From Candidatus Forterrea multitransposorum CG_2015-17_Forterrea_25_41 (lineage in GTDB: Archaea; Iainarchaeota; Iainarchaeia; Iainarchaeales; CSSED10-239): a stretch of 64,000 nucleotides of DNA. The stretch covers positions 1 through 64,000 of the forward strand of contig CP045477.1 of NCBI GenBank assembly GCA_009392915.1, in the 5' to 3' direction. The notes below the pieces were generated by a model that saw only the letters and a program-made list of their open reading frames with translations, was not told where the DNA came from and did not search any database. The position numbers and the translations under genes are program-made. Below are positions 1 to 64,000 of this stretch, one piece after another; positions within the stretch are counted from its first letter, which is position 1; the number at the start of each line of letters is the position of its first letter.

Positions 1-1092
1 ATGCCAATTTCAAAAAAAAACATATTTTCAAATGTTAAAAACATAGAAGAGTCTATCTTTAAAGATGAACAAGTCTTTTATCCAGACTTTACTCCAGAAA
101 ACATTTTTTCAAGAGATTCACAAATTAAAGAACTTTCTTTTTCTTTAAAACCATTAATTTCAAATAAAAAAGCAAATAATTTTTTAATATATGGACCTCC
201 AGGAACAGGTAAAACTTTAACTTCAAGATTTGTTTTAGAAGAACTTATAAATTATTCTTTAAAAGTTAAATATCTATATGTTAATTGTATACAAGATAAT
301 ACAAGATTTTCTGTATTTTCAAGAATAGTTTCTTTCTTTGGAGGAATAATGCCAAGAAGAGGTCTTGCAGTTGATGAAATTTGGCAAAGAATTAAAGAAC
401 TTTTTTCAAAATCTTCTTTTTCACCAGTAATTATTTTAGATGAAATTGATAAACTTAAAAAAGAAGATCTTTCTGTACTTTTATATGATCTTTCAAGATT
501 TTCTTCAAATAATAAATATTTTACATTAATCTTAATTACAAACAATAAATCTTTTATTTTAGACTTAGATTCAAGAACCCAAAGCTCTTTATTTTTAAAA
601 GATTTAGAATTTAAAAAATATTCTTCTCAAGACCTAAAACTAATCTTAAAAGAAAGAGTTAATTATGGGCTTATTGAGAATGCAATTTCAGAAGATTTAA
701 TAGGGTATATTGCAGGATATGCAGCAATAAGAGATGGAGATGCAAGAATTGCTATTGATCTACTATATAAAGCTGCAAAGCAATCTGAAAGAGAGGGTAA
801 TTTGATGATCTCTAAAGAGGTTTTATTGTCTGTTTCAAACTTAATAGATTCTATTAAACTTAATGAAAAGATAGCTTCTCTTTCAAAAGAAGAATTTATG
901 TTTTTAAAATCTCTAAAAGAAGATCAAACAACAACAGAAGCATATTCTTCTTTAAAAGAAATTGCTCAAAGAACAAAAAGTAGATATCTTTTAAAATTTG
1001 AAAAATTAGGTTTTATTTCTTTTTCTCCAGTAAAAGAAGGAAAAGGTAATGTTAGAATAATATCTTTAAATTTTAATAAAGAATTATTATAA
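1..1092 (+). CDS. cdc6: Orc1/Cdc6 replication initiator (AAA+ ATPase plus winged helix)
   Basis: Walker A GPPGTGKT, Walker B ILDEID, Orc1-type N-terminal and C-terminal winged-helix region; 363 aa. Confidence 0.85.
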   Translation: MPISKKNIFSNVKNIEESIFKDEQVFYPDFTPENIFSRDSQIKELSFSLKPLISNKKANNFLIYGPPGTGKTLTSRFVLEELINYSLKVKYLYVNCIQDNTRFSVFSRIVSFFGGIMPRRGLAVDEIWQRIKELFSKSSFSPVIILDEIDKLKKEDLSVLLYDLSRFSSNNKYFTLILITNNKSFILDLDSRTQSSLFLKDLEFKKYSSQDLKLILKERVNYGLIENAISEDLIGYIAGYAAIRDGDARIAIDLLYKAAKQSEREGNLMISKEVLLSVSNLIDSIKLNEKIASLSKEEFMFLKSLKEDQTTTEAYSSLKEIAQRTKSRYLLKFEKLGFISFSPVKEGKGNVRIISLNFNKELL

Positions 1093-1111
1093 AAAAACAG
1101 GTGATTAAATC

Positions 1112-1366
1112 ATGGGCTTTTTAAAAACTGATAAAAAAAAAGTAGAAGTTAAAGATGGAGATAAAGTAATTAAAGCTGCAGAAAAATTAGGTGTGCCTTT
1201 TAGTTGTAGAGAAGGTATTTGTGGTACTTGTAAAGTAAAGGTTGTAGATGGTTATGATAATTTAGCTGAAAAAACAAGTAATGAAGAATTTATGGATTTA
1301 AAAAAAAATGAAAGATTAATGTGTCAATGTAAACTTAAGTCAGGAGAAGTAAAAATTAAATTTTAA
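1112..1366 (+). CDS. 2Fe-2S ferredoxin-like protein
   Basis: CREGICGTCK (Cx4CxxC) motif plus a downstream Cys; 84 aa; RBS-like GGTGA upstream; convergent with the OFOR genes. Confidence 0.55.
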   Translation: MGFLKTDKKKVEVKDGDKVIKAAEKLGVPFSCREGICGTCKVKVVDGYDNLAEKTSNEEFMDLKKNERLMCQCKLKSGEVKIKF

Positions 1367-2207
1367 TTATTTTTTTTAGTTTCTCTAAATTTCTTTTTCT
1401 TTTAAAAAGAGGATTTTTATTTTTTTGATAAACATTTTGCATTTCTTCAAAGGTTTTTTTCTTTTTAGAAATATAAATTATTCCTAAAGGCATTTTTTCA
1501 GTTTCTAAAGCTTTTAAAATTGCATTTTCTTTATTTTCTGGATTATAATCTTTTTCTAAATAATATGTGTTTTCTTTAAACCATTCAAAAGTATTTATTT
1601 TATTAAAAGTTACACATGGTTGAAGAATATCTACAATTGATAAGCCTTTATGATAAATTGCTTTTTGTAAGATTTCTTTTGTTTCTTTCAAGTCCCCTAT
1701 GTTTGCTCTAGCAACAAAAGATGCATCTAAAGAAATAGCTAGAGAAATTGGGTTTAAGGGCTCTAAAATAACCCCTGTTGTCTGAACTATAGTTTTCATT
1801 CCTTTTTTACTTGTAGGAGATGCTTGTCCTTTTGTTAAACCATAAATCATATTGTTGTGCACAATTATTGTAATATCTGGATTTCTTCTAATAGCATGTA
1901 AAAAATGATTTCCACCTTCTCCATACATATCTCCATCTCCACTTGTAACAATTACTTTTAAATCAGGATTAACAGCTTTAATAGCGGTTGCAGGAGGAAG
2001 TGATCTTCCGTGAAGTCCATTAAAAAAATTTGTATTAATATATTGTGGTGTTTTTGCCGCTTGTCCTATTCCTGAAACTAAAACTATATTTTCTGGTTTT
2101 AGTTTGGTTTCTTCTAGTACTTTTTTTAAAACTAAGTGTATTCCAAAATTTCCACATCCAGGGCACCATGCAATTTCTGTTTGGTTTGAAAAATCTATTT
2201 TGTTCAT
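1356..2207 (-). CDS. korB: 2-oxoacid:ferredoxin oxidoreductase beta (TPP-binding) subunit
   Basis: N-terminal WCPGCGNFGI and TPP-binding GDGD motif; 283 aa; immediately downstream of the fused gamma-alpha ORF. Confidence 0.85.
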   Translation of the reverse strand: MNKIDFSNQTEIAWCPGCGNFGIHLVLKKVLEETKLKPENIVLVSGIGQAAKTPQYINTNFFNGLHGRSLPPATAIKAVNPDLKVIVTSGDGDMYGEGGNHFLHAIRRNPDITIIVHNNMIYGLTKGQASPTSKKGMKTIVQTTGVILEPLNPISLAISLDASFVARANIGDLKETKEILQKAIYHKGLSIVDILQPCVTFNKINTFEWFKENTYYLEKDYNPENKENAILKALETEKMPLGIIYISKKKKTFEEMQNVYQKNKNPLFKRKRNLEKLKKIIKI

Positions 2208-2210
2208 ATT

Positions 2211-5093
2211 TTAATCTAACCTCTCTGTTATTTCTTGCATGACCTCTTCTACAAAGAATTGCAATCCATTATATTTTAATATTTTAATAACTTCTTTATT
2301 TGTTTCTTTTTTAATAAGTTCTGCAAATTGCCCTGTTGCATTTCCTTCAATAACTATTATTTTTTTTGCAGATTTAAGTAAGTCTTTTGTTCCAGGATAA
2401 ATTGGATATAATTGTTCATAATGAAGATATTTTATTTTTTTATTATCTATTTTTTCAACAGCTTCTTTAATTGTTTCAAAAGTACTTCCCCATCCAATAA
2501 TAATTATTTCATTACCTTTTCCAATAATTGTTGGCTTTAAACTTTCAAAAGTTATATCTTCTATTCTTTTTAATCTTTTTTTAACCATTTTAATTCTTAA
2601 AGAAAAATCTTCTGTAATATGTCCTGTTTGGTCATGTTCGTCACTATCCACACAAACTAAACCTTTTCCAAAGCCAGGGATTGCTCTAGGGGAAATTCCA
2701 CTTTCTGTAAAAGCATATCTTTGATAATCTTTTTTACTTTCTATAATATATTTTTCTTTATCTTCTTTTATTTCTATTTTTTCAAAAGGATAAAGATTTT
2801 CCATAAAATATTGATCTGTTAATATAAAAACAGGAATTTGGTATTTTTGAGAATCAATAAAAGCTTTGTTTGTAATCTCTACAGCACTTTTTAAATTTTT
2901 AGGAGCATATACAATTCTTGCAAATTCTCCATGTCCAGCGTGCATAACTAAATTTAAATCTTCTTGAGCTGTTCTTGTTGGAAGTCCAGTTGCAGGTCCT
3001 GGTCTTTGAGCTACATGTATGACTAATGGAGTTTCTATCATTCCTGCAAGGCTTACACCTTCACACATAAGTGCAAATCCTCCACCAGATGTGTTTGTAA
3101 GTGATCTTGCACCTGCAAAAGATGCTCCTAAACACATGTTTATTGCTGAAATTTCATCTTCTGCTTGTTCTACAATAATATCAAAATTTTCTCTTAATTT
3201 TGCTAGATTTTGTAAAACACCTGTTGATGGTGACATTGGGTATGCTGATATAAAATCACACCCTCCAGCAATTGCTCCGTATGCTATTGCTTGAGCACCT
3301 GTAAATAAATTATTTAATTTTATTTGTTTATTTTTTTTAATTTTTGGTAAATTTTTAACTATTTTTAAAATTTCTTTTCCTTTTAAAATACCTTTTTCTG
3401 CTGCTTGAATATTTTTTAAAACAATTTCTTTTCCTTTTTTTGAAAAACTTTCTTTTAGTTGTTTTATAAAATATTTTTTATTAATATTTAGTATTCCTAA
3501 AAGAGTTCCTGTTGCAACAGTGTTTGCAAAAACTTTATTTCCTATTTTTTCTGCAATTTCTTTAAAGGAAACATCAATTGTTTTATTTTTAAGCCCTAAT
3601 TTTCTAACTTCTTCTTTATTTCCAATAATAATTGTATTTTCATCAATTCTTTCTTTTAAATGTTCTATAGTATTTTTATCTAAAGCAAGTAAAATATCTA
3701 TTTTTTTTAAATTTCCTCTTCTTTCTTTTTCTGTAAGTCTAATAGATATGGTGTTAACTCCTCCTCTAACTCTTGACATATATTCAGAGTTTGAAGAAAA
3801 GTAAAAACCTTCTTCTTTAAGTATTTTAAGTAAAACATTTTGAACAGATACAAGACCTTGGCCTGCTTCTCCAGAAAGTACAATTGATAATTCTTTTTCA
3901 TCTATTTTTTTATTTTTAATTTCTTTTTTAAAAAGTTCTTTTGTTTTTTCAGTAATTATCTTTGAAAATTCATTTAATTTTTTAAAGTTTTCTTTTTTAG
4001 GAATTCCTGTTGAAATTTCTCCTAAAATAACTTCTGCTTCAAAATTATTTGTAATATTTTCAAATTCTTTAAAGGCTTCCCCACCCCATTCTTTAGATCC
4101 AATAAATCCAATAATTTTTGTTTTTGGTTTTAATTTATTTAAAGTACTAACTGTTGTTGAAACAATAGGGTGAAGCCCACCTAAAAAAGTAGGAGATGCT
4201 ATAATTAAAGTTGACGCATCTACCATTTCAATTGCAAGTTGTCCTATCTCTGTAGTTGTAAGATTATATTCTTTAACTTTATTGCCTTGGTTAATAAGTT
4301 TAGAAGTTAAATATTCAACCATTTTTTTTGTACTTCCGTGCATAGAAGTATACCCAATAATTATTTTTGGTTTGGTTTCTTTTTTTGACCAATTATAGTA
4401 TTTATCAATTATCCAATCAACATCTTGGTATATTTTTCCATGACTTGGAGCTATTATTTTTGGATTATATTCTTTTATTTTTTCTAAGTTTTTAAGAATA
4501 TAATTTCTAAAAGGCATCATTATTTCTGCATAATATCTTTTAGCAGGTAATTCTATTTCTTTTGTATCTTTAACAAATAATTCGCTTGTTGCAAGATGTG
4601 CTCCAAAAAAATCACAAGAAAACAAAATTTTATCTTCTTTTAAAAAAGTAGACATAGTTTCTGGCCAATGAACCCAAGGAGTATAAATAAATTTTAAGGT
4701 TTTATCTCCTAAGCTAATTTCTTCTAAGTCTTTAATAACTTGTATTCTTTTTTCCTCAATTACCATTTCATCTAAAAGTATTTTTTTACAAAGAGGATTA
4801 CAAATTAATTTTGCTTTTGGAAATTTATTTAAAATTATAGGTATTGATCCAGAGTGATCTTGTTCTGCATGATTAGATATAATATAATCTATATTTTTAA
4901 TATTTAATTTTTCTAAGTTTAAAATAAGTTCTTCTGTTTTTGTAATGTCAACAGTGTCTATTAAAGCTGTTTTTTTAGATCCAATTATTAAGTATGAATT
5001 GTAGCTAGTTCCATCTGGAAGATAGATTAGTTCATCAAAAAGCTTTCTATCCCAATCAATGGCTCCAACTGAATATATGTTTTTCTTAATCAT
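2211..5093 (-). CDS. Fusion protein: flavodiiron protein (MBL-like diiron domain plus flavodoxin domain) joined to OFOR gamma and alpha subunits
   Basis: N-terminal ~400 aa carry the FDP diiron ligand motif NHAEQDHSGS and downstream His/Asp ligands, then a flavodoxin-type SMHGSTKKM; a lysine-rich linker; a KorC-like segment (LSGEAGQGLV); a KorA-like segment (TGAQAIAYGAIAGGCDFISAYPMSPST). Single uninterrupted 960-aa ORF. Confidence 0.7.
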   Translation of the reverse strand: MIKKNIYSVGAIDWDRKLFDELIYLPDGTSYNSYLIIGSKKTALIDTVDITKTEELILNLEKLNIKNIDYIISNHAEQDHSGSIPIILNKFPKAKLICNPLCKKILLDEMVIEEKRIQVIKDLEEISLGDKTLKFIYTPWVHWPETMSTFLKEDKILFSCDFFGAHLATSELFVKDTKEIELPAKRYYAEIMMPFRNYILKNLEKIKEYNPKIIAPSHGKIYQDVDWIIDKYYNWSKKETKPKIIIGYTSMHGSTKKMVEYLTSKLINQGNKVKEYNLTTTEIGQLAIEMVDASTLIIASPTFLGGLHPIVSTTVSTLNKLKPKTKIIGFIGSKEWGGEAFKEFENITNNFEAEVILGEISTGIPKKENFKKLNEFSKIITEKTKELFKKEIKNKKIDEKELSIVLSGEAGQGLVSVQNVLLKILKEEGFYFSSNSEYMSRVRGGVNTISIRLTEKERRGNLKKIDILLALDKNTIEHLKERIDENTIIIGNKEEVRKLGLKNKTIDVSFKEIAEKIGNKVFANTVATGTLLGILNINKKYFIKQLKESFSKKGKEIVLKNIQAAEKGILKGKEILKIVKNLPKIKKNKQIKLNNLFTGAQAIAYGAIAGGCDFISAYPMSPSTGVLQNLAKLRENFDIIVEQAEDEISAINMCLGASFAGARSLTNTSGGGFALMCEGVSLAGMIETPLVIHVAQRPGPATGLPTRTAQEDLNLVMHAGHGEFARIVYAPKNLKSAVEITNKAFIDSQKYQIPVFILTDQYFMENLYPFEKIEIKEDKEKYIIESKKDYQRYAFTESGISPRAIPGFGKGLVCVDSDEHDQTGHITEDFSLRIKMVKKRLKRIEDITFESLKPTIIGKGNEIIIIGWGSTFETIKEAVEKIDNKKIKYLHYEQLYPIYPGTKDLLKSAKKIIVIEGNATGQFAELIKKETNKEVIKILKYNGLQFFVEEVMQEITERLD

Positions 5094-5159
5094 TCTAGAG
5101 TCTATATATAAAACACCTCATAATAAAAAAAAGAAAAATAGTTTTTTTAAAATAAAAAA

Positions 5160-5912
5160 CTATTCTTGGTCAACTCTTGGTGCTAAGAAATATCTAATAG
5201 CAGAAGAGCCGATTGTGTAATTAATTTCAAGTGGCATATCGTCTTTAAGTTTTAAAGTGATTATGCTTTTTGCATTCTTAATCATATTTTGTAAATAGTC
5301 TAAAGTATACATTGCTTTTGCTTTGCTTCCTGAAATTAAAAGATTATTATCATTTGCTTCAATCTCTTGTTTGAATTTCCCTTTACTACTTTGTGTTTCT
5401 AAATAAAATTTATTATTTTCAACTTTTAAAGTGATATGGGAGCTAAAAAGACTTGCATCTTTTAAACCTGCAAGTAATTGATCAGAAGAGATTTGAACTG
5501 TTACATCAAATTGTATTTTAGGAAGAGGTTGTTCTTGTTCTGATACATCTATTAAAGGGATATGGAAGCTTCTTTTTGATTTTCCAATAAGTTCTATTAA
5601 GATAAATGATTTATCATCTTTAATTTCTAAACTTAATTTATCGTCACTTGATGAGTGGTTTAAGATTTGTAAGAAATTATTTATATTTATTCCAAAAGCA
5701 ATATTTTTTTCATCATCTTTAATATCTACTAAAAATTCTTCAAATGAATCTTTTGGCATTACAAAATCAACTAAACTTATTTGTCCAGGATCTGTTGCTC
5801 TTAAAAACATTTTTTCACTATCGATTGTAAATAAACCTTCGTTTATTAATACTCCAATAGCATCCATACTTTTTTGGAATTCTTTTACATCTTTTATTAT
5901 TAATTTAATCAT
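5160..5912 (-). CDS. pcn: DNA polymerase sliding clamp PCNA
   Basis: 250 aa; typical archaeal PCNA N-terminus MIKLIIKDVKEFQKSMDAI and two-domain length. Confidence 0.8.
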   Translation of the reverse strand: MIKLIIKDVKEFQKSMDAIGVLINEGLFTIDSEKMFLRATDPGQISLVDFVMPKDSFEEFLVDIKDDEKNIAFGININNFLQILNHSSSDDKLSLEIKDDKSFILIELIGKSKRSFHIPLIDVSEQEQPLPKIQFDVTVQISSDQLLAGLKDASLFSSHITLKVENNKFYLETQSSKGKFKQEIEANDNNLLISGSKAKAMYTLDYLQNMIKNAKSIITLKLKDDMPLEINYTIGSSAIRYFLAPRVDQE

Positions 5913-5976
5913 CTTTAAATCTCCCCCTTAGCTAATATATTATATAAGCGATAATATTAAAATACTAATCATTTGT

Positions 5977-6495
5977 TTATAAAACTAATAATACATAAAC
6001 CCAACCTAATATTAAAACTACTCTTATTAAAAAAGATTGATCTAATACTTTAAATAACCAAGAAAGTATTAAAATTAGAATAGTTAAAGGAAGTAGTAAT
6101 ATCTTATAAAACCACTTAAACAAAGATTGTTTCAATCTGTAGCTTTTTTTTACAGAATCAAAAATGTTATTTGCATCTTGTCTTGAAGGTATTGAAAAGA
6201 AAAGCGCTGATATTGAAACCCATATAATTAATAATTTATAAATTAAAATCATTTCTTTTTTTAAAAGCAAAATTCCTATTATGGCTATTGCAATATTAAA
6301 AAAGAACGGAAATATAGAAATTATTATATTTTTATAAGATCTAGATTCATCATGAACTACATAACCATCTGAAAAACTAAATAATTTAATTTTTCTAATC
6401 CTTACTCCTAAAATAATACATGCAAATGCATGTGCAAGTTCATGGATAGTAATTCCAATAAATAATATTTTGGAAATAAAAACATTAAGGTTCAT
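5977..6495 (-). CDS. Polytopic membrane protein with HExxH motif (putative intramembrane zinc metalloprotease)
   Basis: HELAHAF within a hydrophobic segment; several predicted TM helices; 172 aa. Confidence 0.3.
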   Translation of the reverse strand: MNLNVFISKILFIGITIHELAHAFACIILGVRIRKIKLFSFSDGYVVHDESRSYKNIIISIFPFFFNIAIAIIGILLLKKEMILIYKLLIIWVSISALFFSIPSRQDANNIFDSVKKSYRLKQSLFKWFYKILLLPLTILILILSWLFKVLDQSFLIRVVLILGWVYVLLVL

Positions 6496-6497
6496 AA

Positions 6498-6887
6498 TTA
6501 TTTTTTCTCAATATATATTTTTTTATTTTCTTTTCTAAAGAGGATTGTTTCTTTTTTAATTTCTCTAAAATCTACTTTAATTTCAATATTACTTTCTAAA
6601 AAATATTCTTTTTCTTCATTTGATATTTTATATTTTGAATCTATTTTTTCAATAGTCCATGTCTTTTTAGGTAATGCTTGAATCTCTTCAGAATAATTTT
6701 CTAATATTTCAGAAATATCTATATTTCCTTGTAATTTTTCAGAAAAACTTTTAATCTCTCTATTATCTATTATTTGCATATTTTTAGAATAAAGAGAGGT
6801 TGCTTGAATAATAATTAAGGAAAGCACAACTACAATAGAAAGCGATATTAAGATATACTCTAAACTAACTTGTGCTTTTTCATTCAC
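6498..6887 (-). CDS. Archaeal type-IV-pilin-like protein (class III signal peptide)
   Basis: N-terminus MNEKAQVSLEYILISLSIVVVLSLIII: short polar n-region then a hydrophobic helix typical of archaeal pilin/archaellin N-termini. Confidence 0.45.
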   Translation of the reverse strand: MNEKAQVSLEYILISLSIVVVLSLIIIQATSLYSKNMQIIDNREIKSFSEKLQGNIDISEILENYSEEIQALPKKTWTIEKIDSKYKISNEEKEYFLESNIEIKVDFREIKKETILFRKENKKIYIEKK

Positions 6888-6901
6888 AGTTAATTTTTCC
6901 T

Positions 6902-7093
6902 TTAGTCTATTTTTTCTATTTGTTTAAACACATCATCTGCTTTGTCATCAACAGTTTTATTTGCTTTAGTTGTTGTTTTTTGTAACTGTGTTACAACTAC
7001 TAAAACTATAGCGATTATTGCAGCTATTAAAATTATCATTTCAGCAGAAATTTGTGCTTTTTGATCTTTAAATAAATATTTTAATTTATTCAT
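6902..7093 (-). CDS. Small archaeal type-IV-pilin-like protein (class III signal peptide)
   Basis: KAQISAEMIILIAAIIAIVLVVV N-terminal motif; 63 aa. Confidence 0.5.
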   Translation of the reverse strand: MNKLKYLFKDQKAQISAEMIILIAAIIAIVLVVVTQLQKTTTKANKTVDDKADDVFKQIEKID

Positions 7094-7169
7094 AATTCTT
7101 CAAATAATTTATTGGTTATAAGATTATTTAAACCTTTTGTTCTTTATTTTTATTAAATATAATTAATAA

Positions 7170-7919
7170 ATGATTATCATGCAAAGATTAATAATTGTAA
7201 CTGGTGCAACTGGTGATTTAGGTAAAGAATATGTGAAAGTTTATTCCAAATTATCAGAAAATAAAGTTTATGCTATTTCAAGGCGAAAAGAAGACTTTCC
7301 AATAGAAGGTGTAATTTATCTTAATTGTGATTTAGAAAATAAAGATATAACTTTAAATGAAATTAATAAAATTTCTTTAGAGCACACCACTGAAATAGTA
7401 TTTATTCATCCTGTTGGAAAATTTAAGTTTGAAGAAAATGGAGACTTAATAAATAGTATTGATCAAGAAATATTTAAATCTAATTTAGATAGTTTTCATA
7501 ATGTTTTAAACCCTTTATTATTATTAAGAAAAGATAAAAATATTTTAATTAAATTAATTGCTTTTGGATCTTTAAGTGATTCTTTTAATGTACCTTGGTG
7601 GATTTCTTATAGTAAATCAAAACTTGCACTGAGAGCTGATATGAAGTCAATTTCTTTTTCTAAAAAAAATATTTGTTCTCTTTTTTTAAATTTAAGTAGT
7701 GTGAAAACTTTTAATGAACATAAAACAAGACCTTTTGCAGAAACTTCTTTTTGGCTTTCAGTTGATGAAATTGTAAAGAGATCTTTATCTATAATTGATT
7801 CTTTAAAAGAAAAATATACTGAAATTAATTTATATAATAATTCTCCTGAATATTATGAAGGTTATTACAAAGATTTTAATTTTTTAAAAGAAAAATGGTT
7901 AAAAGAAATGAAGGGCTAG
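7170..7919 (+). CDS. NAD(P)-binding Rossmann-fold protein (SDR-like)
   Basis: VTGATGDLG glycine-rich dinucleotide-binding motif at the N-terminus; 249 aa. Confidence 0.4.
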   Translation: MIIMQRLIIVTGATGDLGKEYVKVYSKLSENKVYAISRRKEDFPIEGVIYLNCDLENKDITLNEINKISLEHTTEIVFIHPVGKFKFEENGDLINSIDQEIFKSNLDSFHNVLNPLLLLRKDKNILIKLIAFGSLSDSFNVPWWISYSKSKLALRADMKSISFSKKNICSLFLNLSSVKTFNEHKTRPFAETSFWLSVDEIVKRSLSIIDSLKEKYTEINLYNNSPEYYEGYYKDFNFLKEKWLKEMKG

Positions 7920-7934
7920 AAGTCTTCTTTTTAT

Positions 7935-10253
7935 TTGTTTTTATCTATAATATATATATTTATGATTAAATCAATATATCTTGAAAATTGGAAAACCCAC
8001 CTTGATTCTAAGCTTTCCTTTCAAAAAGGAACAAACATACTCTTAGGTGTAATTGGTTCTGGAAAATCAAGTGTTGTTGATGCTATTTGTTATGCTTTAT
8101 ATGGTACATTTCCAACACTTTCAAACAGGAAAATAACTTTAGATGAAACTATAATGTTTAAACCTGTACAAAAAGAAAGTTTTAAGGTTATTTTAGAGCT
8201 TGTTCAAGAAAATAAATTATATTTAATAGAAAGAGAAGTATTTTCTGGAAATAAATCAAACTCTGCAAAAGTATATCTTGAAGGAAAGTTATTGGCTGGT
8301 CCTAAAAAAAGTGATGTTGATGAATTTATTTCAAAACTTTTAGGTATTGATTATAATCTTTTTATAAAAGTTGTATATTCTCAACAAAATGAAATTGATT
8401 ATTTTTTAAAAATAGCTCCTTCTAAAAGAAAAGAACAGTTTGATGATCTTTTTGGTATATCTCATTTTGAAAATATTAAAGTTTCAACAAGAGAAATTGA
8501 TAGACTTTTAAATCATGAAATTGATAAAAATGAACTTTTATTAAAACAAATAACTACTCAAATTTCAAATTATAATATAGAAGAACTTTTAGAAAAAGAA
8601 AAAGAAATAGCTGAAAAAATAACTTCTCTTGAAAAAGAAATTTTAGAAAAAGAAGTAAAAACTTTTTCTTTAAGTAAAGTAATTTCTGAAAAGAAGCTAG
8701 TTAAAGAAAAGCATGAATCCTTAACTTCTCAAATATCTTTATTTTCGTCCAGGCTTGAAGACTTTAATAAAGAATATACCTCTCTTTTAGAAAAAACTAA
8801 TCTTTCTTCTAAAGAAGAACTTGATCTCTTTGAAAAAGAGGTTTTTAAGAAAGAAAAATTCTTTAAAGAAAAACAAAATAAAAACAAAGAAACTGAGATT
8901 TTAAAAAAATCTTTAGATAACAAAATTTCTTTTTATGAAAATAATATTTTTCAAAACCAAGAAAGGATAAAAGAGCTTCTTTTAAAAATAGAAAAAGAAG
9001 AATTAACTATTCCTTTAATAGAGGAAAAGAAAAAATATCTTTTAGAAGAAATTGATTCTCTTAATATTTTAAAAATATCTTTACTTTCAAAACAAAAAGA
9101 TTTAGAAAAATCTTTTTATGAAATTTCTAAAGGCTTTTCAAACTGTCCTGTCTGTCAAACCCCTTTTACTGCAGATAAATTAACTGAAACTAAAGAGCAT
9201 ATAGATAAAGAGCTTTCAAGTCTATCTTTAAACCTAAAGGATTATTTAGAAAAAATAAAAGAAAAAGAAGATTTATTAAATCTGTTAAAAATAAAAGAAA
9301 AAACTTTAGAAAGAAATTTCTTAATTGAAAAACAAATTGAACAATTAAACAAAATAATTCTAGAAAATACTTATTTAAAAGAAAATGCCTTAACTGAAAT
9401 TAATTCTTTAGAAAAAATAGATGACTTGTCTGCTTTAGAAAAAGAAATTTTAAAAATAAAAGAGAGTCTTTCTCTTAAAAAAGAACTTTTAAAAATATCT
9501 GAAAAAATAAAAGAATACACCGAAAAAACAAAATTACAAAAAGAAGAGCTTTCAAAAATAAATTTTTCTCAAGAAGAATATCTAAATCTTTTAACAGATT
9601 ATAAAGGCTTAGAAAATAATTTCCTGCAAATAAAAGAATCCTTAACAAACTATAAATCCTTAAAAGAAAATTTAAAAAAACAATTAGAAAACCTAACCTC
9701 TCTTTCAAAACAAAAAGAAGAAGTAAGCCTTTCTTTTACAAAAATAAATAATAAAAAACAAGATCTTTCTTATTTTTTAAAAGCAATTGATAATAGCCAA
9801 CTACAGTTAAGAAAAGTTTTAATAGATAACATAAATCAAGCTCTTTCAATCATCTGGCCAAAAGTATATCCTTACAAAGATTATTTATCAGCAAGATTAA
9901 ATGCAGATAATGATTATATCTTAGAGGTCTTAACTTTAAAAAATAACTGGATAAGGGTTGAAGGTTTATTAAGTGGAGGAGAGAGGGCTTGTGCTTCACT
10001 TTCCATAAGGATTGCAATTTCTTTGATTCTTACAAAGAAATTAGGCCTTTTAATTCTTGATGAACCAACACATAATTTAGATGAAAAATCAATAGAGGCT
10101 TTATCAAATGTCTTAGAGGAAGAGCTTCCTGATCTTGTTGAGCAAATATTTATTGTGACTCATGATAATAAGCTTCTTGAAACAGTAAATGCAACTAAGT
10201 TTATAATAGAGAGAGATAAAGAAAACGATTCTGCTTCAAGAGTTAATTTTTAA
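7935..10253 (+). CDS. rad50: Rad50/SbcC-like SMC ATPase with zinc hook
   Basis: Walker A GVIGSGKSSVVDAI, long coiled coil, CPVC zinc-hook motif mid-protein, signature LSGGER, Walker B LLILDEPTHNLD. True start possibly the Met at 7962. Confidence 0.7.
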   Translation: MFLSIIYIFMIKSIYLENWKTHLDSKLSFQKGTNILLGVIGSGKSSVVDAICYALYGTFPTLSNRKITLDETIMFKPVQKESFKVILELVQENKLYLIEREVFSGNKSNSAKVYLEGKLLAGPKKSDVDEFISKLLGIDYNLFIKVVYSQQNEIDYFLKIAPSKRKEQFDDLFGISHFENIKVSTREIDRLLNHEIDKNELLLKQITTQISNYNIEELLEKEKEIAEKITSLEKEILEKEVKTFSLSKVISEKKLVKEKHESLTSQISLFSSRLEDFNKEYTSLLEKTNLSSKEELDLFEKEVFKKEKFFKEKQNKNKETEILKKSLDNKISFYENNIFQNQERIKELLLKIEKEELTIPLIEEKKKYLLEEIDSLNILKISLLSKQKDLEKSFYEISKGFSNCPVCQTPFTADKLTETKEHIDKELSSLSLNLKDYLEKIKEKEDLLNLLKIKEKTLERNFLIEKQIEQLNKIILENTYLKENALTEINSLEKIDDLSALEKEILKIKESLSLKKELLKISEKIKEYTEKTKLQKEELSKINFSQEEYLNLLTDYKGLENNFLQIKESLTNYKSLKENLKKQLENLTSLSKQKEEVSLSFTKINNKKQDLSYFLKAIDNSQLQLRKVLIDNINQALSIIWPKVYPYKDYLSARLNADNDYILEVLTLKNNWIRVEGLLSGGERACASLSIRIAISLILTKKLGLLILDEPTHNLDEKSIEALSNVLEEELPDLVEQIFIVTHDNKLLETVNATKFIIERDKENDSASRVNF

Positions 10254-10273
10254 ACTTTTTATTAAAAATAACC

Positions 10274-11557
10274 TTGTTTTTAAACATTTTTATCTATATA
10301 TTATTTATGTCTTATATCCCTGATTTTCATAAGATTAAATACTTTACAGAAAAGTTTAAAGAATACTATCAAAATAATTATATCTCTTGTATATTGGATG
10401 TTTCAAAAAGAGAGTTTGGAATTGGTACTATACAATCTAAAATAAGTCAAAGACATTTATCTTTTGTATCTTTAGAAGATTTTAATAATTATTTAAGAAT
10501 TACTCCTCCTTTTTATGTTTCTTATTCAACAAGTTATTTTAAATATCCAGATAGAAGACCAATGGATAATAAAATATGGGAAGGTTCAGACATTGTTTAT
10601 GAGTTTGATTCAGATGATTATGATCTACCATGCCATGATAGACATAATACTTGGCAATGTACAAGTGAAGAATGTAATGAATGGGGTTATGGAAATTTAA
10701 CAGAATGCCCTAAATGTTTTTCAAAAACAAAGATTACAGAATGGACTTGTGATGAATGTTTAGGAAAAGCAAAAGAAGATACCTTAAGATTAGTTGATTT
10801 TTTAGAAAAAGAATTTAAATTAAATCCAGCAAGCTTTATTATTAGTTTTTCAGGTGCTAAAGGGTATCATGTAAGAATAACTGATAGAACAATAATTTCT
10901 TTATCTAAACCTGCAAGACTACAGATGATGAACTATATTTTAGCAAATGATTTAGAGCTTGAAAAATTAGGTTTTATAAAACAGAAAAAACTTTGGAAAA
11001 TACCACCTATAAAAGAAGCAGCTGGATGGTCTAAAAAGATTTTACATGGAATAATTGATATTTTTTCTTATGATGAAAAAAAGCTTATTAATTTATTTGG
11101 ACTTTCTCCAAAAAAAGCAAAACTTTTAAAGGATACAAAAGAAGATATTTTAAATAAGATGTATCATAATAATATATTAGTTGCTGATTTTTCTTCAAGT
11201 GATAAATTCTTTGAAGATGTTATAAATCATGTAATAAACAAGACTAGACTTAAAATAGACCCTCAATCATCTTCAGATATTTTTAAGATAATGAGGGTTC
11301 CAGATACTATTCATGGTGGTACTGGTTTTTTATCAACATATATTAAGACAAAAGAAGATTTAATTAATTTTGATCCTTTCAAAGATCCTGTTGTTTTAGG
11401 TACTATGGATCTAAAAAAAATAAAATTATTAAAACCAACACCTAAATTTAGAATAATTGACCAATATTATGGTCCTTATAATAAAGATGAGGTTTTAAAA
11501 CTTCCAGAAAAAGTATCAATGTTTTTAGTTCTTAAAGGGGTGGCAAATTTTGAGTGA
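10274..11557 (+). CDS. priS: DNA primase small (catalytic) subunit PriS, archaeo-eukaryotic primase family
   Basis: Acidic EFDSDDYD motif, AEP signature SFSGAKGYHVRI, zinc-binding CPKC/CDEC pair; the Met at 10307 is a plausible alternative start. Confidence 0.65.
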   Translation: MFLNIFIYILFMSYIPDFHKIKYFTEKFKEYYQNNYISCILDVSKREFGIGTIQSKISQRHLSFVSLEDFNNYLRITPPFYVSYSTSYFKYPDRRPMDNKIWEGSDIVYEFDSDDYDLPCHDRHNTWQCTSEECNEWGYGNLTECPKCFSKTKITEWTCDECLGKAKEDTLRLVDFLEKEFKLNPASFIISFSGAKGYHVRITDRTIISLSKPARLQMMNYILANDLELEKLGFIKQKKLWKIPPIKEAAGWSKKILHGIIDIFSYDEKKLINLFGLSPKKAKLLKDTKEDILNKMYHNNILVADFSSSDKFFEDVINHVINKTRLKIDPQSSSDIFKIMRVPDTIHGGTGFLSTYIKTKEDLINFDPFKDPVVLGTMDLKKIKLLKPTPKFRIIDQYYGPYNKDEVLKLPEKVSMFLVLKGVANFE

Positions 11558-12116
11558 AGATTATAGTTTAGATTACGATGAATTAAGAAAAATTTATAGA
11601 CTTGAAACAAAGTCTCCCAAACTTACAAAATTAAATACTGATTTTTATAAGGAACTTAAAAAATTTCTTTCAGATGAAAGAAAAAAATATACTTCAGAGA
11701 TTGAAGAGTCTTTTTCTCATGCCACTATAAAAAAGTTTGAAACTTTAAAAAAAATGGTTGAAAAAATAAGAGAAATAAGAATGAAAAAATGTCTTAACCT
11801 TTGTTTAATGTATAGTAGAACAAATGATTTTGAAGAAGAAGGTTTAATTGATTTTGAAATTGATTTTGCAAAAGGTGTGATTAAATTAATTGATAAACAA
11901 ACAGAATTTTCACAAAATGTTTTTGGACTTTCTAAAAAAGCTAAAAAAATTGAAAATCAAAATCTTTGTAAAGTAAAATTTTTAGAGGAAGTTCCAACAT
12001 TTATTGGTGCTGATTTAAAGGAGTATGGTCCTTTTGAAAAAGAACAGGTTTGTGAGATTCCTGAAGATATGATTAAAATATTAGAATCAAAAAATCTTAT
12101 TAAAAAAATAGATTAA
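11550..12116 (+). CDS. Hypothetical protein, possibly GINS51/Gins15-type subunit
   Basis: 188 aa, helical; overlaps the priS stop by 8 nt (operonic). gins15 sits adjacent to priS in many archaea; assignment rests on context and size only. Confidence 0.3.
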   Translation: MSEDYSLDYDELRKIYRLETKSPKLTKLNTDFYKELKKFLSDERKKYTSEIEESFSHATIKKFETLKKMVEKIREIRMKKCLNLCLMYSRTNDFEEEGLIDFEIDFAKGVIKLIDKQTEFSQNVFGLSKKAKKIENQNLCKVKFLEEVPTFIGADLKEYGPFEKEQVCEIPEDMIKILESKNLIKKID

Positions 12117-12132
12117 AAAGAGTTGATAATTA

Positions 12133-12897
12133 ATGGTTGATTTTCCAAATATAAACGATGTGGTAATTTGTAAAGTTACAAAAATAGCTGATTTTGGTGT
12201 TTTTGCAGAGCTTTTAGAGTATGATAATATGGAAGGGTTTGTGCATATTTCACAAATATCTTCTACATGGATAAAAAATATTCATAACCATGTAAAACAA
12301 AATCAAATAAGAGCTGCAAAAGTTTTAAAAGTTGATGAAGAAAAAAAACATATTGATATTTCTTTTAGTAGGATCACAGCTGCAGATGAAAAAAGAAAAA
12401 TTTCTGAATATAGATTATTTTTAAGATCTCAAAGTCTTTTGGGTGTAATTGCTCAAGAAATTGGTGAGTCTCAAGAAAAAATTTGGGAAGAAGTTGCAGA
12501 TCCAATTATTGAAGAAGAAAATTCTCTTTATAAAGGATTTTTAAATATCTTAAAACATGGTGGAGATTATTATTCTCAAATTGATCCTAAATATCATAAA
12601 GTTTTATTTGAAATTTTAGATAAAAATATTACTTTGAAAGATAAAGATATTTTAGGAATTATGACAATTACTTCAAGTAATTCAAATGGTTTTGAAAATA
12701 TTAAAAAAGTACTTTCTGAAGTTACTGAAAAATATCCTGACTGTAGAATAATTTATTTAGGTCCTGGAAAATATGAACTTAAAGTAACTTCTAAAGAATT
12801 TAAAACTTCTGCAAAAAAATTTGATTTAATTGTAGATGAAATTTCTAAAGGATTAAAGAAACATGCTTCTTTTGAAGTTGTTAAAAAAGATTCTTAA
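12133..12897 (+). CDS. eif2a: Translation initiation factor aIF2 alpha subunit
   Basis: N-terminal S1 domain (GFVHISQISSTWIKNI) followed by helical and alpha-beta domains; 254 aa. Confidence 0.8.
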   Translation: MVDFPNINDVVICKVTKIADFGVFAELLEYDNMEGFVHISQISSTWIKNIHNHVKQNQIRAAKVLKVDEEKKHIDISFSRITAADEKRKISEYRLFLRSQSLLGVIAQEIGESQEKIWEEVADPIIEEENSLYKGFLNILKHGGDYYSQIDPKYHKVLFEILDKNITLKDKDILGIMTITSSNSNGFENIKKVLSEVTEKYPDCRIIYLGPGKYELKVTSKEFKTSAKKFDLIVDEISKGLKKHASFEVVKKDS

Positions 12898-12911
12898 ATA
12901 TTTATATAAAG

Positions 12912-13730
12912 GTGAGTTGTAATATGGTTACAGAAATAAAATTAATTAAAAACATAAAAACTTTAAAAAACCCAGTTCTTTTTGTAGGACTTCCTGGAAT
13001 TGGTTTAGTTGGAAAAATATCTGTTGATTATTTAATTAAAGAATTATCTCCAAAACCAACATTGATTGGAAAAATATTTTCTGATTCATTTCCTCCTGCA
13101 GTTCACGAAAAGAATTCTGTTTTAGAGCTTATTTATGATGAAATTTATTTATATAAAACAAAAACAAAAGATTTTTTATTTATAGCAGGCCCTGTACAAC
13201 CTCCTTTAACAAACACAATTAATAGTGATCAACATTATGAATTTTCAGAAAAAATTGCTTTATTTGCAAAAAAACATAAAATTAAGGAAATATATACTTT
13301 TGCAGGTCTTAATATAGGTGATAAAAGAATAACTTCTAAACCAAAAGTAATTTGTGTTTCTACAGACTTAAAAACTAAAGAAAATATTTTAAAAAAGAAA
13401 ATATCAAATCTTCATTTTCAAGATAAAGGACAAGATGCTTTAATCTCTGGAGTTGCAGGTTTACTTTTAGGTATTTCTTTTGAATCTTATAAAATCCCAG
13501 GTGCTTGTTTAATGGGTGAGACAAATAGTAAATTAACTTATGGAGATCCTTCTTCTGCAAAACAACTTTTAGAAGTAGTTGATTCTTTATTTAAATTAAA
13601 AATTAATTTGAAAAAAATAGATGAGAGTGCAAAAAAGATTGAAAAATCATTTAGTGAAATTTCAAAAAATTTAGAACAAATTTCTCAAAAACAAGAAGGT
13701 CCTTCAACTCAATCTAATTATATAAGATAA
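12912..13730 (+). CDS. PAC2-family (proteasome assembly chaperone 2-like) protein
   Basis: FVGLPGIGLVGKIS motif characteristic of the PAC2/COG1938 family; 272 aa. Confidence 0.55.
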   Translation: MSCNMVTEIKLIKNIKTLKNPVLFVGLPGIGLVGKISVDYLIKELSPKPTLIGKIFSDSFPPAVHEKNSVLELIYDEIYLYKTKTKDFLFIAGPVQPPLTNTINSDQHYEFSEKIALFAKKHKIKEIYTFAGLNIGDKRITSKPKVICVSTDLKTKENILKKKISNLHFQDKGQDALISGVAGLLLGISFESYKIPGACLMGETNSKLTYGDPSSAKQLLEVVDSLFKLKINLKKIDESAKKIEKSFSEISKNLEQISQKQEGPSTQSNYIR

Positions 13731-13751
13731 TTTTTTTGGTGAAAAATAAAT

Positions 13752-15299
13752 ATGGTCTTTAAAGAAAATGAACTTGGAATTGTTGTTTCAACAATGGATT
13801 CACCTTCAACTTCAAAGATCACTTTTGTTTGTACCAAAAAAGTTTATAAAGGACAGTATGTTCAAATAGAATACTCTCAAGGTAGTTTAATTGGGCTTGT
13901 AACAGATGTATCTTCTCAGAATAGATATTTTGAAAATAATGAATCTGTAAAAGAATTTGAAAGTTCTGATTATAATATCAATGATCAATTTCCAACTAGT
14001 GATTGGGAATTTTTAATTGCAAATATAAAGCCTTTAGGGGTTCTTTCAAAAGAAAATTTTTTTGTAAGATCTACTCTTCCAGTATCTCCTGGTTCAAAAG
14101 TTTTAATTTGTGAAAAAGAAGTTTTATTTAAATTTCTTCATTTAAAAAAGAATGGACTTAATCTTGGACAAATTGAATTTCCTACTCTTCCTGTTACTTT
14201 TTGTATGGATAGACTTTTACAAAAACATTTAGCAATTTTAGCACAGTCTGGGGCAGGAAAAAGTTATTTAACCTCTGTTGTTTTAGAAGAACTTTTAGAC
14301 AGAACTAAAGAAGAAGGGCAAGTTGCAATTTTATTATTTGATGTTCATGGAGAGTATTCTCATTTTTCACACCCTATAAAAGATTCTTCTCAACATAAAG
14401 ATTATTCTTCAAAGACAATAAAGATTAATTCTTTTGAAATAAAGATTGGAGTTTCTACTCTTTCTTTAAATTTCTTTTCATCTCTTTTACCTTCTTTAAG
14501 TTCTGCACAAAAACGTGAACTTGGAAGTGTTTTAAAAAAATTAAATGAAGATAAAAAAAATGGTTTAGGTCCTTTTGATCTAAAAGACATTATTAAAGAA
14601 ATTGAAAGACAAGAAGTTAAAGAAAATGTTTCAAAACCTTTAATTAATGCTTTAGGTGAACTTTTAGATTATCATCTTTTTGCAAAAATAGATTCACCTT
14701 CAATTTTTGATATTGTAAAACCTGGAAAATTAACCATTATTGATTTATCTAGAGAGATAAATCTTAAAAAGAAACAATTAATACTTTATTATTTTGCACA
14801 TAAACTTTTTTACTCAAGAACAAATCCTTCTTTAAATGTACCTCCATTCCTTTTAGTTGTTGAAGAAGCCCATCAATTTGCTCCAGAAAGTGCAAGTAAA
14901 GATAGAGCTATGGCAAAATCAATTTTAGAAACTATTGCAAGAGAAGGTAGAAAGTTTGGATCTTGTCTTTGTTTAATTTCTCAAAGACCTGTAAAATTAT
15001 CTACCACTGTGCTTTCACAGGCAAACACACATATAATTTTAAGAATAACTAATCCTTATGACTTAAAACATATAGGAGAATCATCTGAAGGACTTGATTC
15101 TAAATCAGTAGAAATGATAACTTCTTTAAGAGTTGGAGAGGCTTTAGTTGTTGGTGAAGCTTCATCTTATCCTGTGTTTTTTAAAGTTAGAAAAAAATAT
15201 TCTCAAGATTCTCATTTAGATGTTTCTCTTTCAGGGCTTGCTAAAAATTATTTAAAAAATACTTCTAATCAAGAGAAAGATATTGAAGGCTTTTTATAG
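13752..15299 (+). CDS. herA: HerA/FtsK-like ATPase (DUF87 family)
   Basis: Walker A AQSGAGKSYLT, Walker B LLVVEEAHQFAP, conserved GSCLCLISQRP region; 515 aa. Confidence 0.6.
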   Translation: MVFKENELGIVVSTMDSPSTSKITFVCTKKVYKGQYVQIEYSQGSLIGLVTDVSSQNRYFENNESVKEFESSDYNINDQFPTSDWEFLIANIKPLGVLSKENFFVRSTLPVSPGSKVLICEKEVLFKFLHLKKNGLNLGQIEFPTLPVTFCMDRLLQKHLAILAQSGAGKSYLTSVVLEELLDRTKEEGQVAILLFDVHGEYSHFSHPIKDSSQHKDYSSKTIKINSFEIKIGVSTLSLNFFSSLLPSLSSAQKRELGSVLKKLNEDKKNGLGPFDLKDIIKEIERQEVKENVSKPLINALGELLDYHLFAKIDSPSIFDIVKPGKLTIIDLSREINLKKKQLILYYFAHKLFYSRTNPSLNVPPFLLVVEEAHQFAPESASKDRAMAKSILETIAREGRKFGSCLCLISQRPVKLSTTVLSQANTHIILRITNPYDLKHIGESSEGLDSKSVEMITSLRVGEALVVGEASSYPVFFKVRKKYSQDSHLDVSLSGLAKNYLKNTSNQEKDIEGFL

Positions 15300-15341
15300 C
15301 AAAGATGTTTTTATATATCTTATGATATAATATTATATAGT

Positions 15342-15809
15342 ATGTACAAAGTATCGTGGACAGAGTTTGAAAGTCTAGCAATTGATCTTACTAAAAAGAT
15401 TAAATCTTCAAATAAAAACTTTTCATTTATAGTTGGGGTTAGTAGAGGTGGTCTTTTACTTTCAAGATTATTATCTTCAACTTTAGATTTACCTATGGGT
15501 GTAATTGCAGCAAAACATGTAGATGGAATTTATCATGTTGATAATTATATATCAACAATATATGATGTTGAAGGGGATATTCTTTTAGTTGATGATGTTA
15601 TGGATCAAGCTTCTGTTAATGTAATTTCAAAAATAAATAAAAATTATAAAAATATAAATTCTATAACTTCAGCATGTGTTTTTTATAAAGGTACAGAAAA
15701 AAGTTTTAAACCTGATTTTTATACAAGTAAAGTTGATGATTTTATAACCATTGTTTTTCCTTATCAAGAAAAATCAATTTTGAAAAATTTAGAAAACTGT
15801 GAGGATTAA
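15342..15809 (+). CDS. Phosphoribosyltransferase-domain protein
   Basis: PRPP-binding-like ILLVDDVMDQAS motif; 155 aa. Confidence 0.45.
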   Translation: MYKVSWTEFESLAIDLTKKIKSSNKNFSFIVGVSRGGLLLSRLLSSTLDLPMGVIAAKHVDGIYHVDNYISTIYDVEGDILLVDDVMDQASVNVISKINKNYKNINSITSACVFYKGTEKSFKPDFYTSKVDDFITIVFPYQEKSILKNLENCED

Positions 15810-15817
15810 GATTAATT

Positions 15818-16279
15818 ATGAAAAAAAAAATGTCTAATAAACAAAATTTAATAATAGCTTTATTAATTATTTTAATAATTTTAGTAATATTTTTTATTGT
15901 TATATTTTCTGCAAATATTTTATATAGTAATATAAAAGAAAATAATTTAGATAATATAGATTATAATTTAACAATTTCAAAAGTAGATTTTAATTCTGAT
16001 AGGTTAGTAAATGTAGAAAATGATGTGAATTTGTCAGAATTAAATGAATTTACTTTACCAGAAAGTAAGCTTATTAATGAATATTTAATCACAAGTATAA
16101 ATATTTCTGATTTAAGAAATAAATATTCTTTTTTATTTGATGAAGCCTTAGTTTCTTCTTATGGTTATCTTCAAACAGAAAAAGGAGATTATATTTTAGA
16201 ATATAAAGATTATATTTTAGTTTTTAATAAAGATGAAAATCAAACAAAAAGTATCTGGATGATTGAATATTTAGAATAA
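15818..16279 (+). CDS. Hypothetical membrane-anchored protein
   Basis: Single N-terminal TM helix (LIIALLIILIILVIFFIVIF); no recognisable domain. Confidence 0.3.
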   Translation: MKKKMSNKQNLIIALLIILIILVIFFIVIFSANILYSNIKENNLDNIDYNLTISKVDFNSDRLVNVENDVNLSELNEFTLPESKLINEYLITSINISDLRNKYSFLFDEALVSSYGYLQTEKGDYILEYKDYILVFNKDENQTKSIWMIEYLE

Positions 16280-16297
16280 TTTTAAATTTTAAAAAAT

Positions 16298-18844
16298 GTG
16301 TTTTTTATGGATGATGCAAATTTAATGCTTTTAAAAAAGAAAGTAAAAGCTATAAAACAATATAAAGGCCAAGGTACTCAACTTATAAGTCTTTATCTTC
16401 CACCTGATGCAGATAGAAGTTCTGCAACAAAACAATTAACTGATGAAATGAGTCAATCTTCAAATATTAAGAGTGCTCAGACTAGAAAAAATGTACAAGC
16501 AGCTTTAAAAAGAATTATTAATTATTTAAAACAAATTGATTTTAAACTTCCTGAAACAGGTTTAGTTTTATTTTCTGGAGATGTTTCAACTAATCCTTCT
16601 AAATCAGATGTAATTTTACTTGCAATTGCACCTCCTGTAAGACTTACAACTAAGCTTTATTGGTGTGATTCAACATTTCACATAGCTCCTTTAGAAGATA
16701 TGGCACAAACAGATGATGTTTATGGTTTAGTTGTTCTTGACAAACGAGAAGCAACAGTTGCTATTTTAAGAGGAAAATCTAAAGAAATTCTTTTTTCAGA
16801 AACCTCAAATGTTCCTGGTAAAACAAAAGCCGGGGGGCAATGTTTAAAAGATGCTTTTGTATCTTTATCTGATGGGAATTTAATAGATGTTAGTGAAATT
16901 TCTAAAAAGGATATTCTTTCTTCTATGAATTTTAAACAAAATAAATTAATTAATTCTAAGGTTTTAGATAATTGGTCAGTTTCTAAAAATAAAACATATA
17001 TTATTAAAACAAAAGCTCCTGGTACAGAAATAAAAGCTAGTGAAGATCATATATTTTTTGTTTTAACTCCAGATGGTGTTGTTGAAAAAGCTTCAAAAGA
17101 TTTAACTTTAAATGATTATTTGTTATTTCCAGAAAAATTATCTTATAAAAATAAAATTTGGTCTTTTGATACTAAAAAATATATTTCTAAATTAAATAAA
17201 CCTTCTATAAAGATACCTATAAAACTTAATAATGTATTTGCTAAATTTTTAGGTTATTTATTAGGTGATGGTTCTATTGAAACTGATAGATTAACTTTTT
17301 ATGAATCTAGAAAAGATGTTATTTTAGAATATAAAAAGTTATTTGATAAATATTTTAATGTAAATTCTTCTTTAACTTTTAGAGATTCTAAAAATTATTA
17401 TCAATTAAGAGTTAATTCAACTGCTCTTGTAAGATTAATTAAAGAAGAATTTAAGGAAATTAAAAAAGCAAGAGATTCTTTAATACCTTCTAAAATATTA
17501 ACTTCTTCTAATAAAATATTAGCTAATTTTTTAAAAGGATTTTATGATGCTGAAGGTTATATTAATACTTCTAGAAAATCAATAGATATTGGAATAAATA
17601 ATAAAAAAATTGCACAACAACTTCAATTATCATTATTAAGATTTTCAATTATTGGATCTTTACAAGAATATGATAATAAACAAAATCCTTATACAAATAA
17701 CCATAGGTTTGTGATTTCAATTTCTGATAAAGAGTCAATAGATTCTTTTGAAAAAAATATTAATTTTACTTCTTTTGAAAAGCAAAAAAAAATAAAAAAA
17801 ATTCAAAAATTAAAAACAAACATGAGTTTCTCAAGAACACTTCCTGTATATGGTAGTCAGGTTAGATCTGTTGTTACAAAACATGGTTATAATTTAGAAC
17901 TTTTCCCAAAAGTGAGTAGTTTTTTCAATAATAATAGAATGCTTAGTAAATGCTTTTTTAAAAGTTCTGTTTTAGATTATGTTAAAGATAAATCTCTTTT
18001 AAAAGATTTAATTAAATTTTATAATATGCCATTTTTTGCTGCAAAGATAAATTCTATATTTATTGAAAAAAAGAAAACAATTATGACAGACATTTCTGTT
18101 GCTAATAAATCTTTTATTGCAAATGGATTAATTGTTCATAATTCAGCACATAGATTCGAAAGACTAAGAGATAAATATGAAGAAGAGTTTTATAAGAGAG
18201 TAGGTTCTAAAGTAAATACTGCTTTTGTAGATCTTGATAATTTTAAAGGAATGATTGTTGGTGGTCCTGGACTTACTAAAAATGAATTTTTAGAAATTGG
18301 TGATTTAGACCACAGAATAAAAGATAAAGTTTTAGGAACTGTAGATACTTCTTATACAGATGAGTCAGGTATAAAAGAAGTTTTAGATAAATCTGAAGAT
18401 ATTTTAAAAGAAACTGGTTTAGTTCATGAAAGAAAATTAATTAATAAGTTTTTTGAAGACTTAGCAAAAACAGGCCTTGCAAATTATGGTTTTCAAGATG
18501 TAATTGATGCCTTAAATATTGGTAAAGCTTCAACTGTTTTAGTGTCTGAAGGTTTAGAATGGACTGTTTTAATTTTTAAATGTTTATCAGACAAATCTAG
18601 ATTTATAAAAATTGTTAAAGATAAACATGAAGTTTCTGATACTATCTCAAAATTTGAAAATTCTCCAACAGATTGTCCAGAAGGTAAAGCAGAACTTGTT
18701 GAAGAAGTTGATATATATGATTATTTTATAGATATTTCTAAAAATACAAGTGCAAAAGTTGAACTTATTTCTATTGAAACTTTAGAAGGTAAACAATTTT
18801 TTGAAACTTTTGGAGGGCTTGCAGCTTTCTTAAGATATAGGTAA
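16298..18844 (+). CDS. prf1: Peptide chain release factor aRF1 interrupted by an intein
   Basis: NIKS motif (SSNIKSAQ), GGQ motif immediately followed by the intein's Cys; C-extein SAHRFERLR... is the aRF1 continuation; the exteins sum to 414 aa. Confidence 0.85.
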   Translation: MFFMDDANLMLLKKKVKAIKQYKGQGTQLISLYLPPDADRSSATKQLTDEMSQSSNIKSAQTRKNVQAALKRIINYLKQIDFKLPETGLVLFSGDVSTNPSKSDVILLAIAPPVRLTTKLYWCDSTFHIAPLEDMAQTDDVYGLVVLDKREATVAILRGKSKEILFSETSNVPGKTKAGGQCLKDAFVSLSDGNLIDVSEISKKDILSSMNFKQNKLINSKVLDNWSVSKNKTYIIKTKAPGTEIKASEDHIFFVLTPDGVVEKASKDLTLNDYLLFPEKLSYKNKIWSFDTKKYISKLNKPSIKIPIKLNNVFAKFLGYLLGDGSIETDRLTFYESRKDVILEYKKLFDKYFNVNSSLTFRDSKNYYQLRVNSTALVRLIKEEFKEIKKARDSLIPSKILTSSNKILANFLKGFYDAEGYINTSRKSIDIGINNKKIAQQLQLSLLRFSIIGSLQEYDNKQNPYTNNHRFVISISDKESIDSFEKNINFTSFEKQKKIKKIQKLKTNMSFSRTLPVYGSQVRSVVTKHGYNLELFPKVSSFFNNNRMLSKCFFKSSVLDYVKDKSLLKDLIKFYNMPFFAAKINSIFIEKKKTIMTDISVANKSFIANGLIVHNSAHRFERLRDKYEEEFYKRVGSKVNTAFVDLDNFKGMIVGGPGLTKNEFLEIGDLDHRIKDKVLGTVDTSYTDESGIKEVLDKSEDILKETGLVHERKLINKFFEDLAKTGLANYGFQDVIDALNIGKASTVLVSEGLEWTVLIFKCLSDKSRFIKIVKDKHEVSDTISKFENSPTDCPEGKAELVEEVDIYDYFIDISKNTSAKVELISIETLEGKQFFETFGGLAAFLRYR
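16841..18142 (+). mobile_element. Intein (434 aa) with LAGLIDADG homing-endonuclease domain, inserted in the aRF1 GGQ motif
   Basis: Begins with Cys right after AGGQ, ends with HN followed by Ser; LAGLIDADG-like blocks LGYLLGDGSI and LKGFYDAEGYI. Confidence 0.8.
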
Positions 18845-18856
18845 GGTGTTATTTTT

Positions 18857-19363
18857 TTGATAAAGACATTTAAAGCAAGAAAGATTACAAAAACTAATAT
18901 TGGTTCTAAATGTGGAATCGTAGATATTCGTAAAAGAATTCTAGAAAATAAAACTTATTCTATTTCCTATACTATAAAAGGTAAGTCTTTAGAACTTAAT
19001 TTTTTAAAACGATATCGAAAATCTAATCTTAGTGATTTTAAAAATATTTATTCTGATCTTTTAAATATTGCAAAAGAAAAAAAAGTTAAAAAAATATATA
19101 CTAGTTCTTGGGTATTTTCAGAAACTAAAGGTTTATCTGAAAGATTAGGTTTTAAACTTGTTAAGGGTACTGATAAAAAATTAAATCTAATTAAAGAAAA
19201 ATATCCTGATTATAAAATTATAGGTATTGAACAAAGATTTTCTACAGATTCAATAAATTATGGTGTAATTCCTTGTTTAGTTTTAGAAAATAAATCTTTA
19301 AAAAAAGAAGTTATAATAAATATGGATAAAAATATGCTCCCAATATATGTAAAGGAACTTTAA
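18857..19363 (+). CDS. Hypothetical protein
   Basis: 168-aa ORF co-directional with and directly downstream of aRF1; no motif recognised. Confidence 0.3.
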   Translation: MIKTFKARKITKTNIGSKCGIVDIRKRILENKTYSISYTIKGKSLELNFLKRYRKSNLSDFKNIYSDLLNIAKEKKVKKIYTSSWVFSETKGLSERLGFKLVKGTDKKLNLIKEKYPDYKIIGIEQRFSTDSINYGVIPCLVLENKSLKKEVIINMDKNMLPIYVKEL

Positions 19364-19366
19364 ATT

Positions 19367-20638
19367 ATGGATTATAGATATGTTACAGATACAAAAGGTT
19401 TAGGTGGAAGAATAAAACAACTTCCACAAGATTTCATTGTTGAGGAAATTGGTTTAGATTATGAAACTTCTGTAAAATACTTGCCTGATAAAAAAATAGA
19501 AACTATTGATTGGGAAAAAATATTTGAAAATAAAGAAGAAGGAAAAGATCATTTAATTTTAGATTTAGAAAAACATAATCTTTCTACTATGCAGGCAATT
19601 TCTCAAATGTCAAGATTTTTAAGACTTTCAAAATCAAGATTTGGTTATGCTGGATTAAAAGATAAAAGATCTATTTCTTCTCAAAAAATTTCTCTTTATA
19701 ATCCTGAATTGGAAAGACTTTCAAAATTTTATTTTAAAGACATTAAAACATATAACCCTTTTTGGTCTTCTAAAAAAATAGATATTGGTGATTTAAAAGA
19801 AAATAGATTTATTATAACTATTAGACAAATAGAAGGATTATCAAAAGAAGAAATAAAAGAAATTATTGAAACAAATTTTCTTAAAATAAATCAAAAAGGA
19901 TTAATTAATTATTTTGGTGAACAAAGGTTTGGAGGAGCAAGGGAAGTTACTGCTAAAGTTGGAAAACATTTAATATTAAAAGAATATAAAAAAGCAATTA
20001 TGCTATACTTAACCTCTCCTTCTCCTTATGAAGATCAAGATTTAAAAAATGCAAGAGAAGATATTTTAAAAACAAATGATTTTAAAAAATGGGCTTCTTC
20101 TTTTCCATCTAAATCTGGTTTTGAAGTTCCTATTTTAAATCATTTAGCAATTAATCCTGAAGATTATTTAGGAGCTTTTAAATCTCTTTCAAAATCTATG
20201 CAATATTTATTTATTCATGCTTATCAATCTTATTTGTTTAATGAAATTATTAATTATAGAATTGATAAAGGTTTATTTTTAAAACCATTAGATGCTGATA
20301 ACGTTATAAATGGTGTTTTACATTTACCTTTATTTGGTTATGATTCTAAATTTTTAGATGGTAGGGCAGGAGAAATTGAAAAAGAAATTTTTAAAAGAGA
20401 AGGAATTGATTTTAGACATTTTTTTAATAAAGATTATTCTGTTCTTTCTTGTAGAGGAGACTTAAGGCCAGTTATTACTTTTCCAAAAGAATTAAAGTTA
20501 ATTTCTATAGAGGAAGATGATTTAAATCAAGAAGAAATTCCAGGATCAAAAAAAGCAACAATTTCTTTTATTTTAGATAAAGGGCAATACGCCACTGTCT
20601 TGATTAGAGAGATTATTAAAAAAGAAAATATTGGTTAA
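19367..20638 (+). CDS. truD: tRNA pseudouridine synthase TruD/Pus7 family
   Basis: N-terminal IKQLPQDFIVEEI and catalytic GLKDKRS motif; 423 aa. Confidence 0.7.
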   Translation: MDYRYVTDTKGLGGRIKQLPQDFIVEEIGLDYETSVKYLPDKKIETIDWEKIFENKEEGKDHLILDLEKHNLSTMQAISQMSRFLRLSKSRFGYAGLKDKRSISSQKISLYNPELERLSKFYFKDIKTYNPFWSSKKIDIGDLKENRFIITIRQIEGLSKEEIKEIIETNFLKINQKGLINYFGEQRFGGAREVTAKVGKHLILKEYKKAIMLYLTSPSPYEDQDLKNAREDILKTNDFKKWASSFPSKSGFEVPILNHLAINPEDYLGAFKSLSKSMQYLFIHAYQSYLFNEIINYRIDKGLFLKPLDADNVINGVLHLPLFGYDSKFLDGRAGEIEKEIFKREGIDFRHFFNKDYSVLSCRGDLRPVITFPKELKLISIEEDDLNQEEIPGSKKATISFILDKGQYATVLIREIIKKENIG

Positions 20639-20803
20639 AATAAATATATTTGTTTTTTAGTGGAAAAATAATTTATGGTCCAAAAGGAATTCAGTGGATT
20701 TATAAACCTCCATTATATCTAAAGGACATAAAAAAAAGTACTTTGGAGATTTAACTTAAAATCTAAATAATATAATAAATTGAATTGATATAAATAAAAA
20801 GGA

Positions 20804-21088
20804 GTGATGAAAAATATGAAAAAAGAAGTTTTAGAAAAACTAAATATATTATTAACTAGTGCTTTTGGTTTAGTTGCTGCTCTTGCATGGAATGATGCTA
20901 TTAAAGCTTTGTTCGTTGCTATTTTTGGACAAGCTGGAACAATAATTGCAATGTTTTTATATGCTATAGTGGTTACAATAATAGTTGTTTGGGTTACAAT
21001 GAGACTTTCTATTTTTTCTGAAAAAACTGGTGACTTAGCAAATAAAGTTGTAAGTACTGCTAAAAAACCTTTAAAGAAAAAGAAGTAA
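20804..21088 (+). CDS. Small membrane protein
   Basis: Two predicted TM helices, lysine-rich C-terminus; GGAG RBS upstream. Confidence 0.3.
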   Translation: MMKNMKKEVLEKLNILLTSAFGLVAALAWNDAIKALFVAIFGQAGTIIAMFLYAIVVTIIVVWVTMRLSIFSEKTGDLANKVVSTAKKPLKKKK

Positions 21089-21126
21089 CTTATTTTTTAA
21101 AAAAAGTGAAAAAGTAAAGAAAAATT

Positions 21127-23268
21127 TTATTCTTTCTTTATTTTTTCATTTATTGTTTTTTCTTGATATTCAATTTTTAATTCTTTTAAAGTATCAAGTC
21201 CAAATTTTCCAACTAAATTAATAAATTTGTCAGTATTATTTTTAATATCGTTAGCGCTCTTTATACCATTATTAAAAAGTCTTCTAGCTCTTACTCTTCC
21301 AATATTTCTAAGTTCAACTAATGGAACAAGTTCTTGTTTAATACCATACTTAATCCTAGAAAGAAGATTTGAATATTCTTTTATAGTTATAATACTTGAT
21401 TTAGTGTGTTTTAAAAGTTCAATTGTAGAGTGACAGATCCATTCTGCTCTTGATATTAAATCTCTTATTTGTCCTGGTGTGGTATTATACTCATCAATAA
21501 TGTAGTTTTCTTCTTTTTCTTCAATCCAGTCAGCTATAAGTTTTGTTAAATATATTTTTTGTAAAAGATAAATATCTTCATAATCAAAGAAAATATTAGG
21601 TCTAATTTCTTCAAAGATTGTAAATATATTATTTTCTTTTTCTTGTTTATATTTTAAATATGGATACATTTCAGATGTGTTTGAAATAGTAAATATTTTT
21701 TCCATAATTTTAGTATCTTTATTTTTTTTAATCTCAAGATCTTTTAAAATATTATTTGCAGATAATGGATCAATGTATAAATAACATACTTTTTTACCAA
21801 GAGAAGTTATTAAAAAATCATTTTCATTTTTCTCTAAAAAACCATATTCATAGAATTCATAGACAATATCTTGTATATTTTTTCTAATTTCATGATTATC
21901 TCCATATGTGAAATAGTAAAATGTTTTTGATAAATAATTAATAAGTTCTTCTATACTTTTTAGTTCATTAACTAAAATCATAGAAAGCAAATGTCCTCTA
22001 AGAATATTTATTTTAGAAAGTTGAGAATCTATATTGGAAGGACCAGAAATAATATATGTGTTGTATATCTTTGGAATATCACTTTCTTTATTTACAACAC
22101 AAATAGCTTCTCCTTTTTTATCATATTTAGGTCTTCCTGCTCTTCCTGCCATTTGTTGAAATTCATTAACCGGTATTGGAACCATTGATCCTTCTGAAAA
22201 TCTAAACACACTATTAATAACAACTCTATATGCAGGTAAATTAATTCCTGCTGCAAGAGTTGGTGTTGCAAAAATTGCTTTAATATTTCCTTTTTTAAAA
22301 TTATTTTCAACAATTTCTCTTTGTTTATAAACAAGTCCTGCATGATGGAAAGCAGACCCCATTAAAAGAGAAAGAGAAAGTTCTTCACATTGTTTTGTAG
22401 GATTTTCTAAGGCTTCAAGAGCTTCTTTTGAAATTTGTCTTAGTTTTTTATATTCTTCTGGATTTATATGGGTTGATATTATTTTTCCATATTTTTTAGC
22501 AAACGACATTGCATTTTTTCTAGATGCACAAAAAACAATAATTTGTTTTTCTTTTTTTAAAGTGTCTCTAATGATTGATCCTAAATTAATGTTTTTAACT
22601 GCAAGAGAAGTTAAATCTTCTTTTCTATCTTCAAAATAAATAGAGTCGTTATAAAAAACCCCAGTCTCTAAAGGAACTGGCCTATAATTACTTAAAACTA
22701 GTTTTGCAGAAAGCCAATCAGATATTTCTTTTGAATTTTTAATAGTTGCAGATAAACCTAAAAGAGTAATTTCCTTGTAGTTATGTTTTAGTTGTGTTAT
22801 TATTACTTCTAAGGTAGATCCTCTGTTTGATCCAAGTTCATGTATCTCATCAATGGTTAAAAGTCCAACTTGTTTAAGCCAGGATGGCTCATGTCTTATG
22901 ATTGAATCAAATTTTTCGTATGTTAAAAATAAAACATCATAACTTTCAAGATATTTATTACTTGAATCAAGATCTCCTGTTGAGAGTGCTATTTTTACAT
23001 CAAGTTCTTTTGCAAACTTTCTTTTAGTTTCAAGATAATGTTCTGTAGTTAATGCTTTTAAAGGAGATATATATATTACTTTTTTTTTCTTATTTAAAAG
23101 ACAATCAAGCATATACATTTCAAAGACTGTTGTTTTACCTGAAGCAGTAGGTGTTGTTATGAGTGTATTTTCTCCTATGTTTTCTTTTGCTAAGATTTGC
23201 ATAGGGTTAAGTTTATCATAACCGTTAATCTTTAAGATTTTTTGAATAATTTCTTCTTTTGAATGCAT
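21127..23268 (-). CDS. hel308: Ski2-like DNA helicase Hel308/Hjm
   Basis: Walker A PTASGKT, DEIH box (TIDEIHEL), helicase C motifs (QMAGRAGR), C-terminal winged-helix/HhH region; 713 aa. Confidence 0.8.
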   Translation of the reverse strand: MHSKEEIIQKILKINGYDKLNPMQILAKENIGENTLITTPTASGKTTVFEMYMLDCLLNKKKKVIYISPLKALTTEHYLETKRKFAKELDVKIALSTGDLDSSNKYLESYDVLFLTYEKFDSIIRHEPSWLKQVGLLTIDEIHELGSNRGSTLEVIITQLKHNYKEITLLGLSATIKNSKEISDWLSAKLVLSNYRPVPLETGVFYNDSIYFEDRKEDLTSLAVKNINLGSIIRDTLKKEKQIIVFCASRKNAMSFAKKYGKIISTHINPEEYKKLRQISKEALEALENPTKQCEELSLSLLMGSAFHHAGLVYKQREIVENNFKKGNIKAIFATPTLAAGINLPAYRVVINSVFRFSEGSMVPIPVNEFQQMAGRAGRPKYDKKGEAICVVNKESDIPKIYNTYIISGPSNIDSQLSKINILRGHLLSMILVNELKSIEELINYLSKTFYYFTYGDNHEIRKNIQDIVYEFYEYGFLEKNENDFLITSLGKKVCYLYIDPLSANNILKDLEIKKNKDTKIMEKIFTISNTSEMYPYLKYKQEKENNIFTIFEEIRPNIFFDYEDIYLLQKIYLTKLIADWIEEKEENYIIDEYNTTPGQIRDLISRAEWICHSTIELLKHTKSSIITIKEYSNLLSRIKYGIKQELVPLVELRNIGRVRARRLFNNGIKSANDIKNNTDKFINLVGKFGLDTLKELKIEYQEKTINEKIKKE

Positions 23269-23405
23269 ATTTATTTTTTTAAAAAATTTATTTTTCTGTT
23301 TATATATTATTTTTTTCTTTCTATATATTATTATAAAGAAGATAATATAATACCTCTTTTTATTAATTAATTACTTTTAAAAAGATTATTATAAATAATA
23401 TATTT

Positions 23406-23609
23406 ATGGATATAAATAATAAATTATCTAAAAATCTAAAGTTAGCTTTTAAAGCATATGAAACAAGAAGTATTTCTTTATCAGAGGCAGCAGACATCGC
23501 TGGTATTTCATATAAGGATTTTTTAGATAAAATGGCTGTAAATAATGTTAAGTTTGATTTTTCAAGTATTGGAAAAGATGTGAACTATTTTGTTAAGAAA
23601 ACTAAGTAG
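23406..23609 (+). CDS. UPF0175-family small protein (antitoxin-like), orphan
   Basis: 67 aa; LAFKAYETRSISLSEAADIAGISYKDFLDKM resembles UPF0175; no DUF3368/PIN partner adjacent. Confidence 0.35.
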   Translation: MDINNKLSKNLKLAFKAYETRSISLSEAADIAGISYKDFLDKMAVNNVKFDFSSIGKDVNYFVKKTK

Positions 23610-23622
23610 TTTAATCTTTTTT

Positions 23623-24739
23623 TATAATTGTGTTGCATAACTCTTTTTAAAAGTATTGTCTAACCTATTTTATTACTAGATAAAGGAGGTTAGACAATAT
23701 GAATATTAAGAACGAAAAGATTAATAAAAGGAACTGGTCAAAGATAAATTATGGAAAAACAAGACAAATCTTGTTTTTACTAGATAAAAACATTATTTTT
23801 AGTGAAAATGAAAGACTAGTTTCCCAAAATAAAAACAAACCAGGAAGACAATTTATATATAGTGATAGAATAATAGAACTATTAATTGATCTTAAAAATT
23901 ATTTTAAATTTGATTATCGTAAACTACAGGCATTCTGCCTGTTGTTTAATAATGTTATAAAAATAAAAACACCTGACTTTACAACTATTTGTAGAAGAAT
24001 GCACAAATTAGAATTATTTCTAAAAAATATAAAAACAAAAAAAGAACCAACCTTTATAGCTATAGATGGTTCTGGACTTCAAACTACTAATCGAGGAGAA
24101 TGGCTTAGATTAATACACAAAAAAGGAAAAATAAACTTAAGAAATGGATTTGTAAAATTAGTGATTGCAACAGATGTTGCATCTGGAGAAATAACTGGAG
24201 TGTATATTTCAGATGATTCTGATTTTGAAAATAAAAGCTTATCAGATTTATTATACCAAACAATAAATAATCAAAACCAAGAAGTCAAAGGACTTCTTGG
24301 AGATGGGGCATACGATTCTTATGATAACTTTGATATGCTTGATGATATGGGAATAAAACCAATTATCAAAATCAGAAAGAATGCAATTACAACAGAACCT
24401 AATGACGATTATTTAAAAAGAAGAAGAAAACTTGGAAAAAAGAAAAAAATAAAAAGAATTGAAGTTGCAAAAAAGCAACTTAAAAATGTAGATGACTGGA
24501 AACAAAAAAATGAGTATAATAAAAGGTGGGTTGTTGAATACACGTTTAGTGTATTCAAAAGACTATTCGGACATAGTGTGTACTCTAAAAGAAAGAAATA
24601 TGTCAAAAATGAAGTAATTTCTAAAGTAAATTTGTATAATAAATTATTAAATATCAATTAAGAAAAAAATAAAATGAATTAAAAAAAGAAATAAGCTAAA
24701 AATATTGTGTAAAACACAATATTTGTGCAACACAATTTT
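23623..24739 (+). mobile_element. IS5-family-like insertion sequence with ~17-bp imperfect terminal inverted repeats
   Basis: Left end ATAATTGTGTTGCATAA (23623-23639) and right end TTGTGCAACACAATTTT (24723-24739) are reverse complements, with a 12/12 core AATTGTGTTGCA (23626-23637) / TGCAACACAATT (24726-24737); single transposase ORF inside. Confidence 0.6.
23699..24661 (+). CDS. DDE transposase, IS5-like (DDE_Tnp_1 type)
   Basis: IAIDGSGL (D), LLGDGAYDS (D), C-terminal VVEYTFSVFKRLFG (E...K) typical of IS5/IS4-type transposases; 320 aa. Confidence 0.75.
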   Translation: MNIKNEKINKRNWSKINYGKTRQILFLLDKNIIFSENERLVSQNKNKPGRQFIYSDRIIELLIDLKNYFKFDYRKLQAFCLLFNNVIKIKTPDFTTICRRMHKLELFLKNIKTKKEPTFIAIDGSGLQTTNRGEWLRLIHKKGKINLRNGFVKLVIATDVASGEITGVYISDDSDFENKSLSDLLYQTINNQNQEVKGLLGDGAYDSYDNFDMLDDMGIKPIIKIRKNAITTEPNDDYLKRRRKLGKKKKIKRIEVAKKQLKNVDDWKQKNEYNKRWVVEYTFSVFKRLFGHSVYSKRKKYVKNEVISKVNLYNKLLNIN

Positions 24740-24818
24740 TTTTATCTTTTTTAGTTACATTTATAAATATAATCTTCTTTAATATTAGTACCTTATATAT
24801 ATTATACTCAGATCATTT

Positions 24819-26192
24819 ATGGCTATAGACAAAAGATTTTTTTTAGGGATAACTATTAGTAAAAAAAGAAAAGCAATTTCTCCTTTAATTGCCACTATTC
24901 TTTTAATAGTTGTTGCCGTTGCAATTATAGCTATTATTGTTTCCTGGGGAAAAGGATTTACCAATGATTCTTTAAGCAAAGCCTCTGGTCTTGAAATTTA
25001 CACTGAATCAGAAACTTCTTTTTACTTGCAAGTAAAAAATTCAATAAACGGAAGAACTGTTGTTCAATATAATCCTCCTTATAATTCTCCTCACACCTCT
25101 TTAACCATAACAGGTTATAGCCTACATGGTAACACGAATATTAATCCCATAGATCCACCAATTACAATAACTGCAAACCAAACTGCAGTTATTGATCATG
25201 GTATTTTATTTCCAGAATTAAATTTAGTTTTATATTTGGATAATGATCGAATGATTATTAAAACTGATCTTTTACAAACTATTAAATCTCCTCTTTCTTG
25301 TCCAGAAGGTTATGTTTCTGTTCCAGGAAACCACTTATATGGAACTATGAATGAAAGTGGGGGTTTTTGTGTTTCAAAATATGAGATGAAAATGGATAGA
25401 ACAGGAGATGGAATAGGAAATCTTGTAGCTGATTATCCTGATTGTAACACCGGTTCTTTAACATATAATACTTATAGTTATGAATTATGCCCTACACCAG
25501 GCACTTTAGTTTCTACTCCAGAAGGTTCTCCCATAGCAAGAATCACACAAACTGAAAGCATATCAGCCTGTGAAGCTATTGGTGGTCATTTAATAACAAA
25601 TAACGAATGGATGACCATTGTACGAAACATAGAACAAGTTCCATCTAATTGGTCAGGTGGAGCAGTTGGTGATGGCTACCTTCCAAGAGGGAATTCATCT
25701 TCTTCAGGAGCTATGGAAGGCTTTGATCAACTTTCAGGAACTACCAAAAGAACCTTGACCTTAACAAACGGAGAGGTAATTTGGGATTTAGCAGGAAATG
25801 TAAGACAATGGACCAGTGACACTATTCAAAGAAAGGACCAGCCTGATGGTTTTAATAATGTAGATGATAGTAATAATACTTCTGGTTTTAATTGGTTTGA
25901 TTATTTTAAGGGCGGTGGAGTAGATCAATATATTTATTCTGATAATTTAGGTAACACCACCTTAAAGTATAAAGATTTATTTTTATTAACTAGTAATACT
26001 TATAATGCAACAGATAATGGTGTTGGAAGGATTTATACTTATAGTGATTTTAGTGATACTAGTACAACTGAGTACGCGTTTTTGCGCGGTGGTCACTGGG
26101 GCAATGGCACTAATGCCGGGGTCTTGCACCTGGTCTTGAACAAGACTCCTGGGTCCCGGAGCATCCTCATCGGCCTGCGCTGTGTCAAGTAG
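24819..26192 (+). CDS. DGR target: pilin-like (class III signal peptide) surface protein with C-terminal FGE/C-type-lectin-fold variable region
   Basis: N-terminus KAISPLIATILLIVVAVAIIAII (archaeal pilin-like); C-terminus YAFLRGGHWGNG...LIGLRCVK resembles the FGE-sulfatase/CLec fold used by DGR variable proteins; its last ~120 nt form a GC-rich VR matching the TR. Confidence 0.75.
   Translation: MAIDKRFFLGITISKKRKAISPLIATILLIVVAVAIIAIIVSWGKGFTNDSLSKASGLEIYTESETSFYLQVKNSINGRTVVQYNPPYNSPHTSLTITGYSLHGNTNINPIDPPITITANQTAVIDHGILFPELNLVLYLDNDRMIIKTDLLQTIKSPLSCPEGYVSVPGNHLYGTMNESGGFCVSKYEMKMDRTGDGIGNLVADYPDCNTGSLTYNTYSYELCPTPGTLVSTPEGSPIARITQTESISACEAIGGHLITNNEWMTIVRNIEQVPSNWSGGAVGDGYLPRGNSSSSGAMEGFDQLSGTTKRTLTLTNGEVIWDLAGNVRQWTSDTIQRKDQPDGFNNVDDSNNTSGFNWFDYFKGGGVDQYIYSDNLGNTTLKYKDLFLLTSNTYNATDNGVGRIYTYSDFSDTSTTEYAFLRGGHWGNGTNAGVLHLVLNKTPGSRSILIGLRCVK
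26072..26192 (+). repeat. DGR variable repeat (VR), 3' end of the target gene
   Basis: ~55% GC in a ~25% GC genome; near-identical to 27297-27417 with 13 mismatches, 12 of them at template adenines; identical 3' 24 nt CATCGGCCTGCGCTGTGTCAAGTAG (IMH-like). Confidence 0.8.
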
Positions 26193-26498
26193 TTTTTAGA
26201 AAAAATATATTTCATCCCCAAACCATGTATTTAGACGGGTGAGACGGCAAGACGGCCAGACGGAAGAAGCCATGGCAACCTAAACGTTTCAAGATTGTTT
26301 TTGCAAAAAAATGAAAAAACGTATTTGTGAAGTTTTAAAAAAAAGAAATGAGTGTGATTTTTGCAAATTTTTTTGATTTTTTTCAAAAAAATTTGCTAGC
26401 CGTTAAACCAAATGGTTTTTTAATGTAAAAATAATTTTTATAATAATTAAGTTTTAAAGAAAAAATACTTTATATCTTGGACAAACAATGTGATTTAA

Positions 26499-26885
26499 AT
26501 GAGTTTAGTTGGAAATGAAAAAGGAATTCTAAATTTTGGTGTTTACAAGGAGCTTTTCCCAATCGTTATTGAAACTTATAATTTTTTAGAAAATAATAAA
26601 TCTTTATTTAAAGTAGATTTTGTTTATACAGATACTGTTAAAAATTTAATAGATATTCTTTCTTTTCTTTCCAAAGGGTATAATAAATTTCATTCTAATG
26701 AAAAATCTTTACTTTACTCTTATTCAAGAGATTGTGTTTCTACAACCCAATCTAATCTTTTAATATTATCTGAACTTAATAAAGATCTCTCAAAAGAAAA
26801 AACCTTATATTTTTATAATCAATTTGAGGATAAAATAAAGTATTTTAATGGTTTAATAAAAAAGATTGAAGAAAATAAAAACTAG
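26499..26885 (+). CDS. Hypothetical protein inside the DGR cassette
   Basis: 128-aa ORF between the target gene and avd; no recognisable motif. Confidence 0.3.
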   Translation: MSLVGNEKGILNFGVYKELFPIVIETYNFLENNKSLFKVDFVYTDTVKNLIDILSFLSKGYNKFHSNEKSLLYSYSRDCVSTTQSNLLILSELNKDLSKEKTLYFYNQFEDKIKYFNGLIKKIEENKN

Positions 26886-26896
26886 GGTATATTATT

Positions 26897-27226
26897 ATGT
26901 TATTTGACTTAAAGTTATATAAAGAAACTTATAACTTTTTACTTTATATTTATCCTGAAATAAATAAATTCCCTAAATCAGATAAATATTCTTTAGGAGA
27001 GGATATTAAAAAAACAACTATTTCTTTAATGTCAAATATTGTTCTTTTTTCAAAGCATAATGAAAATACTTTAAAAGAAGCAGATAAAAACTTAGAATTA
27101 CTAAGAATATATATTAGGCTTTCTTTTGATTTAAAAATAATCTCTTTTAAAAAATATGAGGTTATTTCAAGGCAATTAAATGATATTGGTAATTTATTAG
27201 GTGGTCTTTTAAAACAAAAGATTTAA
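26897..27226 (+). CDS. avd: Accessory variability determinant (Avd)-like four-helix-bundle protein
   Basis: 109 aa, predicted all-helical, basic; sits immediately upstream of TR and RT (canonical avd-TR-RT order). Confidence 0.55.
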   Translation: MLFDLKLYKETYNFLLYIYPEINKFPKSDKYSLGEDIKKTTISLMSNIVLFSKHNENTLKEADKNLELLRIYIRLSFDLKIISFKKYEVISRQLNDIGNLLGGLLKQKI

Positions 27227-27296
27227 ATATTTTTTCAACTAATAGTTATGTTGTTCTTTTAAATAAAAAGAATAGGGCTTTTACAGAAAAAAACAG

Positions 27297-27417
27297 GTGC
27301 GCGTTTTTGCGCGGTGGTAACTGGAACAATGGCACTAATGCCGGGGTCTTGAACCTGAACTTGAACAATACTCCTGGGAACCGGAACAACAACATCGGCC
27401 TGCGCTGTGTCAAGTAG
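27297..27417 (+). repeat. DGR template repeat (TR)
   Basis: GC-rich noncoding copy of the VR containing AAC/AAT codons (would encode N-rich ...NWNNGTNAGVLNLNLNNTPGNRNNNIGLRCVK); located between avd and the RT. Confidence 0.8.
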
Positions 27418-27678
27418 TTTCTCCTTATTATTTTTAATAATAAGGTTTTATCAGAGTTTGTATGTTTATTTTTTTATCTAAAAAAACATATAAAGCGAAT
27501 ATTTTAAAAAACTACATCTGTAAAATGTTTCCTGATTGCACATAATGTGTGCCATAAGAACTATTTTGTTTTTATGTTAAAAAATCAAATATAAAGATAA
27601 GTTATTACATTTAGTATTTTTATAGTCTGTAAAAAGAAATCTGTAATAACTCTTAACTTTAAATAAGGCTTTTTAAAA

Positions 27679-28695
27679 ATGAAATCATACAATAACCTTT
27701 GGCAAGAATTCACTTCTTTTAAAAATATTTTTAATGCCTATAAAAAAGCAAGAAAGTCCACACCAAACAAAAAGTATATCTTGCAATTTACCACAAATTT
27801 AGAAAAGGAGTTATTCTTATTACAAGATCAATTAATTTCAGAAAATTTTCAATTTTCTCCTTACAGAAGTTTTAAAGTTTATGAACCTAAAGAAAGAACA
27901 ATAAGTGCACCTATTTTCAGGGATGTTGTTGTTCAGCATGCCATAATAAACATTATTGAACCTATTTTTGATAAAACCTTTATAGATAACTCTTTTGCTT
28001 GTAGAAAAGGAAAAGGCACACATAAAGGGCTTTTTGAAATTAAAAAAGTAATTCAAACCCCAAATCATCCAAAATACTATTTAAAACAAGATGTAAAGAA
28101 ATACTTTCCTTCAGTTCATAAACCTACCTTAAAAGAAATAATTTTTAAAAGAATTAAGGATGCAAGATTACTTTCTCTAATATATAAAATAATTGATAGT
28201 TATTCTTTTGATTTAAATCAAATTCAAAAAGGTATCCCTATAGGTAATTTAACCTCTCAGTTGTTTGCAAATATTTATTTAAACCATTTAGATCAGTATG
28301 TTAAGCATTCTTTAAAAATTAAACATTATTATAGATATGTAGATGATTTTTTAATATTTTCAAACAATAAAAGAAAATTACATGTTTTTAGAAGAAAAAT
28401 AAAATTATTTTTAAGTAAAGAACTATTATTAGATGTTCCAAAAAATAAAACTTATATAAACTTAGTAAGTAAAGGAGTTGATTTTTTAGGTTATAAGGTA
28501 TTTCCTTCAAACATAAGATTAAGAAAATCAAATCTTAAAAGATTTCTTCTAAGACAAAATAAAAATAACTTTCTTCTAAAAAAAAATCAAATTTCTAAAC
28601 TTAACTATAATTTTTCTCTTTTTTCTTTTTTAGGTTATGCAAAGCATGCAAACTCTTATAATCTCTTAAGTACTTTAAATATTAATGAGTTATAG
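27679..28695 (+). CDS. DGR-type reverse transcriptase
   Basis: RT motifs: ISAPIFRDVVVQHAI, IGNLTSQLFANIYL (the DGR-specific SQ variant of QGxxxSP), YYRYVDDF (YxDD catalytic motif); 338 aa. Confidence 0.85.
   Translation: MKSYNNLWQEFTSFKNIFNAYKKARKSTPNKKYILQFTTNLEKELFLLQDQLISENFQFSPYRSFKVYEPKERTISAPIFRDVVVQHAIINIIEPIFDKTFIDNSFACRKGKGTHKGLFEIKKVIQTPNHPKYYLKQDVKKYFPSVHKPTLKEIIFKRIKDARLLSLIYKIIDSYSFDLNQIQKGIPIGNLTSQLFANIYLNHLDQYVKHSLKIKHYYRYVDDFLIFSNNKRKLHVFRRKIKLFLSKELLLDVPKNKTYINLVSKGVDFLGYKVFPSNIRLRKSNLKRFLLRQNKNNFLLKKNQISKLNYNFSLFSFLGYAKHANSYNLLSTLNINEL
28589..28687 (+). repeat. 99-bp direct repeat, copy 1 (3' end of the RT gene)
   Basis: Identical to 30138-30236. Confidence 0.85.
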
Positions 28696-28838
28696 TTTAT
28701 TTTTATTATGGGCACTTGAGCGTCTATTTTAAACTTAAATTATAATCTTTTACTAACGCACTATACCTTAATTATAATCTTCTATCAAAAGACTATATTT
28801 AAAAATGTTTTTATTATATATTATATTAGTGATAAAAT

Positions 28839-30104
28839 ATGGATAAAGCTTTTTTAAGAAACGTTGTTTCTGACCAGTATGAAGATTTAAAAGATGTTTC
28901 AAAAACAATACAAAGATATGATTCAAAAGAAATAGCGCGCTTTGTAAATAATCCTGCTATATCTATAATTTCAGGAGTAAGGCGTTGTGGTAAGTCCACT
29001 TTTTTAGAGCAGATAATAAATTTATATTATAAAAATAACTTTTATTATTTTGATTTTTCTGATGAAAGAATTGCAAAATTTGAAACTGCTGACTTTCAAA
29101 CATTATATGAGGTGTTTTTAGAAAAATTTGGAAAAAGACAGGCTTTTTTCTTTGATGAAATACAAGGAGTTCCAGAATGGAATAAATTTGTTAATAGAAT
29201 GAAAAAGATTGGGCATAAATGTTTTGTAACCGGTTCAAATTCAAATTTGTTAAGTCAAGAAATATCTACTTATCTAACAGGAAGACATATTGATAAAATC
29301 TTATTCCCTTTTTCCTTTAAAGAATATTTAACGTATAAAAATATTAATGTAGATTTAGATTCTACAAAATCAAGAACCTTAATTATTAAAGAGTTTAAAA
29401 ATTACTTTAAAATAGGTGGTTTTCCAGAGGTTGTTTTAACAAACGATACTTCAATTTTATTAAATATTTATTCTGACATAATTTCTAAAGATATAATTGA
29501 AAGATTTAGGATTAATGATGTTTCTTTATTTAAAGAATTTTGTAATTATGTAATTTCTTTATCTACGAATGAATTTACTTTTAAATCATTAAAAGATAAT
29601 TTTAATATTCAGAATATTACTACTGTTTCAAACTATCTTGATTATCTTAAATTAACTTACCTTGTTTATGAAGTTAAAAGATTTTCTTCTTCATTACAAA
29701 AATTAAATAAATATCCAAAAAAATATTATTGTATAGATAATGGTTTATTAAATAAAGTGGGTTTTGGATATTCAATAGAGGAAACTAGATTTTTAGAAAA
29801 TCAAGTTTTTATTGAACTTTGGAGAAATAATCCGCAATCTGAAATTTATTATTATAGAGATAAGGATAATAAAGAATGTGATTTTTTATTGTTAAATGAT
29901 AGAAAAGTAGTTAAGGCTATTCAAGTGTGTTTTGCTTTTAAAAAGATAGATACTAGAAAAAGAGAAATAGAAGGTTTACTATCTGCTTTAAAAGAGTTTA
30001 ATCTAAATTATGGCGAAATTATTACTTTTGAGCATAAAGAAAAATTAAAGATAGATGGAAAAGTAATAGAGATGATTCCTGTATATGAGTGGTTATTAAA
30101 ATAA
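28839..30104 (+). CDS. AAA+ ATPase of the COG1373 / DUF4143 family
   Basis: Walker A SGVRRCGKST, Walker B FFFDEIQ, C-terminal DUF4143-like region; 421 aa. Confidence 0.65.
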   Translation: MDKAFLRNVVSDQYEDLKDVSKTIQRYDSKEIARFVNNPAISIISGVRRCGKSTFLEQIINLYYKNNFYYFDFSDERIAKFETADFQTLYEVFLEKFGKRQAFFFDEIQGVPEWNKFVNRMKKIGHKCFVTGSNSNLLSQEISTYLTGRHIDKILFPFSFKEYLTYKNINVDLDSTKSRTLIIKEFKNYFKIGGFPEVVLTNDTSILLNIYSDIISKDIIERFRINDVSLFKEFCNYVISLSTNEFTFKSLKDNFNIQNITTVSNYLDYLKLTYLVYEVKRFSSSLQKLNKYPKKYYCIDNGLLNKVGFGYSIEETRFLENQVFIELWRNNPQSEIYYYRDKDNKECDFLLLNDRKVVKAIQVCFAFKKIDTRKREIEGLLSALKEFNLNYGEIITFEHKEKLKIDGKVIEMIPVYEWLLK

Positions 30105-30137
30105 TTTTTTTTAATTTTAAAAAAGGCTTTACCTTTA

Positions 30138-30236
30138 AAATTTCTAAACTTAACTATAATTTTTCTCTTTTTTCTTTTTTAGGTTATGCAAAGCATGCAA
30201 ACTCTTATAATCTCTTAAGTACTTTAAATATTAATG
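30138..30236 (+). repeat. 99-bp direct repeat, copy 2 (duplicated RT 3' end)
   Basis: Identical to 28589-28687; here it reads ...INGFIV* instead of the RT's ...INEL*. Confidence 0.85.
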
Positions 30237-30336
30237 GTTTTATAGTGTAGATTCTCTTTGCATTAAAAATATTGTTTTTGAAAAAAACAAAGCTTTAAAT
30301 TTTGTTTATTTATATAATATATTAGGTGAAAGCAAT

Positions 30337-30549
30337 ATGAAATATAGAGTTTTAATAGAACAAGACGAAGATGGTATCTTTGTTGCTGAATGCCCTAGTC
30401 TTCCAGGTGCAATTTCTCAAGGAAAAACAAGAGAAGAAGCAATAATAAATATTAAAGAAGCCATAAAAGGTTATCTTGAAAGTTTAAAGATAGCTAATGA
30501 ACCAATTCCTTCTCCAATATCTGAAGAAATAATTGATATTTATGGATAA
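30337..30549 (+). CDS. hicB: HicB-family antitoxin (UPF0150)
   Basis: MKYRVLIEQDEDGIFVAECPSLPGAISQGKTREEAIINIKEAI is a classic HicB/UPF0150 fold signature; overlaps hicA by 17 nt. Confidence 0.7.
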   Translation: MKYRVLIEQDEDGIFVAECPSLPGAISQGKTREEAIINIKEAIKGYLESLKIANEPIPSPISEEIIDIYG

Positions 30550-30766
30550 ACTGCCTATTATATCTGGTCAAGATTTAATCAAATTACTTCTAAAATTAGA
30601 TTATCAAGTTCATCATCAAACTGGATCACATATTATCTTAAGACAAAATAAAGAACCTTTTAGAAGATTAACAATTCCAAACCATAAAGAAATTTCAATA
30701 GGGACTTTAAGAGCAATTATAAGGCAAGTTGGAATAACAAGAGAAGAATTTGTTAAATTATTCTAA
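30533..30766 (+). CDS. hicA: HicA-family mRNA interferase toxin
   Basis: QTGSHIILRQ ... motif of the HicA/YcfA family; 77 aa. Confidence 0.7.
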   Translation: MIFMDKLPIISGQDLIKLLLKLDYQVHHQTGSHIILRQNKEPFRRLTIPNHKEISIGTLRAIIRQVGITREEFVKLF

Positions 30767-31041
30767 ATTAAATTGTTCTTTTAATTATTATTTTTAATTT
30801 TTTTAAAGTAAAATAAATAATTTTTAACCTAATTTAAATGTTTTTAAGTAATTTATAATATTTTTTTAATTTACTACATAAAAACAAATCTTTTTAAGCA
30901 ATTCGGTCTATAATTATATTATATAAAAAATCTACTTTTATAAATATCCTATTTTTTGCGGCTGTTTTAATTATTAAAAACAGTAGTAGATAGGTTATTG
31001 ATTTTTAGTTTCTATGATTAGAAGACAAGAGGTTAATTAAC

Positions 31042-31719
31042 ATGATAAAAACAAAAGATATTATTGAAATTGATCTAATTTTAAAAGATGTAAATACTAA
31101 TGAAATTTTAGATACTACAAAAAAAGAAATTGCGAAAGAAAATAATTTAAATTTAAAAAATGAATATAAACCTTTAAATTATGTTTTTGGTACTGGAGAA
31201 CTTTTAAAAGGTATTGAAGATAATATTTCTGATTTAGAAGTTTCTAAAACAAAAACATTTGTTTTAAAAAAAGAACAAGCTTTCAAAGATAAAGACCCTA
31301 AAAAAATAGAATTAGTTTCTTTAAATGAATTTAAAAAAGAAAATGTAAGACCAGAAGTTGGTTTATTTGTAAATATTGGAAATAGATCTGGAAAAATAAT
31401 TTCTGTTTCTGGTGGAAGAGTTAAAGTTGATTTTAATCCTATTTATGCAGGAAGAGATTTAGAATATACTGTAACAATAAATAAAGTTATTTCTAAAGAT
31501 TCTGATAAACTTCCTTTACTTTTAGAAAAGGCATTTTATTTTATGCCAAAAGAACAAATTAATTTAATTTCTAAAGAAGATGAAATTGAAGTTGAAATGC
31601 CTTTAGGTGTTCCTCAAGAAATTGATTATTTTAAACAATTTTTTGCAAAACTAGTTTTTGATTCAACTAATTATGAAAATGTTAAGTTTGTTCAAAAATT
31701 AACTAAGAAAAAAGGGTGA
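31042..31719 (+). CDS. FKBP-type peptidyl-prolyl cis-trans isomerase (SlyD-like with insert domain)
   Basis: LNYVFGTGELLKGIED and VDFNPIYAGRDLEYTVTI motifs typical of archaeal FKBPs. Confidence 0.65.
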   Translation: MIKTKDIIEIDLILKDVNTNEILDTTKKEIAKENNLNLKNEYKPLNYVFGTGELLKGIEDNISDLEVSKTKTFVLKKEQAFKDKDPKKIELVSLNEFKKENVRPEVGLFVNIGNRSGKIISVSGGRVKVDFNPIYAGRDLEYTVTINKVISKDSDKLPLLLEKAFYFMPKEQINLISKEDEIEVEMPLGVPQEIDYFKQFFAKLVFDSTNYENVKFVQKLTKKKG

Positions 31720-31725
31720 ATTATT

Positions 31726-32331
31726 TTGAATGATAAAACATTAAAAACAGGTACAACAACAGTTGGAATTGTTGCAAAAGATGGTATTGTTTTAGCAGCT
31801 GATATGCAAGCTACAATGGGTAATTTAGCAGTTAATAATAATACTACTAAAATATACAAAATTAATGATTCTATTGCAATGACAATTGCAGGTTCTGTAG
31901 GGGATGCTATGGTTTTAATTAGATATCTTCAAAATCATGCAAATCTTTATGAACTTGAACATAAGAGGGCTTTAAGTACAAAATCATGTGTAACTCTTTT
32001 GTCAAATATTTTAAATTCTAGTAAAATGCTTCCGTTCTATTCTCAATTAATTCTTGCAGGAGCAGATCAAGAACTTTATTCTCTAGATATGCTTGGAGGA
32101 TTTTCAAAAGAAGATAATTTTTCATTTTCAGGTTCAGGTTCAGAACTTGCTTTAAGTGCACTTGATAAAGGTTATAAATCTAATATTTCTATTAAGGATA
32201 CTATTGAACTTGCAAAAGAAGCTATTACTTCTGCTAAGAAAAGAGATGTTTTTACTGGCGGAGATGGAATAAAAGTTGTAATTATTAAAAAAGATGGTAT
32301 TGAAGAACTACCTATTGAAAAATACAAATAG
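31726..32331 (+). CDS. psmB: Proteasome beta subunit
   Basis: TGTTTVGIVAKDGIVLAADMQAT, with the catalytic Thr after the propeptide; 201 aa. Confidence 0.85.
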   Translation: MNDKTLKTGTTTVGIVAKDGIVLAADMQATMGNLAVNNNTTKIYKINDSIAMTIAGSVGDAMVLIRYLQNHANLYELEHKRALSTKSCVTLLSNILNSSKMLPFYSQLILAGADQELYSLDMLGGFSKEDNFSFSGSGSELALSALDKGYKSNISIKDTIELAKEAITSAKKRDVFTGGDGIKVVIIKKDGIEELPIEKYK

Positions 32332-32483
32332 TTCTTTTTTTATTTTTTTTTAAAAATTACTTTTAAATTTTTTATACTTTATAATCTTTATATTTATTTT
32401 AAATAAATTATAAAGAAAATTAATCTAAATTATACAATTAAATATATGATATTTATACTTTTTTAAAAATAATGTGAACAAAT

Positions 32484-34376
32484 ATGGACTTATTCGATAA
32501 TATTAAAAAACAAATTTCTTCTCTCTTAAATGAGAAAAAAATGTCGTTTTCAAAGATAGAACCTGAAGCTTCAGAGATTGCTATCTATACAAATGACCCT
32601 TATTCTTTTTTCAGTAATAAAACAATTGTTGGTGAAATTGCTGATAAATTTAAAAAAAGAATTAACATTAGAACTGAAAAATCATCTCTTATGGATTCAG
32701 CTGAAGCCTATAATAAAATAAAAGAAATAATTCCAGAAGATGCTGGTATTAAATCAATTGCTTTTGATGGAGTTTTTTCAGAAGTTGTAATTGAAGCAGA
32801 TAAGCCTGGTGTAGTTATTGGAAAACAAGGAGATGTTTCAAAATCAATTATAAAAGAAACAAAATGGATTCCAAAAATATTAAGAGCACCACTTGAACCT
32901 TCTGAAATAATTAAAAAAATAAGAGGGTATGCAATTAAAAATAATACTGAAAGAAGACAATTTCTAAAAGAAGTTGCAAAAAAAATATATTCTCCTCCTG
33001 TTAGTAATAAAGAATGGGTTAGAATGACAGCTCTTGGTGGTTTTAGAGAAGTTGGAAGAAGTGCTATACTTTTAGAAACTCCTGATACAAAAATACTTTT
33101 AGATTGTGGAATTAATCCTGCAGATAAAAATGAAGAAGCACCTTTCTTTGGTGTTATAAGATTTCCTTTAGATGAACTTGATGCTGTAGTAATTACACAC
33201 GCTCACATAGATCACGTAGGATTTTTACCATATCTTTTTAGAGCAGGTTATAGAGGTCCTGTATATTGTACAGAACCTACAAAAGATATTATGGCTCTTT
33301 TACTTTTAGATGCAATTTCAGTTTCTGAAAAAACAGGTAGAGAAGCTCTTTATGGAGAAGAAGATGTTAAGGAAGTTATAAAACACTGTATAACTAAAAA
33401 CTTTAGAGAAGTTACAGATATCGCTCCTGGAATAAGACTTACTTTCCATAATTCAGCACATATTTTAGGTTCTGCTTCTGCACACTTACATATAGGTGAT
33501 GGAAAACATAACTTAGTTTATTCTGCAGATATTAAATATGGTTTTACAAGATTATATAACAATATGGATGCAAATTATCCTAGAGTAGATACTTTAATTT
33601 TAGAAAGTACTTATGGTGGTAAACCATTAAATCCTTCTAGAAATAAATCAGAAGATCGTTTAATAGAAGTTTTAAATGAAACACATGATAAAGGAGGAAT
33701 TACTTTAATTCCTGTTTTTTCTGTAGGTCGTGCTCAAGAAGTTATGATTGTTTTAGAAGAATATTTTAGACGTGGAAAATTAAAAGCAGAAAATGTTTTT
33801 ATAGATGGTATGACAAGAGAAGCTTCTTTAATACATACTGTTTATCCTGAATATTTAAAAATGAATATTAAAACTAGAGTTTTACAAAATAATTCTCCAT
33901 TTTCTTCAAAACTTTTTAGATCAGTTGATTATGAAGAAAATTCTAGAGAAAATGTTTTAAATTCTCCTGGTTCAATTATTATAGCATCATCAGGTATGCT
34001 TACAGGTGGACCTTCAGTTGCATATTTTAATGAACTTGCAGATAACCCTAATAATTCTTTAGTTTTTGTTGGTTATCAAGCAAGAAATAGTTTAGGACAA
34101 AAGGTGCAAAAAGGTTTAAAATCAATGATTATTAATGATTCTAAAGGAAAAACAAAAACATTAAATGTTAATCTTAGAATTGAAACTATTGATGCCTTTT
34201 CAGGTCACGCTTATCGTCAAGAGTTACTAAATTATGTTACAAGTTTAAATCCTAAACCAAAAACAATTTTAGTAAATCACGGTGATTCTTGTCCTGAATT
34301 TGCAAGATTTGTTGCAAAGAAATTCCATATTAATACACTTTCAATTCAAAATTTAGAGAGTGTTAGATTAAGGTAA
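32484..34376 (+). CDS. Archaeal CPSF1 homolog (KH domains plus MBL plus beta-CASP ribonuclease)
   Basis: N-terminal KH region, MBL motif HAHIDHVGFLP, beta-CASP region, ~630 aa typical of aCPSF1. Confidence 0.8.
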   Translation: MDLFDNIKKQISSLLNEKKMSFSKIEPEASEIAIYTNDPYSFFSNKTIVGEIADKFKKRINIRTEKSSLMDSAEAYNKIKEIIPEDAGIKSIAFDGVFSEVVIEADKPGVVIGKQGDVSKSIIKETKWIPKILRAPLEPSEIIKKIRGYAIKNNTERRQFLKEVAKKIYSPPVSNKEWVRMTALGGFREVGRSAILLETPDTKILLDCGINPADKNEEAPFFGVIRFPLDELDAVVITHAHIDHVGFLPYLFRAGYRGPVYCTEPTKDIMALLLLDAISVSEKTGREALYGEEDVKEVIKHCITKNFREVTDIAPGIRLTFHNSAHILGSASAHLHIGDGKHNLVYSADIKYGFTRLYNNMDANYPRVDTLILESTYGGKPLNPSRNKSEDRLIEVLNETHDKGGITLIPVFSVGRAQEVMIVLEEYFRRGKLKAENVFIDGMTREASLIHTVYPEYLKMNIKTRVLQNNSPFSSKLFRSVDYEENSRENVLNSPGSIIIASSGMLTGGPSVAYFNELADNPNNSLVFVGYQARNSLGQKVQKGLKSMIINDSKGKTKTLNVNLRIETIDAFSGHAYRQELLNYVTSLNPKPKTILVNHGDSCPEFARFVAKKFHINTLSIQNLESVRLR

Positions 34377-34382
34377 GGTATT

Positions 34383-34877
34383 ATGTATTTTGTAATAACA
34401 GGTTCTGTTGCAAGCGGTAAAACTACGCTTGCACAAGAAGTTAAAAAAAAATTTCCTTTTCAAAAGTTTTTAGTTGTTAATGATAAAGATTTTTCTAAAG
34501 AAAATAATATTGCTATCTTAAATGAAGAAACAAAAGAATATGAAATAGATACTTCACTTCTTTCAAAAAAATGTTTAGAACTTTTAAAAAAGAAAAAAAA
34601 TATTATTTTTGAAGGACATTTGTTTTGTGAAGTTTCTAAACTTTTTTTAAAAAAAATGGATTTTGTTTTTTTATTATTATCTTCTGAAAAATTATTAAGA
34701 GATAGAATGTCTGAGAGAAATTATTCTGTTTTAAAAATTGAAGAAAATATTCTTTGTCATAAGACAAGTTATTTTCAAGAAAAATTAAATTCTAAAAAAA
34801 TAGATTATATTCCTATAGAGGTTTCAAAAGACCTTAAATTAAATTTAAAAAAAATAAATAAATATTTAAAATTATAA
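34383..34877 (+). CDS. P-loop NTPase / nucleoside(-monophosphate) kinase-like protein
   Basis: Walker A ITGSVASGKTTLA at the N-terminus; 164 aa. Confidence 0.4.
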   Translation: MYFVITGSVASGKTTLAQEVKKKFPFQKFLVVNDKDFSKENNIAILNEETKEYEIDTSLLSKKCLELLKKKKNIIFEGHLFCEVSKLFLKKMDFVFLLLSSEKLLRDRMSERNYSVLKIEENILCHKTSYFQEKLNSKKIDYIPIEVSKDLKLNLKKINKYLKL

Positions 34878-34890
34878 AATGTGATAAAAA

Positions 34891-35724
34891 ATGGTTCAAG
34901 CATTAGTTTCTGCAAAAACACAAACTGTTAAAGAAATTAAAAAGAAATCTTCTATTAAAAGAAGAAATAAATTAATTGTTAAATTGATTTTAATAACTAT
35001 TGTTGCAATATTAATTGCATTGATATTAAGCAAAATAGTTGTTGAAACAAGAACTTCTTTTACAAATAATGATATTGACTTTAAATCAGTAAACTTTCAT
35101 ATACATGAAGGTTTTGAAATATTTGGAACTGATAAAAATTATTTATTAGTTTTTAATTACTATTACCAAGATACAAATTATTTATCTTCAGTAATTGATG
35201 GCCTTGTATTTTCTCAATCCATGCTTTCTGCTAAAAATAAAAATACAATTCTTTTAATTTCTGTAATTGATAATGAAAATAATCTTCTTTATTGTCAATC
35301 AAATAATGGAAATGTTTTAGAAAATATTGAACTTACAAGTGAAGAATGTTTATCTCTTTTAGATACTAATCATTCTGTAATTATGGTTAATTATCCTTTT
35401 GGAGATGTTGAAAAATCAGAAGTTGTTTTAAATTTAAATGAAAAATTATTATTAATTAATCCTAAATCAAAAGAATTTGTTTATGACTCTTTATATGTTT
35501 CTTTTAATCAAATGTATAAAGATGCTAAAATGATTGAAGATTCTTTAACAGATATTCAAAATAAATTAAGCACTTCTAAAGAAAAGTCTTTGGTTGATAA
35601 AAATATTATTGATGAAAATATTGTTGATGAAAACTTTTATGATCAAAATATTTTAATTGATGAAAATTTTTCTGATGATAATTCTTTAAACGATGATAAC
35701 TTTTCACAAGATATTAATAATTAA
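34891..35724 (+). CDS. Membrane-anchored hypothetical protein with C-terminal acidic D-E-N repeats
   Basis: N-terminal TM helix; C-terminal degenerate repeats IDENIVDENFYDQNILIDENFSDDNSLNDDNF. Confidence 0.3.
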   Translation: MVQALVSAKTQTVKEIKKKSSIKRRNKLIVKLILITIVAILIALILSKIVVETRTSFTNNDIDFKSVNFHIHEGFEIFGTDKNYLLVFNYYYQDTNYLSSVIDGLVFSQSMLSAKNKNTILLISVIDNENNLLYCQSNNGNVLENIELTSEECLSLLDTNHSVIMVNYPFGDVEKSEVVLNLNEKLLLINPKSKEFVYDSLYVSFNQMYKDAKMIEDSLTDIQNKLSTSKEKSLVDKNIIDENIVDENFYDQNILIDENFSDDNSLNDDNFSQDINN

Positions 35725-35786
35725 ATATTTTTTTAAAAATAACTTTATAAAACAATTTATATTGTTTATGTTCTATAATTATAATT

Positions 35787-37157
35787 ATGTCTTCAATAAA
35801 TCTTGATAAATCAAAAGTATCAATTTATAGAGATACTAGAAAGAAATTACTTTCTCAAATCAAACCTAGTACTTCTCAAAATATAAAAGAAAAAAGATTT
35901 ATTGATAATGTTATTAAAAAAATAGAAAAGATGCCAGGACCACATTTATCTGCTGTTTGTGCAGGTTCTTTTGGAAAAGGTACTAATTTAAAAGATACAA
36001 AAGATTTTGATGTTTTTGTAATTTATCCTCCTTCTCTTGAAAAAACAAAATTTATTGAAGAAGGTTTAATGTTAGGTCAAAAAGCTTTTAAAGGATATTT
36101 TTGGGAAAAAGCATATTCTCAACATCCTTATATAAGAGGTGTAATTGACGGACATAAAGTTGAAGTTGTGCCTGCATATAAAATAGAACCTAATGAACCT
36201 ATAATTTCTGCAGTTGATAGAACTGTTTTACATTTAATGTTTGTTTTAAAAAATATGTCTGAAACACAAAAAGATGAAACTAGACTTTTAAAATATTTTT
36301 TAAAACAAATAGGGTCTTATGGTGCAGATACTTCTGTATCTGGATTTTCTGGTTATTTATGTGAACTTTTAATTCTATTTTATGGAGATTTTATAACTGT
36401 TTTAGAGAATGCTTCAAATTGGCAATATCCTATAAAATTTACTTTACTTAAAGAACAACATGTTAACTTAGCAAGATTTTCTGAAAGCTTAGTTGTAATT
36501 GATCCTATTGATGATACTAGAAATGTAGCATCTGCTGTAAGTTTAAAACAATTAAGTTTATTTATAGCTTCTTCAAGAAAATTTTTAGAAAATCCTTCTA
36601 TTGATTTCTTTAATACTAAAGTTATTCCAAAAGTTACATATCATCAATTAATAGGGAAACTTGAAAATTTTTCACTAGTAATTGTAAGTTTTGAAGTAAA
36701 AGATATGTTAAAAGAAATTATTTGGTCTAAAGTTAAAAGTAATACTTCAAAGTTAATTACTCATTTAGAATTTTCTGATTTTGATATTTTAAAATATGAA
36801 GTTTATCATAAAGAAGGTCAAGATAGATGTTATCTTGTATTATTATTAAATACTTTAGAACTTCCTAAATTTAAAAAAATTAATGGACCTTTAGTTTCTG
36901 ATTTTAAAAGTTCTCAAAATTATTTAACTAATAATCGTTCTGTACTTGGTCCATATATTAAAGAAGATAGATGGTATGTTGTAAGAAAAAGAGATAAAAC
37001 TTCTGCAAAGGCAATAATTTTAGATTTCTCACAAGTCTTTAATTTAAAATCTAAGATTTATTCTGGAACAGAGATCAATGATTTATTTTTAGAAGATGAT
37101 GACTTATCTGAATATTTAACTGATTTTTTTATTACTAAAGAGAAATTTTTAATTTAA
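35787..37157 (+). CDS. cca: CCA-adding enzyme (archaeal class I tRNA nucleotidyltransferase)
   Basis: Nucleotidyltransferase motif GSFGKGTNLKDTKDFDVFV; ~450 aa typical of archaeal CCA enzymes. Confidence 0.7.
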   Translation: MSSINLDKSKVSIYRDTRKKLLSQIKPSTSQNIKEKRFIDNVIKKIEKMPGPHLSAVCAGSFGKGTNLKDTKDFDVFVIYPPSLEKTKFIEEGLMLGQKAFKGYFWEKAYSQHPYIRGVIDGHKVEVVPAYKIEPNEPIISAVDRTVLHLMFVLKNMSETQKDETRLLKYFLKQIGSYGADTSVSGFSGYLCELLILFYGDFITVLENASNWQYPIKFTLLKEQHVNLARFSESLVVIDPIDDTRNVASAVSLKQLSLFIASSRKFLENPSIDFFNTKVIPKVTYHQLIGKLENFSLVIVSFEVKDMLKEIIWSKVKSNTSKLITHLEFSDFDILKYEVYHKEGQDRCYLVLLLNTLELPKFKKINGPLVSDFKSSQNYLTNNRSVLGPYIKEDRWYVVRKRDKTSAKAIILDFSQVFNLKSKIYSGTEINDLFLEDDDLSEYLTDFFITKEKFLI

Positions 37158-37617
37158 TTTTTTTAGTTATATATAAGTTAATTATTTAATATTAATATCT
37201 TATTTTTTCCTTTTTTATCCTAAGTAATTATAATCTGGTATGTTATTTTAGATTAAGGTGTTTTTTTTTGTACACTTATTTAGGGTTAATATATATATAT
37301 TACACAAATTATAGTTATATTGGATTTGAGACCTTGGAGACAAGTAGTTTCCTAAAGAATGATTTTCAGGTGAGTTTTTTCATCTAGGAGGTGGTGATAA
37401 AGTAATATGACGATAAACGACTCGAACGATAGTTAGGGAAGCAAACCCAAACCAGGTTTATATGGTAAACTGATGTGATTTGAAGGCTTCCCTATCTTTA
37501 ACAAATATTTTTTCTATTTCTCTAATTTTATTTAAATTCTATAAGCTTTATATATCTTTTCTATATATATTATATATATAGTACCTTTTTTTTATCAAAG
37601 ACTATATGGTAAAAAAT

Positions 37618-37699
37618 GCAGAGGTGGCGGAGTGGTCAAACGCGCCAGCCTTGAGAGCTGGAGCCTTGCGCTACACGAGTTCGAATCTCGTCCTCTGCG
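37618..37699 (+). tRNA. tRNA-Ser (anticodon UGA)
   Basis: Cloverleaf with acceptor stem GCAGAGG/CCTCTGC, anticodon loop CUUGAGA, long variable arm, T-arm ACGAG-TTCGAAT-CTCGT; no encoded CCA. Confidence 0.8.
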
Positions 37700-37730
37700 C
37701 TTTATCTTTTAAAATATAGGAATTTTTATT

Positions 37731-38063
37731 ATGATTAAAGAAAACATTTCTTTTCAAGATTTTTTAAAACTTGATATAAGAATTGGAACAATTGTTGAGG
37801 CTGAAGCTGTTGAGGGTTCTGATAAATTAATAAAATTAATAATTGATTTTAAAGATTTTAAAAGACAGATTTTAGCTGGTATTAAAACAAAATATCAACC
37901 AACTGATTTATTAAACAAACAAATTCCTGTTATTGTAAATTTAGAACCTAGAAAAATGATGGGTTTTGAAAGTCAAGGAATGATCTTAGCTGTTGGAGAT
38001 AAAACTTTAGATGCTTTACTTTTACCATCTGAGCCTGTATCGGAAGGCTCGATTGTACACTAA
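37731..38063 (+). CDS. tRNA-binding domain protein (CsaA/Trbp111/EMAP-like OB fold)
   Basis: LDIRIGTIVEAEAVEGSDKL ... PVIVNLEPRKMMGFESQGMILAV is the canonical Myf/tRNA-binding domain signature; 110 aa. Confidence 0.75.
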   Translation: MIKENISFQDFLKLDIRIGTIVEAEAVEGSDKLIKLIIDFKDFKRQILAGIKTKYQPTDLLNKQIPVIVNLEPRKMMGFESQGMILAVGDKTLDALLLPSEPVSEGSIVH

Positions 38064-38084
38064 TTTTTTTTTAAAACTAAAAAT

Positions 38085-38166
38085 GCAGAGGTGGCGGAGT
38101 GGTCAAACGCGCAAGCCTGGAAAGCTTGAGCCTCGTGCTACGCGAGTTCGAATCTCGTCCTCTGCG
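38085..38166 (+). tRNA. tRNA-Ser (anticodon GGA)
   Basis: Near-identical backbone to tRNA-Ser(UGA); anticodon loop CUGGAAA. Confidence 0.8.
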
Positions 38167-38197
38167 CTTTTTTCTTTTTTAATTTAATATTTATTTT

Positions 38198-38286
38198 GCA
38201 GAGATGGCGGAGTGGTCAAACGCACAAGTTTCGAAAACTTGATTAAGGTTTTTTCCTTTACATGAGTTCAAATCTCATTCTCTGCG
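38198..38286 (+). tRNA. tRNA-Ser (anticodon CGA)
   Basis: Acceptor GCAGAGA/TCTCTGC, anticodon loop UUCGAAA, ~20-nt variable arm with AAGG/CCTT stem, T-arm ATGAG-TTCAAAT-CTCAT. Confidence 0.7.
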
Positions 38287-38462
38287 TAGCTGGTTTCGGT
38301 CAGCTAGCACCCAATGATTTTGCGTTTGTTAACGCTTATTTAAACTTTCTTTTTAAAAGAAGTGATTTTCCCCCAAAACTTTTTTTCTTTAAAAATTGTG
38401 TTTTAAAAATTTTTAATCTATTTTATATCTATTTAAAATACTTTTGCCTCTCTTTAATATTT

Positions 38463-39584
38463 ATGACTGAAAAAATGATTGTAAATCCATACCAAGTAGA
38501 AGGAGAAGTTGATTACCAAAGACTTGTAAAAGAATTTGGTCTTCAAGAAATAACTCCTGAAATTTTAGAAAAAATAAAACAAATAACTAAAGGTCTTCAT
38601 CCAATGTTAAAGAGAAAAATCTTTTTTGCACATAGAGACCTTAACTGGGTGTTAGATGAATATCTAAAAGGAAATAAATTTTTTCTATATACAGGTTGTG
38701 GTCCATCAGGTCCAATCCATCTAGGGCATGCATTAGTATGGTATTTTACAAAATACTTACAAGATACTTTTGATGTTGAATTATATTTTCAGTTTACAGA
38801 TGATGAAAAATTTTTATACAAAGATAAACCTTATGAAGAAATACAAAAATGGGTCTATGAAAACATGCTTGATGTTATAGCTATAGGTTTTGACCCTAAA
38901 AAAACATTTTTCATAGTAGACACAAAGCATGCTGGTCTTCTTTACCCAGAGGCAATAAAGGTTGCAAAGAAATTAACTTTTTCAACAGTTAAATCTTCTT
39001 TTGGTTTTACAGATAGCAATAATGTTGGATCTATTTTTTATACCTCTATGCAAGCAGTTCCTTCTTTTTTGCCATCAGTTTTAAAAAAGAAAAACATTCC
39101 TTGCCTTATTCCTCATGCAATAGATCAAGATAATCATTTTAGAATAACAAGAGATATTTTACCAAAGCTTGGTTTTTATAAACCTGCAAGCATACAATGT
39201 TCTTTTCTTCCTCCATTAACAGGAGCTTTTGGAAAAATGAGTAGTACTGGAGAAGCTAAAGGAATATTCATGACAGACTCTCCAAAAGAGATTAAAGATA
39301 AAATAAATAAATATGCCTTCTCTGGAGGACAACCAACTTTAGAAGAACATAGAGAAAAAGGTGGAAACACAGAGATTGACATTCCTTTCCAATATTTAAA
39401 ATATCTTTTCGAAGAGGATGATGAAAAATTAGCAGAGATTGAAAAAGATTATTCTTCTGGAAAGATGTTAACTGGAGAGATTAAAAAATATTTAATTGAT
39501 AAAATAACTGCTTTCCTTTTAGCTCATCAAGAAAGAAGAAAAGATGCTCACAAGAAAATAGATGATTTTCTTTTAAAGGTTTAA
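38463..39584 (+). CDS. trpS: Tryptophanyl-tRNA synthetase (class I aaRS; Trp versus Tyr not fully resolved)
   Basis: HIGH-type motif GCGPSGPIHLGH and KMSKS-type motif KMSSTGE; 373 aa counted from the Met at 38463 (the upstream part of the reported ORF overlaps the tRNA and is not coding). Confidence 0.65.
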   Translation: MTEKMIVNPYQVEGEVDYQRLVKEFGLQEITPEILEKIKQITKGLHPMLKRKIFFAHRDLNWVLDEYLKGNKFFLYTGCGPSGPIHLGHALVWYFTKYLQDTFDVELYFQFTDDEKFLYKDKPYEEIQKWVYENMLDVIAIGFDPKKTFFIVDTKHAGLLYPEAIKVAKKLTFSTVKSSFGFTDSNNVGSIFYTSMQAVPSFLPSVLKKKNIPCLIPHAIDQDNHFRITRDILPKLGFYKPASIQCSFLPPLTGAFGKMSSTGEAKGIFMTDSPKEIKDKINKYAFSGGQPTLEEHREKGGNTEIDIPFQYLKYLFEEDDEKLAEIEKDYSSGKMLTGEIKKYLIDKITAFLLAHQERRKDAHKKIDDFLLKV

Positions 39585-39596
39585 ATTAGGTGTTTT

Positions 39597-40364
39597 ATGA
39601 ATTTATTATTTTTAGGATTAGGTAATACAGGTATTTCTATTGCCGATAGATTATCTAAAAATAATAATATATTCTATTATGATGTAGTTAAAAAAAATGT
39701 AGCTTATAAGTATTTACCTTTAACAAAGTTAAAAAAATCTAATTTTGATTATATAATAGTTACACTTTCTTCAATTTCGATATTAAACCGACTTAAATTA
39801 TGCTCTAAATATAATACTACTTATGATTTAAGAAAATATGAGTTGGTTAAAAATAAAAATAGTTTGAAAAAAATTATAAATTACCTCCCTAATTCTAAGG
39901 TAATTGTAGTTTCTAATCCTGTGGATGATATTGTTACTTTTTTATCAAAAAATACTAATTTAGATGTAATTGGTTTTGGGATTTCTTTAGATGCTTTAAG
40001 ATATTCTAATTATTTTAAACAAAAAATTAATTGTATTGGTTTACATGGTTTTTCAGTTCCTTTAAAGGTATTAAAAAGTAAAACTCATTTTTTAAAAAGT
40101 TATTCGGCGGTTGATCTAAAATTATTTAACTCTTTTAAAGTTAATGGTATTAATTATGATCTAGTATCAAAAGAATTTGAATTATTTTTTAATAAACTTA
40201 ATTCAGATAAACAAAATACATTATATTTATCTAAATATATTTCAAAAGACATTCTAGGATTAGAAAATATATCTTTATCTCTCCCTTATTTTGTAAAAAA
40301 AGGAAAAGTAGTTGGTCTTAAACAAATAAAACTAACTAGTCTTGAAAAAAATCTATTAAAATAA
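39597..40364 (+). CDS. Lactate/malate dehydrogenase-family protein (short or degenerate)
   Basis: GLGNTG N-terminal dinucleotide-binding motif and VIVVSNPVDD motif of the LDH/MDH family; only 255 aa. Confidence 0.4.
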   Translation: MNLLFLGLGNTGISIADRLSKNNNIFYYDVVKKNVAYKYLPLTKLKKSNFDYIIVTLSSISILNRLKLCSKYNTTYDLRKYELVKNKNSLKKIINYLPNSKVIVVSNPVDDIVTFLSKNTNLDVIGFGISLDALRYSNYFKQKINCIGLHGFSVPLKVLKSKTHFLKSYSAVDLKLFNSFKVNGINYDLVSKEFELFFNKLNSDKQNTLYLSKYISKDILGLENISLSLPYFVKKGKVVGLKQIKLTSLEKNLLK

Positions 40365-40366
40365 AA

Positions 40367-40879
40367 TTATTTTCCTAATTTTCCAGGTCTTTCAAAGACA
40401 ATTGATTTATGAGCAGAAAATCTAGTTAAGTTCATTATTAAATCTGCAAGAAGTTTTGCATATATAGGTGGAAAGTTTAAAAATTCAACAAAACCAATAA
40501 CCATTATAAAAATAACAATTACTGCAGAAAAGTTAATTACATAATATCTTCCAAAAGCAAAAAGGTTTTTCTTAGAAAAAGCTTTTACATCATTTTTAAA
40601 AACAAATTTTTTATGAAGATTAAAATTTGTAAATGTTTTTACAAAATCAGAAATAAATGTAACCCATAAGTAATTATAAGCAAGTATATTATGTAAACCA
40701 AAAATCATTAATATATCTATTATTGTTCCTGCAAGACCTAAGACTGCATATTTTAAAAATCTCTTCATTCTATACATTAAAGGAAAAGAAATTAACCAAT
40801 AATATATTTGATATACAAAATTACTTTTTTTAATAGTAATTAATGAATGTGTGAATTTATCATTTTTATCTAAAGCCAT
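40367..40879 (-). CDS. GtrA-family membrane protein
   Basis: Four TM helices; NFNLHKKFVFK motif matches the GtrA signature. Confidence 0.55.
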   Translation of the reverse strand: MALDKNDKFTHSLITIKKSNFVYQIYYWLISFPLMYRMKRFLKYAVLGLAGTIIDILMIFGLHNILAYNYLWVTFISDFVKTFTNFNLHKKFVFKNDVKAFSKKNLFAFGRYYVINFSAVIVIFIMVIGFVEFLNFPPIYAKLLADLIMNLTRFSAHKSIVFERPGKLGK

Positions 40880-41013
40880 ATTTTAAAAACTCTAATTAAC
40901 TATATTATATATTATTTATAACCCTTAAGTTTTAAAAAGAATAACTATTTATATCTTTTACATATATAATATATTGTTATGATTTTTTAATAACTATTAA
41001 ACTTTGATAAAAT

Positions 41014-44000
41014 ATGTCCGTAGAGAAATATAAAGCAACAAATGATAAAGATTTATTTGATGAAGTAGAATCTTCTAATAGAAAGTATGTTAATGAAGAT
41101 ACTATTAAAGATATTGAAGATAAATTAAAAAAATCAAGAGAAGAACATCCTTTAGAAGATGTTGAAAATTTTTCTGAAATTGATGATTCTGAAGATGATG
41201 ATTCTGAAGATGATGATAACTTAGATGAAGTTGATTTAGAAGAAAACTCTGAAGATGAAAATTCAGAAGATAATAATTCAGAAGATAATAATTCAGAAGA
41301 TAATAATTCAGAAGATAATAATTCAGAAGATAATAATTCAGAAGATAATAATTCAGAAGATAATAATTCTGAAGATAATGATATAGATGAAGCTGATTTA
41401 GAAGAAGACTCTGAAGATAATAATTTAGAAGAAGATAATGTTGAAAAAGACCTAAATGAAATTGATTCTAAAGAATCAGATTTAAAAGAAGATTTTACTA
41501 AAAACTCAAATATATCAAAAGAGATTACTAAAGATAAAGATATACCTGCTAAAAGTTCAGAAATTATAATTAAACCAGCACTTAAATTCTTAGAAGATTT
41601 ACAAGACCCTAATGTAGTTTATTTAGGTAGAAAAAAATCTGTTTTAAAACAATATGGAAAGATAGCTACAGCATATATAGGAAAAGTTGCTGAAAATCAA
41701 CAAGAAGGCAAACAAGTTAACATAGATGGTCTAAATCCACACGTTATTTTCTTAGATGGTGCTAGAGGAACAGGTAAGAGTTATCTTTTAGGGGTAATAG
41801 CAGAAGAGCTTGCAAGAACAAACCCATATATAGGGCAAATAGTAATTGATCCTGTAGGTGTTTTCTGGTCAATGAAATTTCCAAACAGAGATTCAAAAGA
41901 ATTAAAAATTTTAGAAGAATGGGGTTTAAAGGCAGAAGGTCTTAAAAACTTAAAAGTCTTTGTTCCAGAAGGTATAGTTTCTCAAGTTTCAAAAGATACT
42001 TATGATGACACTTTTTCAATGTTTCCTTCTCTTTTAACTCCAGAAGATTGGTGTTTAACTTTTGGTATTGAAAGATTTTCTCCATCAGGCTTACTTTTAG
42101 AAAAAACTTTAGAGTCTGTAAAGAAAGGATATGTTACAGGTGGAACAAAAGATGTTCCTGATGTTAAAAAAATATCAGCAAAAGGAAATCATTTTACTTT
42201 AGAAGATATTATTAACTGTCTTCAAAACAATTCTGAATTTCAATCTTCTCAAAAAGGTTATAAACCAGATTCTATAAGAGCTTTAGTTTCAAGATTTGAA
42301 GCTGCAAGATCTTGGGGTATATTTTCAGATTCTGGAACTCCTCTTTCAAAACTTTCAAGAGAAAATCAATTAACTGTGCTTGATACTTCTTTTTTAGATG
42401 AAAATATTACTGCTTTAGTTATTGGTATTTTAGCTAGAAGAATTCTTTCTGCAAGAAAACTTCTTGCAAGACAAGAAGCTGTTAAAAAATATGGTGATTC
42501 AACACAAAAAGCAGAAGAACTTTTAGAAATTGAAATTCCTCCAACATGGATGTATATTGATGAAGCACACACTTTAATTCCTTCTGGAAATTCTCAAACA
42601 CCAGCAACTGCAGGAATTATAGAGTATGTTAAGCAAGGAAGAAGACCTGGTTGTTCTTTAGTTTTTGCAACACAACAGCCTTCTGCAATAAACACTAAAG
42701 TTTTATCACAAGTTGATATATTAATCTCAAATAAATTAGTTTTTAATGATGATATTTCTGCAATTCAAAAAAGAATGCCTGCAATAATACCAAAGCAATA
42801 TAAAGAACCAAATTTTATAAAGACTTTGCCTTTTGCAACTGCTCTTGTAGGAGATAGATCAGAAGAAACTTCTAGAGCTTTTATTTTAAGAGCAGCACCA
42901 AGAAGATCTCAACATGAAGGTCGTGATGCAGAAACAATTAGAGAGATTCCTAAAAAAAATAAATCTGAAGTTTTAGAAATTGCTTTTAAAATGGTTTATG
43001 AAAAATTAGAAAAAACAAAAGAAATTAAAGTGTCTTTTGCAAAAGATATTTTAGATGTTATTAATATTAAATATAGAGGAACTGTTGAATATGATGAACT
43101 TTTAGAAAAACTTTTAGAAAAAAATGTTTTACTTAAAGAAGATCTTCTATATCTTAATGAAAATTTTTTCAAAGAATATAATCAAGAAGAAAAATTAGTT
43201 TCTAATGATTCCGAAAATACTGATGAAATAAATTCTTTAGATGAAAATGAGCTTGAAAATATTGAAGAAAATTTAGAACATGTTAAAAGTAGTGTTTCAA
43301 AAGTAAAAGTAAGAAATACTATTGCAGAAAGAATTTCAAAAGCAAATATTGAAGAAATTGCAAATCAAAATATTAAAAAATCTTTATTATTTAAACCAAA
43401 AGAAGAAATTTTAAATATTGTTTTAAAATATAGAACAATTTATAAAATAAGTTATAATGTTTATGATTCACAAGATTCTTTTAAGACAAATACTTGTTTT
43501 GTGGATTCTGTAACTGGTGAGTTTATACATTTTTTAAATGGAGAGTTTAAGATTTCTTCTGGTTTAAATGTTTTAGATAAAATTAATGAAGATTATTTAG
43601 AGATTCTTTATCTTTTAAATAAACAACATACTTTGTTTTCTTTAAATCAAGAAACAGATATTGAAGAAAAAGATTTAATTGAAATGATTGATTCTTTTAA
43701 AGAATTAAATTTAATTACTGTTAAAAATAATTCTGGTATAGATGTTTATAAAATAGATTCAAAAGCTTTTGATATTCCTTTTAACCCGACTATTAAAGTT
43801 CTTTCATCTTTAGATGTTTTACCTTTAAAAAAACAAGATGTTGAGTTTTTAGAATCAATAAACTATTCTTTAAATGTTATTCAAGATAATTTAAAGAAAT
43901 TATGGGGTGAAATTGAATTTACTTCTCTTCAAGAAATCTATTGGCCAATTTGGCAAATTACTTATAATAATAAAGAAGGAAATAGAGTTTTAAAAGTAGA

Positions 44001-44025
44001 TGCTGTAACAGGCAAAAAAATGTGA
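41014..44025 (+). CDS. Large HerA/FtsK-like P-loop ATPase with N-terminal acidic tandem-repeat region
   Basis: Walker A LDGARGTGKSYLL, Walker B MYIDEAHTL, conserved GCSLVFATQQPSAINTKVLSQVD block paralogous to the 13752-15299 ATPase; N-terminal SEDNN repeats; 1003 aa. Confidence 0.5.
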   Translation: MSVEKYKATNDKDLFDEVESSNRKYVNEDTIKDIEDKLKKSREEHPLEDVENFSEIDDSEDDDSEDDDNLDEVDLEENSEDENSEDNNSEDNNSEDNNSEDNNSEDNNSEDNNSEDNNSEDNDIDEADLEEDSEDNNLEEDNVEKDLNEIDSKESDLKEDFTKNSNISKEITKDKDIPAKSSEIIIKPALKFLEDLQDPNVVYLGRKKSVLKQYGKIATAYIGKVAENQQEGKQVNIDGLNPHVIFLDGARGTGKSYLLGVIAEELARTNPYIGQIVIDPVGVFWSMKFPNRDSKELKILEEWGLKAEGLKNLKVFVPEGIVSQVSKDTYDDTFSMFPSLLTPEDWCLTFGIERFSPSGLLLEKTLESVKKGYVTGGTKDVPDVKKISAKGNHFTLEDIINCLQNNSEFQSSQKGYKPDSIRALVSRFEAARSWGIFSDSGTPLSKLSRENQLTVLDTSFLDENITALVIGILARRILSARKLLARQEAVKKYGDSTQKAEELLEIEIPPTWMYIDEAHTLIPSGNSQTPATAGIIEYVKQGRRPGCSLVFATQQPSAINTKVLSQVDILISNKLVFNDDISAIQKRMPAIIPKQYKEPNFIKTLPFATALVGDRSEETSRAFILRAAPRRSQHEGRDAETIREIPKKNKSEVLEIAFKMVYEKLEKTKEIKVSFAKDILDVINIKYRGTVEYDELLEKLLEKNVLLKEDLLYLNENFFKEYNQEEKLVSNDSENTDEINSLDENELENIEENLEHVKSSVSKVKVRNTIAERISKANIEEIANQNIKKSLLFKPKEEILNIVLKYRTIYKISYNVYDSQDSFKTNTCFVDSVTGEFIHFLNGEFKISSGLNVLDKINEDYLEILYLLNKQHTLFSLNQETDIEEKDLIEMIDSFKELNLITVKNNSGIDVYKIDSKAFDIPFNPTIKVLSSLDVLPLKKQDVEFLESINYSLNVIQDNLKKLWGEIEFTSLQEIYWPIWQITYNNKEGNRVLKVDAVTGKKM
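41266..41385 (+). repeat. 15-bp coding tandem repeat (GAAGATAATAATTCA, ~7.5 copies; encodes [SEDNN]n)
   Basis: Perfect copies at 41266, 41281, 41296, 41311, 41326 and 41341, then degenerate copies. Confidence 0.9.
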
Positions 44026-44031
44026 TAAAGT

Positions 44032-44328
44032 ATGGTTTTAACTGAAAAAGATTTTATACAAGATACATGTAAAGCAACACCAGGATTTGAATATTATCCA
44101 AAGAAGTTCTTAGAATTAAATGTTTCAAAATTACTCCCTATATTAAAAGAAAATGATTTTTATATATCTAAAGATAATTCTCCTTTTTATCTGCATGTAA
44201 AAAAAAAAGAATTAGAAGCATCTATTTTTTCATCAGCTAAGATAATTATTAAGAATACTACTGTTGAAGAAGATGCTAGTTTATTTTTACTTGATATTTT
44301 AGTTTGTTTAAATAAAGTTATGGAATAA
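44032..44328 (+). CDS. Hypothetical protein
   Basis: 98-aa ORF directly downstream of the large ATPase. Confidence 0.25.
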   Translation: MVLTEKDFIQDTCKATPGFEYYPKKFLELNVSKLLPILKENDFYISKDNSPFYLHVKKKELEASIFSSAKIIIKNTTVEEDASLFLLDILVCLNKVME

Positions 44329-45328
44329 TTTTTTTTAAAATTTTTTCCATTCTTTCAATAACTTCTCTTTTTTCTTTTTTTTCAATATATTTTTTATGTC
44401 TTTTAATTATTTCTTTTCTAGCAGCTTCTTTAATTTTCTCTTCATTTATAATTGAGCTTTTAACTGTATTTATGCCCATATCTGTAGGAGATTTATACTC
44501 GTGCATTTTATTTTTTTTTGAAATAATTTTGTTAATTATTTTTTTTAAAATTTTAAAATTTTCAATATCTCTATTATAGTTAATAGCTGTAATTCCATAT
44601 GCTTTTTTATGATAAGGGTCAATAATATTTTTATCTCCAATATCTGCTGTTGCAGCTTCATATGCAAGATTAATAGGATGATTTAAAGGAAGATTAAATA
44701 CTGGGAAAGTTTCAGATTTAAAATATCCTGAATTAATTTTATTTTTTGAATCTAAAAATATTTGTGCTAAACAAATCCCCATTTTTCCTGAATTTGCAAC
44801 TGCACCAATTACAACATTTATTTTTTTATTTGTTTGGATATATGGTTGTTCAATAAATCCTTTTTGTCCTAATATTTCATCTAAATCATTTGGATAGTCT
44901 TTAATTGTTTTTGAGAAATAAACTTTTATGTTTTTCTTTTTCATTTCTTTTTCTAAAACTTTTCCTGAATTTTCATTTTTATATCTTGTTATTACTATAT
45001 CAATTTTTTCAAATTTTTTATGCAATTTTTCAATTTCTTCTAATACTAATTTTCTAAATTCTAGATTACTATTATAATCTCTTCCATTTTCTAGATGTTT
45101 TGAATAAATACAATATATTATTCCTACATCTTTTTTTATTTTTTCAAGAATCTTTACTTTTGTATCTTTTTTATAATCTATTAATACTCTATTTGCATGA
45201 TAGTCTCTTAAAAGATGTCCTCCAAACTCAATATAGACTTTATCAAAGTTTTTAATTCTTTTTTTAATTTCATTTACTTGTAATTGAATATATTTATCTT
45301 CATCAAATGCTATTTTCTTTGTAATCAT
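44318..45328 (-). CDS. Hypothetical conserved protein
   Basis: 336-aa ORF; no motif confidently recognised. Confidence 0.3.
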   Translation of the reverse strand: MITKKIAFDEDKYIQLQVNEIKKRIKNFDKVYIEFGGHLLRDYHANRVLIDYKKDTKVKILEKIKKDVGIIYCIYSKHLENGRDYNSNLEFRKLVLEEIEKLHKKFEKIDIVITRYKNENSGKVLEKEMKKKNIKVYFSKTIKDYPNDLDEILGQKGFIEQPYIQTNKKINVVIGAVANSGKMGICLAQIFLDSKNKINSGYFKSETFPVFNLPLNHPINLAYEAATADIGDKNIIDPYHKKAYGITAINYNRDIENFKILKKIINKIISKKNKMHEYKSPTDMGINTVKSSIINEEKIKEAARKEIIKRHKKYIEKKEKREVIERMEKILKKIIP

Positions 45329-45398
45329 AATTATTTTTTCCTATATCTTTAATATACGATATTACTATCAAAGAGATTATAAATATTTATCTTTATAA

Positions 45399-47465
45399 AT
45401 GTTTTGGTTTTCTTTTTTATATATGTATCTTAATAAAAATGCTATTTCTCCATTAATAGCAAGCATTTTAATTATTGTTGTAGTTGTTGCAGTTATTGGT
45501 GTGATTCTATTATGGGGTAAAAACTTTACAAATGAAAGTTTAACTTCCACTTATACTTTTTCACAAGATAAAACTGTTTCTGATTTTGTTTGGCAAGATG
45601 ATATTACTGGTAAAAATCTTTTTATAAAAAACACACATATATCATTAAGTAAAACTATTATTGGTTATAAAATAAACAGTTCCTTAGATTATGCTTATCT
45701 TAATAAATATCATTATCTTGATGAATCTTTTTTATTATCTAAAAATTCCATTGCTCAATTAACTTTAGGTTGTGTTCCAGAAAAGAATTTTTCAATTGAA
45801 CTTTTAACAGACTCTAATGAATATATTTCTTTTCCTGTCACTTCTAAGTTTTTTGATCCTTCAGAATGTACTTTTTCTTTTTCAATAACTTCTCCTTTGG
45901 AAAATTCAATCAATGCTTTAAATTCTAGTATTTCATTTACTTCTGAAATTTTAAATTCTTCAGGTACTCCTTCTTGTACTTGGATTTCTTCAATTGATGG
46001 TACTTTTTCAACATCTTGTGATGCAACTTATTCTTCTTTATCTTCTGGTTCTCATGATATTAATTTAGTTGTTGAAGATTCTGGTGATATTTTAACACAA
46101 TCAACTTCAATTATTGTAAAAGATTCTTTAGAAAGTATTATTTCTACTCCTTCAAATTCATCAAATCATTTATTTAGTGATACAATTTCATTTAGTGGTA
46201 CTGCAGATAATAATTTTGGTTCTCACACTTGTTCTTGGACTTCTTCTTTAGATGGTTCTCTTTCAAGTGATTGTAGTTTTAGTTCTAGTTTATCTCCAGG
46301 CACACATACTATTACTTTACAAGTAACTGATTCTCTTGAAACAGCATCTTCAAATATTTCTATAGATGTTTATGCTTTATTAGTTGCTTCTGTTTCTCTT
46401 CCTGCTAATAATTCTACAAAATCTTTAGGAAGTCCTATCTCTTTTTCATCAAGCATTTCTGGAGGCGATGGATCTTATTCTTGTAGTTGGACAGATAATG
46501 GTTCTCCTTTAAGTTCTAGTTGTTCATTTAGTCATACTTATCCACAAGGAAGTTGGTCTGAATATCAAGATATGCCTCAAGGTAGAGATTATCATGATTG
46601 TGTAGGTGTTGGTGATAAACTATATTGTTTTGGAGGAGATGATTCTACTTATAATGTAGAAAGAACTACTCAAATTTATAATTCTACAACAAATACTTGG
46701 TCTTTAGGTGCAAATATGCCTGCAGATAGAGAGCTTCCAGCATGTAGTTATTATAATGGAATAATTTATTGTATAGGAGGATTTAATAGTTCTTGGGATT
46801 ATGTTAATTCAAATTATGCTTATAATATTTCTACAAATTCTTGGTCTAGTAAAACTTCTATGCCAACAGTAAGAGCTGAACATGATTGTACTGCCTTAGA
46901 TGGAAAAATTTATTGTTTTGGTGGAAATAAAGATGGTGGAGGTGCAAGTAATCTTCTTGAAATATATAATATTTCAACAAATTCTTGGTCAACAGGTACA
47001 AGTTCACCTTCAGGAAAAGCAAATCATAATTGTGAGGGTTTAAATAATAAGGTTTATTGTATTGGTGGTACAACTACTACTTTAATATATGATGTTTTAT
47101 CTGATTCATGGTCTACAGGTACAACTATCTCAACATCAAAATCATCTGGAGCTTCTGATTTATATGGTACTAAAATTTATTATGGAGGAGGTTCTTCTGC
47201 TGCACTTTTAGTTTACGATACTGTTTTAAATAGTTGGTCAACTCTTGCTAGTTTACCTTATTCTAACAGATCTTATATAGGTTGTGGAATTGCAGATAAT
47301 ACTTTTTATTGTGCAGGAGGAGATTCAAGTCAAGGTAGAGAAACATACATGGATAAATTACATGGATATTCTATAGGTGCTACAGGAACACATGAAATTG
47401 AATTAAATGTAAGTGATGGTTATGGTCAAACTGCTTCTAATACAATAAATATTAATGTTCAATAG
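45399..47465 (+). CDS. Pilin-like (class III signal peptide) surface protein with Ig/PKD-like Ser/Thr-rich repeats and a Kelch-type beta-propeller
   Basis: N-terminus NAISPLIASILIIVVVVAVIGVILLWGKNFTNESLT (paralogous to the DGR target N-terminus); repeated ...CSWTS(S)LDGS... modules; Kelch-like repeats LYCFGG / IYCIGG / IYCFGG / VYCIGG. Start probably the Met at 45423. Confidence 0.55.
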   Translation: MFWFSFLYMYLNKNAISPLIASILIIVVVVAVIGVILLWGKNFTNESLTSTYTFSQDKTVSDFVWQDDITGKNLFIKNTHISLSKTIIGYKINSSLDYAYLNKYHYLDESFLLSKNSIAQLTLGCVPEKNFSIELLTDSNEYISFPVTSKFFDPSECTFSFSITSPLENSINALNSSISFTSEILNSSGTPSCTWISSIDGTFSTSCDATYSSLSSGSHDINLVVEDSGDILTQSTSIIVKDSLESIISTPSNSSNHLFSDTISFSGTADNNFGSHTCSWTSSLDGSLSSDCSFSSSLSPGTHTITLQVTDSLETASSNISIDVYALLVASVSLPANNSTKSLGSPISFSSSISGGDGSYSCSWTDNGSPLSSSCSFSHTYPQGSWSEYQDMPQGRDYHDCVGVGDKLYCFGGDDSTYNVERTTQIYNSTTNTWSLGANMPADRELPACSYYNGIIYCIGGFNSSWDYVNSNYAYNISTNSWSSKTSMPTVRAEHDCTALDGKIYCFGGNKDGGGASNLLEIYNISTNSWSTGTSSPSGKANHNCEGLNNKVYCIGGTTTTLIYDVLSDSWSTGTTISTSKSSGASDLYGTKIYYGGGSSAALLVYDTVLNSWSTLASLPYSNRSYIGCGIADNTFYCAGGDSSQGRETYMDKLHGYSIGATGTHEIELNVSDGYGQTASNTININVQ

Positions 47466-47517
47466 ACTTTATATAAAATAAATATGTTTTTAAACATTAA
47501 CTCTATATAATTATATA

Positions 47518-48375
47518 ATGAACTATAAAATTATATTTTTATTTTTAACATTAATTATATTAACTCCAGGGATTTTTTCTCATGTTAATTTATCAGTAGA
47601 TCCTTCTGTTTCAAATAATACTGTTTATTTATCAAAAAATATTTCAAAAGATGTTTTATTTAATTATACTTCAAATTATTCTTCAACAATTAATAATACT
47701 TATAGAGCTGAATATGATTTAAAAATATATTCTCAAGAACTAAAAGAAATAGATTTATCTTTATCAAAAACAGAAGAATATTTTGTTTCAGATGTCTTTT
47801 CATCTTTTGCTTTAAATATAAGAAGTTTAAATTATATTGATCAAACAATTAATTTAAGAATAAAAGTTTCAGTCTATGATTCTTTAAATAATTTGGTTGA
47901 TAGTGATTATTTATTTTTAAAAATAATTTCAAATAATTCTGAATATGAATTTTCAGAGTCTCCAATAAATAAAGTTCCAGAATATAAAGGTTATTCTTTA
48001 TCTAGAGATAAGATGATACTTTTAAATTATTTAGATAAAGATAAGATTTCAATTAAAAATCATGTAGATTATTCTTTTGTATATGATGTTAATTGTACTT
48101 CAAATAGTAAAGATCTTTCTTTAGATTTAAGATATGATGGAGATAATAAACATATTTTAGAAGTTTCAATAGCTAATAATTCTGTTCAAGAAGATTTATT
48201 TTATATATCTTGTTATGCTTTTAATAAAGATGATATTAAAGACATTAGAACAATTACTGTTAATTATTTAAATCAAGATATTAATGTTAGTGATGAAACT
48301 ATTATTGAAGAAGAAGTTATAGAAGATAACAAAATTAAAACTTTTTTTAAAAATATTTTTGAAAAATTAAAATAA
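47518..48375 (+). CDS. Secreted or membrane-anchored hypothetical protein
   Basis: N-terminal signal peptide/TM (IIFLFLTLIILTPGIFS); Asn/Ser-rich. Confidence 0.3.
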   Translation: MNYKIIFLFLTLIILTPGIFSHVNLSVDPSVSNNTVYLSKNISKDVLFNYTSNYSSTINNTYRAEYDLKIYSQELKEIDLSLSKTEEYFVSDVFSSFALNIRSLNYIDQTINLRIKVSVYDSLNNLVDSDYLFLKIISNNSEYEFSESPINKVPEYKGYSLSRDKMILLNYLDKDKISIKNHVDYSFVYDVNCTSNSKDLSLDLRYDGDNKHILEVSIANNSVQEDLFYISCYAFNKDDIKDIRTITVNYLNQDINVSDETIIEEEVIEDNKIKTFFKNIFEKLK

Positions 48376-48383
48376 GTTTATTT

Positions 48384-48812
48384 CTAAAAACTATCTGCAA
48401 GTAAGTGTACTACAACTCCTAAAAAACCTGCAAAGAAATAAACTGGATCTAAAAAAAGTAAAGGACTTGCTGTTAATATTCCAAAAGTAAAAGAATGAAG
48501 TGGCCCTCTATGTTTAATGACAGTTAAAATAATTTCTAATAATAAAAGTATCCCTGCAATAATTAAAGCTGTTTGATCATTATTAATAATACTTATTCCT
48601 GTAAAAAATATTAATAAAAGAATAATTATTTTATCTAATTGTTTTCTTATCCATGAATTATTTTTATCAATATCTGGAAGAAGTGTGTATACTATGAATA
48701 TAAAGTATGCAATTAATATTTTTTCAATCTCAAGTTCCATTAAGTTTGAGATTACAACATATACAAAAGTAAATATAAATGTTGCAAATAGAACATGCCC
48801 TAATTTATTCAT
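48384..48812 (-). CDS. Small polytopic membrane protein (possibly DUF457/YdjM-like membrane-bound hydrolase)
   Basis: Four TM helices; LLPDIDK and HSFTFG motifs. Confidence 0.3.
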   Translation of the reverse strand: MNKLGHVLFATFIFTFVYVVISNLMELEIEKILIAYFIFIVYTLLPDIDKNNSWIRKQLDKIIILLLIFFTGISIINNDQTALIIAGILLLLEIILTVIKHRGPLHSFTFGILTASPLLFLDPVYFFAGFLGVVVHLLADSF

Positions 48813-48915
48813 TTCTAAAAAATCCTTTTTTTCTTATAATATATATACTATAGATTTATTTATAAATTCTTATCTTCTTTAATATATATTAAATATATTT
48901 TAAAATAGACTAAAA

Positions 48916-49746
48916 ATGAATGAAATAATAAGTTATATAATAATTGGTATTTTACAAGGGGTAGTTGAATGGCTTCCTATAAGTTCTCAAGGAAACTTAA
49001 TGGTTTATTTATCAAATGTTTTAAATTTATCTTCTCAATTAAGTTTAAATTATTCTATTCTTTTACACATAGGTACTCTTTTAGCAGCTATTGTTTATTT
49101 TTATAAAGAAATTAAATCTCTTTTAACTGTTAAAAATATTTCTTTACTTTTTAAATATAATTTTAAATTATTAAAAATTAAAGAAAGTAATTTAGATAAA
49201 GATTTTTCTTACTTAAGATTTATTTTTATAACAGTTATTGTAACTCTTTTAATTTCAGGTCCAATTTATTTTTTAATAAGTGATGGAATAAATAATTTCA
49301 ATATACTTTTAATAAATTTAATTATTGGTCTATTATTATTTATTACTGGTTTTTTAATATTCTTTTCAAGAAAAATATTTTCAAAAAAACCTGTTCTTTC
49401 AATAAAAAATTCTTTTCTTTTAGGTTTATTTCAAGGTTTTTCAATACTTCCAGGGTTAAGTAGAAGTGGGCTTACAACTTCTTTACTTCTTTTTAGAGGT
49501 TTTAGTCCAGAGAAAGCTTTCAGAATTAGTTTTTTAGTTTCAATTCCAACTATTTTTATTGGAGAAATAGCACTTTTAGTTTTTAATGGTTTATTTTTCT
49601 CTCCATATATTTTAATTTCAATAGTTGTTTCTTTTATTGTTGGTTATTTTACAATTGATCTTTTGATTAAATTTGCAAAGAAAATTAATTTTTCATATTT
49701 TTGTTTTATTTTAGGATTTATATATATTCTAACTTATTTTATTTAA
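48916..49746 (+). CDS. uppP: Undecaprenyl-diphosphatase UppP/BacA
   Basis: VVEWLPISSQGNL and LPGLSRSGLTTS motifs diagnostic of UppP; 276 aa, polytopic. Confidence 0.8.
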   Translation: MNEIISYIIIGILQGVVEWLPISSQGNLMVYLSNVLNLSSQLSLNYSILLHIGTLLAAIVYFYKEIKSLLTVKNISLLFKYNFKLLKIKESNLDKDFSYLRFIFITVIVTLLISGPIYFLISDGINNFNILLINLIIGLLLFITGFLIFFSRKIFSKKPVLSIKNSFLLGLFQGFSILPGLSRSGLTTSLLLFRGFSPEKAFRISFLVSIPTIFIGEIALLVFNGLFFSPYILISIVVSFIVGYFTIDLLIKFAKKINFSYFCFILGFIYILTYFI

Positions 49747-50320
49747 ATTCTAATAATATTCCTTTAATTCTTTCATATGTGATTTTAGGATCATTCAATC
49801 TTATTAGTAATTCATTTATGTGATTTTTATTATTTTTTAATTTTTTAATCAAAACATTTGTTATATTTTCTTTTTTAATTTTAGGTATTTTTTTTAAGAA
49901 TTTCGCAAAATTAATTATTATTTCTCTTGCTTCTTTTGAATTATAATTAAGAGAAACTAATGATATTATTTCTTTTGCTTTCTTAGAAGAAACTTCTTTA
50001 TTGATTAAAAACTTTAAATATATTTTTTTTTGTGCTGTAGTTAGTTTCTCTTCTTCGACAACTTTTCTTTTACTAACTTTTTTTAAGATTTCTTCTTCTT
50101 TTTTTAAACTGTTAAAAAACTGTTTTACACTAAACTTATTTTCTTCAATAGATTTTTTTATTCTTTCATAAATAATAGGATCTTTTTTAATGGTTTTTGT
50201 TAAAAGATTAATTTCGTTTATAGTTAAGTCTAGCCTATAAAGTTCAGGATATTTTTTATCCATTTTAACTAAAACTTCTTTTGTTCTTTTTAATGCTCTA
50301 TTATTTATATTTCTTGGCAT
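49739..50320 (-). CDS. Hypothetical lysine-rich protein
   Basis: 193-aa ORF; helical and basic; no motif recognised. Confidence 0.3.
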   Translation of the reverse strand: MPRNINNRALKRTKEVLVKMDKKYPELYRLDLTINEINLLTKTIKKDPIIYERIKKSIEENKFSVKQFFNSLKKEEEILKKVSKRKVVEEEKLTTAQKKIYLKFLINKEVSSKKAKEIISLVSLNYNSKEAREIIINFAKFLKKIPKIKKENITNVLIKKLKNNKNHINELLIRLNDPKITYERIKGILLEFK

Positions 50321-50425
50321 GTTTAATCTTTCTTTTATTTATATTTATTTAGAAGATGTATATTCTTTTAAATGTATTCTATAATATATATATTATATAA
50401 AAATATTTCAAGGAGTGAATTAAAT

Positions 50426-50743
50426 ATGTCAGAAAATGTAACTGAATTAAATGATACTAATTTTAAAGAAACAATTACTGGAAAAGAAATTGTAGTTGTT
50501 GATTTTTGGGCTGCATGGTGTGGACCTTGTCAGATGTTTGCTTCAATTTTTGAAAATTTTGCAAAAGAAAATACTAATGTTTTTTGTGTAAAAGTTAATG
50601 TTGATGATTCTCCAAATATTTCTAAAGAATATCAAGTAATGTCAATTCCTACAATACTTTTTATAAAAAATGGAGAAGTTGTTAAAAAACAAGTAGGTGT
50701 ACTTTCTAAAGAAATTATTAAGCAAATTGTTAATGAATTATAA
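50426..50743 (+). CDS. trxA: Thioredoxin
   Basis: WAAWCGPCQM active site; AAGGAGTGA RBS 8 nt upstream of the Met at 50426 (the reported ORF start at 50372 is likely too far upstream). Confidence 0.85.
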   Translation: MSENVTELNDTNFKETITGKEIVVVDFWAAWCGPCQMFASIFENFAKENTNVFCVKVNVDDSPNISKEYQVMSIPTILFIKNGEVVKKQVGVLSKEIIKQIVNEL

Positions 50744-50782
50744 AATTATTTTTTTTAAAAATTTAAAAGGAGTTTATCAAAA

Positions 50783-52288
50783 ATGAAACTAGAATTAAAA
50801 ATAAAAATATTAGATATTTATGCAAATTATCCAATAGTTATTATGCATCCAAGATCATCATTAAGTTTAGGTGCACAAAATTTAGATAGATTAGAAGTTA
50901 AAAATGAAAAAATTGATACAGCTTTTGTTTTAGACACTTCAAATTCTTATGTTACAGAAAATGAATTAGGTATTTTTAAAGATACAGCAAAAGATCTAAG
51001 TTTAAACAACGGAGATAAAGTAGTTGTAAAATTACAAACACCTCCTCTTGCAACTAAATATATAATGGATAAAATAAAAAATAAAACTTTAGAAAAAGAA
51101 GAAATTGATGAAATTGTAAAATCTATAGAAAACAATTCTTTATCAGAAGTTGAATTATCTGCTTTTGTAACTGGAGTTTTCATAAATGGTCTTAATTTAG
51201 AAGAAACTAAATTTTTATGTAATTCTTTAGTTGATATTGGAGATAGAATTGATTTTGGAGAAAACATTATTTTAGATAAACATTCTATTGGTGGAATTAA
51301 TGGTAGAGTTTCAATGATATTAACTCCAATTATTGCATCTTTAGGTTATAAAATTCCAAAAACAGCGTCTAGATCAATAACTTCTGCAGCAGGTACTGCT
51401 GATGCCATGGAAGTTTTAGCTCCTGTAAGCTTTGATGTTGAAGAAATTAAAGAAATTATAAATAAAGCAGGTGGAGTTGTTGCATGGGAAGGTAAATTTG
51501 ATCTTTGTCCTGTAGATAATAAATTAATTGATATTGAACATGCTTTAGGAATTAATCCAGAAGGAATAATGATTGCATCTATTCTTTCAAAGAAAAAAAG
51601 TATAGGTTCAACTCATCTTGTAATTGATATTCCTGTTGGAAGAGATGTTAAAGTTAAAAATAAAGAAGATGGAGAACGTCTTGCAAAGAAATTTATAACT
51701 ATTAGTGAATCTTTAGGTATTAAATCTAAGGTTGTTTTAACTGATGGTGATAAACCTTGTGGGGATTTCTTTGGTCCAGCTCTTGAAGCTAAAAATGTTT
51801 TAGAACTTTTAGAAGGTAAATATCAAGACTCTGTTTTAGAGAAAGCATGTCTTCTTGCAGGTGAACTTTTAGAGCTTGTTGGAAAATCAAAAAATGGAGA
51901 AGGTTATCTTCTTGCAAAAGAAATTGTAACTTCTGGAAAAGCTTTAGATAAATTTATTGAAATTATTAAAATTCAAGGTGGAAGTATTTTAAGATCAGAA
52001 GATGTTCCAAAAGCTAAGTTTATACAAAAGATTTATTCTTCACAAGCAGGGGATGTAAATAATTTTGATGTTTCAAAAATAACTCATTTAGCAAAACTTT
52101 TAGGTGCTCCAAAAGATATTGAAGCAGGTGTTGTTTTATTCTGTCAAGTAGGAGATTCTGTACAAGTAAATGATGCTATATTAGAGTTCCATGCAAATAC
52201 AGAAGAAAAAATATCAAGAGCTATTGAGTATTTAAAAGATAATAATCCTGTTATCTTTGATAAAATGGTTTTAGAAGAGTTTGAATAA
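50783..52288 (+). CDS. AMP phosphorylase / thymidine phosphorylase-family protein (glycosyltransferase family 3)
   Basis: ~500 aa with an N-terminal extension as in archaeal AMP phosphorylase (DeoA type); phosphate/nucleoside-binding core SIGGINGRVS, TASRSITSAAGTAD. Confidence 0.65.
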   Translation: MKLELKIKILDIYANYPIVIMHPRSSLSLGAQNLDRLEVKNEKIDTAFVLDTSNSYVTENELGIFKDTAKDLSLNNGDKVVVKLQTPPLATKYIMDKIKNKTLEKEEIDEIVKSIENNSLSEVELSAFVTGVFINGLNLEETKFLCNSLVDIGDRIDFGENIILDKHSIGGINGRVSMILTPIIASLGYKIPKTASRSITSAAGTADAMEVLAPVSFDVEEIKEIINKAGGVVAWEGKFDLCPVDNKLIDIEHALGINPEGIMIASILSKKKSIGSTHLVIDIPVGRDVKVKNKEDGERLAKKFITISESLGIKSKVVLTDGDKPCGDFFGPALEAKNVLELLEGKYQDSVLEKACLLAGELLELVGKSKNGEGYLLAKEIVTSGKALDKFIEIIKIQGGSILRSEDVPKAKFIQKIYSSQAGDVNNFDVSKITHLAKLLGAPKDIEAGVVLFCQVGDSVQVNDAILEFHANTEEKISRAIEYLKDNNPVIFDKMVLEEFE

Positions 52289-52304
52289 AACTCTTTTTCT
52301 TTTT

Positions 52305-53102
52305 TTATTTTTTAATTAAATTATATATTTTTTCAAATTCCTTTACAGATATTTGTTTTACTTTTTTAGTCTGTAATTTTTCTGGAATAAGTTTTATTTT
52401 ATCTAAAGAAATTATTTCTTTATTTTCAGAATTAGAATGTTTAAAGCTATTAACTATATCTTTATTTGGATATCTAAAAATATTTTTAATAAACTGATTA
52501 TAATTATCATCTACTTTTGTGTTCTTTTTTGGAATTATTGAAACTATTGAAGAATCAACTTTTGGTTTTGGAAAAAAAGATGCTTTTCTAATGTTTCTAA
52601 TATTTTTTATATCACTATGTGATTGTAAAAGTACACTGATTGAAACATAATTTGCAAAACCTTCATATGCAACTAATTTTTCTGCAAATTCTTTTTGTAC
52701 AACTAGACATGCTGGTTTAGTTGCTATTATCTTATCAATTATTTTTAAAGATATTGAATAAGGAATAAATCCAACAATTTTATCAAATTTAAGTTTAGAT
52801 AGATCTACTTCTAAAAAATCAGAATGGATTATTTCTAGATTTTTATCTGGATATTCTTTTTTTAAGATTTCAACCATTATTGGATCTTTTTCAATAGCAA
52901 TTACTTTTTTAAAAACTTTTAAAAGTTCTTTTGTTACAAATCCAAGTCCAGGCCCAATTTCTAGAACTGTTTCTTCTTTATTAGGTTTAATTGTTTCAAT
53001 TACTTTAGAAATAGAGTTTTTATCTATTATAAAATTTTGATCTAATTTATGGTTAGGTTTAAATCCATGAATAAGCATTAATCTATATATTTCTTTTTGC
53101 AT
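52305..53102 (-). CDS. rsmA: 16S rRNA (adenine1518/1519-N6)-dimethyltransferase KsgA/Dim1
   Basis: SAM-binding VLEIGPGLGFVT motif; 265 aa; conserved position next to DUF655/rpoF/rpl21e. Confidence 0.8.
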   Translation of the reverse strand: MQKEIYRLMLIHGFKPNHKLDQNFIIDKNSISKVIETIKPNKEETVLEIGPGLGFVTKELLKVFKKVIAIEKDPIMVEILKKEYPDKNLEIIHSDFLEVDLSKLKFDKIVGFIPYSISLKIIDKIIATKPACLVVQKEFAEKLVAYEGFANYVSISVLLQSHSDIKNIRNIRKASFFPKPKVDSSIVSIIPKKNTKVDDNYNQFIKNIFRYPNKDIVNSFKHSNSENKEIISLDKIKLIPEKLQTKKVKQISVKEFEKIYNLIKK

Positions 53103-53116
53103 AATAATTAATTTTT

Positions 53117-53638
53117 TTATTTTTTAATAAGATATGGCATTGTAAATAAATTATATTTAATTTCTTCGCCACCGATGATTTCATCAATAACCCTATTTAC
53201 AACAACCTTTACAGGATCTGGCATCATTTCTATTTCTCTAATGTCATCAAAAGAAGTGAATTTACCTTTTTTCTTAATATGTTCAATGATTGCCATTCTA
53301 TGTTTTACACCTATCATTGGTAAAAGATCAAGTTGATGTCTTCTAAGACCAATTGGTTTTGCATTATTGAAAAAATTTACAAATTTATCTGAGTGTTCAG
53401 TTACAATTGTTTCAATTGCTTTGTCAAGTTCTTTTTTTCCAACATTTGATAATCTATTATAATTTATTCTTCTTACAATTAAATTTTCTGTGGAAATTTT
53501 TTCTTGAATCTTATGATTTTCTGAAGTAACAATTTCAAGTAAAGAAAAGTTAGAGCTACCAATACAGTGAATAACATCTGTTTGTTTAAATTTAATATCT
53601 TTCTTTAGTCTATCTAAAACTATTGCTTCTTTCATCAT
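53117..53638 (-). CDS. DUF655/COG1491-family predicted nucleic-acid-binding protein
   Basis: 173 aa; sits between ksgA and rpoF as in many archaea. Confidence 0.45.
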   Translation of the reverse strand: MMKEAIVLDRLKKDIKFKQTDVIHCIGSSNFSLLEIVTSENHKIQEKISTENLIVRRINYNRLSNVGKKELDKAIETIVTEHSDKFVNFFNNAKPIGLRRHQLDLLPMIGVKHRMAIIEHIKKKGKFTSFDDIREIEMMPDPVKVVVNRVIDEIIGGEEIKYNLFTMPYLIKK

Positions 53639-53647
53639 AAAATTTAA

Positions 53648-53971
53648 TCACTCTTTTTTGTATTTCTTTAAAATTTCTATGATTTTTTCTTTTTTATCAT
53701 CATCAATATCTTTTTCTTTTTCTAATATTAAGTTTAATTCTGTAACATTAGGCAAGATATCAGTTATTTTTGTTGCAAGTTCATCAGATAATTCTATTTC
53801 AATTAAAGCTGATTTTAACTTTTCTGCTGTTGCAGGAGTTAAACTTGCAAATAACTTTGCATGCTCGTGTGCATGTTTTTGTTCGAAATTTAATTCTTTT
53901 TCTTTTGCTTTTTCAGTTAATACTTTCTTAACTTCATTTAATGTTACGTCTTCAACATATTTATAATTCAT
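53648..53971 (-). CDS. rpoF: DNA-directed RNA polymerase subunit Rpo4/F
   Basis: 107-aa acidic helical protein in the conserved L21e-RpoF-DUF655-KsgA neighbourhood. Confidence 0.5.
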   Translation of the reverse strand: MNYKYVEDVTLNEVKKVLTEKAKEKELNFEQKHAHEHAKLFASLTPATAEKLKSALIEIELSDELATKITDILPNVTELNLILEKEKDIDDDKKEKIIEILKKYKKE

Positions 53972-54288
53972 TTTTTCACCTTTTTAACTTTAGGTATTTG
54001 TTTTATAGGTTTTAAATGAACTCTTTCAGTTATAACTTTCTTTTTTAAATTTCCATCATAAATTTCCATAACTGGGGCTTTTCCTTGGAAAGAAACTAAT
54101 TTACCTGTTTTTCCTTGCATTCTTTTATGAGGAAGTCCTTGATGTTTAGAACTGTTAATGTTTATTTGGTATGTTCCACCAATTTCAACTGGTTTTAGTA
54201 CTTCATTAACTGTTGTTTTTGCTCTAACATTTCTTTTCATTAAACTTCTTGTTTTTGCTCTTTTTCCGTGTGCTTTTTTTCCTGACAT
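53968..54288 (-). CDS. rpl21e: 50S ribosomal protein L21e
   Basis: MSGKKAHGKRAKTRSL... basic N-terminus and L21e length. Confidence 0.8.
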   Translation of the reverse strand: MSGKKAHGKRAKTRSLMKRNVRAKTTVNEVLKPVEIGGTYQININSSKHQGLPHKRMQGKTGKLVSFQGKAPVMEIYDGNLKKKVITERVHLKPIKQIPKVKKVKK

Positions 54289-54527
54289 ATTTAATTACCT
54301 TTTTTTATATTTTTTAAGACTTTGAAAAATTAAGTCACTAGACTAATAAATATCAAAATCTATTAATTATTCAATATATATTAATAGAATAGATATGTTT
54401 TAAAAGAGATTCTTAGGGGAAGAGGGTTTTGAAAATTCATTTTATTTATATTCCTTTAAATACCCCTTTATAAATATTTTGCTTTATAATATATCTAAAG
54501 TGCATATATAAAAATAGGTGATTTCTT

Positions 54528-55136
54528 ATGTCTTATAAAATACAAAATTTAGTTGCATCTTCTAATCTTGAAACTACATTAGATCTTTATAATCTTGCAG
54601 CTGCAATACCTGATGTTGAATACGAACCAGAACAATTTCCAGGAGCTATATTTAAACTTAAAGAACCAAAAGTAACTTTACTTTTATTTAAGAATGGAAA
54701 ATTAATAATCTCTGGAGCTTCAAATGAAGATGATATTGTTGCAGGAATTAAAAAAGCAACAAAGTTAATTAATGAAATTCAAAAAGAAGTTAAAATTAAA
54801 AAATCAGTAAATTATACCATTGTTAATTTAGTTGCAACTTCAAATCTTAATAAACCAGTTGATTTATTCCAAGCTGCAGTAACTTTAGATGATATTGAAT
54901 ATGAACCAGAACAATTTCCTGGTGCAATAATTAGAATTCATAATCCAAAAATTACAATTCTTTTATTTAAGAATGGTAAAATGATTTGTGCTGGTGCAAA
55001 ATCAGAAGCAGATATTAAGAAAAGTATTACTGTTGTAAAGAAATTATTAAAAGACAACAATTCTGAAGGTGAAGAAAAGTTATCTTTTAAACCAGAAAAG
55101 AAAGCAATTGCAAAGAAATCAGTTAAAAAGAAATGA
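54528..55136 (+). CDS. tbp: TATA-box-binding protein
   Basis: Two direct repeats (IQNLVASSNLETTLDL...YEPEQFPGAIF and IVNLVATSNLNKPVDL...YEPEQFPGAII); TATA/BRE-like TTTATAAATATTTTGC ~70 nt upstream. Confidence 0.85.
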   Translation: MSYKIQNLVASSNLETTLDLYNLAAAIPDVEYEPEQFPGAIFKLKEPKVTLLLFKNGKLIISGASNEDDIVAGIKKATKLINEIQKEVKIKKSVNYTIVNLVATSNLNKPVDLFQAAVTLDDIEYEPEQFPGAIIRIHNPKITILLFKNGKMICAGAKSEADIKKSITVVKKLLKDNNSEGEEKLSFKPEKKAIAKKSVKKK

Positions 55137-55211
55137 TTTCTTTTTTTCTTATTTTTTAATAAAATATTTAAAAAGAATCTATTTATAAACTTTGTGGTTC
55201 TTATTATTTAT

Positions 55212-55327
55212 GTTAGCGGCCATAGGGATGGAGAAACACCTGGACCCTTTCCGAACCCAGAAGTTAAGTCTATTGCCGTTTTAGTTCGCTGTTAGTTCAT
55301 GCTAGTAGCGTCTTTAAAGCTGCTAAC
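55212..55327 (+). rRNA. 5S ribosomal RNA
   Basis: GTTAGCGGCCATAGGGATGGAGAAACACCTGGACCCTTTCCGAACCCAGAAGTTAAGTC matches the 5S helices I-III/loop C consensus; terminal helix pairs GTTAGCGGC with GCTGCTAAC; AT-rich divergent 3' half. Confidence 0.75.
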
Positions 55328-55537
55328 ATTTAATATTTTCTATTTTATAAAAAAGAATTATTAAAAGCTATTTTTTTTAAAAATAATTTTTCTACAAGCA
55401 AAACTTATTTTTTTATAAATAATTTAGTTCTTGTTTAGATAAACTTAAATTAAATCTATTTTTTAAAATTAAATATCTTTTAATATATTTCCCTACACAT
55501 TTATTTATTATAATTATTTATTTAAGGGGAAAAATAT

Positions 55538-57490
55538 ATGATAGATACAAAAACAGAATCAAATGCATTTAATACTTTTTTTACAAAACATAAAAAAATT
55601 ATATTTATATTACTTATTTTTTTAATGGCTTTTGCTGTTAGGGGACATCTTTTAAAATATGACAATATGTTTGAATTTGATACATATTGGCACTTAAGAA
55701 TGACAGGTTATGTTCTTCAAGGAGATTTACCTGATTATGATCCATTAGGTTTCTATGCAGAAGGAGGAACTCCACTTTCAGATAGACCCTCTTTTGTATG
55801 GTATTTAACTTCATTTTTATATATTTTATTTACTCTCGGAGCTCCCTACAATAAAGCTTTACTTATGGAGTTTGCAAGGTTTTTGCCAGCAATCTTTGGT
55901 GCTTTAATCTCAGTTGCAATGTATTTTTTAGGTAAAGAAATTTATAATCGTAAAGCTGGATTTATAATGGCAATAGTTACAGCTACAATTCCTGCATTTG
56001 TTTATAGAACCATGGCTGGTTTTTATGAAGAAGATGCTTTAGGATTTTTATGGATGATTTTAGGTTTTATTTTCCTTGTTAAAGCAATAAAAAATATGCA
56101 TTCAAGAAAACAAAATATAAGATACTCTTTATTATCTGGTTTGTTTTTTGGACTTATGGCTTTTACTTGGTCTGCATTTATTTTGATACCTTTAATTATA
56201 GTTTCATTTTTAATTGCAAATTTAATATACATGGCTTATAAGAATTATTCAAATAAAGATATTGCTTTATTTTTAAAAACCATTGTAATTTCTTTTGTAA
56301 TTTTTGCAGCTTTAGCTTCAATTGCTCAACCTGGTTGGGTAAAGACTACAGGTAATTATGTAATTGATAATATACCTTTAAATAAAGAAAACATAGATAA
56401 ACTTTCAAATAATGTAACTTCAGAAACTGATGTTGTAAAAGCATCTGTTGGTGAGGAAAATACAGGAAAGCAATTTTTCTTATATAAGTATAGTTTCCTT
56501 TTATGGATTCCGTTTGTTGTACTTTTAATAATGCCACTTAATTTATTATTTTCAAAAAAGAAAGATAATTTAACTTTATTACTTTTCTTTTGGATTTTAA
56601 TAACTTTATTGATGGCTTGGTCAAAATTAAAGTTTACATTTTATTTTGGAATACCGATAGCTGTATCTGCTGGATTTTTAATTTATTTTATAAATGAATG
56701 GATTAATAAAAATTCTACAGTTTTAAGAAAAAGAGTGTTTGCAATATTTATTGGTTTAATATTATTAACATCTATTGCTGCAGGTACACATGAAGTTTAT
56801 TCTAAAGTTCCACATATTGTTGAAAAAACAGATTGGAGGGAATCAATCTTTTGGATTGCAGAAAATACGTCTCCTGATGCAAAAATATTTAACTGGTGGG
56901 ATTATGGTCACTGGATAACTTATTTTTCAGAAAGAAAGGCCAGTACTGATAATACTAATTCCAATATATCAGGTACTAGTGACTTTGGATTATTTATTTT
57001 AAGTCAAGATTTAAATTATACAGCAAATCTTATGAAAAAATATGATGCTGATTATTTTATAGCAGATAATGGTTATTTTAATAGATATGCTTCATTTGGA
57101 TCTTACGGTTTTATTACTACAAATTATCAAGACCCAAGAATTAAAAGTTATGTTTCATTTTCTTTAGATTGTTATCCTGGCTCTGTAGGTGATGGTAAAC
57201 TTGCATACAAATGTGGAGAAAATATATTTACAGAAGAAGAATTTAATTCATTTCCAACAGTCTGGAATGATAAACCAAAAGATGTAATGAATGGAGTTCC
57301 AATCTTTATGTATCGTTTAGAAGATAACTCTAAATTATTTATTTTAAATACATCTTCAAATAATTCTACATTTGCAAAAATATGGTTTAATGAAAATATT
57401 CATTCTCAATTATTTTCTTTAGCTTATGAAAATGGGGCTGTAAGAATCTATGAAGTTAATAAAGAAAAAGTGAACGAGTATGCAGAATAG
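55538..57490 (+). CDS. aglB: Oligosaccharyltransferase AglB (STT3 homolog)
   Basis: Polytopic N-terminal domain and diagnostic WWDYGHWI motif; 650 aa. Confidence 0.85.
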   Translation: MIDTKTESNAFNTFFTKHKKIIFILLIFLMAFAVRGHLLKYDNMFEFDTYWHLRMTGYVLQGDLPDYDPLGFYAEGGTPLSDRPSFVWYLTSFLYILFTLGAPYNKALLMEFARFLPAIFGALISVAMYFLGKEIYNRKAGFIMAIVTATIPAFVYRTMAGFYEEDALGFLWMILGFIFLVKAIKNMHSRKQNIRYSLLSGLFFGLMAFTWSAFILIPLIIVSFLIANLIYMAYKNYSNKDIALFLKTIVISFVIFAALASIAQPGWVKTTGNYVIDNIPLNKENIDKLSNNVTSETDVVKASVGEENTGKQFFLYKYSFLLWIPFVVLLIMPLNLLFSKKKDNLTLLLFFWILITLLMAWSKLKFTFYFGIPIAVSAGFLIYFINEWINKNSTVLRKRVFAIFIGLILLTSIAAGTHEVYSKVPHIVEKTDWRESIFWIAENTSPDAKIFNWWDYGHWITYFSERKASTDNTNSNISGTSDFGLFILSQDLNYTANLMKKYDADYFIADNGYFNRYASFGSYGFITTNYQDPRIKSYVSFSLDCYPGSVGDGKLAYKCGENIFTEEEFNSFPTVWNDKPKDVMNGVPIFMYRLEDNSKLFILNTSSNNSTFAKIWFNENIHSQLFSLAYENGAVRIYEVNKEKVNEYAE

Positions 57491-58508
57491 TGTTTTATTC
57501 TTTATATTTTTAGGTTTTTCTTTTTTCTTTTCTTTATTTTTATCTTTATTTTTAGTTCCAATGTTTATTAAAATTATTTCTAAGACTTCATATTTAGGAA
57601 AAGATATGAATAAATACAATAAAAATTTAGTTTGTGAACTTGGAGGAGTTCCAGTTTTTTTAAGTTTTATTTTTTCAATTTTTTTAATAATGTTATTAAA
57701 TTTTGTTTTAATTTCAATTTTTAGTTTTAATTTTTCAGTAATTGATTTCATTCAGTTTAGTTTAATTATTATTGCTTTATTTTCAATCTTTTTTGTAGGA
57801 TTTATTGATGATATTTTAGGTTGGAAAAAAGGAATTAGTCAAATTCAACATTTTATATATCCTTTAGTATTTTCAATTCCTTTAATCATATATGCTTTAA
57901 TTTATGAAATTACAACTCTTTATGTTCCTTTACTAGGTGTTTTTAATGTTGGCTTACTTTATGCATTTATTCTAGTTCCAATTGCATTTACTGCAACTAC
58001 AAATCTTTTAAATTTACTTGCTGGATTTAATGGTCTTGAAGCTGGTATGGGAATTATAGTTTTTTTAACAATTTCAATTTTTTCTATTTTTCAAGGAAAC
58101 ATTACTCTTGTAATTATTTTATTTGCATGGATTGGTGCACTTTTAGGTTTTTTAAAATTTAATAAATTTCCATCTAAAATGTTTCCAGGAGATATTATTA
58201 CTTTAATTAATGGATCTTTAGTTGGAATTTCTGCAATTGTTTTAGGTTTAGAATTATTAATTGCTTTTTTAATTGTTCTTTTTATAATTGAATTTATAAT
58301 TAAAGCAAAACACAAGTTTAAAACAGAATGTTTTGGATTAATTTCAAAATCTGGAATTATAAAACCAAATCCTAAGGGTGGTTCTTTAACTCATGTAGTT
58401 TTAAGCAAAGGAAGGTTTACTGAAAAGAAATTAGTTAATGTTTTTTATATTTTACAAGGAGTAATTTCTGCAATTTCATTAATTCTTTTCTTTATTGTGT
58501 ATATTTGA
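57480..58508 (+). CDS. Glycosyltransferase family 4 (MraY/WecA/AglH-like polyprenyl-phosphate sugar-1-phosphate transferase)
   Basis: Polytopic; NLLNLLAGFNGLEAG motif (the NxxNxxDGxDGL equivalent); overlaps the aglB stop. Confidence 0.6.
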   Translation: MQNSVLFFIFLGFSFFFSLFLSLFLVPMFIKIISKTSYLGKDMNKYNKNLVCELGGVPVFLSFIFSIFLIMLLNFVLISIFSFNFSVIDFIQFSLIIIALFSIFFVGFIDDILGWKKGISQIQHFIYPLVFSIPLIIYALIYEITTLYVPLLGVFNVGLLYAFILVPIAFTATTNLLNLLAGFNGLEAGMGIIVFLTISIFSIFQGNITLVIILFAWIGALLGFLKFNKFPSKMFPGDIITLINGSLVGISAIVLGLELLIAFLIVLFIIEFIIKAKHKFKTECFGLISKSGIIKPNPKGGSLTHVVLSKGRFTEKKLVNVFYILQGVISAISLILFFIVYI

Positions 58509-58514
58509 TGTATT

Positions 58515-59348
58515 ATGAGGTTAATTTCTTTTAATAAATTTTTAATAATTTCAAGGCCTATTCTTTTCCCACTTATTTTTATTTGTTTATTGGTTGCTTT
58601 TTTTTATACTTTTAAATCTTTTAAATTTTTAAATTTAATTGATTTAATATTTATTTTATTATTAACTTTTTTAGTTCCTTTTTTTACATTTTCAATAAAT
58701 GACCTTGGAGATTATTATTCTGATAAAAAAAATGTTAGGAAAAAAAATATTCTTTTTGGTAAATTTCAAAAAGATTTATTATTTTTTAAAGATTCAATTT
58801 ATTTATACAATTTTTTAATATTTTTAATTTTATTTATTTATTCTTTAATATTTTATAATTTAGAAACAGTAATTATTTTGTTATTACTTTTATTTTTTAT
58901 TTATTTTTATTCTGCAAAACCAATTAGATTTAAAGAAATTTTTATTTTAGATTTTTTATCAAACGGAATAATTACATTGCTTTGTTTTGCTTTAATTTAT
59001 TCTTTTAAATATTCTTTTTTTGATTTACCATTAGGAATTTATTTAATTTCTTTGGCAATTTCTTCCTATCATTTAATTGCTGCTCAATTAGATTATTCTC
59101 CAGATAAACTTGCAAATCAAAAGACAACTATAATATTAATAAATAATAGACATATAATTTATTCATTAACTTTATTACTAAATGTACCTTTATTTTTAAT
59201 TTCTTTTAATTCTATTTTTAGATATTTAGTTTATTTAAATATAATAATAATCTTAACTTTATGGTTTTTTCCAAAGATAAATAAAAAAATAGTTTTTTGT
59301 GTATTTATTATTTTTTGGACTTTTATTTGTATTTTTTATTTTATTTAA
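58515..59348 (+). CDS. UbiA-family-like polytopic prenyltransferase
   Basis: Multiple TM helices; INDLGDYYSDKKN resembles the Asp-rich NDxxDxxxD UbiA motif. Confidence 0.4.
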   Translation: MRLISFNKFLIISRPILFPLIFICLLVAFFYTFKSFKFLNLIDLIFILLLTFLVPFFTFSINDLGDYYSDKKNVRKKNILFGKFQKDLLFFKDSIYLYNFLIFLILFIYSLIFYNLETVIILLLLLFFIYFYSAKPIRFKEIFILDFLSNGIITLLCFALIYSFKYSFFDLPLGIYLISLAISSYHLIAAQLDYSPDKLANQKTTIILINNRHIIYSLTLLLNVPLFLISFNSIFRYLVYLNIIIILTLWFFPKINKKIVFCVFIIFWTFICIFYFI

Positions 59349-60412
59349 AAATCAAATATTCTTTTTTGAAATTTCAATCCTTTTAAAATTTCTGATTTTT
59401 GCAAAATCCATTTAAGATTTAAATTTTCTTTAATATATTCAATTACTTGATTTAAATCTTCAAAAACAATTTCTTCTTTTTCTAAAGATTCTTTTATTGC
59501 TTCTCTTATAACCCAAACTCCTTTAGAATTATATTTTTCATCAATATCTCTAAGGACAATAACGCTTGCTTTTTTATTTATTTTTTTTAAATATTCTAAA
59601 ACAACTTCTCTTGCTGCATAGTATGCACCAGTTATTTGATTTGCATATTCTTTTTTAGGTGAATTTATTTCATAGTCCTGAGCAATTAAATTTCCATTAA
59701 CATACTCAAACATTTCAAAACTCCAAGAATACGGCATAAATATAACATAAAATGTGTTGTTATAAAAACTATATTTATGCATCTTAAATCTATCAATTGT
59801 TTGATTGTTTTCAACATCTTTAAAAAATTCTTTTCCTAAAATATCATCAATTGATGTTATTGACCATCTAGTAGGTACAAAAATCCTATTTTTTTTAAGA
59901 CCTAAAAGACCAATAGATAATAGTTGTTCAATCTTATATACATCATTTGTTTTATTATAATATTCAACAATTGCATCTTTTGCTTTTATTTGAGTATCTC
60001 CTGTAATTTTATCTACAGTTCTTGAAACTTTAATATTGTCTACTATTTTTATTTTTTCAAGTTCTAAAGCTTTATTATTTATTCCTGTTATTTTTTCATT
60101 AATGTTTATTTTTTTAATATTGTAATTAATTTCAACTTCAGTTTCTTTATCTGATTTTATTAAATTTTGAATTTCAATAATTTCATTTTTATTTTTAACA
60201 GCATCTATTTTAGAATAATTTTTAACTGCAAAAACTTGTTTTTGTCTATTTTTTTCAACTTCAGATATTTCACTTTTGATCCATTTTTCAGGAGTATTTG
60301 AAAAAGCTTCTTTTTTATCATTAAATATTCCTGGACCTATCATTAAGTTAGGATAATTGTTTTCATAAACTATGTTATATGGCTTTGAATAGGCTTGTTT
60401 TTTAATACTCAT
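59345..60412 (-). CDS. Hypothetical protein with C-terminal PIP-box-like motif
   Basis: 355 aa; C-terminus ...KFQKRIFDF. Confidence 0.3.
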   Translation of the reverse strand: MSIKKQAYSKPYNIVYENNYPNLMIGPGIFNDKKEAFSNTPEKWIKSEISEVEKNRQKQVFAVKNYSKIDAVKNKNEIIEIQNLIKSDKETEVEINYNIKKININEKITGINNKALELEKIKIVDNIKVSRTVDKITGDTQIKAKDAIVEYYNKTNDVYKIEQLLSIGLLGLKKNRIFVPTRWSITSIDDILGKEFFKDVENNQTIDRFKMHKYSFYNNTFYVIFMPYSWSFEMFEYVNGNLIAQDYEINSPKKEYANQITGAYYAAREVVLEYLKKINKKASVIVLRDIDEKYNSKGVWVIREAIKESLEKEEIVFEDLNQVIEYIKENLNLKWILQKSEILKGLKFQKRIFDF

Positions 60413-60573
60413 ACTATTTTTCTATTTTCTCTTCTTTTAACTATATATTATTTTAAGATAGGTTTATAAATTATTTTATAGATAATTAATATATTATATT
60501 TATCGTTTCGCCATAGAAACAAAATTATAAAGGATTTTATAAGACCTTTAAAAAAAAGGATAGTGATTAGTGT

Positions 60574-61053
60574 ATGTTTAAATTTTTAAGTTTATTTATT
60601 GATAAAAGCAAATCTCCTAAAATGTCAAGGAGAAATAATATTGCAATTTTTGTAGATGGTCCTAATATTTTAAGAAAAGAATTTAATGTTGATTTATCAA
60701 AAATAAGAAGATATTTACAAAAAGAAGGTGTTTTAAAAGTTGCAAGAGTATATCTTAATCAATATGCAACTGATAAGCTTATGGAAGCAGTTGTTAATTT
60801 AGGTTTTGAAACAATAATTACAGTTGGAGATGTTGATGTTGCAATGGCAGTTGATGCAACAGATATTGTTCACAATAAAGAAATAGATACTATTGTTTTT
60901 GTAACTAGAGATTCAGATTATCTTCCTGCAATTTTAAAAGCTAAAAAGCATGGAAAGAATACAATGGTTTTCTTAGTTGAAGAAGGTTCTGCAACAGCTC
61001 TTAAAAACACAGTTGATAAAGTTGTTTTCATGGACAAATTAAAATATGAATAG
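60574..61053 (+). CDS. NYN-domain (LabA-like, PIN-related) ribonuclease-family protein
   Basis: IAIFVDGPNILRK plus downstream acidic residues (VGDVDVAMAVDA, TRDSDY) typical of the NYN domain. Confidence 0.6.
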   Translation: MFKFLSLFIDKSKSPKMSRRNNIAIFVDGPNILRKEFNVDLSKIRRYLQKEGVLKVARVYLNQYATDKLMEAVVNLGFETIITVGDVDVAMAVDATDIVHNKEIDTIVFVTRDSDYLPAILKAKKHGKNTMVFLVEEGSATALKNTVDKVVFMDKLKYE

Positions 61054-61056
61054 ATT

Positions 61057-61551
61057 ATGAATTTACCAATATCAAAACCAATAGTTGAAAATGTTTTCTT
61101 AGATGTAATAGATCCAGTTAAATTGTTATCTGATCTTAATCAAAAGCAATTTACTGGCTTTATTTATCTTACTATTCATTCTTTGAATAATTTTGAAGAA
61201 AATATTTTATTGTTTTTAAAAGGTAATATTTCTGGTTCTATTTATTTAAATAATACTTATAATGTTGAAATTTTTGGAAAAGAAGCATTTGATTTTTCAA
61301 TTAATAATTTAGGTTATAATGATGGGACAATAAATATTTATGAATTGTCTGCAGAACAATTAAAATTAATATTAATTTTTAATGATAAAATAAAATATGA
61401 AACAAAAATTGATGAAAAATCACTCTCTAAATTAAGTTTTAAATACAATGAAGATTTATTTAGAGAAAGATTGAAAAATAAGATTTTAAATGTTAAATTA
61501 AGAGAAGAATTATTTGACAAATTTAAAATTAATGAGTTATTAAGGTTATAA
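61057..61551 (+). CDS. Hypothetical protein
   Basis: 164-aa ORF in an operon-like arrangement with the Roadblock and MinD genes. Confidence 0.25.
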   Translation: MNLPISKPIVENVFLDVIDPVKLLSDLNQKQFTGFIYLTIHSLNNFEENILLFLKGNISGSIYLNNTYNVEIFGKEAFDFSINNLGYNDGTINIYELSAEQLKLILIFNDKIKYETKIDEKSLSKLSFKYNEDLFRERLKNKILNVKLREELFDKFKINELLRL

Positions 61552-61554
61552 TTT

Positions 61555-61995
61555 ATGAAAAAAATATTATCTAGATTTCTAACAAGATTATCTACAAAAA
61601 TGTTAAATATTGATGATTTAAAAACTCCTAAAGAGTTAGAACCATTATTAGAGTATAGGCCAGTTAATTTATGTTCAAAAAACTTAGATGATTTTTTATT
61701 AAAATTAAGACATAAACATCTTGTAAATCATATAATTGTAACTGATCTTGAAGGAATAGTAATTGGTAGTACAGAAAAAGACTTAAGAGAGGGTTTTAAA
61801 AGTGCTGCAATGTATAATTATATTAATACAGAAATTAAAGAATTATCAATCATCTTAATTGAATCAAAAGGATGGAACATAATATTTAAATATAGTGACA
61901 ATGTATATTTTATTAAAGCAAATGATAGTCTTAGTAGAATAGAAGTAATGGCTATTGTAAATGATTTAGAAAATTATTTAAAAGTTATAAAGTGA
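61555..61995 (+). CDS. Roadblock/LC7-domain-like protein
   Basis: HLVNHIIVTDLEGIVIGST resembles the Roadblock/MglB fold signature; 146 aa. Confidence 0.35.
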   Translation: MKKILSRFLTRLSTKMLNIDDLKTPKELEPLLEYRPVNLCSKNLDDFLLKLRHKHLVNHIIVTDLEGIVIGSTEKDLREGFKSAAMYNYINTEIKELSIILIESKGWNIIFKYSDNVYFIKANDSLSRIEVMAIVNDLENYLKVIK

Positions 61996-62002
61996 AATTT
62001 AT

Positions 62003-62791
62003 ATGGGTGAAATATTAACAATTGCATCAGGAAAAGGCGGTGTTGGAAAAACAACACTAACAGCTAATTTAGGGATTGCTTTAAGTGATTTAGGTTTTAA
62101 AGTATTATTGATAGATGCAGATATTGCAATGTCAAATCTTAGTCTATTAATTGGTCTTGAAAATCCACCAATTACTTTACATGATATTTTATTAGGTTCT
62201 TCTTCAGCTCAAGATGCAGTTTATGATGGACCTAATGGAATTAAGATTATCCCTTCTGGACTTTCAATTTCTAATTATCAAAGAGTAGATGCTGAAAGAT
62301 TAATTTCTGTTGCAAAAAGTTTAATTTCAGATTTTGATTATATTTTAATTGATGCTCCTGCTGGTATTGATAAAAATGTTTTATCAGCAATTTCAGCTTC
62401 AACACAAGTTTTATTAATAACTGAACCAACATCTCCTTCTGTAGCAGATGTTTTTAAAGTTAAAATTGTTTGTGAAAGATTAAATCAAAAAGTTTTAGGA
62501 ATTGTTGTAAATAAAGTAAGTAGTACTAAGGGTGAAATTTCTGAAAAAGAAATTATGAAAATGCTTGAACTTCCAAGTTATGGAACTATACCTTACAGTG
62601 CAGACATTAGAGAGTCTTTCTTACTTAAAAAAATAAAACCTATCTTAATACATAATCCTAATAGTCCTTCTGCAAATTCTTTTAGATATATTGCAATAAG
62701 ATTATCAGGAAGAGAAGTTAAAGTTAAAGACGAAAAAAAGAAAAGTGGCTTTTTTAGTTTTTTAAAAAGATTATTTTCAAAAAAAAAATAA
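62003..62791 (+). CDS. minD: MinD/ParA-family ATPase (archaeal MinD-like)
   Basis: Deviant Walker A ASGKGGVGKTT, LLIDAD, IVVNKV motifs. Confidence 0.8.
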   Translation: MGEILTIASGKGGVGKTTLTANLGIALSDLGFKVLLIDADIAMSNLSLLIGLENPPITLHDILLGSSSAQDAVYDGPNGIKIIPSGLSISNYQRVDAERLISVAKSLISDFDYILIDAPAGIDKNVLSAISASTQVLLITEPTSPSVADVFKVKIVCERLNQKVLGIVVNKVSSTKGEISEKEIMKMLELPSYGTIPYSADIRESFLLKKIKPILIHNPNSPSANSFRYIAIRLSGREVKVKDEKKKSGFFSFLKRLFSKKK

Positions 62792-62802
62792 GGTGATTTA
62801 AA

Positions 62803-63033
62803 ATGAGTGATTCAAAAATAACAAGACCATTTGACATGTTAAATAATGCAATAAATAAGCAAGTTTTAATACAGTTAAAAGAAAATGTTCAAGTTAGAGG
62901 TAAATTAAAAGCATTTGATGTACATATGAATATAGTTATTGAAGATGCTGAAGAAATAATTGATGGAAAGATGAAAACTAAATATGTTGAAACTTTAGTT
63001 AGAGGAGATAATATAGTTTGGATAACTGTTTAA
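62803..63033 (+). CDS. Sm-like archaeal protein (LSm/SmAP)
   Basis: Sm1/Sm2 motifs (VLIQLKENVQVRGKLKAFDVHMNIVIEDAEE ... VRGDNIVWI); 76 aa. Confidence 0.75.
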   Translation: MSDSKITRPFDMLNNAINKQVLIQLKENVQVRGKLKAFDVHMNIVIEDAEEIIDGKMKTKYVETLVRGDNIVWITV

Positions 63034-63054
63034 AATTTAATTTTAAAATAAGAT

Positions 63055-63999
63055 GTGTGTTATATGATATTGGCTATATTTACTAAATTTATTGAAAATT
63101 TTAATAATAATGTTAAAGATAGCCTTTATGATATAATTCCTCTTAACTATATTTTTATTTTTGTAATTATAATATTTGTTTTAGTTGCAATTTTAGTTTT
63201 CTCAACACTAATTTTACCGTTATTTAAAAAGTCTTCAAAAAGACTTTATAAAAGATATCTTTTTTTAAGAGATGAAATGAAAAGAGTAGATACTCTTTAT
63301 TCTCAAAAAAAAATTATATTTGATGAATATGTATCTTTACAGTTTCAGAATGCACAAGAATATTATCAAATTGTAAAAATATTATCTTCAGATCCAAAAT
63401 TTAAATCTAAACTTCAAAGTTACACTCTTCAGGATAATTTATCAAACCCAAAACCTCCTTCAAGAAAACCTTTAACAAAAGAAGAAAAAGATTTACAACA
63501 AATTGAAAAATTAACTTCTGTTTTAAAACCAAGAGCTAGTGATTTTACAAAAGAAGATATATATAGTGTTTTGCTTTATGAAGGTTTTGAAGAAAATATT
63601 ATTCAAAGTGTATTAAAAGCTTTAGTCTCTCAGAATGTGACCTTTTCAAAAATATCTTCTACTGAAAATAAAAAAGATTTATCTTCTTTCTTAGATAATT
63701 TAATTAAAGGAAAAGAATCTGATCTTAAAAATCAAGGTGAAACTTCTCAATCAATTTCATTTGATAAAAATAAAGAGAATGATTTCTTTAAAGAAGATTT
63801 TAAAAGAAAAGAACTTAATTTTGATAATATTAAAGATGTTGATTATACTTTTAAGGTTGAACCTGAAAAGAAAGAAAAAGTTGGTTTCTTTAAAAGACTA
63901 TTTGGAAAAAAGAAAAAACCACCTGTTAAAGCATCTATAACAGAAGTTGACAGTATCTTAAAGAATATTGAAAATGAATTAAAGACTAAAGAAATTTAA
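63055..63999 (+). CDS. Membrane-anchored hypothetical protein
   Basis: One N-terminal TM helix; lysine-rich helical remainder. Confidence 0.3.
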   Translation: MCYMILAIFTKFIENFNNNVKDSLYDIIPLNYIFIFVIIIFVLVAILVFSTLILPLFKKSSKRLYKRYLFLRDEMKRVDTLYSQKKIIFDEYVSLQFQNAQEYYQIVKILSSDPKFKSKLQSYTLQDNLSNPKPPSRKPLTKEEKDLQQIEKLTSVLKPRASDFTKEDIYSVLLYEGFEENIIQSVLKALVSQNVTFSKISSTENKKDLSSFLDNLIKGKESDLKNQGETSQSISFDKNKENDFFKEDFKRKELNFDNIKDVDYTFKVEPEKKEKVGFFKRLFGKKKKPPVKASITEVDSILKNIENELKTKEI

Positions 64000-64000
64000 T

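What the first reader, a model, noticed from the sequence alone, without database searches (positions are those of the whole stretch)
23623..24739. Intact IS5-like insertion sequence with 17-bp imperfect terminal IRs abutting the DGR target gene
A 320-aa DDE transposase (D...D...E-K-R pattern of the IS5/IS4 type) is flanked by inverted repeats ATAATTGTGTTGCATAA and TTGTGCAACACAATTTT, with a 12/12 core. An additional palindrome AATATTGTGT-AAAA-ACACAATATT lies inside the right end (24701-24723). The IS sits ~80 bp upstream of the DGR target gene and may influence its expression. Mobile elements are rare in such streamlined genomes, so this marks the region as an accessory island.
Basis: seen in the sequence. 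Interest (0 to 1): 0.5.

Follow-up and report, generated by a model that had tools for sequence, protein, structure and literature searches.

The report
Active archaeal IS that targets promoters
This is a real, intact and currently jumping 1.1-kb insertion sequence of the IS5 family in a tiny-genome (DPANN) archaeon, and it and its close relatives land at a fixed distance and orientation just upstream of TATA boxes, where they damage no gene.

Summary
The element is window 23626-24737 (1112 bp), not 23623-24739. It carries one intact 320-aa DDE transposase gene and perfect 12-bp terminal inverted repeats (AATTGTGTTGCA). It is flanked by an 8-bp target duplication (TTTTTTAT), not 3-4 bp.

Public contigs hold nucleotide-identical copies at five sites. 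Two of those sites are present unoccupied in this same window (35722-35729 and 55160-55167), in flanks that are 100% identical. The element is therefore transposing in the natural population.

Size, single ORF and 8-bp duplication fit the ISH1 subgroup of the IS5 family. The closest named bacterial relatives are IS903-like (26.5% identity).

It does not mark an accessory island: the other sites adjoin the 5S rRNA, TBP and CCA-adding-enzyme genes. The DGR target's TATA box is intact, and the DGR still diversifies in IS-bearing alleles.

The unexpected result is target choice. In 9 of 14 independent right junctions of this IS and its close relatives, an archaeal TATA octamer (TTTAWAWA) starts 15-17 nt after the duplication. 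No left junction shows this. P is about 1e-13 against the genome background and 1e-5 to 1e-7 under conservative nulls.

A conserved, covarying hairpin buries the transposase Shine-Dalgarno sequence and start codon.

The parts
23626..24737 (+). Complete insertion sequence, 1112 bp
   Evidence: The ends are set by the point where 10 loci with different flanks start and stop being identical. All copies are 100% identical over 1112 nt. JGI also holds contigs of exactly 1112 bp that carry >=90%-identical variants of this transposase.
23618..23625 (.). Left copy of the 8-bp target-site duplication, TTTTTTAT
   Evidence: It is identical to 24738-24745.
24738..24745 (.). Right copy of the 8-bp target-site duplication, TTTTTTAT
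23626..23645 (+). Left terminal inverted repeat (12 perfect bases, 17/20 overall)
   Evidence: (I10). The GTTGCATAACTC core is conserved in relatives at 51-71% identity.
24718..24737 (-). Right terminal inverted repeat
   Evidence: (I10).
23644..23651 (+). TATA-like box TTTTTAAA, the putative transposase promoter just inside the left repeat
   Evidence: The CTTTwwAAA block is invariant in 7 relatives. Promoter function is inferred. The predicted transcription start is about 23674, calibrated on the 5S gene, whose TATA starts at -30.
23653..23700 (+). Conserved RNA hairpin whose 3' arm covers the Shine-Dalgarno GGAGG (23685-23689) and the A and U of the start codon
   Evidence: Free energy is -26.4 kcal/mol with z = -6.95. 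The same fold appears in every relative. Eight of 16 pairs show compensatory changes.
23699..24661 (+). Transposase gene, 320 aa, DDE (D123, D202, E280) with the YREK signature
24700..24724 (+). Subterminal palindrome at the right end (11-bp arms, 3-nt loop)
   Evidence: z = -3.6. It is kept in L039, L048 and L049. In L045 and L011 it is kept with two compensatory pairs. It is absent in L041 and L044. Its function is unknown.
24760..24767 (+). Host TATA box TTTATAAA of the DGR target gene, starting 15 nt after the duplication
35722..35729 (.). Empty allele of another insertion site (TAAATATT), occupied in L010 and L003. A TATA box follows at 35744-35751, upstream of the CCA-adding enzyme gene (35787-37157)
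55160..55167 (.). Empty allele of another insertion site (TAAAATAT), occupied in L004. The 5S rRNA TATA box follows at 55182-55189, and the 5S gene starts at 55212

Best explanation
**What it is.** Window 23626-24737 is one copy of an autonomous, currently active IS5-family insertion sequence of ISH1-like type: 1112 bp, one DDE transposase gene and an 8-bp target duplication. The host is a DPANN archaeon with about 25% G+C.

**Shown.**
- The ends, the inverted repeats and the 8-bp duplications at five sites of this IS.
- Nucleotide-identical copies at all those sites.
- Two sites that are occupied in some population contigs and empty in this window.
- A transposase that is full length with all catalytic residues.

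**Inferred from family knowledge.** A transposase multimer binds the terminal repeats. It excises or copies the element through DDE-catalysed hydrolysis and transesterification. It then joins the 3' ends to target DNA cut with an 8-bp stagger, and repair of the gaps creates the duplication.

**Shown statistically, mechanism inferred.** Insertion is oriented and position-specific. The right tip lands 22-24 bp upstream of a TATA-box octamer, and the duplication ends 14-16 bp before it. The element therefore sits between the upstream gene's end and the downstream core promoter, and nothing is disrupted. I take this to be target selection by the transpososome. It could read the deformable BRE/TATA DNA directly, or it could recognise TBP/TFB bound there. 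Survivorship alone is the less likely explanation.

**Inferred regulation.** The element's own promoter (TATA 23644-23651) should start transcripts at about 23674, inside a conserved hairpin. Transcripts from that promoter would lack the 5' arm and be translatable. Read-through transcripts from upstream host genes would form the hairpin and bury the Shine-Dalgarno sequence and AUG. This would shield transposase synthesis from outside transcription.

**Effect on the DGR.** At this locus the DGR target gene keeps its promoter, and the DGR remains active.
For: **Family and integrity.**
- Pfam and NCBIfam matches.
- DDE and YREK residues invariant in 14 relatives.
- Full-length alignment to IS903-type transposases.

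**Ends and duplications.**
- Searches give five sites with these duplications: TTTTTTAT, TAAAATAT, TAAATATT, GAAAACAA, TTAAAAAA.
- Relatives also make 8-bp duplications: L014-L017, and L012 paired with L049.

**Activity.**
- All copies are 100% identical.
- The flanks of L004, and of L010 with L003, map at 100% identity onto the window with an 8-bp overlap and no IS.

**ISH1-type parameters.** 900-1150 bp, 8-bp direct repeat, one ORF (table in PMC6352166).

**Targeting.**
- TTTAWAWA starts at flank position 23 (6 times), 24 (2) or 25 (1) in 9 of 14 right junctions. In the 13 usable left junctions read outward (two of 15 extractions failed), no exact match falls at those positions; L048 has a one-mismatch TTTAAAAT at position 23.
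- Only 1.5% of random oriented intergenic positions score this way. The binomial P is 9e-14.
- The duplication itself has no consensus.
- The 5S TATA starts exactly 30 nt before the 5S 5' end, so it is a genuine promoter.
- In L042 and L049 the TATA-like octamer is not followed by a co-directional gene. This argues against pure selection for promoter adjacency.

**DGR still active.**
Against: **Targeting.**
- The inference rests on only 14 junctions, all taken from metagenome contigs.
- The intergenic spacers are short (median about 84 bp with crude gene calls). Selection alone already confines surviving insertions to 20-50 positions per site.
- Two of the five sites of this very IS (MJa, MJb) lack an exact TATA octamer at the expected position.
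- The more distant clade (51-54% identity) has no exact TTTAWAWA at that position (0 of 6). It shows only T-rich, TATA-like runs.

**Regulation.** No transcription start site, transposase-DNA contact or TBP/TFB interaction was measured. The start-site argument for the hairpin is a prediction.

**Classification.** ISfinder could not be queried, so assignment to the ISH1 subgroup rests on element parameters, not on sequence clustering.
Confidence: 0.85

Rival explanations
1. Under this rival, the fixed spacing to TATA boxes reflects survivorship rather than targeting. In a genome that is about 89% coding, only insertions between a stop codon and the next BRE/TATA are tolerated. Orientation is filtered because antisense transposase transcription into the upstream gene is harmful.
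For: The intergenic spacers are short. At the CCA site the duplication overlaps the upstream stop codon and lies only 14 nt from the TATA, which leaves about 20 permissible positions. At three of the four intergenic regions hit by this IS the upstream gene is co-directional, so an orientation filter is plausible.
Against: If insertion were uniform over 20-40 permissible positions, 9 of 14 junctions would not fall in a 3-nt window (P about 3e-5 to 2e-7, derived). The 5S site offers about 47 permissible positions yet shows exactly the same spacing. L042 and L049 show the octamer at the same distance without a co-directional downstream gene.
Confidence: 0.25
2. Under this rival, the element belongs to the IS903 subgroup of IS5 rather than the ISH1 subgroup.
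For: The best named hits in annotated plasmids are 'IS5-like element IS903 family transposase', aligned over 98% of the length at 26.5% identity. The two-domain Pfam architecture matches, at least by my recollection of IS903, which I did not scan here.
Against: By my recollection of ISfinder, IS903-group elements duplicate 9 bp. This element and its relatives duplicate 8 bp at every junction pair that could be matched (5 for this IS plus 5 for relatives). That is the ISH1-group value (PMC6352166). At 26.5%, the identity is too low to assign a subgroup.
Confidence: 0.2
3. Under this rival, the contigs that join the left flank of one site to the right flank of another record real IS-mediated rearrangements in the population. 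Examples are 160-aa gene|IS|DGR in L002 and L007-L009, and UPF0175|IS|MJ0043_C in L031. The mechanism would be homologous recombination between copies, such as an inversion.
For: Both reciprocal junction types are present, A|IS|DGR and UPF0175|IS|MJ0043_C, as an inversion would produce. They recur in several samples.
Against: The 1112-bp repeat is identical in all copies and longer than short reads, so assemblers can join flanks arbitrarily. The same left flank is joined to three different right flanks (DGR, CCA, MJ0043_C), which points to graph ambiguity. Most contigs carrying UPF0175 simply stop inside the IS.
Confidence: 0.25
4. The IS is a rare mobile element that flags an accessory island and modulates expression of the DGR target.
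For: The IS lies 81 bp upstream of the target ATG. No IS-free allele of this site appeared among 22 contigs read.
Against: The element also inserts next to the 5S rRNA, TBP, CCA-adding-enzyme and MJ0043-like genes. G+C content across the IS and DGR region (0.256-0.299) is only slightly above the rest of the window (0.198-0.291). The target's TATA box and 14 nt of upstream DNA are untouched. The window holds only one copy, so there is no composite transposon.
Confidence: 0.1

Closest known systems
ISH1 subgroup of the IS5 family (for example ISH1 of Halobacterium salinarum and ISTth7 of Thermus)
   Same: Length falls within 900-1150 bp, there is a single DDE transposase ORF, and the direct target repeat is 8 bp (PMC6352166). 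Short terminal inverted repeats are present, and the group includes archaeal hosts.
   Different: No sequence comparison with ISfinder entries was possible. ISH1 and IS903 are described as having no marked target specificity (PMC1676026). This clade instead inserts at a fixed distance and orientation upstream of TATA-like octamers.
IS903 (IS5 family, IS903 subgroup)
   Same: It aligns over the full length at 26.5% identity. By recollection, it also shares the DDE_Tnp_1_5 plus DDE_Tnp_1 architecture, a size of about 1.05-1.1 kb and repeats of about 18 bp.
   Different: By recollection of ISfinder, IS903 makes 9-bp duplications and prefers a symmetric target. Here the duplication is 8 bp and the flanking signal is one-sided.
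Promoter- or Pol III-targeted eukaryotic retrotransposons (Ty3, Ty1, Dictyostelium TRE5-A, S. pombe Tf1)
   Same: By analogy only: integration occurs at a fixed short distance from a TBP-containing initiation complex. This gives a 'safe haven' in a gene-dense genome.
   Different: These are unrelated enzymes (retroviral-type integrases and retrotransposition) in eukaryotic hosts. No tethering factor is shown here. The comparison rests on my own knowledge, not on a test.
IS200 and IS10/IS50 control of transposase translation
   Same: A stem-loop in the transposase 5' region sequesters the Shine-Dalgarno sequence (IS200: PMC4513863). By recollection, IS10 and IS50 block translation of read-through transcripts by fold-back pairing.
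   Different: The IS families differ, and the host here is archaeal. The start site of the transposase mRNA is only predicted here.

Membership tests
IS5 family | DDE transposase of the DDE_Tnp_1 (IS4/IS5) type, above curated thresholds | tested here: met
   Pfam PF01609 scores 79.5 bits (cutoff 23) and PF13737 scores 50.4 bits (cutoff 28.1). NCBIfam NF033579 transpos_IS5_2 scores 195.3 bits (cutoff 140), covering profile positions 2-287 of 289.
IS5 family | Catalytic D, D, E with the Y-(2)-R-(3)-E-(6)-K signature, all intact | tested here: met
   D123, D202, Y273, R276, E280 and K287 are invariant in the alignment of 14 relatives.
IS5 family | Terminal inverted repeats bounding the element | tested here: met
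   A 12/12 core extends to 17/20. The ends are confirmed by multi-locus comparison and conserved in relatives.
ISH1 subgroup of IS5 | 8-bp target-site duplication | tested here: met
   Five sites of this IS show it, as do five sites of relatives. The reference value comes from PMC6352166.
ISH1 subgroup of IS5 | Length of 900-1150 bp with one ORF | tested here: met
   The element is 1112 bp with a single 320-aa ORF. Relatives measure 1086-1093 bp.
ISH1 subgroup of IS5 | Transposase clusters with ISfinder ISH1-group members rather than with the IS903, ISL2, IS5, IS1031 or IS427 groups | not testable with these tools
   ISfinder is not available. The only named neighbours found are IS903-type at 26.5% identity.
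IS903 subgroup of IS5 | 9-bp target-site duplication | tested here: not met
   Every matched junction pair shows exactly 8 bp. The 9-bp value for IS903 is from my own knowledge of ISfinder.
Active (autonomous) IS | Insertion polymorphism: the same site is found occupied and empty in otherwise identical DNA | tested here: met
   Window 55160-55167 and 35722-35729 are empty. L004, and L010 with L003, carry the IS there, in flanks 100% identical over about 2.9 kb on each side.

The most novel reading that the evidence does not exclude
This IS5-family clade may practise true targeted integration. The transpososome would recognise archaeal core promoters, either the BRE/TATA DNA itself or TBP/TFB bound to it. 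It would insert in one orientation with its right tip 22-24 bp upstream of the TATA box. To my knowledge this would be the first promoter-directed 'safe-haven' DDE insertion sequence described in archaea. It would be a prokaryotic counterpart of Ty3- or TRE5-type targeting, and it would explain how an IS stays active in a sub-megabase, gene-dense DPANN genome.
Probability: 0.55. Interest if true: 0.75.

Novelty: new variant of a known kind. Interest (0 to 1): 0.6.

Why it matters
DPANN archaea have very small, gene-dense genomes in which an active transposon should be costly. This case shows an IS moving on a timescale shorter than SNP accumulation. Occupied and empty alleles sit in flanks that are 100% identical.

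It also suggests how the element is tolerated. It lands in the few bases between one gene's end and the next gene's core promoter, at a fixed distance from the TATA box and in one orientation.

If the targeting is mechanistic, it provides a simple archaeal system for studying promoter-directed integration. It might also become a tool that reports or exploits promoter positions in uncultivated archaea. Insertion junctions would mark TATA boxes.

For the scan, the practical lesson is that this IS is not an island marker and does not visibly impair the neighbouring DGR.

Tried and rejected
It comes from a pre-existing ATCTTTTTT(T)ATCTTTTTT repeat in the host spacer. Multi-locus comparison gives an 8-bp duplication next to ends at 23626 and 24737.

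2. **A 3-4 bp duplication outside 23623/24739.** Those positions hold only T-runs, which are uninformative.

3. **Further full or partial copies, or MITE-like derivatives, in the window.** None were found. The DGR is therefore not inside a composite transposon.

4. **Scans of genome contigs,** with the protein and with the 14-sequence profile, found no relative. Host taxonomy therefore rests on cluster names only.

5. **Scan of metagenome contigs with the single protein** found nothing. The profile scan gave 18 loci.

6. **An IS-free allele of the DGR site.** None was found among 22 contigs carrying the UPF0175 gene; all run into the IS.

7. **The exact TTTAWAWA test in the distant clade** (51-54% identity) gave 0 of 6. 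Only TTTTTAT-like runs appear at positions 24-30, so I restrict the targeting claim to the close clade.

8. **Left-flank extraction for L041 and L043** picked the wrong anchor. Those two rows were ignored.

9. **Literature searches** for an archaeal IS with TATA or promoter targeting, or for DPANN IS5 elements, found nothing relevant in the held library. That library is incomplete, so this does not prove novelty.

10. **The bacterial sigma-70 promoter and terminator scanner** was not used, because it does not cover archaeal promoters.

Full report
**1. The observation**

The region contains a 320-aa ORF at 23699-24661 on the + strand. It matches Pfam DDE_Tnp_1 and DDE_Tnp_1_5. It also matches the NCBIfam model transpos_IS5_2 at 195 bits against a cutoff of 140, over essentially the whole profile.

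The 12-nt core AATTGTGTTGCA occurs exactly twice in the 64-kb window, in inverted orientation on either side of the ORF, at 23626-23637 and 24726-24737. The repeat extends to 17 of 20. The inner palindrome near the right end is real: 11-bp arms and a 3-nt loop at 24700-24724.

**2. True borders and target duplication**

An exact-protein look-up returned ten public contigs that encode the identical transposase in several different genomic contexts. Lining up their flanks shows that identity begins at AATTGTGTTGCA and ends at TGCAACACAATT. In window coordinates that is 23626-24737, or 1112 bp. All ten copies are identical to the window copy at every one of the 1112 nucleotides.

Immediately outside these ends each site has its own perfect 8-bp direct repeat:
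- TTTTTTAT at the window site (23618-23625 and 24738-24745).
- TAAAATAT in L004.
- GAAAACAA in L001.
- TAAATATT, from the L010 left flank paired with the L003 right flank.
- TTAAAAAA, from the L002-type left flank paired with the L031 right flank. This site lies 15 bp from the L001 site, in the same intergenic region.

**3. The element is active now**

Two of the other insertion sites lie inside this very window, unoccupied.
- The two flanks of L004 map at 100% identity to 52241-55167 and 55160-58083. They overlap by the 8 bp that are duplicated in L004.
- The L010 left flank and the L003 right flank map to 32803-35729 and 35721-38645.

The same strain, with no SNP in about 5.8 kb of flanking DNA per site, thus exists with and without the IS at these positions. 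In contrast, every one of 22 contigs carrying the upstream UPF0175 gene runs into the IS. The copy next to the DGR therefore looks fixed.

Several contigs combine the left flank of one site with the right flank of another, including a reciprocal pair. The repeat is 1.1 kb and identical everywhere. I regard these contigs as probable assembly joins, although real recombination between copies is not excluded.

**4. Classification**

The catalytic D123, D202 and E280, and the Y-(2)-R-(3)-E-(6)-K signature, are invariant among 14 relatives of 318-323 aa. The protein is therefore not truncated.

A length of 1112 bp, one ORF and an 8-bp duplication are the published parameters of the ISH1 subgroup of IS5 (900-1150 bp, direct repeat 8; table in PMC6352166). 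Relatives at 51-54% identity have the same end geometry (six bases, then GTTGCATAACTC), lengths of 1086-1093 bp and 8-bp duplications.

The nearest named elements in annotated plasmids are IS903-type, at 26.5% identity over the full length. By my recollection IS903 duplicates 9 bp, so that subgroup's defining feature is not met. ISfinder itself could not be consulted.

No relative was found in the GTDB species representatives. The clade is known only from metagenomes.

The host is an archaeon with about 25% G+C. Its TBP falls in a 90%-identity cluster that includes a protein labelled 'Candidatus ainarchaeum sp.'. This suggests Iainarchaeota within DPANN, but the evidence is weak.

**5. Internal anatomy and likely regulation**

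Just inside the left repeat lies an invariant CTTTwwAAA block (TTTTTAAA at 23644-23651). It has the form of an archaeal TATA box.

Downstream, 23653-23700 folds into a 21-bp interrupted hairpin of -26.4 kcal/mol (z = -6.95). Its 3' arm contains the GGAGG Shine-Dalgarno sequence (23685-23689) and reaches into the AUG. Every relative examined folds the same way despite different stem sequences. Eight of 16 consensus pairs show compensatory double changes.

The 5S rRNA gene of this genome calibrates the spacing: its TATA starts 30 nt before the mature 5' end. On that basis the element's own transcripts should begin near 23674, inside the hairpin, and so lack its 5' arm. Transcripts entering from upstream host genes would contain both arms and be translationally silent. 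This is an inference. [quoted passage not shown]

The right-end palindrome is conserved in the closest relatives, with two compensatory pairs in L045 and L011. It is absent from L041 and L044. Its role is open. It could be a 3'-end or terminator structure, or a feature that makes the two ends functionally different.

**6. The unexpected part: where it lands**

At the window site, the 5S site and the CCA site, the host sequence to the right of the IS reads as follows: 8-bp duplication, 14 unrelated bases, then TTTATAAA. At the 5S site this octamer is the genuine promoter TATA box.

I then collected every independent right junction available for this IS and for relatives with at least 62% identity. 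The archaeal TATA octamer TTTAWAWA starts at flank position 23 in six junctions, at 24 in two and at 25 in one. That is 9 of 14. Two more are one-mismatch versions at positions 23 and 24.

Read outward, none of the 13 usable left junctions has an exact match there; L048 has a one-mismatch version (TTTAAAAT) at position 23. The duplicated 8 bp themselves show no consensus. The only informative block is positions 23-30, with an A-rich, C-containing stretch just before it, which resembles BRE plus TATA.

| Null model | Chance per site of scoring in the 3-nt window | P for 9 of 14 |
|---|---|---|
| Random oriented positions in this window's intergenic DNA upstream of genes | 1.5% | 9e-14 |
| A TATA box always lies somewhere within 20-40 nt downstream, at a uniform offset | 7.5-15% | 3e-5 to 2e-7 |

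Selection surely contributes, because spacers are short. However, it does not explain a 3-nt window. Nor does it explain L042 and L049, where the octamer sits at the same distance without a co-directional downstream gene.

I therefore favour target selection by the transpososome, at about 0.55-0.65. Whether it reads the deformable TATA DNA directly or recognises TBP/TFB bound to it cannot be decided here.

The literature held in the library describes ISH1 and IS903 as lacking marked target specificity (PMC1676026). Searches for promoter- or TATA-directed archaeal IS elements found nothing. That library is incomplete.

**7. Consequences for the neighbouring DGR**

The DGR is genuine. VR (26072-26195) and TR (27297-27420) differ at 14 positions, 12 of them TR adenines. 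VR differs by up to 18 nt among contigs that all carry the IS. A bAvd gene and a reverse transcriptase lie downstream.

The IS tip is 22 bp upstream of the target gene's TATA box (24760-24767), and the duplication preserves the upstream context. Nothing suggests that the IS disrupts the cassette. An effect on transcription level is untested. The window holds a single copy, so the DGR is not part of a composite transposon.

**8. Verdict**

The finding as written, an intact IS5-like IS beside a DGR target, is correct in substance and by itself ordinary.

The island inference is wrong.

Following the evidence outward gives two additions. One is direct evidence of ongoing transposition in a natural DPANN population. 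The other is a statistically strong, oriented, fixed-distance association with TATA boxes, which is not a described property of this IS family.

I classify the element as a new variant of a known kind and score interest at 0.6. That score depends mainly on whether the targeting proves mechanistic.

Noticed in passing
window 26072-26195 (VR) and 27297-27420 (TR); L002 and L005: The DGR next to the IS is active in the population. Twelve of 14 TR/VR differences lie at TR adenines. The VR of L002 and L005 differs from the window VR at 18 positions, mostly TR-adenine positions. L006 and L008 match the window exactly.
   Followed up: partly
window 26499-26885 and 26897-27226: Two small genes lie between the DGR target and the TR. 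The second is a clear bAvd (76.8 bits). The first (128 aa) has no Pfam hit, but its similar size hints at a second, divergent Avd-like protein.
   Followed up: no
L001, L002 and L031: the intergenic region between a 160-aa gene (-) and an MJ0043_C-domain gene (+): The same IS made two independent insertions 15 bp apart, in the same orientation and the same divergent-promoter spacer. Their duplications are TTAAAAAA and GAAAACAA.
   Followed up: yes
L002, L003, L007, L008, L009, L031: Some contigs join the left flank of one IS site to the right flank of another, so their duplications do not match. A reciprocal pair is among them. They are either assembly chimeras through the identical 1.1-kb repeat or real IS-IS recombination.
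   Followed up: partly
window 23406-23609: A 67-aa UPF0175 (antitoxin-like) gene lies directly upstream of the IS. No partner toxin gene was seen next to it, either as found or in the reconstructed pre-insertion sequence.
   Followed up: no
window 55097-55143: An AAAAAGAAATGATTTCTTTTT palindrome followed by T-runs lies around the stop of the TBP gene. It looks like its terminator. The IS site in L004 falls between this structure and the 5S promoter.
   Followed up: no
window 37618-38287: Three tRNA-Ser genes with different anticodons (tga, gga, cga) cluster within 670 bp.
   Followed up: no
L050 / L051 (JGI Ga0490011_017374, 1990 bp): This contig carries two copies of a related transposase gene head-to-head, 42 bp apart, with no recognisable left repeat between them. 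It is probably a palindromic assembly artefact.
   Followed up: no
cluster of P0001: Two JGI contigs carrying near-identical transposase variants (P0127, P0128) are exactly 1112 bp long. That equals the IS length deduced from flank comparison, as expected for a collapsed multi-copy repeat.
   Followed up: no
window 24723-24737 (right tip): The right terminal repeat is itself a small palindrome, TTGTG-CAA-CACAA. The arms of both subterminal hairpins (left 23654-23661, right 24703-24710) resemble the tip motif ATTGTGT. These may be extra transposase-binding sites.
   Followed up: no

What the first reader, a model, noticed from the sequence alone, without database searches (positions are those of the whole stretch)
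24819..28695. Complete diversity-generating retroelement (DGR) whose target is a pilin-like surface protein
All DGR parts are present in canonical order. The target gene is 24819-26192; its C-terminal GC-rich VR is 26072-26192. An Avd-like four-helix-bundle ORF lies at 26897-27226, the noncoding TR at 27297-27417, and an RT with the DGR-specific IGNLTSQ motif and YVDD at 27679-28695. VR and TR align over ~121 nt with 13 mismatches, and 12 of them sit at template adenines (TR a -> VR c, g, t, etc.). That is the hallmark of adenine-specific mutagenic retrohoming. The TR encodes Asn-rich AAC/AAT codons (NWNNG..NLNLNNTPGNRNNN) and the VR reads HWGNG..HLVLNKTPGSRSIL. Both copies end with an identical 24-nt IMH-like segment (CATCGGCCTGCGCTGTGTCAAGTAG). 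The variable protein begins with an archaeal class III signal peptide and ends in an FGE/C-type-lectin-like fold (RGGHWGNG...GLRCV). So the system would hypervariabilise the tip of a pilus-like or surface fibre, which is consistent with host-cell or ligand recognition by an episymbiont. DGRs have been reported in DPANN metagenomes, but a pilin-fused target in this compact arrangement with an adjacent IS is worth documenting.
Basis: partly seen in the sequence, partly recalled or inferred. Interest (0 to 1): 0.9.

Follow-up and report, generated by a model that had tools for sequence, protein, structure and literature searches.

The report
Active DGR diversifying an archaeal pilin-like adhesin
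A tiny-genome (DPANN-type) archaeon carries a working diversity-generating retroelement that rewrites the lectin-like tip of a pilin-like surface protein; the kind of element is already known, but this pilin-anchored target, a second Avd-like helper gene and apparent template sharing with a second element in the same genome are not described in the papers I could search.

Summary
VR (26075-26195) and TR (27300-27420) are a 121-nt repeat with 13 mismatches. Twelve of them lie at TR adenines (p = 8e-8), and all 30 TR adenines sit at codon positions 1 or 2.

- **Avd:** passes NCBI's DGR-Avd equivalog cutoff.
- **RT:** its best solved relative is the Bordetella phage DGR RT (E = 3.7e-54), and it keeps IGNLTSQ and YVDD.
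- **Target:** archaeal class III pilin N-terminus, then a beta-sandwich, then an FGE-type C-type-lectin domain. The closest structure is the Thermus DGR variable protein.
- **Activity:** independent assemblies are identical over about 6.3 kb except inside the VR, and they show three VR haplotypes beside an invariant TR.

- The missed ORF 26499-26885 is a conserved, divergent Avd-superfamily paralog.
- The TR-RT spacer has covariation-supported RNA elements like those of the phage DGR.
- The same genome holds a second DGR. One VR1 haplotype fits that element's TR perfectly (18/18 mismatches at A) but not TR1, which suggests cross-cassette templating.
- Homologous lectin heads are fused to bacterial type IV pilin N-termini in CPR-like DGR loci.
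- The IS5 and an ATPase/HicAB block are recent insertions.

Verdict: a new variant of a known kind.

The parts
23626..24737 (+). IS5-family insertion sequence (transposase ORF 23699-24661). It is adjacent context, not part of the DGR.
   Evidence: NF033579 transpos_IS5_2 scores 195 bits against a cutoff of 140, plus PF01609/PF13737. Terminal inverted repeats AATTGTGTTGCA at 23626 and 24726-24737. The IS is absent from the syntenic relative L015, and other assemblies' contigs break inside it.
24819..26192 (+). DGR target (variable protein), 457 aa. Class III signal peptide and pilin alpha-helix (residues ~17-56), beta-sandwich (70-152), FGE-type C-type-lectin domain (~160-457).
   Evidence: TIGR02537 24.1 bits (cutoff 20), PF03781. 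AF2 pLDDT 89.3, pTM 0.84. Foldseek: TaqVP 5vf4 6.9e-10, FGE, Mtd; the N-terminal module matches the Pyrobaculum type IV pilin 8fk7 at 3.7e-4; phmmer to 8fk7 1.4e-3.
26075..26195 (+). Variable repeat (VR), covering residues 420-457, the stop codon and 3 further nt.
   Evidence: 121-nt repeat with TR; 12 of 13 mismatches at TR adenines. It is the only segment that differs between independent assemblies. 59% GC in a 24.6% GC window.
26168..26195 (+). IMH-like invariant 3' end of VR, identical to TR 27393-27420.
   Evidence: 28 nt identical after the last mismatch. It encodes the conserved G-x-R-C-V strand.
26234..26263 (+). Four tandem GACGG motifs (period 8-9 nt), 42 nt downstream of the stop codon. 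Conserved cis element of unknown role.
   Evidence: Zero matches expected by chance in the window. Conserved downstream of the VR in L014, L015, L019, L096 and L097 and in all copies of this locus. No hairpin forms here.
26363..26396 (.). Conserved 13-bp perfect palindrome GCAAATTTTTTTG(N8)CAAAAAAATTTGC in the target-orf128 intergenic region.
   Evidence: Read from the sequence. The block is invariant in four related loci. Function not tested.
26499..26885 (+). orf128: a second, divergent Avd-superfamily (PF05635-like) four-helix-bundle accessory gene.
   Evidence: No direct Pfam or NCBIfam hit. Conserved inside the cassette at two chromosomal sites and in L023. AF2 gives a 4-helix bundle, pLDDT 84. 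Best folds are 2rld and 2gsc (PF05635), then Avd chains of 8ub7 and 4dwl. 27 of 43 profile-search relatives hit PF05635. hhalign against the neighbouring Avd: 72.7%, E = 3.2e-5, 103 columns.
26897..27226 (+). avd (accessory variability determinant), 109 aa, pI 9.35.
   Evidence: NF033474 92.4 bits (cutoff 80); PF22296 bAvd 2.2e-21; pI.
27300..27420 (+). Template repeat (TR), non-coding in its own context; 30 adenines.
   Evidence: Invariant in all 15 independent assemblies of this locus in which the TR lies within the fetched DNA.
27414..27420 (+). TR 3' strand (GUAGUUU) of the predicted TR:Sp priming duplex. Its partner AAACUAC lies at 27509-27515.
   Evidence: RNAalifold helix 2, paired in 7 of 7 loci, with one compensatory U-A to C-G change. 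Analogous to the BPP-1 TR117-129:Sp47-56 duplex (bioRxiv 10.1101/2023.10.23.563531).
27421..27678 (+). Structured spacer (Sp) RNA between TR and RT. It includes a stem-loop directly after TR (27423-27445) and a long hairpin (27601-27650).
   Evidence: MFE z = -3.3. 95.5% of cells paired against 39-52% in slid controls; 19 pairs with double changes against 1-5. A stem-loop just 3' of TR parallels the Avd-binding stem-loop reported in 207 of 278 DGRs.
27679..28695 (+). DGR reverse transcriptase, 338 aa.
   Evidence: PF00078. Best PDB relative is bRT 8ub7 at 3.7e-54 over residues 2-331. IGNLTSQ at 188-194, YVDD at 220-223, and counterparts of bRT F66, R74, I76, I181 and Q187 are conserved.
28589..30236 (+). 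Later insertion. A 99-nt perfect direct repeat (28589-28687 and 30138-30236, the RT 3' end) flanks an AAA_14/DUF4143 ATPase gene (28839-30104). Not part of the DGR.
   Evidence: This block and the downstream HicAB pair are absent from the syntenic locus L015.

Best explanation
This is a chromosomal, currently or very recently active diversity-generating retroelement. The host is an AT-rich archaeon with a genome of about 0.84 Mb, of DPANN type.

Proposed mechanism:
1. A transcript containing TR and the structured spacer is bound by the RT together with Avd, and possibly by the second Avd-like protein orf128.
2. The 3' end of TR pairs with a spacer segment (27414-27420 with 27509-27515). This lets the RNA prime its own reverse transcription.
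3. The RT copies TR and misincorporates opposite adenines.
4. The cDNA replaces VR at the 3' end of the target gene, anchored by the invariant 28-nt IMH-like end.
5. This re-randomises up to 15 codons (12 AAY, 2 ACT, 1 ATC; about 8e15 protein variants). These codons lie on alternate positions of the last strands of an FGE-type C-type-lectin domain.

The lectin head sits on an archaeal type IV pilin-like module: a class III signal peptide, a hydrophobic helix and a beta-sandwich. The variable surface is therefore most likely displayed on, or at the end of, a pilus-like filament or a related surface assembly, and serves to adapt binding to host-cell or other ligands.

The genome carries a second, paralogous cassette (about 77-80% identical proteins, near-identical TR). 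One widespread VR1 haplotype was evidently written from that second TR, so the two elements can cross-template.

What is shown: the parts, the A-bias, VR-restricted haplotype switching, the folds, RNA covariation and family membership of the proteins.

What is inferred: the priming details, the role of orf128, pilus display, the ligand, and which RT made the cross-templated cDNA.

Sub-confidences: active DGR about 0.95; pilin-like surface display about 0.7; TR2-to-VR1 cross-templating about 0.7; orf128 as a functional Avd-family accessory about 0.6.
For: Repeat and proteins:
- TR/VR repeat and A-specificity.
- Avd equivalog hit.
- RT nearest to bRT with the DGR motif.
- Target architecture and fold.

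Activity:
- L003 differs from the window at 18 positions within 24598-30945, and all 18 lie in 26094-26169.
- There are three protein haplotypes that differ only in the VR: P0001, P0122 and P0121.
- TR1 is invariant in all 15 assemblies in which it is covered.
- One contig ends inside the VR.
- The non-DGR paralog P0044 is sequence-invariant across 78 collection blocks.

Family and related cassettes:
- Family-wide entropy is 3.15 bits at the 15 TR-A codons against 1.20 bits at the other VR codons (p = 1.6e-7).
- Related cassettes L014 and L015 show 20/20 and 16/16 mismatches at A.
- Spacer RNA structure with covariation. It parallels the published BPP-1 RNP elements.

Second DGR and cross-templating:
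- The second DGR is in the same genome. Locus tags GW776_05680 and GW776_00835 share one prefix, and the longest contig recorded for both proteins is 839,632 bp.
- The P0121-type VR1 has 18/18 mismatches at A against TR2, but 3 non-A mismatches against TR1. Those three sit exactly at the three internal TR1/TR2 differences.
- This haplotype was reproduced in 9 assemblies.

Pilin context:
- Three tandem pilin-like genes elsewhere in the genome share the same N-terminus.
Against: - No read-level data were available. Heterogeneity is inferred from consensus assemblies of different samples.
- The canonical GC-rich hairpin/cruciform just downstream of the VR is absent.
- IMH and IMH* cannot be told apart, because the 3' 28 nt are identical.
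- No type IV filament ATPase, platform protein or prepilin peptidase was found among the ten large window ORFs scanned. Class III signal peptides also occur on non-pilus surface proteins.
- orf128 itself misses the Pfam and NCBIfam models, is not basic (pI 7.7), and its Foldseek E-values are weak (1.7e-2).
- One VR mismatch (T to G) is not at an adenine.
Confidence: 0.85

Rival explanations
1. The target is not a filament subunit. The class III-type N-terminus acts only as a membrane anchor, or as the signal for a bindosome-like surface assembly. The diversified lectin head would then be a cell-surface receptor rather than a pilus adhesin.
For: - No type IV filament assembly genes were seen among the window ORFs scanned.
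- The UpsA model hit is far below its cutoff (24 against 130 bits).
- The 300-aa head is large for a major pilin.
- From established knowledge: Sulfolobus sugar-binding proteins use class III signal peptides without forming pili.
Against: - Residues 17-152 model as a complete pilin module (helix plus beta-sandwich) and match a solved archaeal pilus subunit.
- The genome has a tandem trio of genes with an almost identical N-terminal helix, as is typical of co-assembling pilins.
- Bacterial homologues of the same head carry bona fide type IV pilin N-methylation motifs.
Confidence: 0.25
2. The P0121-type VR1 haplotype arose by homologous recombination or gene conversion from VR2 of the second cassette, or is a relic made before TR1 acquired its three substitutions. 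It would then not be the product of retrohoming of a TR2-derived cDNA.
For: - VR1-P0121 and VR2 share the same substituted base at 11 of the 15 sites where both are mutated.
- The ancestral TR state (L015, TR2) is A/A/T at repeat positions 33, 42 and 55 (0-based, counted from 26075/27300).
Against: - At position 33, VR1-P0121 has G, whereas VR2 has A and TR1 has C. A plain VR2 tract therefore cannot explain it, but an A-to-G change on a TR2 template can.
- The differences from VR2 are scattered, not a contiguous tract.
- A-to-G bias (16 of 20 substitutions in VR2) makes about 8 of 15 shared states expected by chance (my estimate).
- The rest of the locus is identical over 6.3 kb, which leaves no time for three TR1 substitutions.
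- At positions 33 and 55 the VR of a relative with only 81% target identity (L010) carries the C of TR1 (position 42 reads T), so TR1's derived state is probably old. This is indirect, because L010 has no separate TR in the fetched DNA.
Confidence: 0.15
3. The diversification serves escape rather than attachment. The pilin-like protein would be a receptor used by viruses or other parasites, and the DGR varies it to evade recognition.
For: - Roux et al. 2021 note that DGR-targeted surface proteins could be virus receptors.
- The locus sits beside toxin-antitoxin genes and an ATPase insertion.
Against: - Variation is confined to the canonical ligand-binding face of a lectin fold.
- The scaffold is strongly conserved across 69 homologues, as in receptor-binding DGR proteins (Mtd, TvpA).
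- Escape could be achieved more cheaply by loss or phase variation.
- No viral context was seen.
Confidence: 0.15
4. The cassette is a decaying relic, and the TR/VR differences only record past activity.
For: - Related loci with fragmented RT, and with the VR fused to the spacer, exist (L012/L013).
- An IS and an ATPase gene have been inserted at both edges of the cassette.
Against: - All four ORFs are intact, and the RT C-terminus is complete despite the duplication.
- TR adenines are fully preserved.
- The VR switches haplotype between samples while 6.3 kb of flanking sequence stays identical.
Confidence: 0.05

Closest known systems
Bordetella phage BPP-1 DGR (mtd-avd-TR-brt)
   Same: - Same gene order: target, avd, TR, RT.
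- C-terminal VR in an FGE-type C-type-lectin fold.
- AAY-rich TR.
- An RT alignable over its full length, with conserved template and dNTP-contacting residues.
- A stem-loop immediately 3' of TR and a TR 3' end:spacer duplex like the cis-priming duplex.
   Different: - Cellular archaeal chromosome rather than a phage.
- The target is anchored by an archaeal pilin-like N-terminus instead of forming a tail-fibre trimer.
- An extra Avd-superfamily gene is present.
- There is no hairpin/cruciform next to the IMH.
- Conserved GACGG repeats and a palindrome lie downstream of the VR.
DGRs of DPANN archaea and CPR bacteria (Paul et al. 2015, 2017; Handa et al. 2016 AvpA; Roux et al. 2021 clades 2 and 5)
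   Same: - Small-genome, uncultivated host.
- Chromosomal DGR.
- Lectin-fold target presumed to mediate attachment.
- Evidence of activity in natural populations.
   Different: - AvpA-type archaeal targets have an internal VR, a divergent CLec fold and no described N-terminal anchor.
- Roux et al. state that archaeal clade 5 and CPR clade 2 targets typically lack any recognisable transmembrane or other domain.
- Here the VR is C-terminal, the fold is the bacterial/phage FGE subtype, and a class III pilin module is recognisable.
- Paul et al. 2017 could not be read, so prior mention there cannot be excluded.
Bacteroides DGRs that diversify type V pilus tip adhesins (bioRxiv 10.1101/2024.11.15.621889)
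   Same: A DGR-diversified adhesive component of a pilus, with VR haplotype switching seen in natural populations.
   Different: - A different pilus class (type V, bacterial, sortase-like assembly) and a different domain of life.
- Those elements are carried on conjugative elements.
- Here the module is an archaeal type IV pilin-like one, at a stable chromosomal site.
Thermus aquaticus TaqVP and Treponema TvpA variable proteins
   Same: The best structural match of the target's head domain is TaqVP (5vf4, E = 6.9e-10). Both are cellular DGR targets with the FGE-type CLec fold.
   Different: TaqVP and TvpA are not pilin-fused (TvpA is a lipoprotein). Sequence identity is only about 17%.
PF05635 (23S rRNA intervening-sequence protein) / Avd four-helix-bundle superfamily
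   Same: orf128 is predicted to be a four-helix bundle of about 125 aa. Its closest folds are 2rld, 2gsc and Avd, and most of its distant relatives hit PF05635.
   Different: orf128 itself is below all model thresholds and is near-neutral rather than basic. It occurs in tandem with a canonical Avd; Wu et al. 2018 found two avd genes in only 1 of 372 DGRs.

Membership tests
Diversity-generating retroelement (DGR) | Reverse transcriptase of the DGR clade, with the [I/L]GxxxSQ motif in place of QGxxxSP, and YxDD | tested here: met
   IGNLTSQ at residues 188-194 and YVDD at 220-223. The best solved relative is bRT 8ub7 (E = 3.7e-54, residues 2-331); the next best is a group II RT at 1.8e-22. No formal phylogeny was built.
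Diversity-generating retroelement (DGR) | TR/VR imperfect repeat whose mismatches correspond to adenines in TR | tested here: met
   12 of 13 mismatches are at TR-A, p = 8.1e-8. Sister cassettes show 20/20 and 16/16.
Diversity-generating retroelement (DGR) | VR inside the 3' part of a protein-coding target; TR non-coding and next to the RT | tested here: met
   The VR covers codons 420-457 of the 457-aa ORF. The TR lies 73 nt after avd and 258 nt before the RT.
Diversity-generating retroelement (DGR) | Accessory protein Avd | tested here: met
   NF033474 scores 92.4 bits against a cutoff of 80; PF22296 at 2.2e-21.
Diversity-generating retroelement (DGR) | IMH at the VR 3' end, plus a GC-rich hairpin/cruciform just downstream (the BPP-1 target-recognition elements) | tested here: inconclusive
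   A 28-nt invariant 3' segment is present, but IMH and IMH* are identical. No stable hairpin forms in 26190-26300 (z = +0.98). Relatives L019 and L023 do have a hairpin at that position.
Diversity-generating retroelement (DGR) | Ongoing mutagenic retrohoming: VR heterogeneity in populations confined to TR-A sites | tested here: met
   Consensus assemblies of different samples show three VR1 haplotypes. All 18 differences within 6.3 kb fall inside the VR. Read-level frequencies were not testable.
Diversity-generating retroelement (DGR) | Structured RNA around TR: a TR:Sp priming duplex and a stem-loop 3' of TR | tested here: met
   Consensus structure on 7 loci: 95.5% of cells paired against at most 52% in slid controls, and 19 pairs with compensatory changes. 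Correspondence to the BPP-1 elements is by analogy.
Diversity-generating retroelement (DGR) | Variable protein with a C-type-lectin (or Ig) fold presenting the VR residues | tested here: met
   PF03781. The AF2 model's best PDB hits are TaqVP, FGE and Mtd. Variable and conserved positions alternate in the terminal strands. Solvent exposure was not measured.
Archaeal type IV pilin / class III signal-peptide proteins | N-terminal class III signal peptide: a charged residue, G/A at -1, then a ~20-residue hydrophobic helix | tested here: met
   KRKA|ISPLIATILLIVVAVAIIAIIV. TIGR02537 scores 24.1 bits against a cutoff of 20. It is the only such motif in the window. The cleavage site is assigned by analogy.
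Archaeal type IV pilin / class III signal-peptide proteins | Pilin fold: N-terminal alpha-helix packed on a beta-sandwich | tested here: met
   AF2 gives helix 22-56 and strands 70-152. Foldseek to the Pyrobaculum pilus subunit 8fk7: E = 3.7e-4, probability 1.0. phmmer to 8fk7: 1.4e-3.
Archaeal type IV pilin / class III signal-peptide proteins | Processing by a class III peptidase and assembly by a type IV filament ATPase and platform protein | not testable with these tools
   Only 64 kb of the genome was available. None of the ten large window ORFs scanned is such a component.
Avd / PF05635 four-helix-bundle superfamily (for orf128, 26499-26885) | Significant match to the family profile | tested here: inconclusive
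   orf128 itself has no Pfam or NCBIfam hit. 27 of 43 relatives found with its profile hit PF05635, best 1.5e-39. hhalign of the family against the window's Avd: 72.7%, E = 3.2e-5.
Avd / PF05635 four-helix-bundle superfamily (for orf128, 26499-26885) | Four-helix bundle of about 110-130 aa | tested here: met
   AF2 pLDDT 84 with four helices. The top folds are 2rld and 2gsc (TM 0.70-0.82), then Avd chains of 8ub7 and 4dwl.
Avd / PF05635 four-helix-bundle superfamily (for orf128, 26499-26885) | Strongly basic protein (Avd mean pI about 9.5) | tested here: not met
   pI is 7.73, against 9.35 for the adjacent Avd. The reference value is from Wu et al. 2018.
IS5 family insertion sequence | DDE transposase of the IS5 family, flanked by terminal inverted repeats | tested here: met
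   NF033579 scores 195.3 bits against a cutoff of 140. 12-nt perfect inverted repeats at 23626 and 24737.

The most novel reading that the evidence does not exclude
A DPANN archaeon uses two co-resident DGR cassettes as a shared diversification system.

- The cassettes can template each other's targets (TR2 into VR1).
- They use a two-member Avd module: a canonical basic Avd plus a neutral Avd-like paralog.
- They hypervariabilise the lectin heads of type IV pilin-like adhesins.
- The same lectin head has been exchanged between CPR bacteria and DPANN archaea, and was re-fused in each domain to that domain's own pilin stalk.

This would identify pili as the long-sought cellular location of DGR targets in episymbiotic microbes.
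Probability: 0.35. Interest if true: 0.75.

Novelty: new variant of a known kind. Interest (0 to 1): 0.6.

Why it matters
DGRs are unusually common in the tiny, host-dependent CPR bacteria and DPANN archaea. The accessible literature says their targets mostly lack recognisable anchoring or functional domains, and that it is unknown whether they are membrane-bound at all (Roux et al. 2021; Wu et al. 2018).

- **A testable location.** This locus, and the several hundred homologues found with it (933 proteins, 520 metagenome loci), give a concrete answer for one large target family. The variable lectin head sits on a type IV pilin-like stalk: archaeal class III in the archaeal-type loci and N-methyl-type in the bacterial-type loci sampled. 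That points to pili as the organ of adaptable host recognition.
- **A natural experiment.** The sample series contains VR haplotype replacement against an otherwise identical genome.
- **New mechanistic questions.** These are the apparent cross-templating between two DGRs in one 0.84-Mb genome, and a conserved second Avd-like gene.
- **A practical warning.** The VR/TR repeat seems to collapse in short-read assemblies, which hides avd and TR from DGR catalogues.

Tried and rejected
- **More VRs in the window.** I searched both strands for further VRs matching TR at its non-A positions, using the whole TR and 40-nt pieces. None was found.
- **Hairpin downstream of the VR.** I looked for the canonical DNA hairpin or cruciform. 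None is present.
- **Known RNA families.** Rfam at gathering thresholds found only tRNAs and a 5S rRNA, with nothing in the cassette.
- **Species-representative genomes.** A scan with the RT returned only one close relative and one unrelated Legionella RT. The host could not be placed taxonomically beyond 'archaeon', with relatives that the source output names 'Candidatus ainarchaeum sp.', which I take to be Ca. Iainarchaeum.
- **orf128 against solved structures.** A sequence search found nothing. The first hhalign with only close homologues was weak (32%), and a deeper profile was needed.
- **Fused VR-spacer loci.** I first read loci in which the VR runs straight into the post-TR spacer (L010, L012/13, L016, L021/22) as natural deletions of avd and TR. 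I now treat most of them as probable assembly collapse of the VR/TR repeat. Many orf128 homologues sit on orphan contigs of about 1.0-1.3 kb, which is the length of the VR-TR interval.
- **Paralog P0044 as a remote target.** Rejected. Its C-terminus is AT-rich and unrelated to TR, and its sequence is invariant in 78 blocks.
- **Type IV filament genes.** No assembly genes were found among ten large window ORFs.
- **Paul et al. 2017.** The paper (Nat Microbiol 2:17045) is not held, so it could not be checked for pilin-like targets.
- **Model coordinates.** They are not exposed, so VR surface exposure could not be computed.

Full report
**1. Observation**

ORF listing and sequence show these + strand genes:
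- an IS5 transposase (23699-24661);
- a 457-aa ORF (24819-26192);
- a 109-aa ORF (26897-27226);
- a 338-aa ORF (27679-28695).

Repeat finding and direct comparison give one 121-nt ungapped repeat, 26075-26195 against 27300-27420.
- It has 13 mismatches. Twelve are at adenines of the downstream copy (30 A in 121 nt; hypergeometric p = 8.1e-8).
- All 30 adenines fall on codon positions 1 or 2 of the upstream copy's reading frame. This gives 12 AAY, 2 ACT and 1 ATC codons, about 8e15 possible peptides, and no reachable stop codon.
- The last 28 nt are identical.
- There is no other copy in the window.
- Both copies are 52-59% GC in a 24.6% GC window.

**2. The proteins**

- **Avd.** The 109-aa ORF passes NCBI's equivalog model for DGR Avd (92.4 bits against a cutoff of 80) and PF22296.
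- **RT.** It matches the Bordetella phage DGR RT (8ub7 chain A; the entry is described) at E = 3.7e-54 over its whole length. Group II intron RTs score 1e-22 or weaker. It keeps IGNLTSQ, YVDD and the counterparts of bRT F66, R74, I76, I181 and Q187.
- **Target, sequence level.** It hits the archaellin/type IV pilin N-terminal model above its cutoff (TIGR02537, 24.1 against 20) and PF03781 FGE-sulfatase.
- **Target, structure level.** An AlphaFold model built on 69 homologues (pLDDT 89.3, pTM 0.84) has a long N-terminal helix (22-56), a beta-sandwich (70-152) and a large C-terminal domain. The best solved matches are the Thermus DGR variable protein TaqVP (6.9e-10), formylglycine-generating enzymes and the phage protein Mtd. 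The N-terminal module matches a Pyrobaculum type IV pilus subunit (3.7e-4, and by sequence).
- **Variable positions across the family.** The 15 TR-adenine codons have 3.15 bits of entropy, against 1.20 bits for the other VR codons (p = 1.6e-7). They alternate with invariant Leu/Gly/Trp scaffold positions. This is what a one-sided variable beta-surface would look like. I could not measure exposure directly.

**3. Is it active?**

The exact RT sequence occurs in 63 blocks of the public assembly collection. I compared independent assemblies of the same locus.
- TR1 is identical in all 15 assemblies in which it is covered.
- L003 differs from the window at 18 positions between 24598 and 30945, and every one lies inside the VR (26094-26169).
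- L001, L002 and L005 carry one extra A-site change (26112). For L002 and L005 this is the only difference within the cassette.
- One contig ends inside the VR.
- At the protein level there are three haplotypes identical outside the VR: P0001 in 14 contigs, P0121 in 11 and P0122 in 4.
- A 47%-identical paralog (P0044), which is not next to any DGR, is sequence-invariant in 78 blocks.

**4. Context and evolution**

- **Synteny.** In relative L015 the same four-gene cassette (target, 128-aa ORF, avd, TR, RT) lies between the same neighbours: a Ski2-type helicase and UPF0175 upstream, FKBP and the proteasome downstream. L015 has no IS5, no AAA_14/DUF4143 ATPase and no HicAB. Those three are therefore later insertions in the window.
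- **The ATPase insertion.** The ATPase gene is flanked by a perfect 99-nt duplication of the RT 3' end.
- **The IS.** It has 12-nt terminal inverted repeats at 23626 and 24737, and it is where most other assemblies break.
- **A second cassette.** It lies at a different chromosomal site (L014, L096, L097) and has the same gene order, proteins 77-80% identical and 20/20 TR/VR mismatches at A. Shared locus-tag prefixes (GW776_05680 and GW776_00835), the same longest-contig length recorded for both proteins (839,632 bp) and a shared JGI contig with the paralog locus place it in the same genome as the window. Two DGRs therefore sit in a genome of about 0.84 Mb.

**5. Cross-templating**

Positions in this section are 0-based offsets within the 121-nt repeat, counted from 26075 (VR1) or 27300 (TR1).
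- TR1 and TR2 differ internally only at positions 33 (C/A), 42 (C/A) and 55 (C/T).
- The window's VR1 carries the TR1 states.
- The P0121-type VR1 has 19 mismatches to TR1, and 3 of them are non-A, exactly at positions 33, 42 and 55. Against TR2 it has 18 mismatches, all at adenines, and it carries T at position 55 as TR2 does.
- At position 33 it has G, whereas VR2 has A. A simple VR2-to-VR1 conversion therefore does not fit.
- The outermost positions (0-7 and 111-112) remain VR1-type, as expected if a TR2-derived cDNA was integrated by homology.
- The haplotype is reproduced in nine assemblies made with different assemblers, always next to an unchanged TR1.
- At positions 33 and 55 the VR of a relative with only 81% target identity (L010) carries the C of TR1, which suggests that TR1's derived state is old. 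This is indirect, because L010 has no separate TR in the fetched DNA. With zero divergence elsewhere in the locus, a 'relic of an older TR1' explanation is unlikely.

I consider TR2-templated retrohoming into VR1 the best explanation (about 0.7). Recombination followed by mutation is the main rival.

**6. The extra gene**

- orf128 has no direct family hit and only 14 close homologues.
- It is conserved inside the cassette at both chromosomal sites and, at 36% identity, in L023.
- Its model is a four-helix bundle (pLDDT 84). The best structural matches are PF05635-family proteins (2rld, 2gsc; TM 0.70-0.82), followed by Avd chains of the DGR RNP.
- A profile search of 1.84 billion representatives found 51 relatives. 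Of the 43 I scanned, 27 hit PF05635 (best 1.5e-39) and 2 hit bAvd.
- Profile comparison with the neighbouring Avd gives 72.7% probability and E = 3.2e-5 over 103 columns.
- It is near-neutral (pI 7.7, against 9.35 for Avd).

I conclude that it is a divergent Avd-superfamily paralog. Wu et al. 2018 found two avd genes in only 1 of 372 DGRs. Its role is unknown; it could be a hetero-oligomer partner, a DNA or RNA-binding factor, or a regulator.

**7. RNA and cis elements**

The 258-nt TR-RT spacer folds better than shuffled sequences (z = -3.3). On seven loci it has a consensus structure with 95.5% of cells paired, against 39-52% in slid controls, and 19 pairs with changes on both sides, against 1-5. 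Two elements parallel the BPP-1 ribonucleoprotein:
- a stem-loop immediately 3' of TR (27423-27445);
- a duplex between the TR 3' end (27414-27420) and the spacer (27509-27515), like the TR:Sp cis-priming duplex.

Downstream of the VR there is no hairpin. Instead there are four GACGG repeats (26234-26263; none expected by chance) and a 13-bp palindrome (26363-26396). Both are conserved in related cassettes. Their function is unexplained.

**8. The target family**

- The target has 933 detectable homologues. A metagenome scan confirmed 520 related loci, of which the best 80 were kept.
- Archaeal members share the KAISPLIATILL-type N-terminus. About half of those with enough flank have an adjacent RT.
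- Elsewhere in the window's genome, three tandem pilin-like genes share an almost identical N-terminal helix.
- Proteins whose head domain is 40-47% identical to residues 161-457 carry bacterial type IV pilin N-methylation motifs (FTLIELLVVIAII; PF07963). They sit in avd-TR-RT cassettes with A-biased repeats, for example L043, L054, L072 and L082. The only source name among the related hits is 'Candidatus Pacebacteria bacterium', so I call these loci CPR-like.

The same diversifiable head has therefore been fused to each domain's own pilin stalk.

**9. Literature**

- DGRs in DPANN and CPR organisms, and lectin-fold targets, are established.
- The held literature says archaeal and CPR targets typically lack recognisable transmembrane or other domains and that little is known of their function.
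- One survey lists a bacterial GspG-type pilin domain among rare target domains.
- Bacteroides DGRs diversify type V pilus adhesins.
- A 2026 survey of archaeal type IV filament systems does not mention DGRs.
- No paper linking DGRs to archaeal pilin-like proteins was found.
- Paul et al. 2017 could not be read.

**10. Verdict**

The element as such is a known kind. Four things lift it above a routine new member:
- the recognisable pilin anchoring of the target family in both archaea and CPR-like bacteria;
- the conserved second Avd-like gene;
- the apparent cross-templating between two co-resident cassettes;
- the unusual cis elements downstream of the VR.

Interest is 0.6.

Noticed in passing
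window 28589-28687 and 30138-30236 (with 28839-30104 between them): A perfect 99-nt direct repeat duplicates the 3' end of the RT gene on both sides of an AAA_14/DUF4143 ATPase gene. The two copies give different RT C-termini (...NINEL* and ...NINGFIV*). The syntenic relative L015 lacks the ATPase. This looks like a gene-cassette insertion that regenerates its target's 3' end.
   Followed up: partly
window 23626-24737; L001, L098 and L101 upstream regions: The IS5 copy next to the target is where most other assemblies break. In L001, L098 and L101 the same IS-target junction is preceded by different genes (MJ0538-like, then 96-, 265- and 160-aa ORFs) instead of helicase-UPF0175. This suggests IS-mediated rearrangement, or mis-joins across a multicopy IS.
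   Followed up: partly
L010 5575-5957; L012/L013 7251-7635; L016 1946-2247; L021/L022 7396-7618: In these loci the VR runs directly into the post-TR spacer and RT, with no avd or separate TR. Several orf128 homologues lie on orphan contigs of about 0.9-1.3 kb, which is the VR-TR distance. This is probably collapse of the VR/TR repeat during short-read assembly, and it would make DGR catalogues miss avd and TR. Real deletions cannot be excluded.
   Followed up: partly
L012/L013 (CAZGHU010000001.1, 355-375 kb): A 100%-identical tandem duplication (6,351-bp period) spans helicase, UPF0175, target, RT fragments and FKBP. The RT is split into 142-aa and 86-aa ORFs. It is either a decayed, duplicated DGR or a long-read assembly artefact.
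   Followed up: no
L017 2246-, L027 7314-, L026 7392-, L020 2152-, L023 1300-, L019 1874-: Family members with no RT within the flank still have GC-rich (48-62%) VR-like C-termini in 26-35% GC loci. Downstream they carry short tandem repeats (CTGACCT x2-3; ATCGG x3) or GC hairpins. They may be remote DGR targets, and such repeats may be a lineage-wide cis feature.
   Followed up: partly
L014 7245-7365 and L096/L097 4619-4739 (VR2 of the second DGR): Substitutions in VR2 are strongly A-to-G (16 of 20). The TR2-type VR1 haplotype shows 11 of 18, and the window's TR1-type VR1 only 4 of 12. This may reflect different misincorporation spectra of the two RTs, or selection.
   Followed up: no
L008 6515-11288 (same genome, contig Ga0100381_1000002): A tandem trio of pilin-like genes (494, 445 and 617 aa) has nearly identical N-termini (KRKAISPLIATILLVVVAVAIIGIVLSWGKGFTN) and different C-terminal domains. 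The middle gene is the non-diversified lectin-head paralog P0044.
   Followed up: partly
window 23406-23609 and 30337-30766: Toxin-antitoxin-type genes flank the cassette: a UPF0175 antitoxin-like gene upstream (conserved in relatives) and a HicB/HicA pair downstream (absent in L015).
   Followed up: no
window 16298-18844: The eRF1 gene is interrupted by an intein with a LAGLIDADG homing-endonuclease domain. The same arrangement occurs in relatives L012 and L015.
   Followed up: no
window 45399-47465: A 688-aa protein with PKD and multiple Kelch repeats. It may be another surface or adhesion protein of this small genome.
   Followed up: no
window 37618-38287 and 55212-55328: A cluster of three tRNA-Ser genes (anticodons TGA, GGA, CGA) and a stand-alone 5S rRNA gene.
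   Followed up: no
window 26144 (VR) against 27369 (TR): This is the one non-adenine TR/VR difference (T to G, AAT to AAG). It creates Lys442, a residue that adenine mutagenesis of an AAT codon cannot produce. It is present in all TR1-type haplotypes and absent from the TR2-type one.
   Followed up: partly

What the first reader, a model, noticed from the sequence alone, without database searches (positions are those of the whole stretch)
24819..47465. Shared pilin-like N-terminal module on two different surface proteins, plus two small pilins
The DGR target (24819) and the Kelch-propeller protein (45423) share an almost identical ~40-aa N-terminus: AISPLIA(T/S)IL(L/I)IVV(A/V)VA(I/V)I(A/G)(I/V)I(V/L)(S/L)WGK(G/N)FTN(D/E)SL(S/T). 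This is an archaeal class III signal peptide/pilin helix followed by a conserved linker. After it the two proteins carry unrelated heads, a DGR-diversified lectin fold versus a Kelch beta-propeller with Ig-like repeats. Two small pilin-like ORFs (6498-6887, 6902-7093) lie next to an HExxH membrane protein. This suggests a modular pilus or fibre whose tip adhesins are swapped or diversified. No prepilin peptidase or assembly ATPase (PilB/FlaI-type) is in this window.
Basis: seen in the sequence. Interest (0 to 1): 0.6.

Follow-up and report, generated by a model that had tools for sequence, protein, structure and literature searches.

The report
Modular archaeal pilins with swappable heads
Two large surface proteins of a tiny DPANN archaeon start with the same pilin helix as the small pilins beside the cell's pilus-platform genes. 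One ends in a lectin-like head that a retroelement keeps rewriting and the other in a Kelch propeller, so they look like interchangeable adhesins meant to be mounted on one type IV pilus.

Summary
ORF 24819-26192 (the DGR target) and ORF 45399/45423-47465 (PKD plus Kelch) share a 35-residue N-terminal segment, 24/35 identical (z = 19 against shuffles).

The segment is an archaeal class III signal peptide plus pilin helix. The DGR target passes TIGR02537 and has a KA|IS site as in UpsA. Its modelled N-terminal 158 residues best match a solved archaeal type IV pilus subunit.

The same genome, 4-7 kb upstream of the window, carries a split FlaJ/TadC platform and three small pilins. One of these has 30/35 of the same helix residues. 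At least three more large proteins in what is probably the same genome carry the module.

Across public data, 2059 protein clusters carry the module at their N-terminus. Their heads include GLUG, LamG, Lcl_C, RCC1, Kelch and FGE/C-type-lectin domains. One homologue, P0099, has the Kelch protein's pilin module (95% identical) but a lectin head, which is a direct head swap.

The DGR is canonical and active: natural variants differ only at VR codons.

The two small ORFs at 6498-7093 are a different, Epd-type pilin class (PF04021).

Filament incorporation, tip position, the peptidase and the ATPase remain inferred. I found no paper describing DGR-diversified archaeal pilins. I rate it a new variant of known kinds.

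The parts
24819..26192 (+). Modular pilin-like DGR target (457 aa): leader, pilin helix, beta sandwich and C-type-lectin/FGE head
   Evidence: AlphaFold pLDDT 88.6, pTM 0.84. Best Foldseek hits are TaqVP 5vf4 and Mtd 1yu4.
24861..24977 (+). Shared N-terminal module (aa 15-53): KKRK leader, KA|IS site and hydrophobic helix ending in WGKGFTNDSLS
   Evidence: TIGR02537 24.1 bits against a cut-off of 20. 24/35 identical to the Kelch protein and 30/35 to the 159-aa pilin upstream. Modelled helix spans residues 22-54.
24999..25274 (+). Ig-like beta sandwich (aa 61-152), the globular part of the pilin module
25296..26189 (+). C-type-lectin/FGE-sulfatase-fold head
   Evidence: PF03781 E 7e-7; Foldseek hits.
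26072..26195 (+). DGR variable region (VR), aa 419-457
   Evidence: 89% identical to the TR. 12 of 14 differences fall at TR adenines. The natural variant P0155 differs at 10 residues, all within aa 426-451.
26499..26885 (+). 128-aa ORF between target and Avd; no family hit
   Evidence: An ORF of the same size sits in the same position in L011.
26897..27226 (+). DGR accessory protein Avd
   Evidence: PF22296 bAvd, E 2e-21.
27297..27420 (+). DGR template repeat (TR)
27679..28695 (+). DGR reverse transcriptase
   Evidence: PF00078, E 1.5e-21.
45399..47465 (+). Modular pilin-like PKD/Kelch protein (688 aa; the likelier start is the ATG at 45423, giving the leader MYLNKN)
45432..45545 (+). Shared N-terminal module (aa 12-49 counted from 45399): NKNA|IS site and helix ending in WGKNFTNESLT
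   Evidence: TIGR02537 scores only 12.2 bits.
45546..45887 (+). Beta domain after the helix, weakly similar to that of the DGR target
   Evidence: BLASTP E 3e-4. 95% identical to P0099.
45888..46541 (+). Two and a half PKD/Ig-like repeats forming the stalk
   Evidence: PF00801, E 2e-8; repeat alignment.
46542..47369 (+). Kelch beta propeller head, inserted inside the third PKD-like repeat
   Evidence: PF01344 E 3e-35 and PF24681 E 3e-32.
47370..47462 (+). Last strands of the third PKD-like repeat, after the propeller
6902..7093 (-). 63-aa Epd-type class III signal-peptide protein (KA|QISAE)
   Evidence: PF04021 26.9 bits against a cut-off of 23.7.
6498..6887 (-). 129-aa Epd-type pilin-like protein (KA|QVSLE)
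   Evidence: PF04021 20.7 bits, below the cut-off of 23.7; the motif is present.
5977..6495 (-). HExxH membrane protein, Peptidase_M50B-like; syntenic with the two small ORFs in a relative

Best explanation
Both ORFs are modular archaeal type IV pilin-like proteins.

Each begins with a short basic leader and a class III processing site, followed by a ~33-residue hydrophobic helix. That helix is almost the same as the helix of a 159-aa small pilin encoded next to the split FlaJ/TadC platform genes, about 5 kb upstream of the window. Next comes an Ig-like beta sandwich that completes the pilin module, and then a ligand-binding head.

Proposed mechanism (inferred):
1. A prepilin peptidase cuts after the Ala.
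2. The shared helix lets the pilus machinery lift these proteins out of the membrane.
3. The helix packs them against the small pilin in the filament core. Given the bulk of the heads, this is most likely at the tip or sparsely along the shaft.
4. The heads are thereby displayed for binding to host cells or particles.

The head is the exchangeable part. This genome carries at least a DGR-rewritten lectin head and a Kelch propeller on a PKD stalk. What is probably the same genome also carries three further heads. The adjacent DGR rewrites 15 codons of the lectin head (about 1e16 possible variants) and is active in natural populations.

Shown: the module, its class, the fold prediction, the neighbouring platform and pilins, the diversity of heads, the head swap and DGR activity.

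Inferred: cleavage, incorporation into a filament, tip location and the adhesin role.
For: **The module is a pilin module.**
- Significance of the shared segment.
- TIGR02537 above the cut-off for the DGR target.
- KAIS equals the UpsA site, and KAQx equals Epd-type sites.
- Model with helix 22-54, a beta sandwich and a lectin head, pLDDT 88.6.

**Pilus genes in the same genome.**
- L006, L007 and L008 are identical to window 1-11092.
- Upstream they carry two T2SSF/FlaJ halves and three pilins, all above the TIGR02537 cut-off.
- The 159-aa pilin shares 30/35 module residues with the DGR target.
- A profile comparison aligns 46 N-terminal columns at 74% identity, E 3e-27.
- Three tandem genes with the same module lie in L012, probably the same genome.

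**The module carries many heads.**
- The module profile finds 2059 clusters at E <= 1e-3, with the module at or near the N-terminus in the 150 best hits listed and lengths from about 140 to 1684 aa.
- Heads among 80 large members: Glug 15, Laminin_G_3 15, Lcl_C 7, RCC1 5, and also Kelch, NHL and others.
- About 90 of the 120 best homologues of the DGR target keep the full pilin-plus-lectin architecture.
- P0099 is 95% identical to the Kelch protein's pilin module but has an FGE/lectin head next to an Avd gene and a TR-like repeat.

**The DGR works.**
- 12 of 14 TR/VR differences are at TR adenines, in AAY codons.
- P0155 differs from the window protein at 10 residues, all at VR codons that contain an adenine in the TR.

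**Assembly ATPase.** T2SSE ATPases are present in related Iainarchaeum genomes.
Against: - No prepilin peptidase and no T2SSE ATPase has been located in this genome itself. The ATPase was seen only in relatives.
- The Kelch protein scores below the TIGR02537 cut-off and has Asn, not a charged residue, at -2, so its processing is uncertain.
- Pfam Pilin_N is below its cut-off even for the DGR target (16.9 against 25.2 bits).
- The globular domains of the large proteins and of the small pilins do not align at profile level.
- Archaea also use class III signal peptides for proteins that are not in long pili, such as the Sulfolobus bindosome.
- Nothing here shows a filament, and nothing shows a tip position.
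Confidence: 0.62

Rival explanations
1. Bindosome-like display. The class III signal peptide and helix are used only to process the proteins and hold them in a short pseudopilus or envelope-associated array, as with the Sulfolobus sugar-binding proteins. They are not subunits of an extended pilus.
For: The archaeal precedent is large non-pilin proteins with pilin-type processing sites that 'hijacked' the pilus machinery (PMC4371748). The heads are 3-5 times the size of a pilin. The globular domains do not align with those of the small pilins.
Against: The helix is nearly identical to that of a small pilin sited next to the platform genes. A pilin-like beta sandwich follows the helix. The heads are adhesin or lectin types, not substrate-binding proteins. 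The BasA match is negligible (E 0.09).
Confidence: 0.25
2. Plain membrane anchor. The N-terminal helix is an uncleaved signal anchor of type II membrane proteins, and its conservation reflects only common descent of a paralogous family.
For: Roux et al. 2021 treat most cellular DGR targets as membrane-anchored binders (PMC8144416). The Kelch protein lacks a charged residue at -2.
Against: The basic leader plus [AGS]|[IVL]S motif is conserved across more than 100 homologues. TIGR02537 is above its cut-off. The same module is on 140-170-aa pilins beside FlaJ/TadC genes. The helix stays nearly invariant while everything else diverges, which suggests a shared interaction partner.
Confidence: 0.08
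3. Virus-derived receptor-binding proteins. The DGR cassette and its target belong to an integrated archaeal virus or other mobile element rather than to the cell's pilus system.
For: A DDE transposase lies directly upstream, and an AAA_14 ATPase and HicAB lie downstream. One relative (L024) sits on an IMG/VR contig beside portal-like and head-morphogenesis-like ORFs.
Against: No viral structural genes lie near either window gene. Only 2 viral-contig matches were found against 933 homologues overall. The Kelch gene and the L012 trio lie among housekeeping genes. The module matches the cell's own pilins.
Confidence: 0.03
4. The similarity is chance between two hydrophobic helices, or a recent gene conversion within this genome.
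For: Both segments are rich in I, V, L and A.
Against: z = 19 against composition-preserving shuffles. DNA identity is only about 75%, with synonymous changes. The module is conserved in thousands of proteins.
Confidence: 0.01

Closest known systems
Bacterial modular type IV pilins (Streptococcus sanguinis PilB with a vWA module and PilC with a lectin module; Raynaud et al. 2021, PMC8179133)
   Same: A small pilin module (class III signal peptide, helix and beta domain) carries a bulky functional module grafted on for display by the filament. Many architectures exist, and lectin and LamG heads are common.
   Different: The pilin module here is archaeal (TIGR02537/Pilin_N type, KA|IS) and not the bacterial N-methyl G|FTLxE motif. 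The survey in that paper covered bacteria only. None of the functions discussed there is linked to a DGR. Bacterial N_methyl pilins with this same lectin head do exist in CPR bacteria (P0138, P0140, P0147).
DGR variable proteins with a C-type-lectin/FGE fold (Mtd, TvpA, TaqVP; DPANN AvpA)
   Same: VR at the C-terminus of a lectin fold, AAY codons in the TR, Avd and RT adjacent, and best structural hits TaqVP and Mtd.
   Different: The target is fused to an archaeal pilin module. Roux et al. [quoted passage not shown] AvpA as crystallised is a single globular domain.
[quoted passage not shown]
   Same: A DGR rewrites the adhesive subunit of a pilus (abstract).
   Different: A different pilus class (type V, chaperone-free strand exchange), a different domain of life and a different anchoring module.
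Haloferax volcanii PilA1-6 adhesion pilins
   Same: Several paralogous pilins in one genome share an almost completely conserved hydrophobic domain and are encoded away from the assembly genes (PMC4371748).
   Different: PilA1-6 are ordinary small pilins. Here the conserved helix is also attached to 450-700-aa multidomain proteins.
Sulfolobus bindosome substrate-binding proteins
   Same: Large non-pilin proteins with pilin-type processing sites that depend on type IV pilus-like machinery.
   Different: The heads here are lectin, propeller or Ig types, not solute-binding proteins. A pilin-like beta sandwich follows the helix. No Bas genes were detected.
Archaeal TFF 'system 1' / Epd pili (Methanococcus and some DPANN; bioRxiv 10.64898/2026.04.22.720090)
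   Same: [quoted passage not shown]
   Different: The ATPase is not adjacent here, no EppA-like peptidase has been located, and no DGR link is described.

Membership tests
Archaeal type IV pilin / class III signal-peptide proteins (TIGR02537, PF07790) | Short charged leader, [KRDE][GAS] cleavage motif and a hydrophobic stretch of at least 20 residues at the extreme N-terminus | tested here: met
   The DGR target has KKRKA|ISPLIAT..., the same KAIS site as UpsA. The Kelch protein has LNKNA|ISPLIAS, with Asn at -2 and Lys at -3, which is a deviation.
Archaeal type IV pilin / class III signal-peptide proteins (TIGR02537, PF07790) | Profile score above the curated cut-off | tested here: inconclusive
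   TIGR02537 scores 24.1 against 20 for the DGR target (met) and 12.2 for the Kelch protein (not met). Pfam Pilin_N scores 16.9 against 25.2 for the DGR target (not met). A lineage-specific profile recovers both clearly.
Archaeal type IV pilin / class III signal-peptide proteins (TIGR02537, PF07790) | Pilin fold: long N-terminal helix followed by a beta-sandwich globular domain | tested here: met
Archaeal type IV pilin / class III signal-peptide proteins (TIGR02537, PF07790) | Assembly machinery in the same genome (platform, ATPase, prepilin peptidase) | tested here: inconclusive
   Split FlaJ/TadC platform genes and three pilins lie 4-7 kb upstream of the window. A T2SSE ATPase was found only in related genomes. 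No A24 peptidase has been located.
Archaeal type IV pilin / class III signal-peptide proteins (TIGR02537, PF07790) | Cleavage by a prepilin peptidase and incorporation into a filament | not testable with these tools
   This needs proteomics, a cleavage assay or imaging.
DGR variable protein | VR/TR pair whose differences fall at TR adenines | tested here: met
   124-nt repeat, 89% identical, with 12 of 14 differences at TR adenines in AAY codons.
DGR variable protein | DGR-type RT and accessory Avd next to the TR | tested here: met
   RVT_1 E 1.5e-21 and bAvd E 2e-21.
DGR variable protein | VR lies in a C-type-lectin/FGE fold | tested here: met
   PF03781. Foldseek hits TaqVP, Mtd and FGE.
DGR variable protein | Variation in nature confined to the VR | tested here: met
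   P0155 differs from the window protein at 10 residues, all within aa 426-451 and all at codons with an adenine in the TR.
Bacterial modular type IV pilins (IPR012902 plus an extra domain) | N-terminal N-methylation motif G|FTLxE | tested here: not met
   The N-terminus is of the archaeal type. These proteins are therefore analogues, not members. CPR homologues of the head do carry PF07963.
Bacterial modular type IV pilins (IPR012902 plus an extra domain) | Pilin module followed by an independent functional domain | tested here: met
Epd-type pilins (PF04021), for ORFs 6498-6887 and 6902-7093 | Gln at +1 and Glu at +5 after a [KR][GA] site; PF04021 above its cut-off | tested here: met
   KA|QISAE scores 26.9 against 23.7 (met). 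KA|QVSLE scores 20.7 against 23.7 (motif present, score below the cut-off).
Bindosome substrate-binding proteins | Head homologous to solute-binding proteins; Bas assembly genes present | tested here: not met
   The heads are FGE/lectin and Kelch/PKD. BasA appears only at E 0.09 for a small pilin.
Kelch-repeat beta propeller | Several Kelch motifs forming one propeller | tested here: met
   PF01344 E 3e-35, PF24681 E 3e-32 and PF13964 E 3e-27. No structure model was made.

The most novel reading that the evidence does not exclude
In Iainarchaeota and other DPANN archaea, one nearly invariant pilin helix may serve as a universal adaptor. It would let dozens of unrelated binding heads be mounted on a single type IV pilus, and one head class would be continuously rewritten by a DGR. 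The pilus tip would then work like a programmable, antibody-like probe for capturing hosts. CPR bacteria appear to have built the same device on bacterial pilin N-termini, using a related lectin head and a related TR, which points to exchange of the head-plus-DGR cassette between domains.
Probability: 0.4. Interest if true: 0.8.

Novelty: new variant of a known kind. Interest (0 to 1): 0.62.

Why it matters
DGRs are the dominant reverse transcriptases of DPANN archaea and CPR bacteria. What their targets do, and where they sit in the cell, has stayed open. Roux et al. 2021 wrote that archaeal and CPR targets usually show no recognisable membrane or other domain, and that whether they are membrane-bound 'remains to be established'.

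This work shows that a large family of archaeal targets carries a pilin module matching the cell's own pilins. That gives them a concrete location and a testable mechanism: hypervariable adhesins displayed on type IV pili of episymbionts that must find and hold host cells.

It also extends the 'modular pilin' idea from bacteria to archaea. It provides a lineage-specific profile that finds about 2000 such protein clusters, and a clear natural example of head swapping.

Tried and rejected
- **Third homologue search.** Querying with the Kelch protein's N-terminal 235 residues returned only 7 weak hits and missed even the protein itself, so it gave no list of heads for that stalk. The exhaustive module-profile search replaced it.
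- **Key paper not available.** Paul et al. 2017 (PMC5436926), the main paper on DPANN and CPR DGRs, is not held. I cannot exclude that it mentions pilin-like N-termini. Paul 2015, Handa 2016, Wu 2018, Roux 2021 and Makarova 2016 contain no such statement.
- **Globular domains.** A profile comparison of the large proteins' beta domain with the small pilins' globular domain aligned only the helix. I therefore do not claim sequence homology of the globular parts.
- **Second target in trans.** P0073, the lectin-headed paralogue, has no match to the TR, so it is not a trans target of this DGR.
- **Other TR/VR pairs.** Those in L011 and L014 show weaker adenine bias (8/14 and 13/27), and no RT lies in the fetched flank. 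I do not count them as active DGRs.
- **Window scan for machinery.** Scanning the window for an ATPase or a peptidase was negative. The 1003-aa DUF87/HerA-like ATPase near the Kelch gene is not a T2SSE-type ATPase.
- **ATPase in this genome.** The genome-contig scan with a relative's ATPase found only other Iainarchaeum genomes. The ATPase of this genome remains unlocated.
- **No Kelch model.** No structure model was made for the Kelch protein. Both modelling jobs went to the DGR target and its pilin module.

Full report
**Setting.** The window is AT-rich (GC about 25%) and carries archaeal housekeeping genes: Orc1/Cdc6, PCNA, Rad50, primase, aRF1 with an intein, proteasome and TBP. Exact-protein look-ups place it on contigs of 0.66-0.69 Mb from groundwater metagenomes and MAGs labelled 'archaeon' or 'Candidatus ainarchaeum sp.', for example GCA_009993905.1 at 687,636 bp. 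Related ATPase loci come from Candidatus Iainarchaeum (Diapherotrites) MAGs. The organism is therefore a small-genome DPANN archaeon.

**The observation.**
- Over 35 residues, 24 are identical.
- The BLOSUM62 local score is 125, against 28.7 +/- 5.0 (maximum 65) in 20,000 shuffles of the same composition, z = 19.
- BLASTP of the whole proteins gives E = 3e-4 over 136 residues, so a weaker similarity continues into the following ~100 residues.
- The DNA of the shared part is only about 75% identical, with many synonymous changes. This is old paralogy under purifying selection, not recent conversion.
- Only these two ORFs in the window carry the motif.

**What the module is.**
- The DGR target scores 24.1 bits on TIGR02537 (archaellin/type IV pilin N-terminal domain, cut-off 20). 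It also shows a sub-threshold match to UpsA. Pfam Pilin_N is below its cut-off, and the Kelch protein scores only 12.2 bits on TIGR02537.
- The site KKRKA|IS has the same KAIS motif that a review lists for the Sulfolobus pilin UpsA (PMC4371748). The Kelch protein has NKNA|IS, which lacks the usual charged residue at -2.
- An AlphaFold model of the DGR target, built on 66 homologues (pLDDT 88.6, pTM 0.84), shows a helix at residues 22-54, a seven-strand beta sandwich at 61-152, and a lectin-fold head from 160. The 'conserved linker' WGKGFTNDSLS is therefore the end of the helix.
- A separate model of residues 1-158 (pLDDT 84) has the Pyrobaculum calidifontis type IV pilus subunit 8fk7 as its best Foldseek PDB hit (E 1.8e-4, aligned over the whole subunit). 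The P. arsenaticum pilin 6w8u also appears in that list.

**The missing pilus genes are just outside the window.** Three contigs are identical to window 1-11092 and extend 10 kb upstream.
- They carry two T2SSF genes that match the N- and C-terminal halves of FlaJ/ArlJ.
- Directly after these come three small pilins of 153, 159 and 147 aa, all above the TIGR02537 cut-off.
- The 159-aa pilin begins KKAISPLIATILLIVVAVALIAIVVAWGKSFTTDSLS. It shares 30 of 35 residues with the DGR target's module and 22 of 35 with the Kelch protein's.
- A profile-profile comparison of the DGR-target family with the small-pilin family aligns 46 N-terminal columns at 74% identity (E 3e-27) and nothing beyond them.
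- Between that locus and the window lies a minus-strand cluster of small PF04021-type proteins.
- No T2SSE ATPase or A24 peptidase was found in the window or in the 10 kb on either side.
- Relatives do encode a 771-773-aa T2SSE ATPase.

**More family members in what is probably the same genome.** P0073, a 445-aa paralogue with a lectin-like head and no Pfam hit, lists the same longest contig (839,632 bp) as the window's own protein. In L012 it sits between a 494-aa and a 617-aa protein. All three start with ...KKAISPLIATILLVVVA(V/I)AIIGIVLSWGKGFTNTTLS. P0073 has no match to the TR, so the DGR acts only on the adjacent gene.

**The family at large.**
- A 46-column profile of the module, searched against 1.84 billion cluster representatives, finds 2059 proteins at E <= 1e-3 and 202 at E <= 1e-10. 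In the 150 best hits listed the module is at or near the N-terminus, and lengths run from about 140-170 aa (small pilins) up to 1684 aa.
- Pfam on 80 members of 250-1200 aa shows many different heads: GLUG (15), Laminin_G_3 (15), Lcl_C (7), RCC1 propellers (5), DUF5122 (5), CHB_HEX_C_1/Fn3_assoc (4), PKD (3), DUF285, PT-HINT, NHL and Kelch.
- The full-length search with the DGR target finds 933 homologues. About 90 of the best 120 keep the whole pilin-plus-lectin architecture at 36-82% identity.
- The lectin head also occurs on bacterial type IV pilin N-termini (AFTLVELL..., GFTIIELL...; PF07963) in CPR bacteria, and on PF04021-type archaeal N-termini.

**A direct head swap.** P0099 (776 aa), counted from the Kelch protein's start at 45423, compares as follows:

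| Kelch protein residues | Identity to P0099 |
|---|---|
| 1-41 | 35/41 |
| 42-167 | 120/126 (95%) |
| PKD-like repeats | about 50% |
| head | unrelated: P0099 has an FGE/lectin head |

The P0099 head ends ...LGLRCVK. Its gene is followed by a 128-aa ORF, an Avd gene and a TR-like repeat. That repeat has weaker adenine bias, and no RT lies in the fetched flank.

In the window protein the Kelch propeller (aa 382-657) is inserted inside the third PKD-like repeat, and the last strands of that repeat follow the propeller.

**The DGR.** The VR is at 26072-26195 and the TR at 27297-27420, 89% identical to each other.
- 12 of the 14 differences are at TR adenines, all in AAY codons.
- Avd (26897-27226) and the RT (27679-28695) are adjacent.
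- Fifteen TR codons in aa 426-451 contain an adenine, which gives roughly 1e16 possible peptides.
- Cluster member P0155 is identical to the window protein except at 10 residues, all within 426-451 and all at such codons. P0156 differs at one of these positions. The element is therefore active in natural populations.
- The head's best structural matches are the DGR variable proteins TaqVP and Mtd, followed by FGE.

**The two small ORFs.** ORFs 6902-7093 and 6498-6887 carry KA|QISAE and KA|QVSLE, with Gln at +1 and Glu at +5. These are the marks of EppA-type substrates. They match PF04021, the first above its cut-off and the second below. They are a different pilin class from the shared module. 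With the Peptidase_M50B-like neighbour they are syntenic in a related 671-kb genome.

**Interpretation.** The best reading is that these are modular archaeal pilins. A pilin module shared with the cell's small pilins carries interchangeable binding heads, and one head class is diversified by a DGR.
- Shown: the class of the module, the predicted fold, the neighbouring platform and pilin genes, the breadth of heads, the head swap and DGR activity.
- Inferred: cleavage, co-assembly with the 159-aa pilin, tip location and a role in attachment. These rest on analogy with bacterial modular pilins (PMC8179133) and on the near-invariance of the helix while the rest of each protein diverges.

The main rival is a bindosome-like, non-filament display. 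A plain uncleaved anchor, a viral origin and chance are much less likely.

**Novelty.** Several elements are already known:
- modular pilins in bacteria;
- large class III signal-peptide proteins in archaea;
- lectin-fold DGR targets in DPANN;
- DGR-diversified type V pilus adhesins in Bacteroides.

In the papers I could read, nothing describes archaeal DGR targets as pilins. Roux et al. 2021 explicitly leave the localisation of archaeal and CPR targets open. JGI and NCBI pipelines already label some members 'flagellin-like' or 'archaellin/type IV pilin N-terminal domain-containing', so the domain call itself is not new. Paul et al. 2017 could not be checked. I rate this a new variant of known kinds, of moderate to good interest.

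Noticed in passing
window 28589-28687 and 30138-30236: A 99-nt perfect direct repeat. The 3' end of the DGR RT gene is duplicated on both sides of an AAA_14/DUF4143 ATPase gene (28839-30104), as if that gene had been inserted with a long target duplication.
   Followed up: no
window 23699-24661 and 30337-30766: A DDE_Tnp_1 transposase lies directly upstream of the DGR target, and a HicB/HicA toxin-antitoxin pair lies downstream of the DGR. The cassette therefore sits in a mobile-looking patch.
   Followed up: partly
window 46395-47462: The Kelch propeller is nested inside the third PKD-like repeat. The repeat's last strands (47370-47462) come after the propeller.
   Followed up: yes
L006 3316-6666 (same genome, 4-7 kb upstream of window position 1): Split FlaJ/TadC platform genes are followed by three small pilins. 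A minus-strand cluster of PF04021-type small proteins lies at L006 8182-9610.
   Followed up: yes
window 5977-7093 and L004 16329-17459: A Peptidase_M50B-like HExxH membrane protein is syntenic with two Epd-type class III signal-peptide ORFs in a related genome. Whether this metalloprotease has anything to do with pilin processing is unknown.
   Followed up: partly
window 41014-44025: A 1003-aa DUF87/HerA-like ATPase with a long acidic SEDNN-repeat N-terminus lies 1.3 kb upstream of the Kelch pilin gene. It is not a T2SSE ATPase.
   Followed up: no
window 16298-18844: The aRF1 gene is interrupted by an intein with a LAGLIDADG endonuclease domain.
   Followed up: no
window 2211-5093: A 960-aa protein fuses metallo-beta-lactamase/ODP domains to the pyruvate:ferredoxin oxidoreductase POR and POR_N domains (precomputed Pfam).
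   Followed up: no
L014 6001-7752 (CPR bacterium): A bacterial N_methyl type IV pilin is fused to the same FGE/lectin head (P0147). A TR-like repeat lies downstream, 76% identical to the archaeal TR, and no RT is present in the 6-kb flanks.
   Followed up: partly
L024 2925-9002 (IMG/VR UViG_3300029286_003663): A full-length relative of the DGR target (P0044) lies between ArgRS, a transposase-like ORF, and ORFs that by eye resemble an HNH endonuclease, a portal protein and a head-morphogenesis protein. This may be a provirus next to the gene.
   Followed up: no
L015 1-10390: In a relative, a T2SSE ATPase, a 696-aa RCC1/CHB_HEX surface protein, the pilin-lectin paralogue P0077 and a presenilin-type SPP protease (PF06550) lie within 10 kb.
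   Followed up: no
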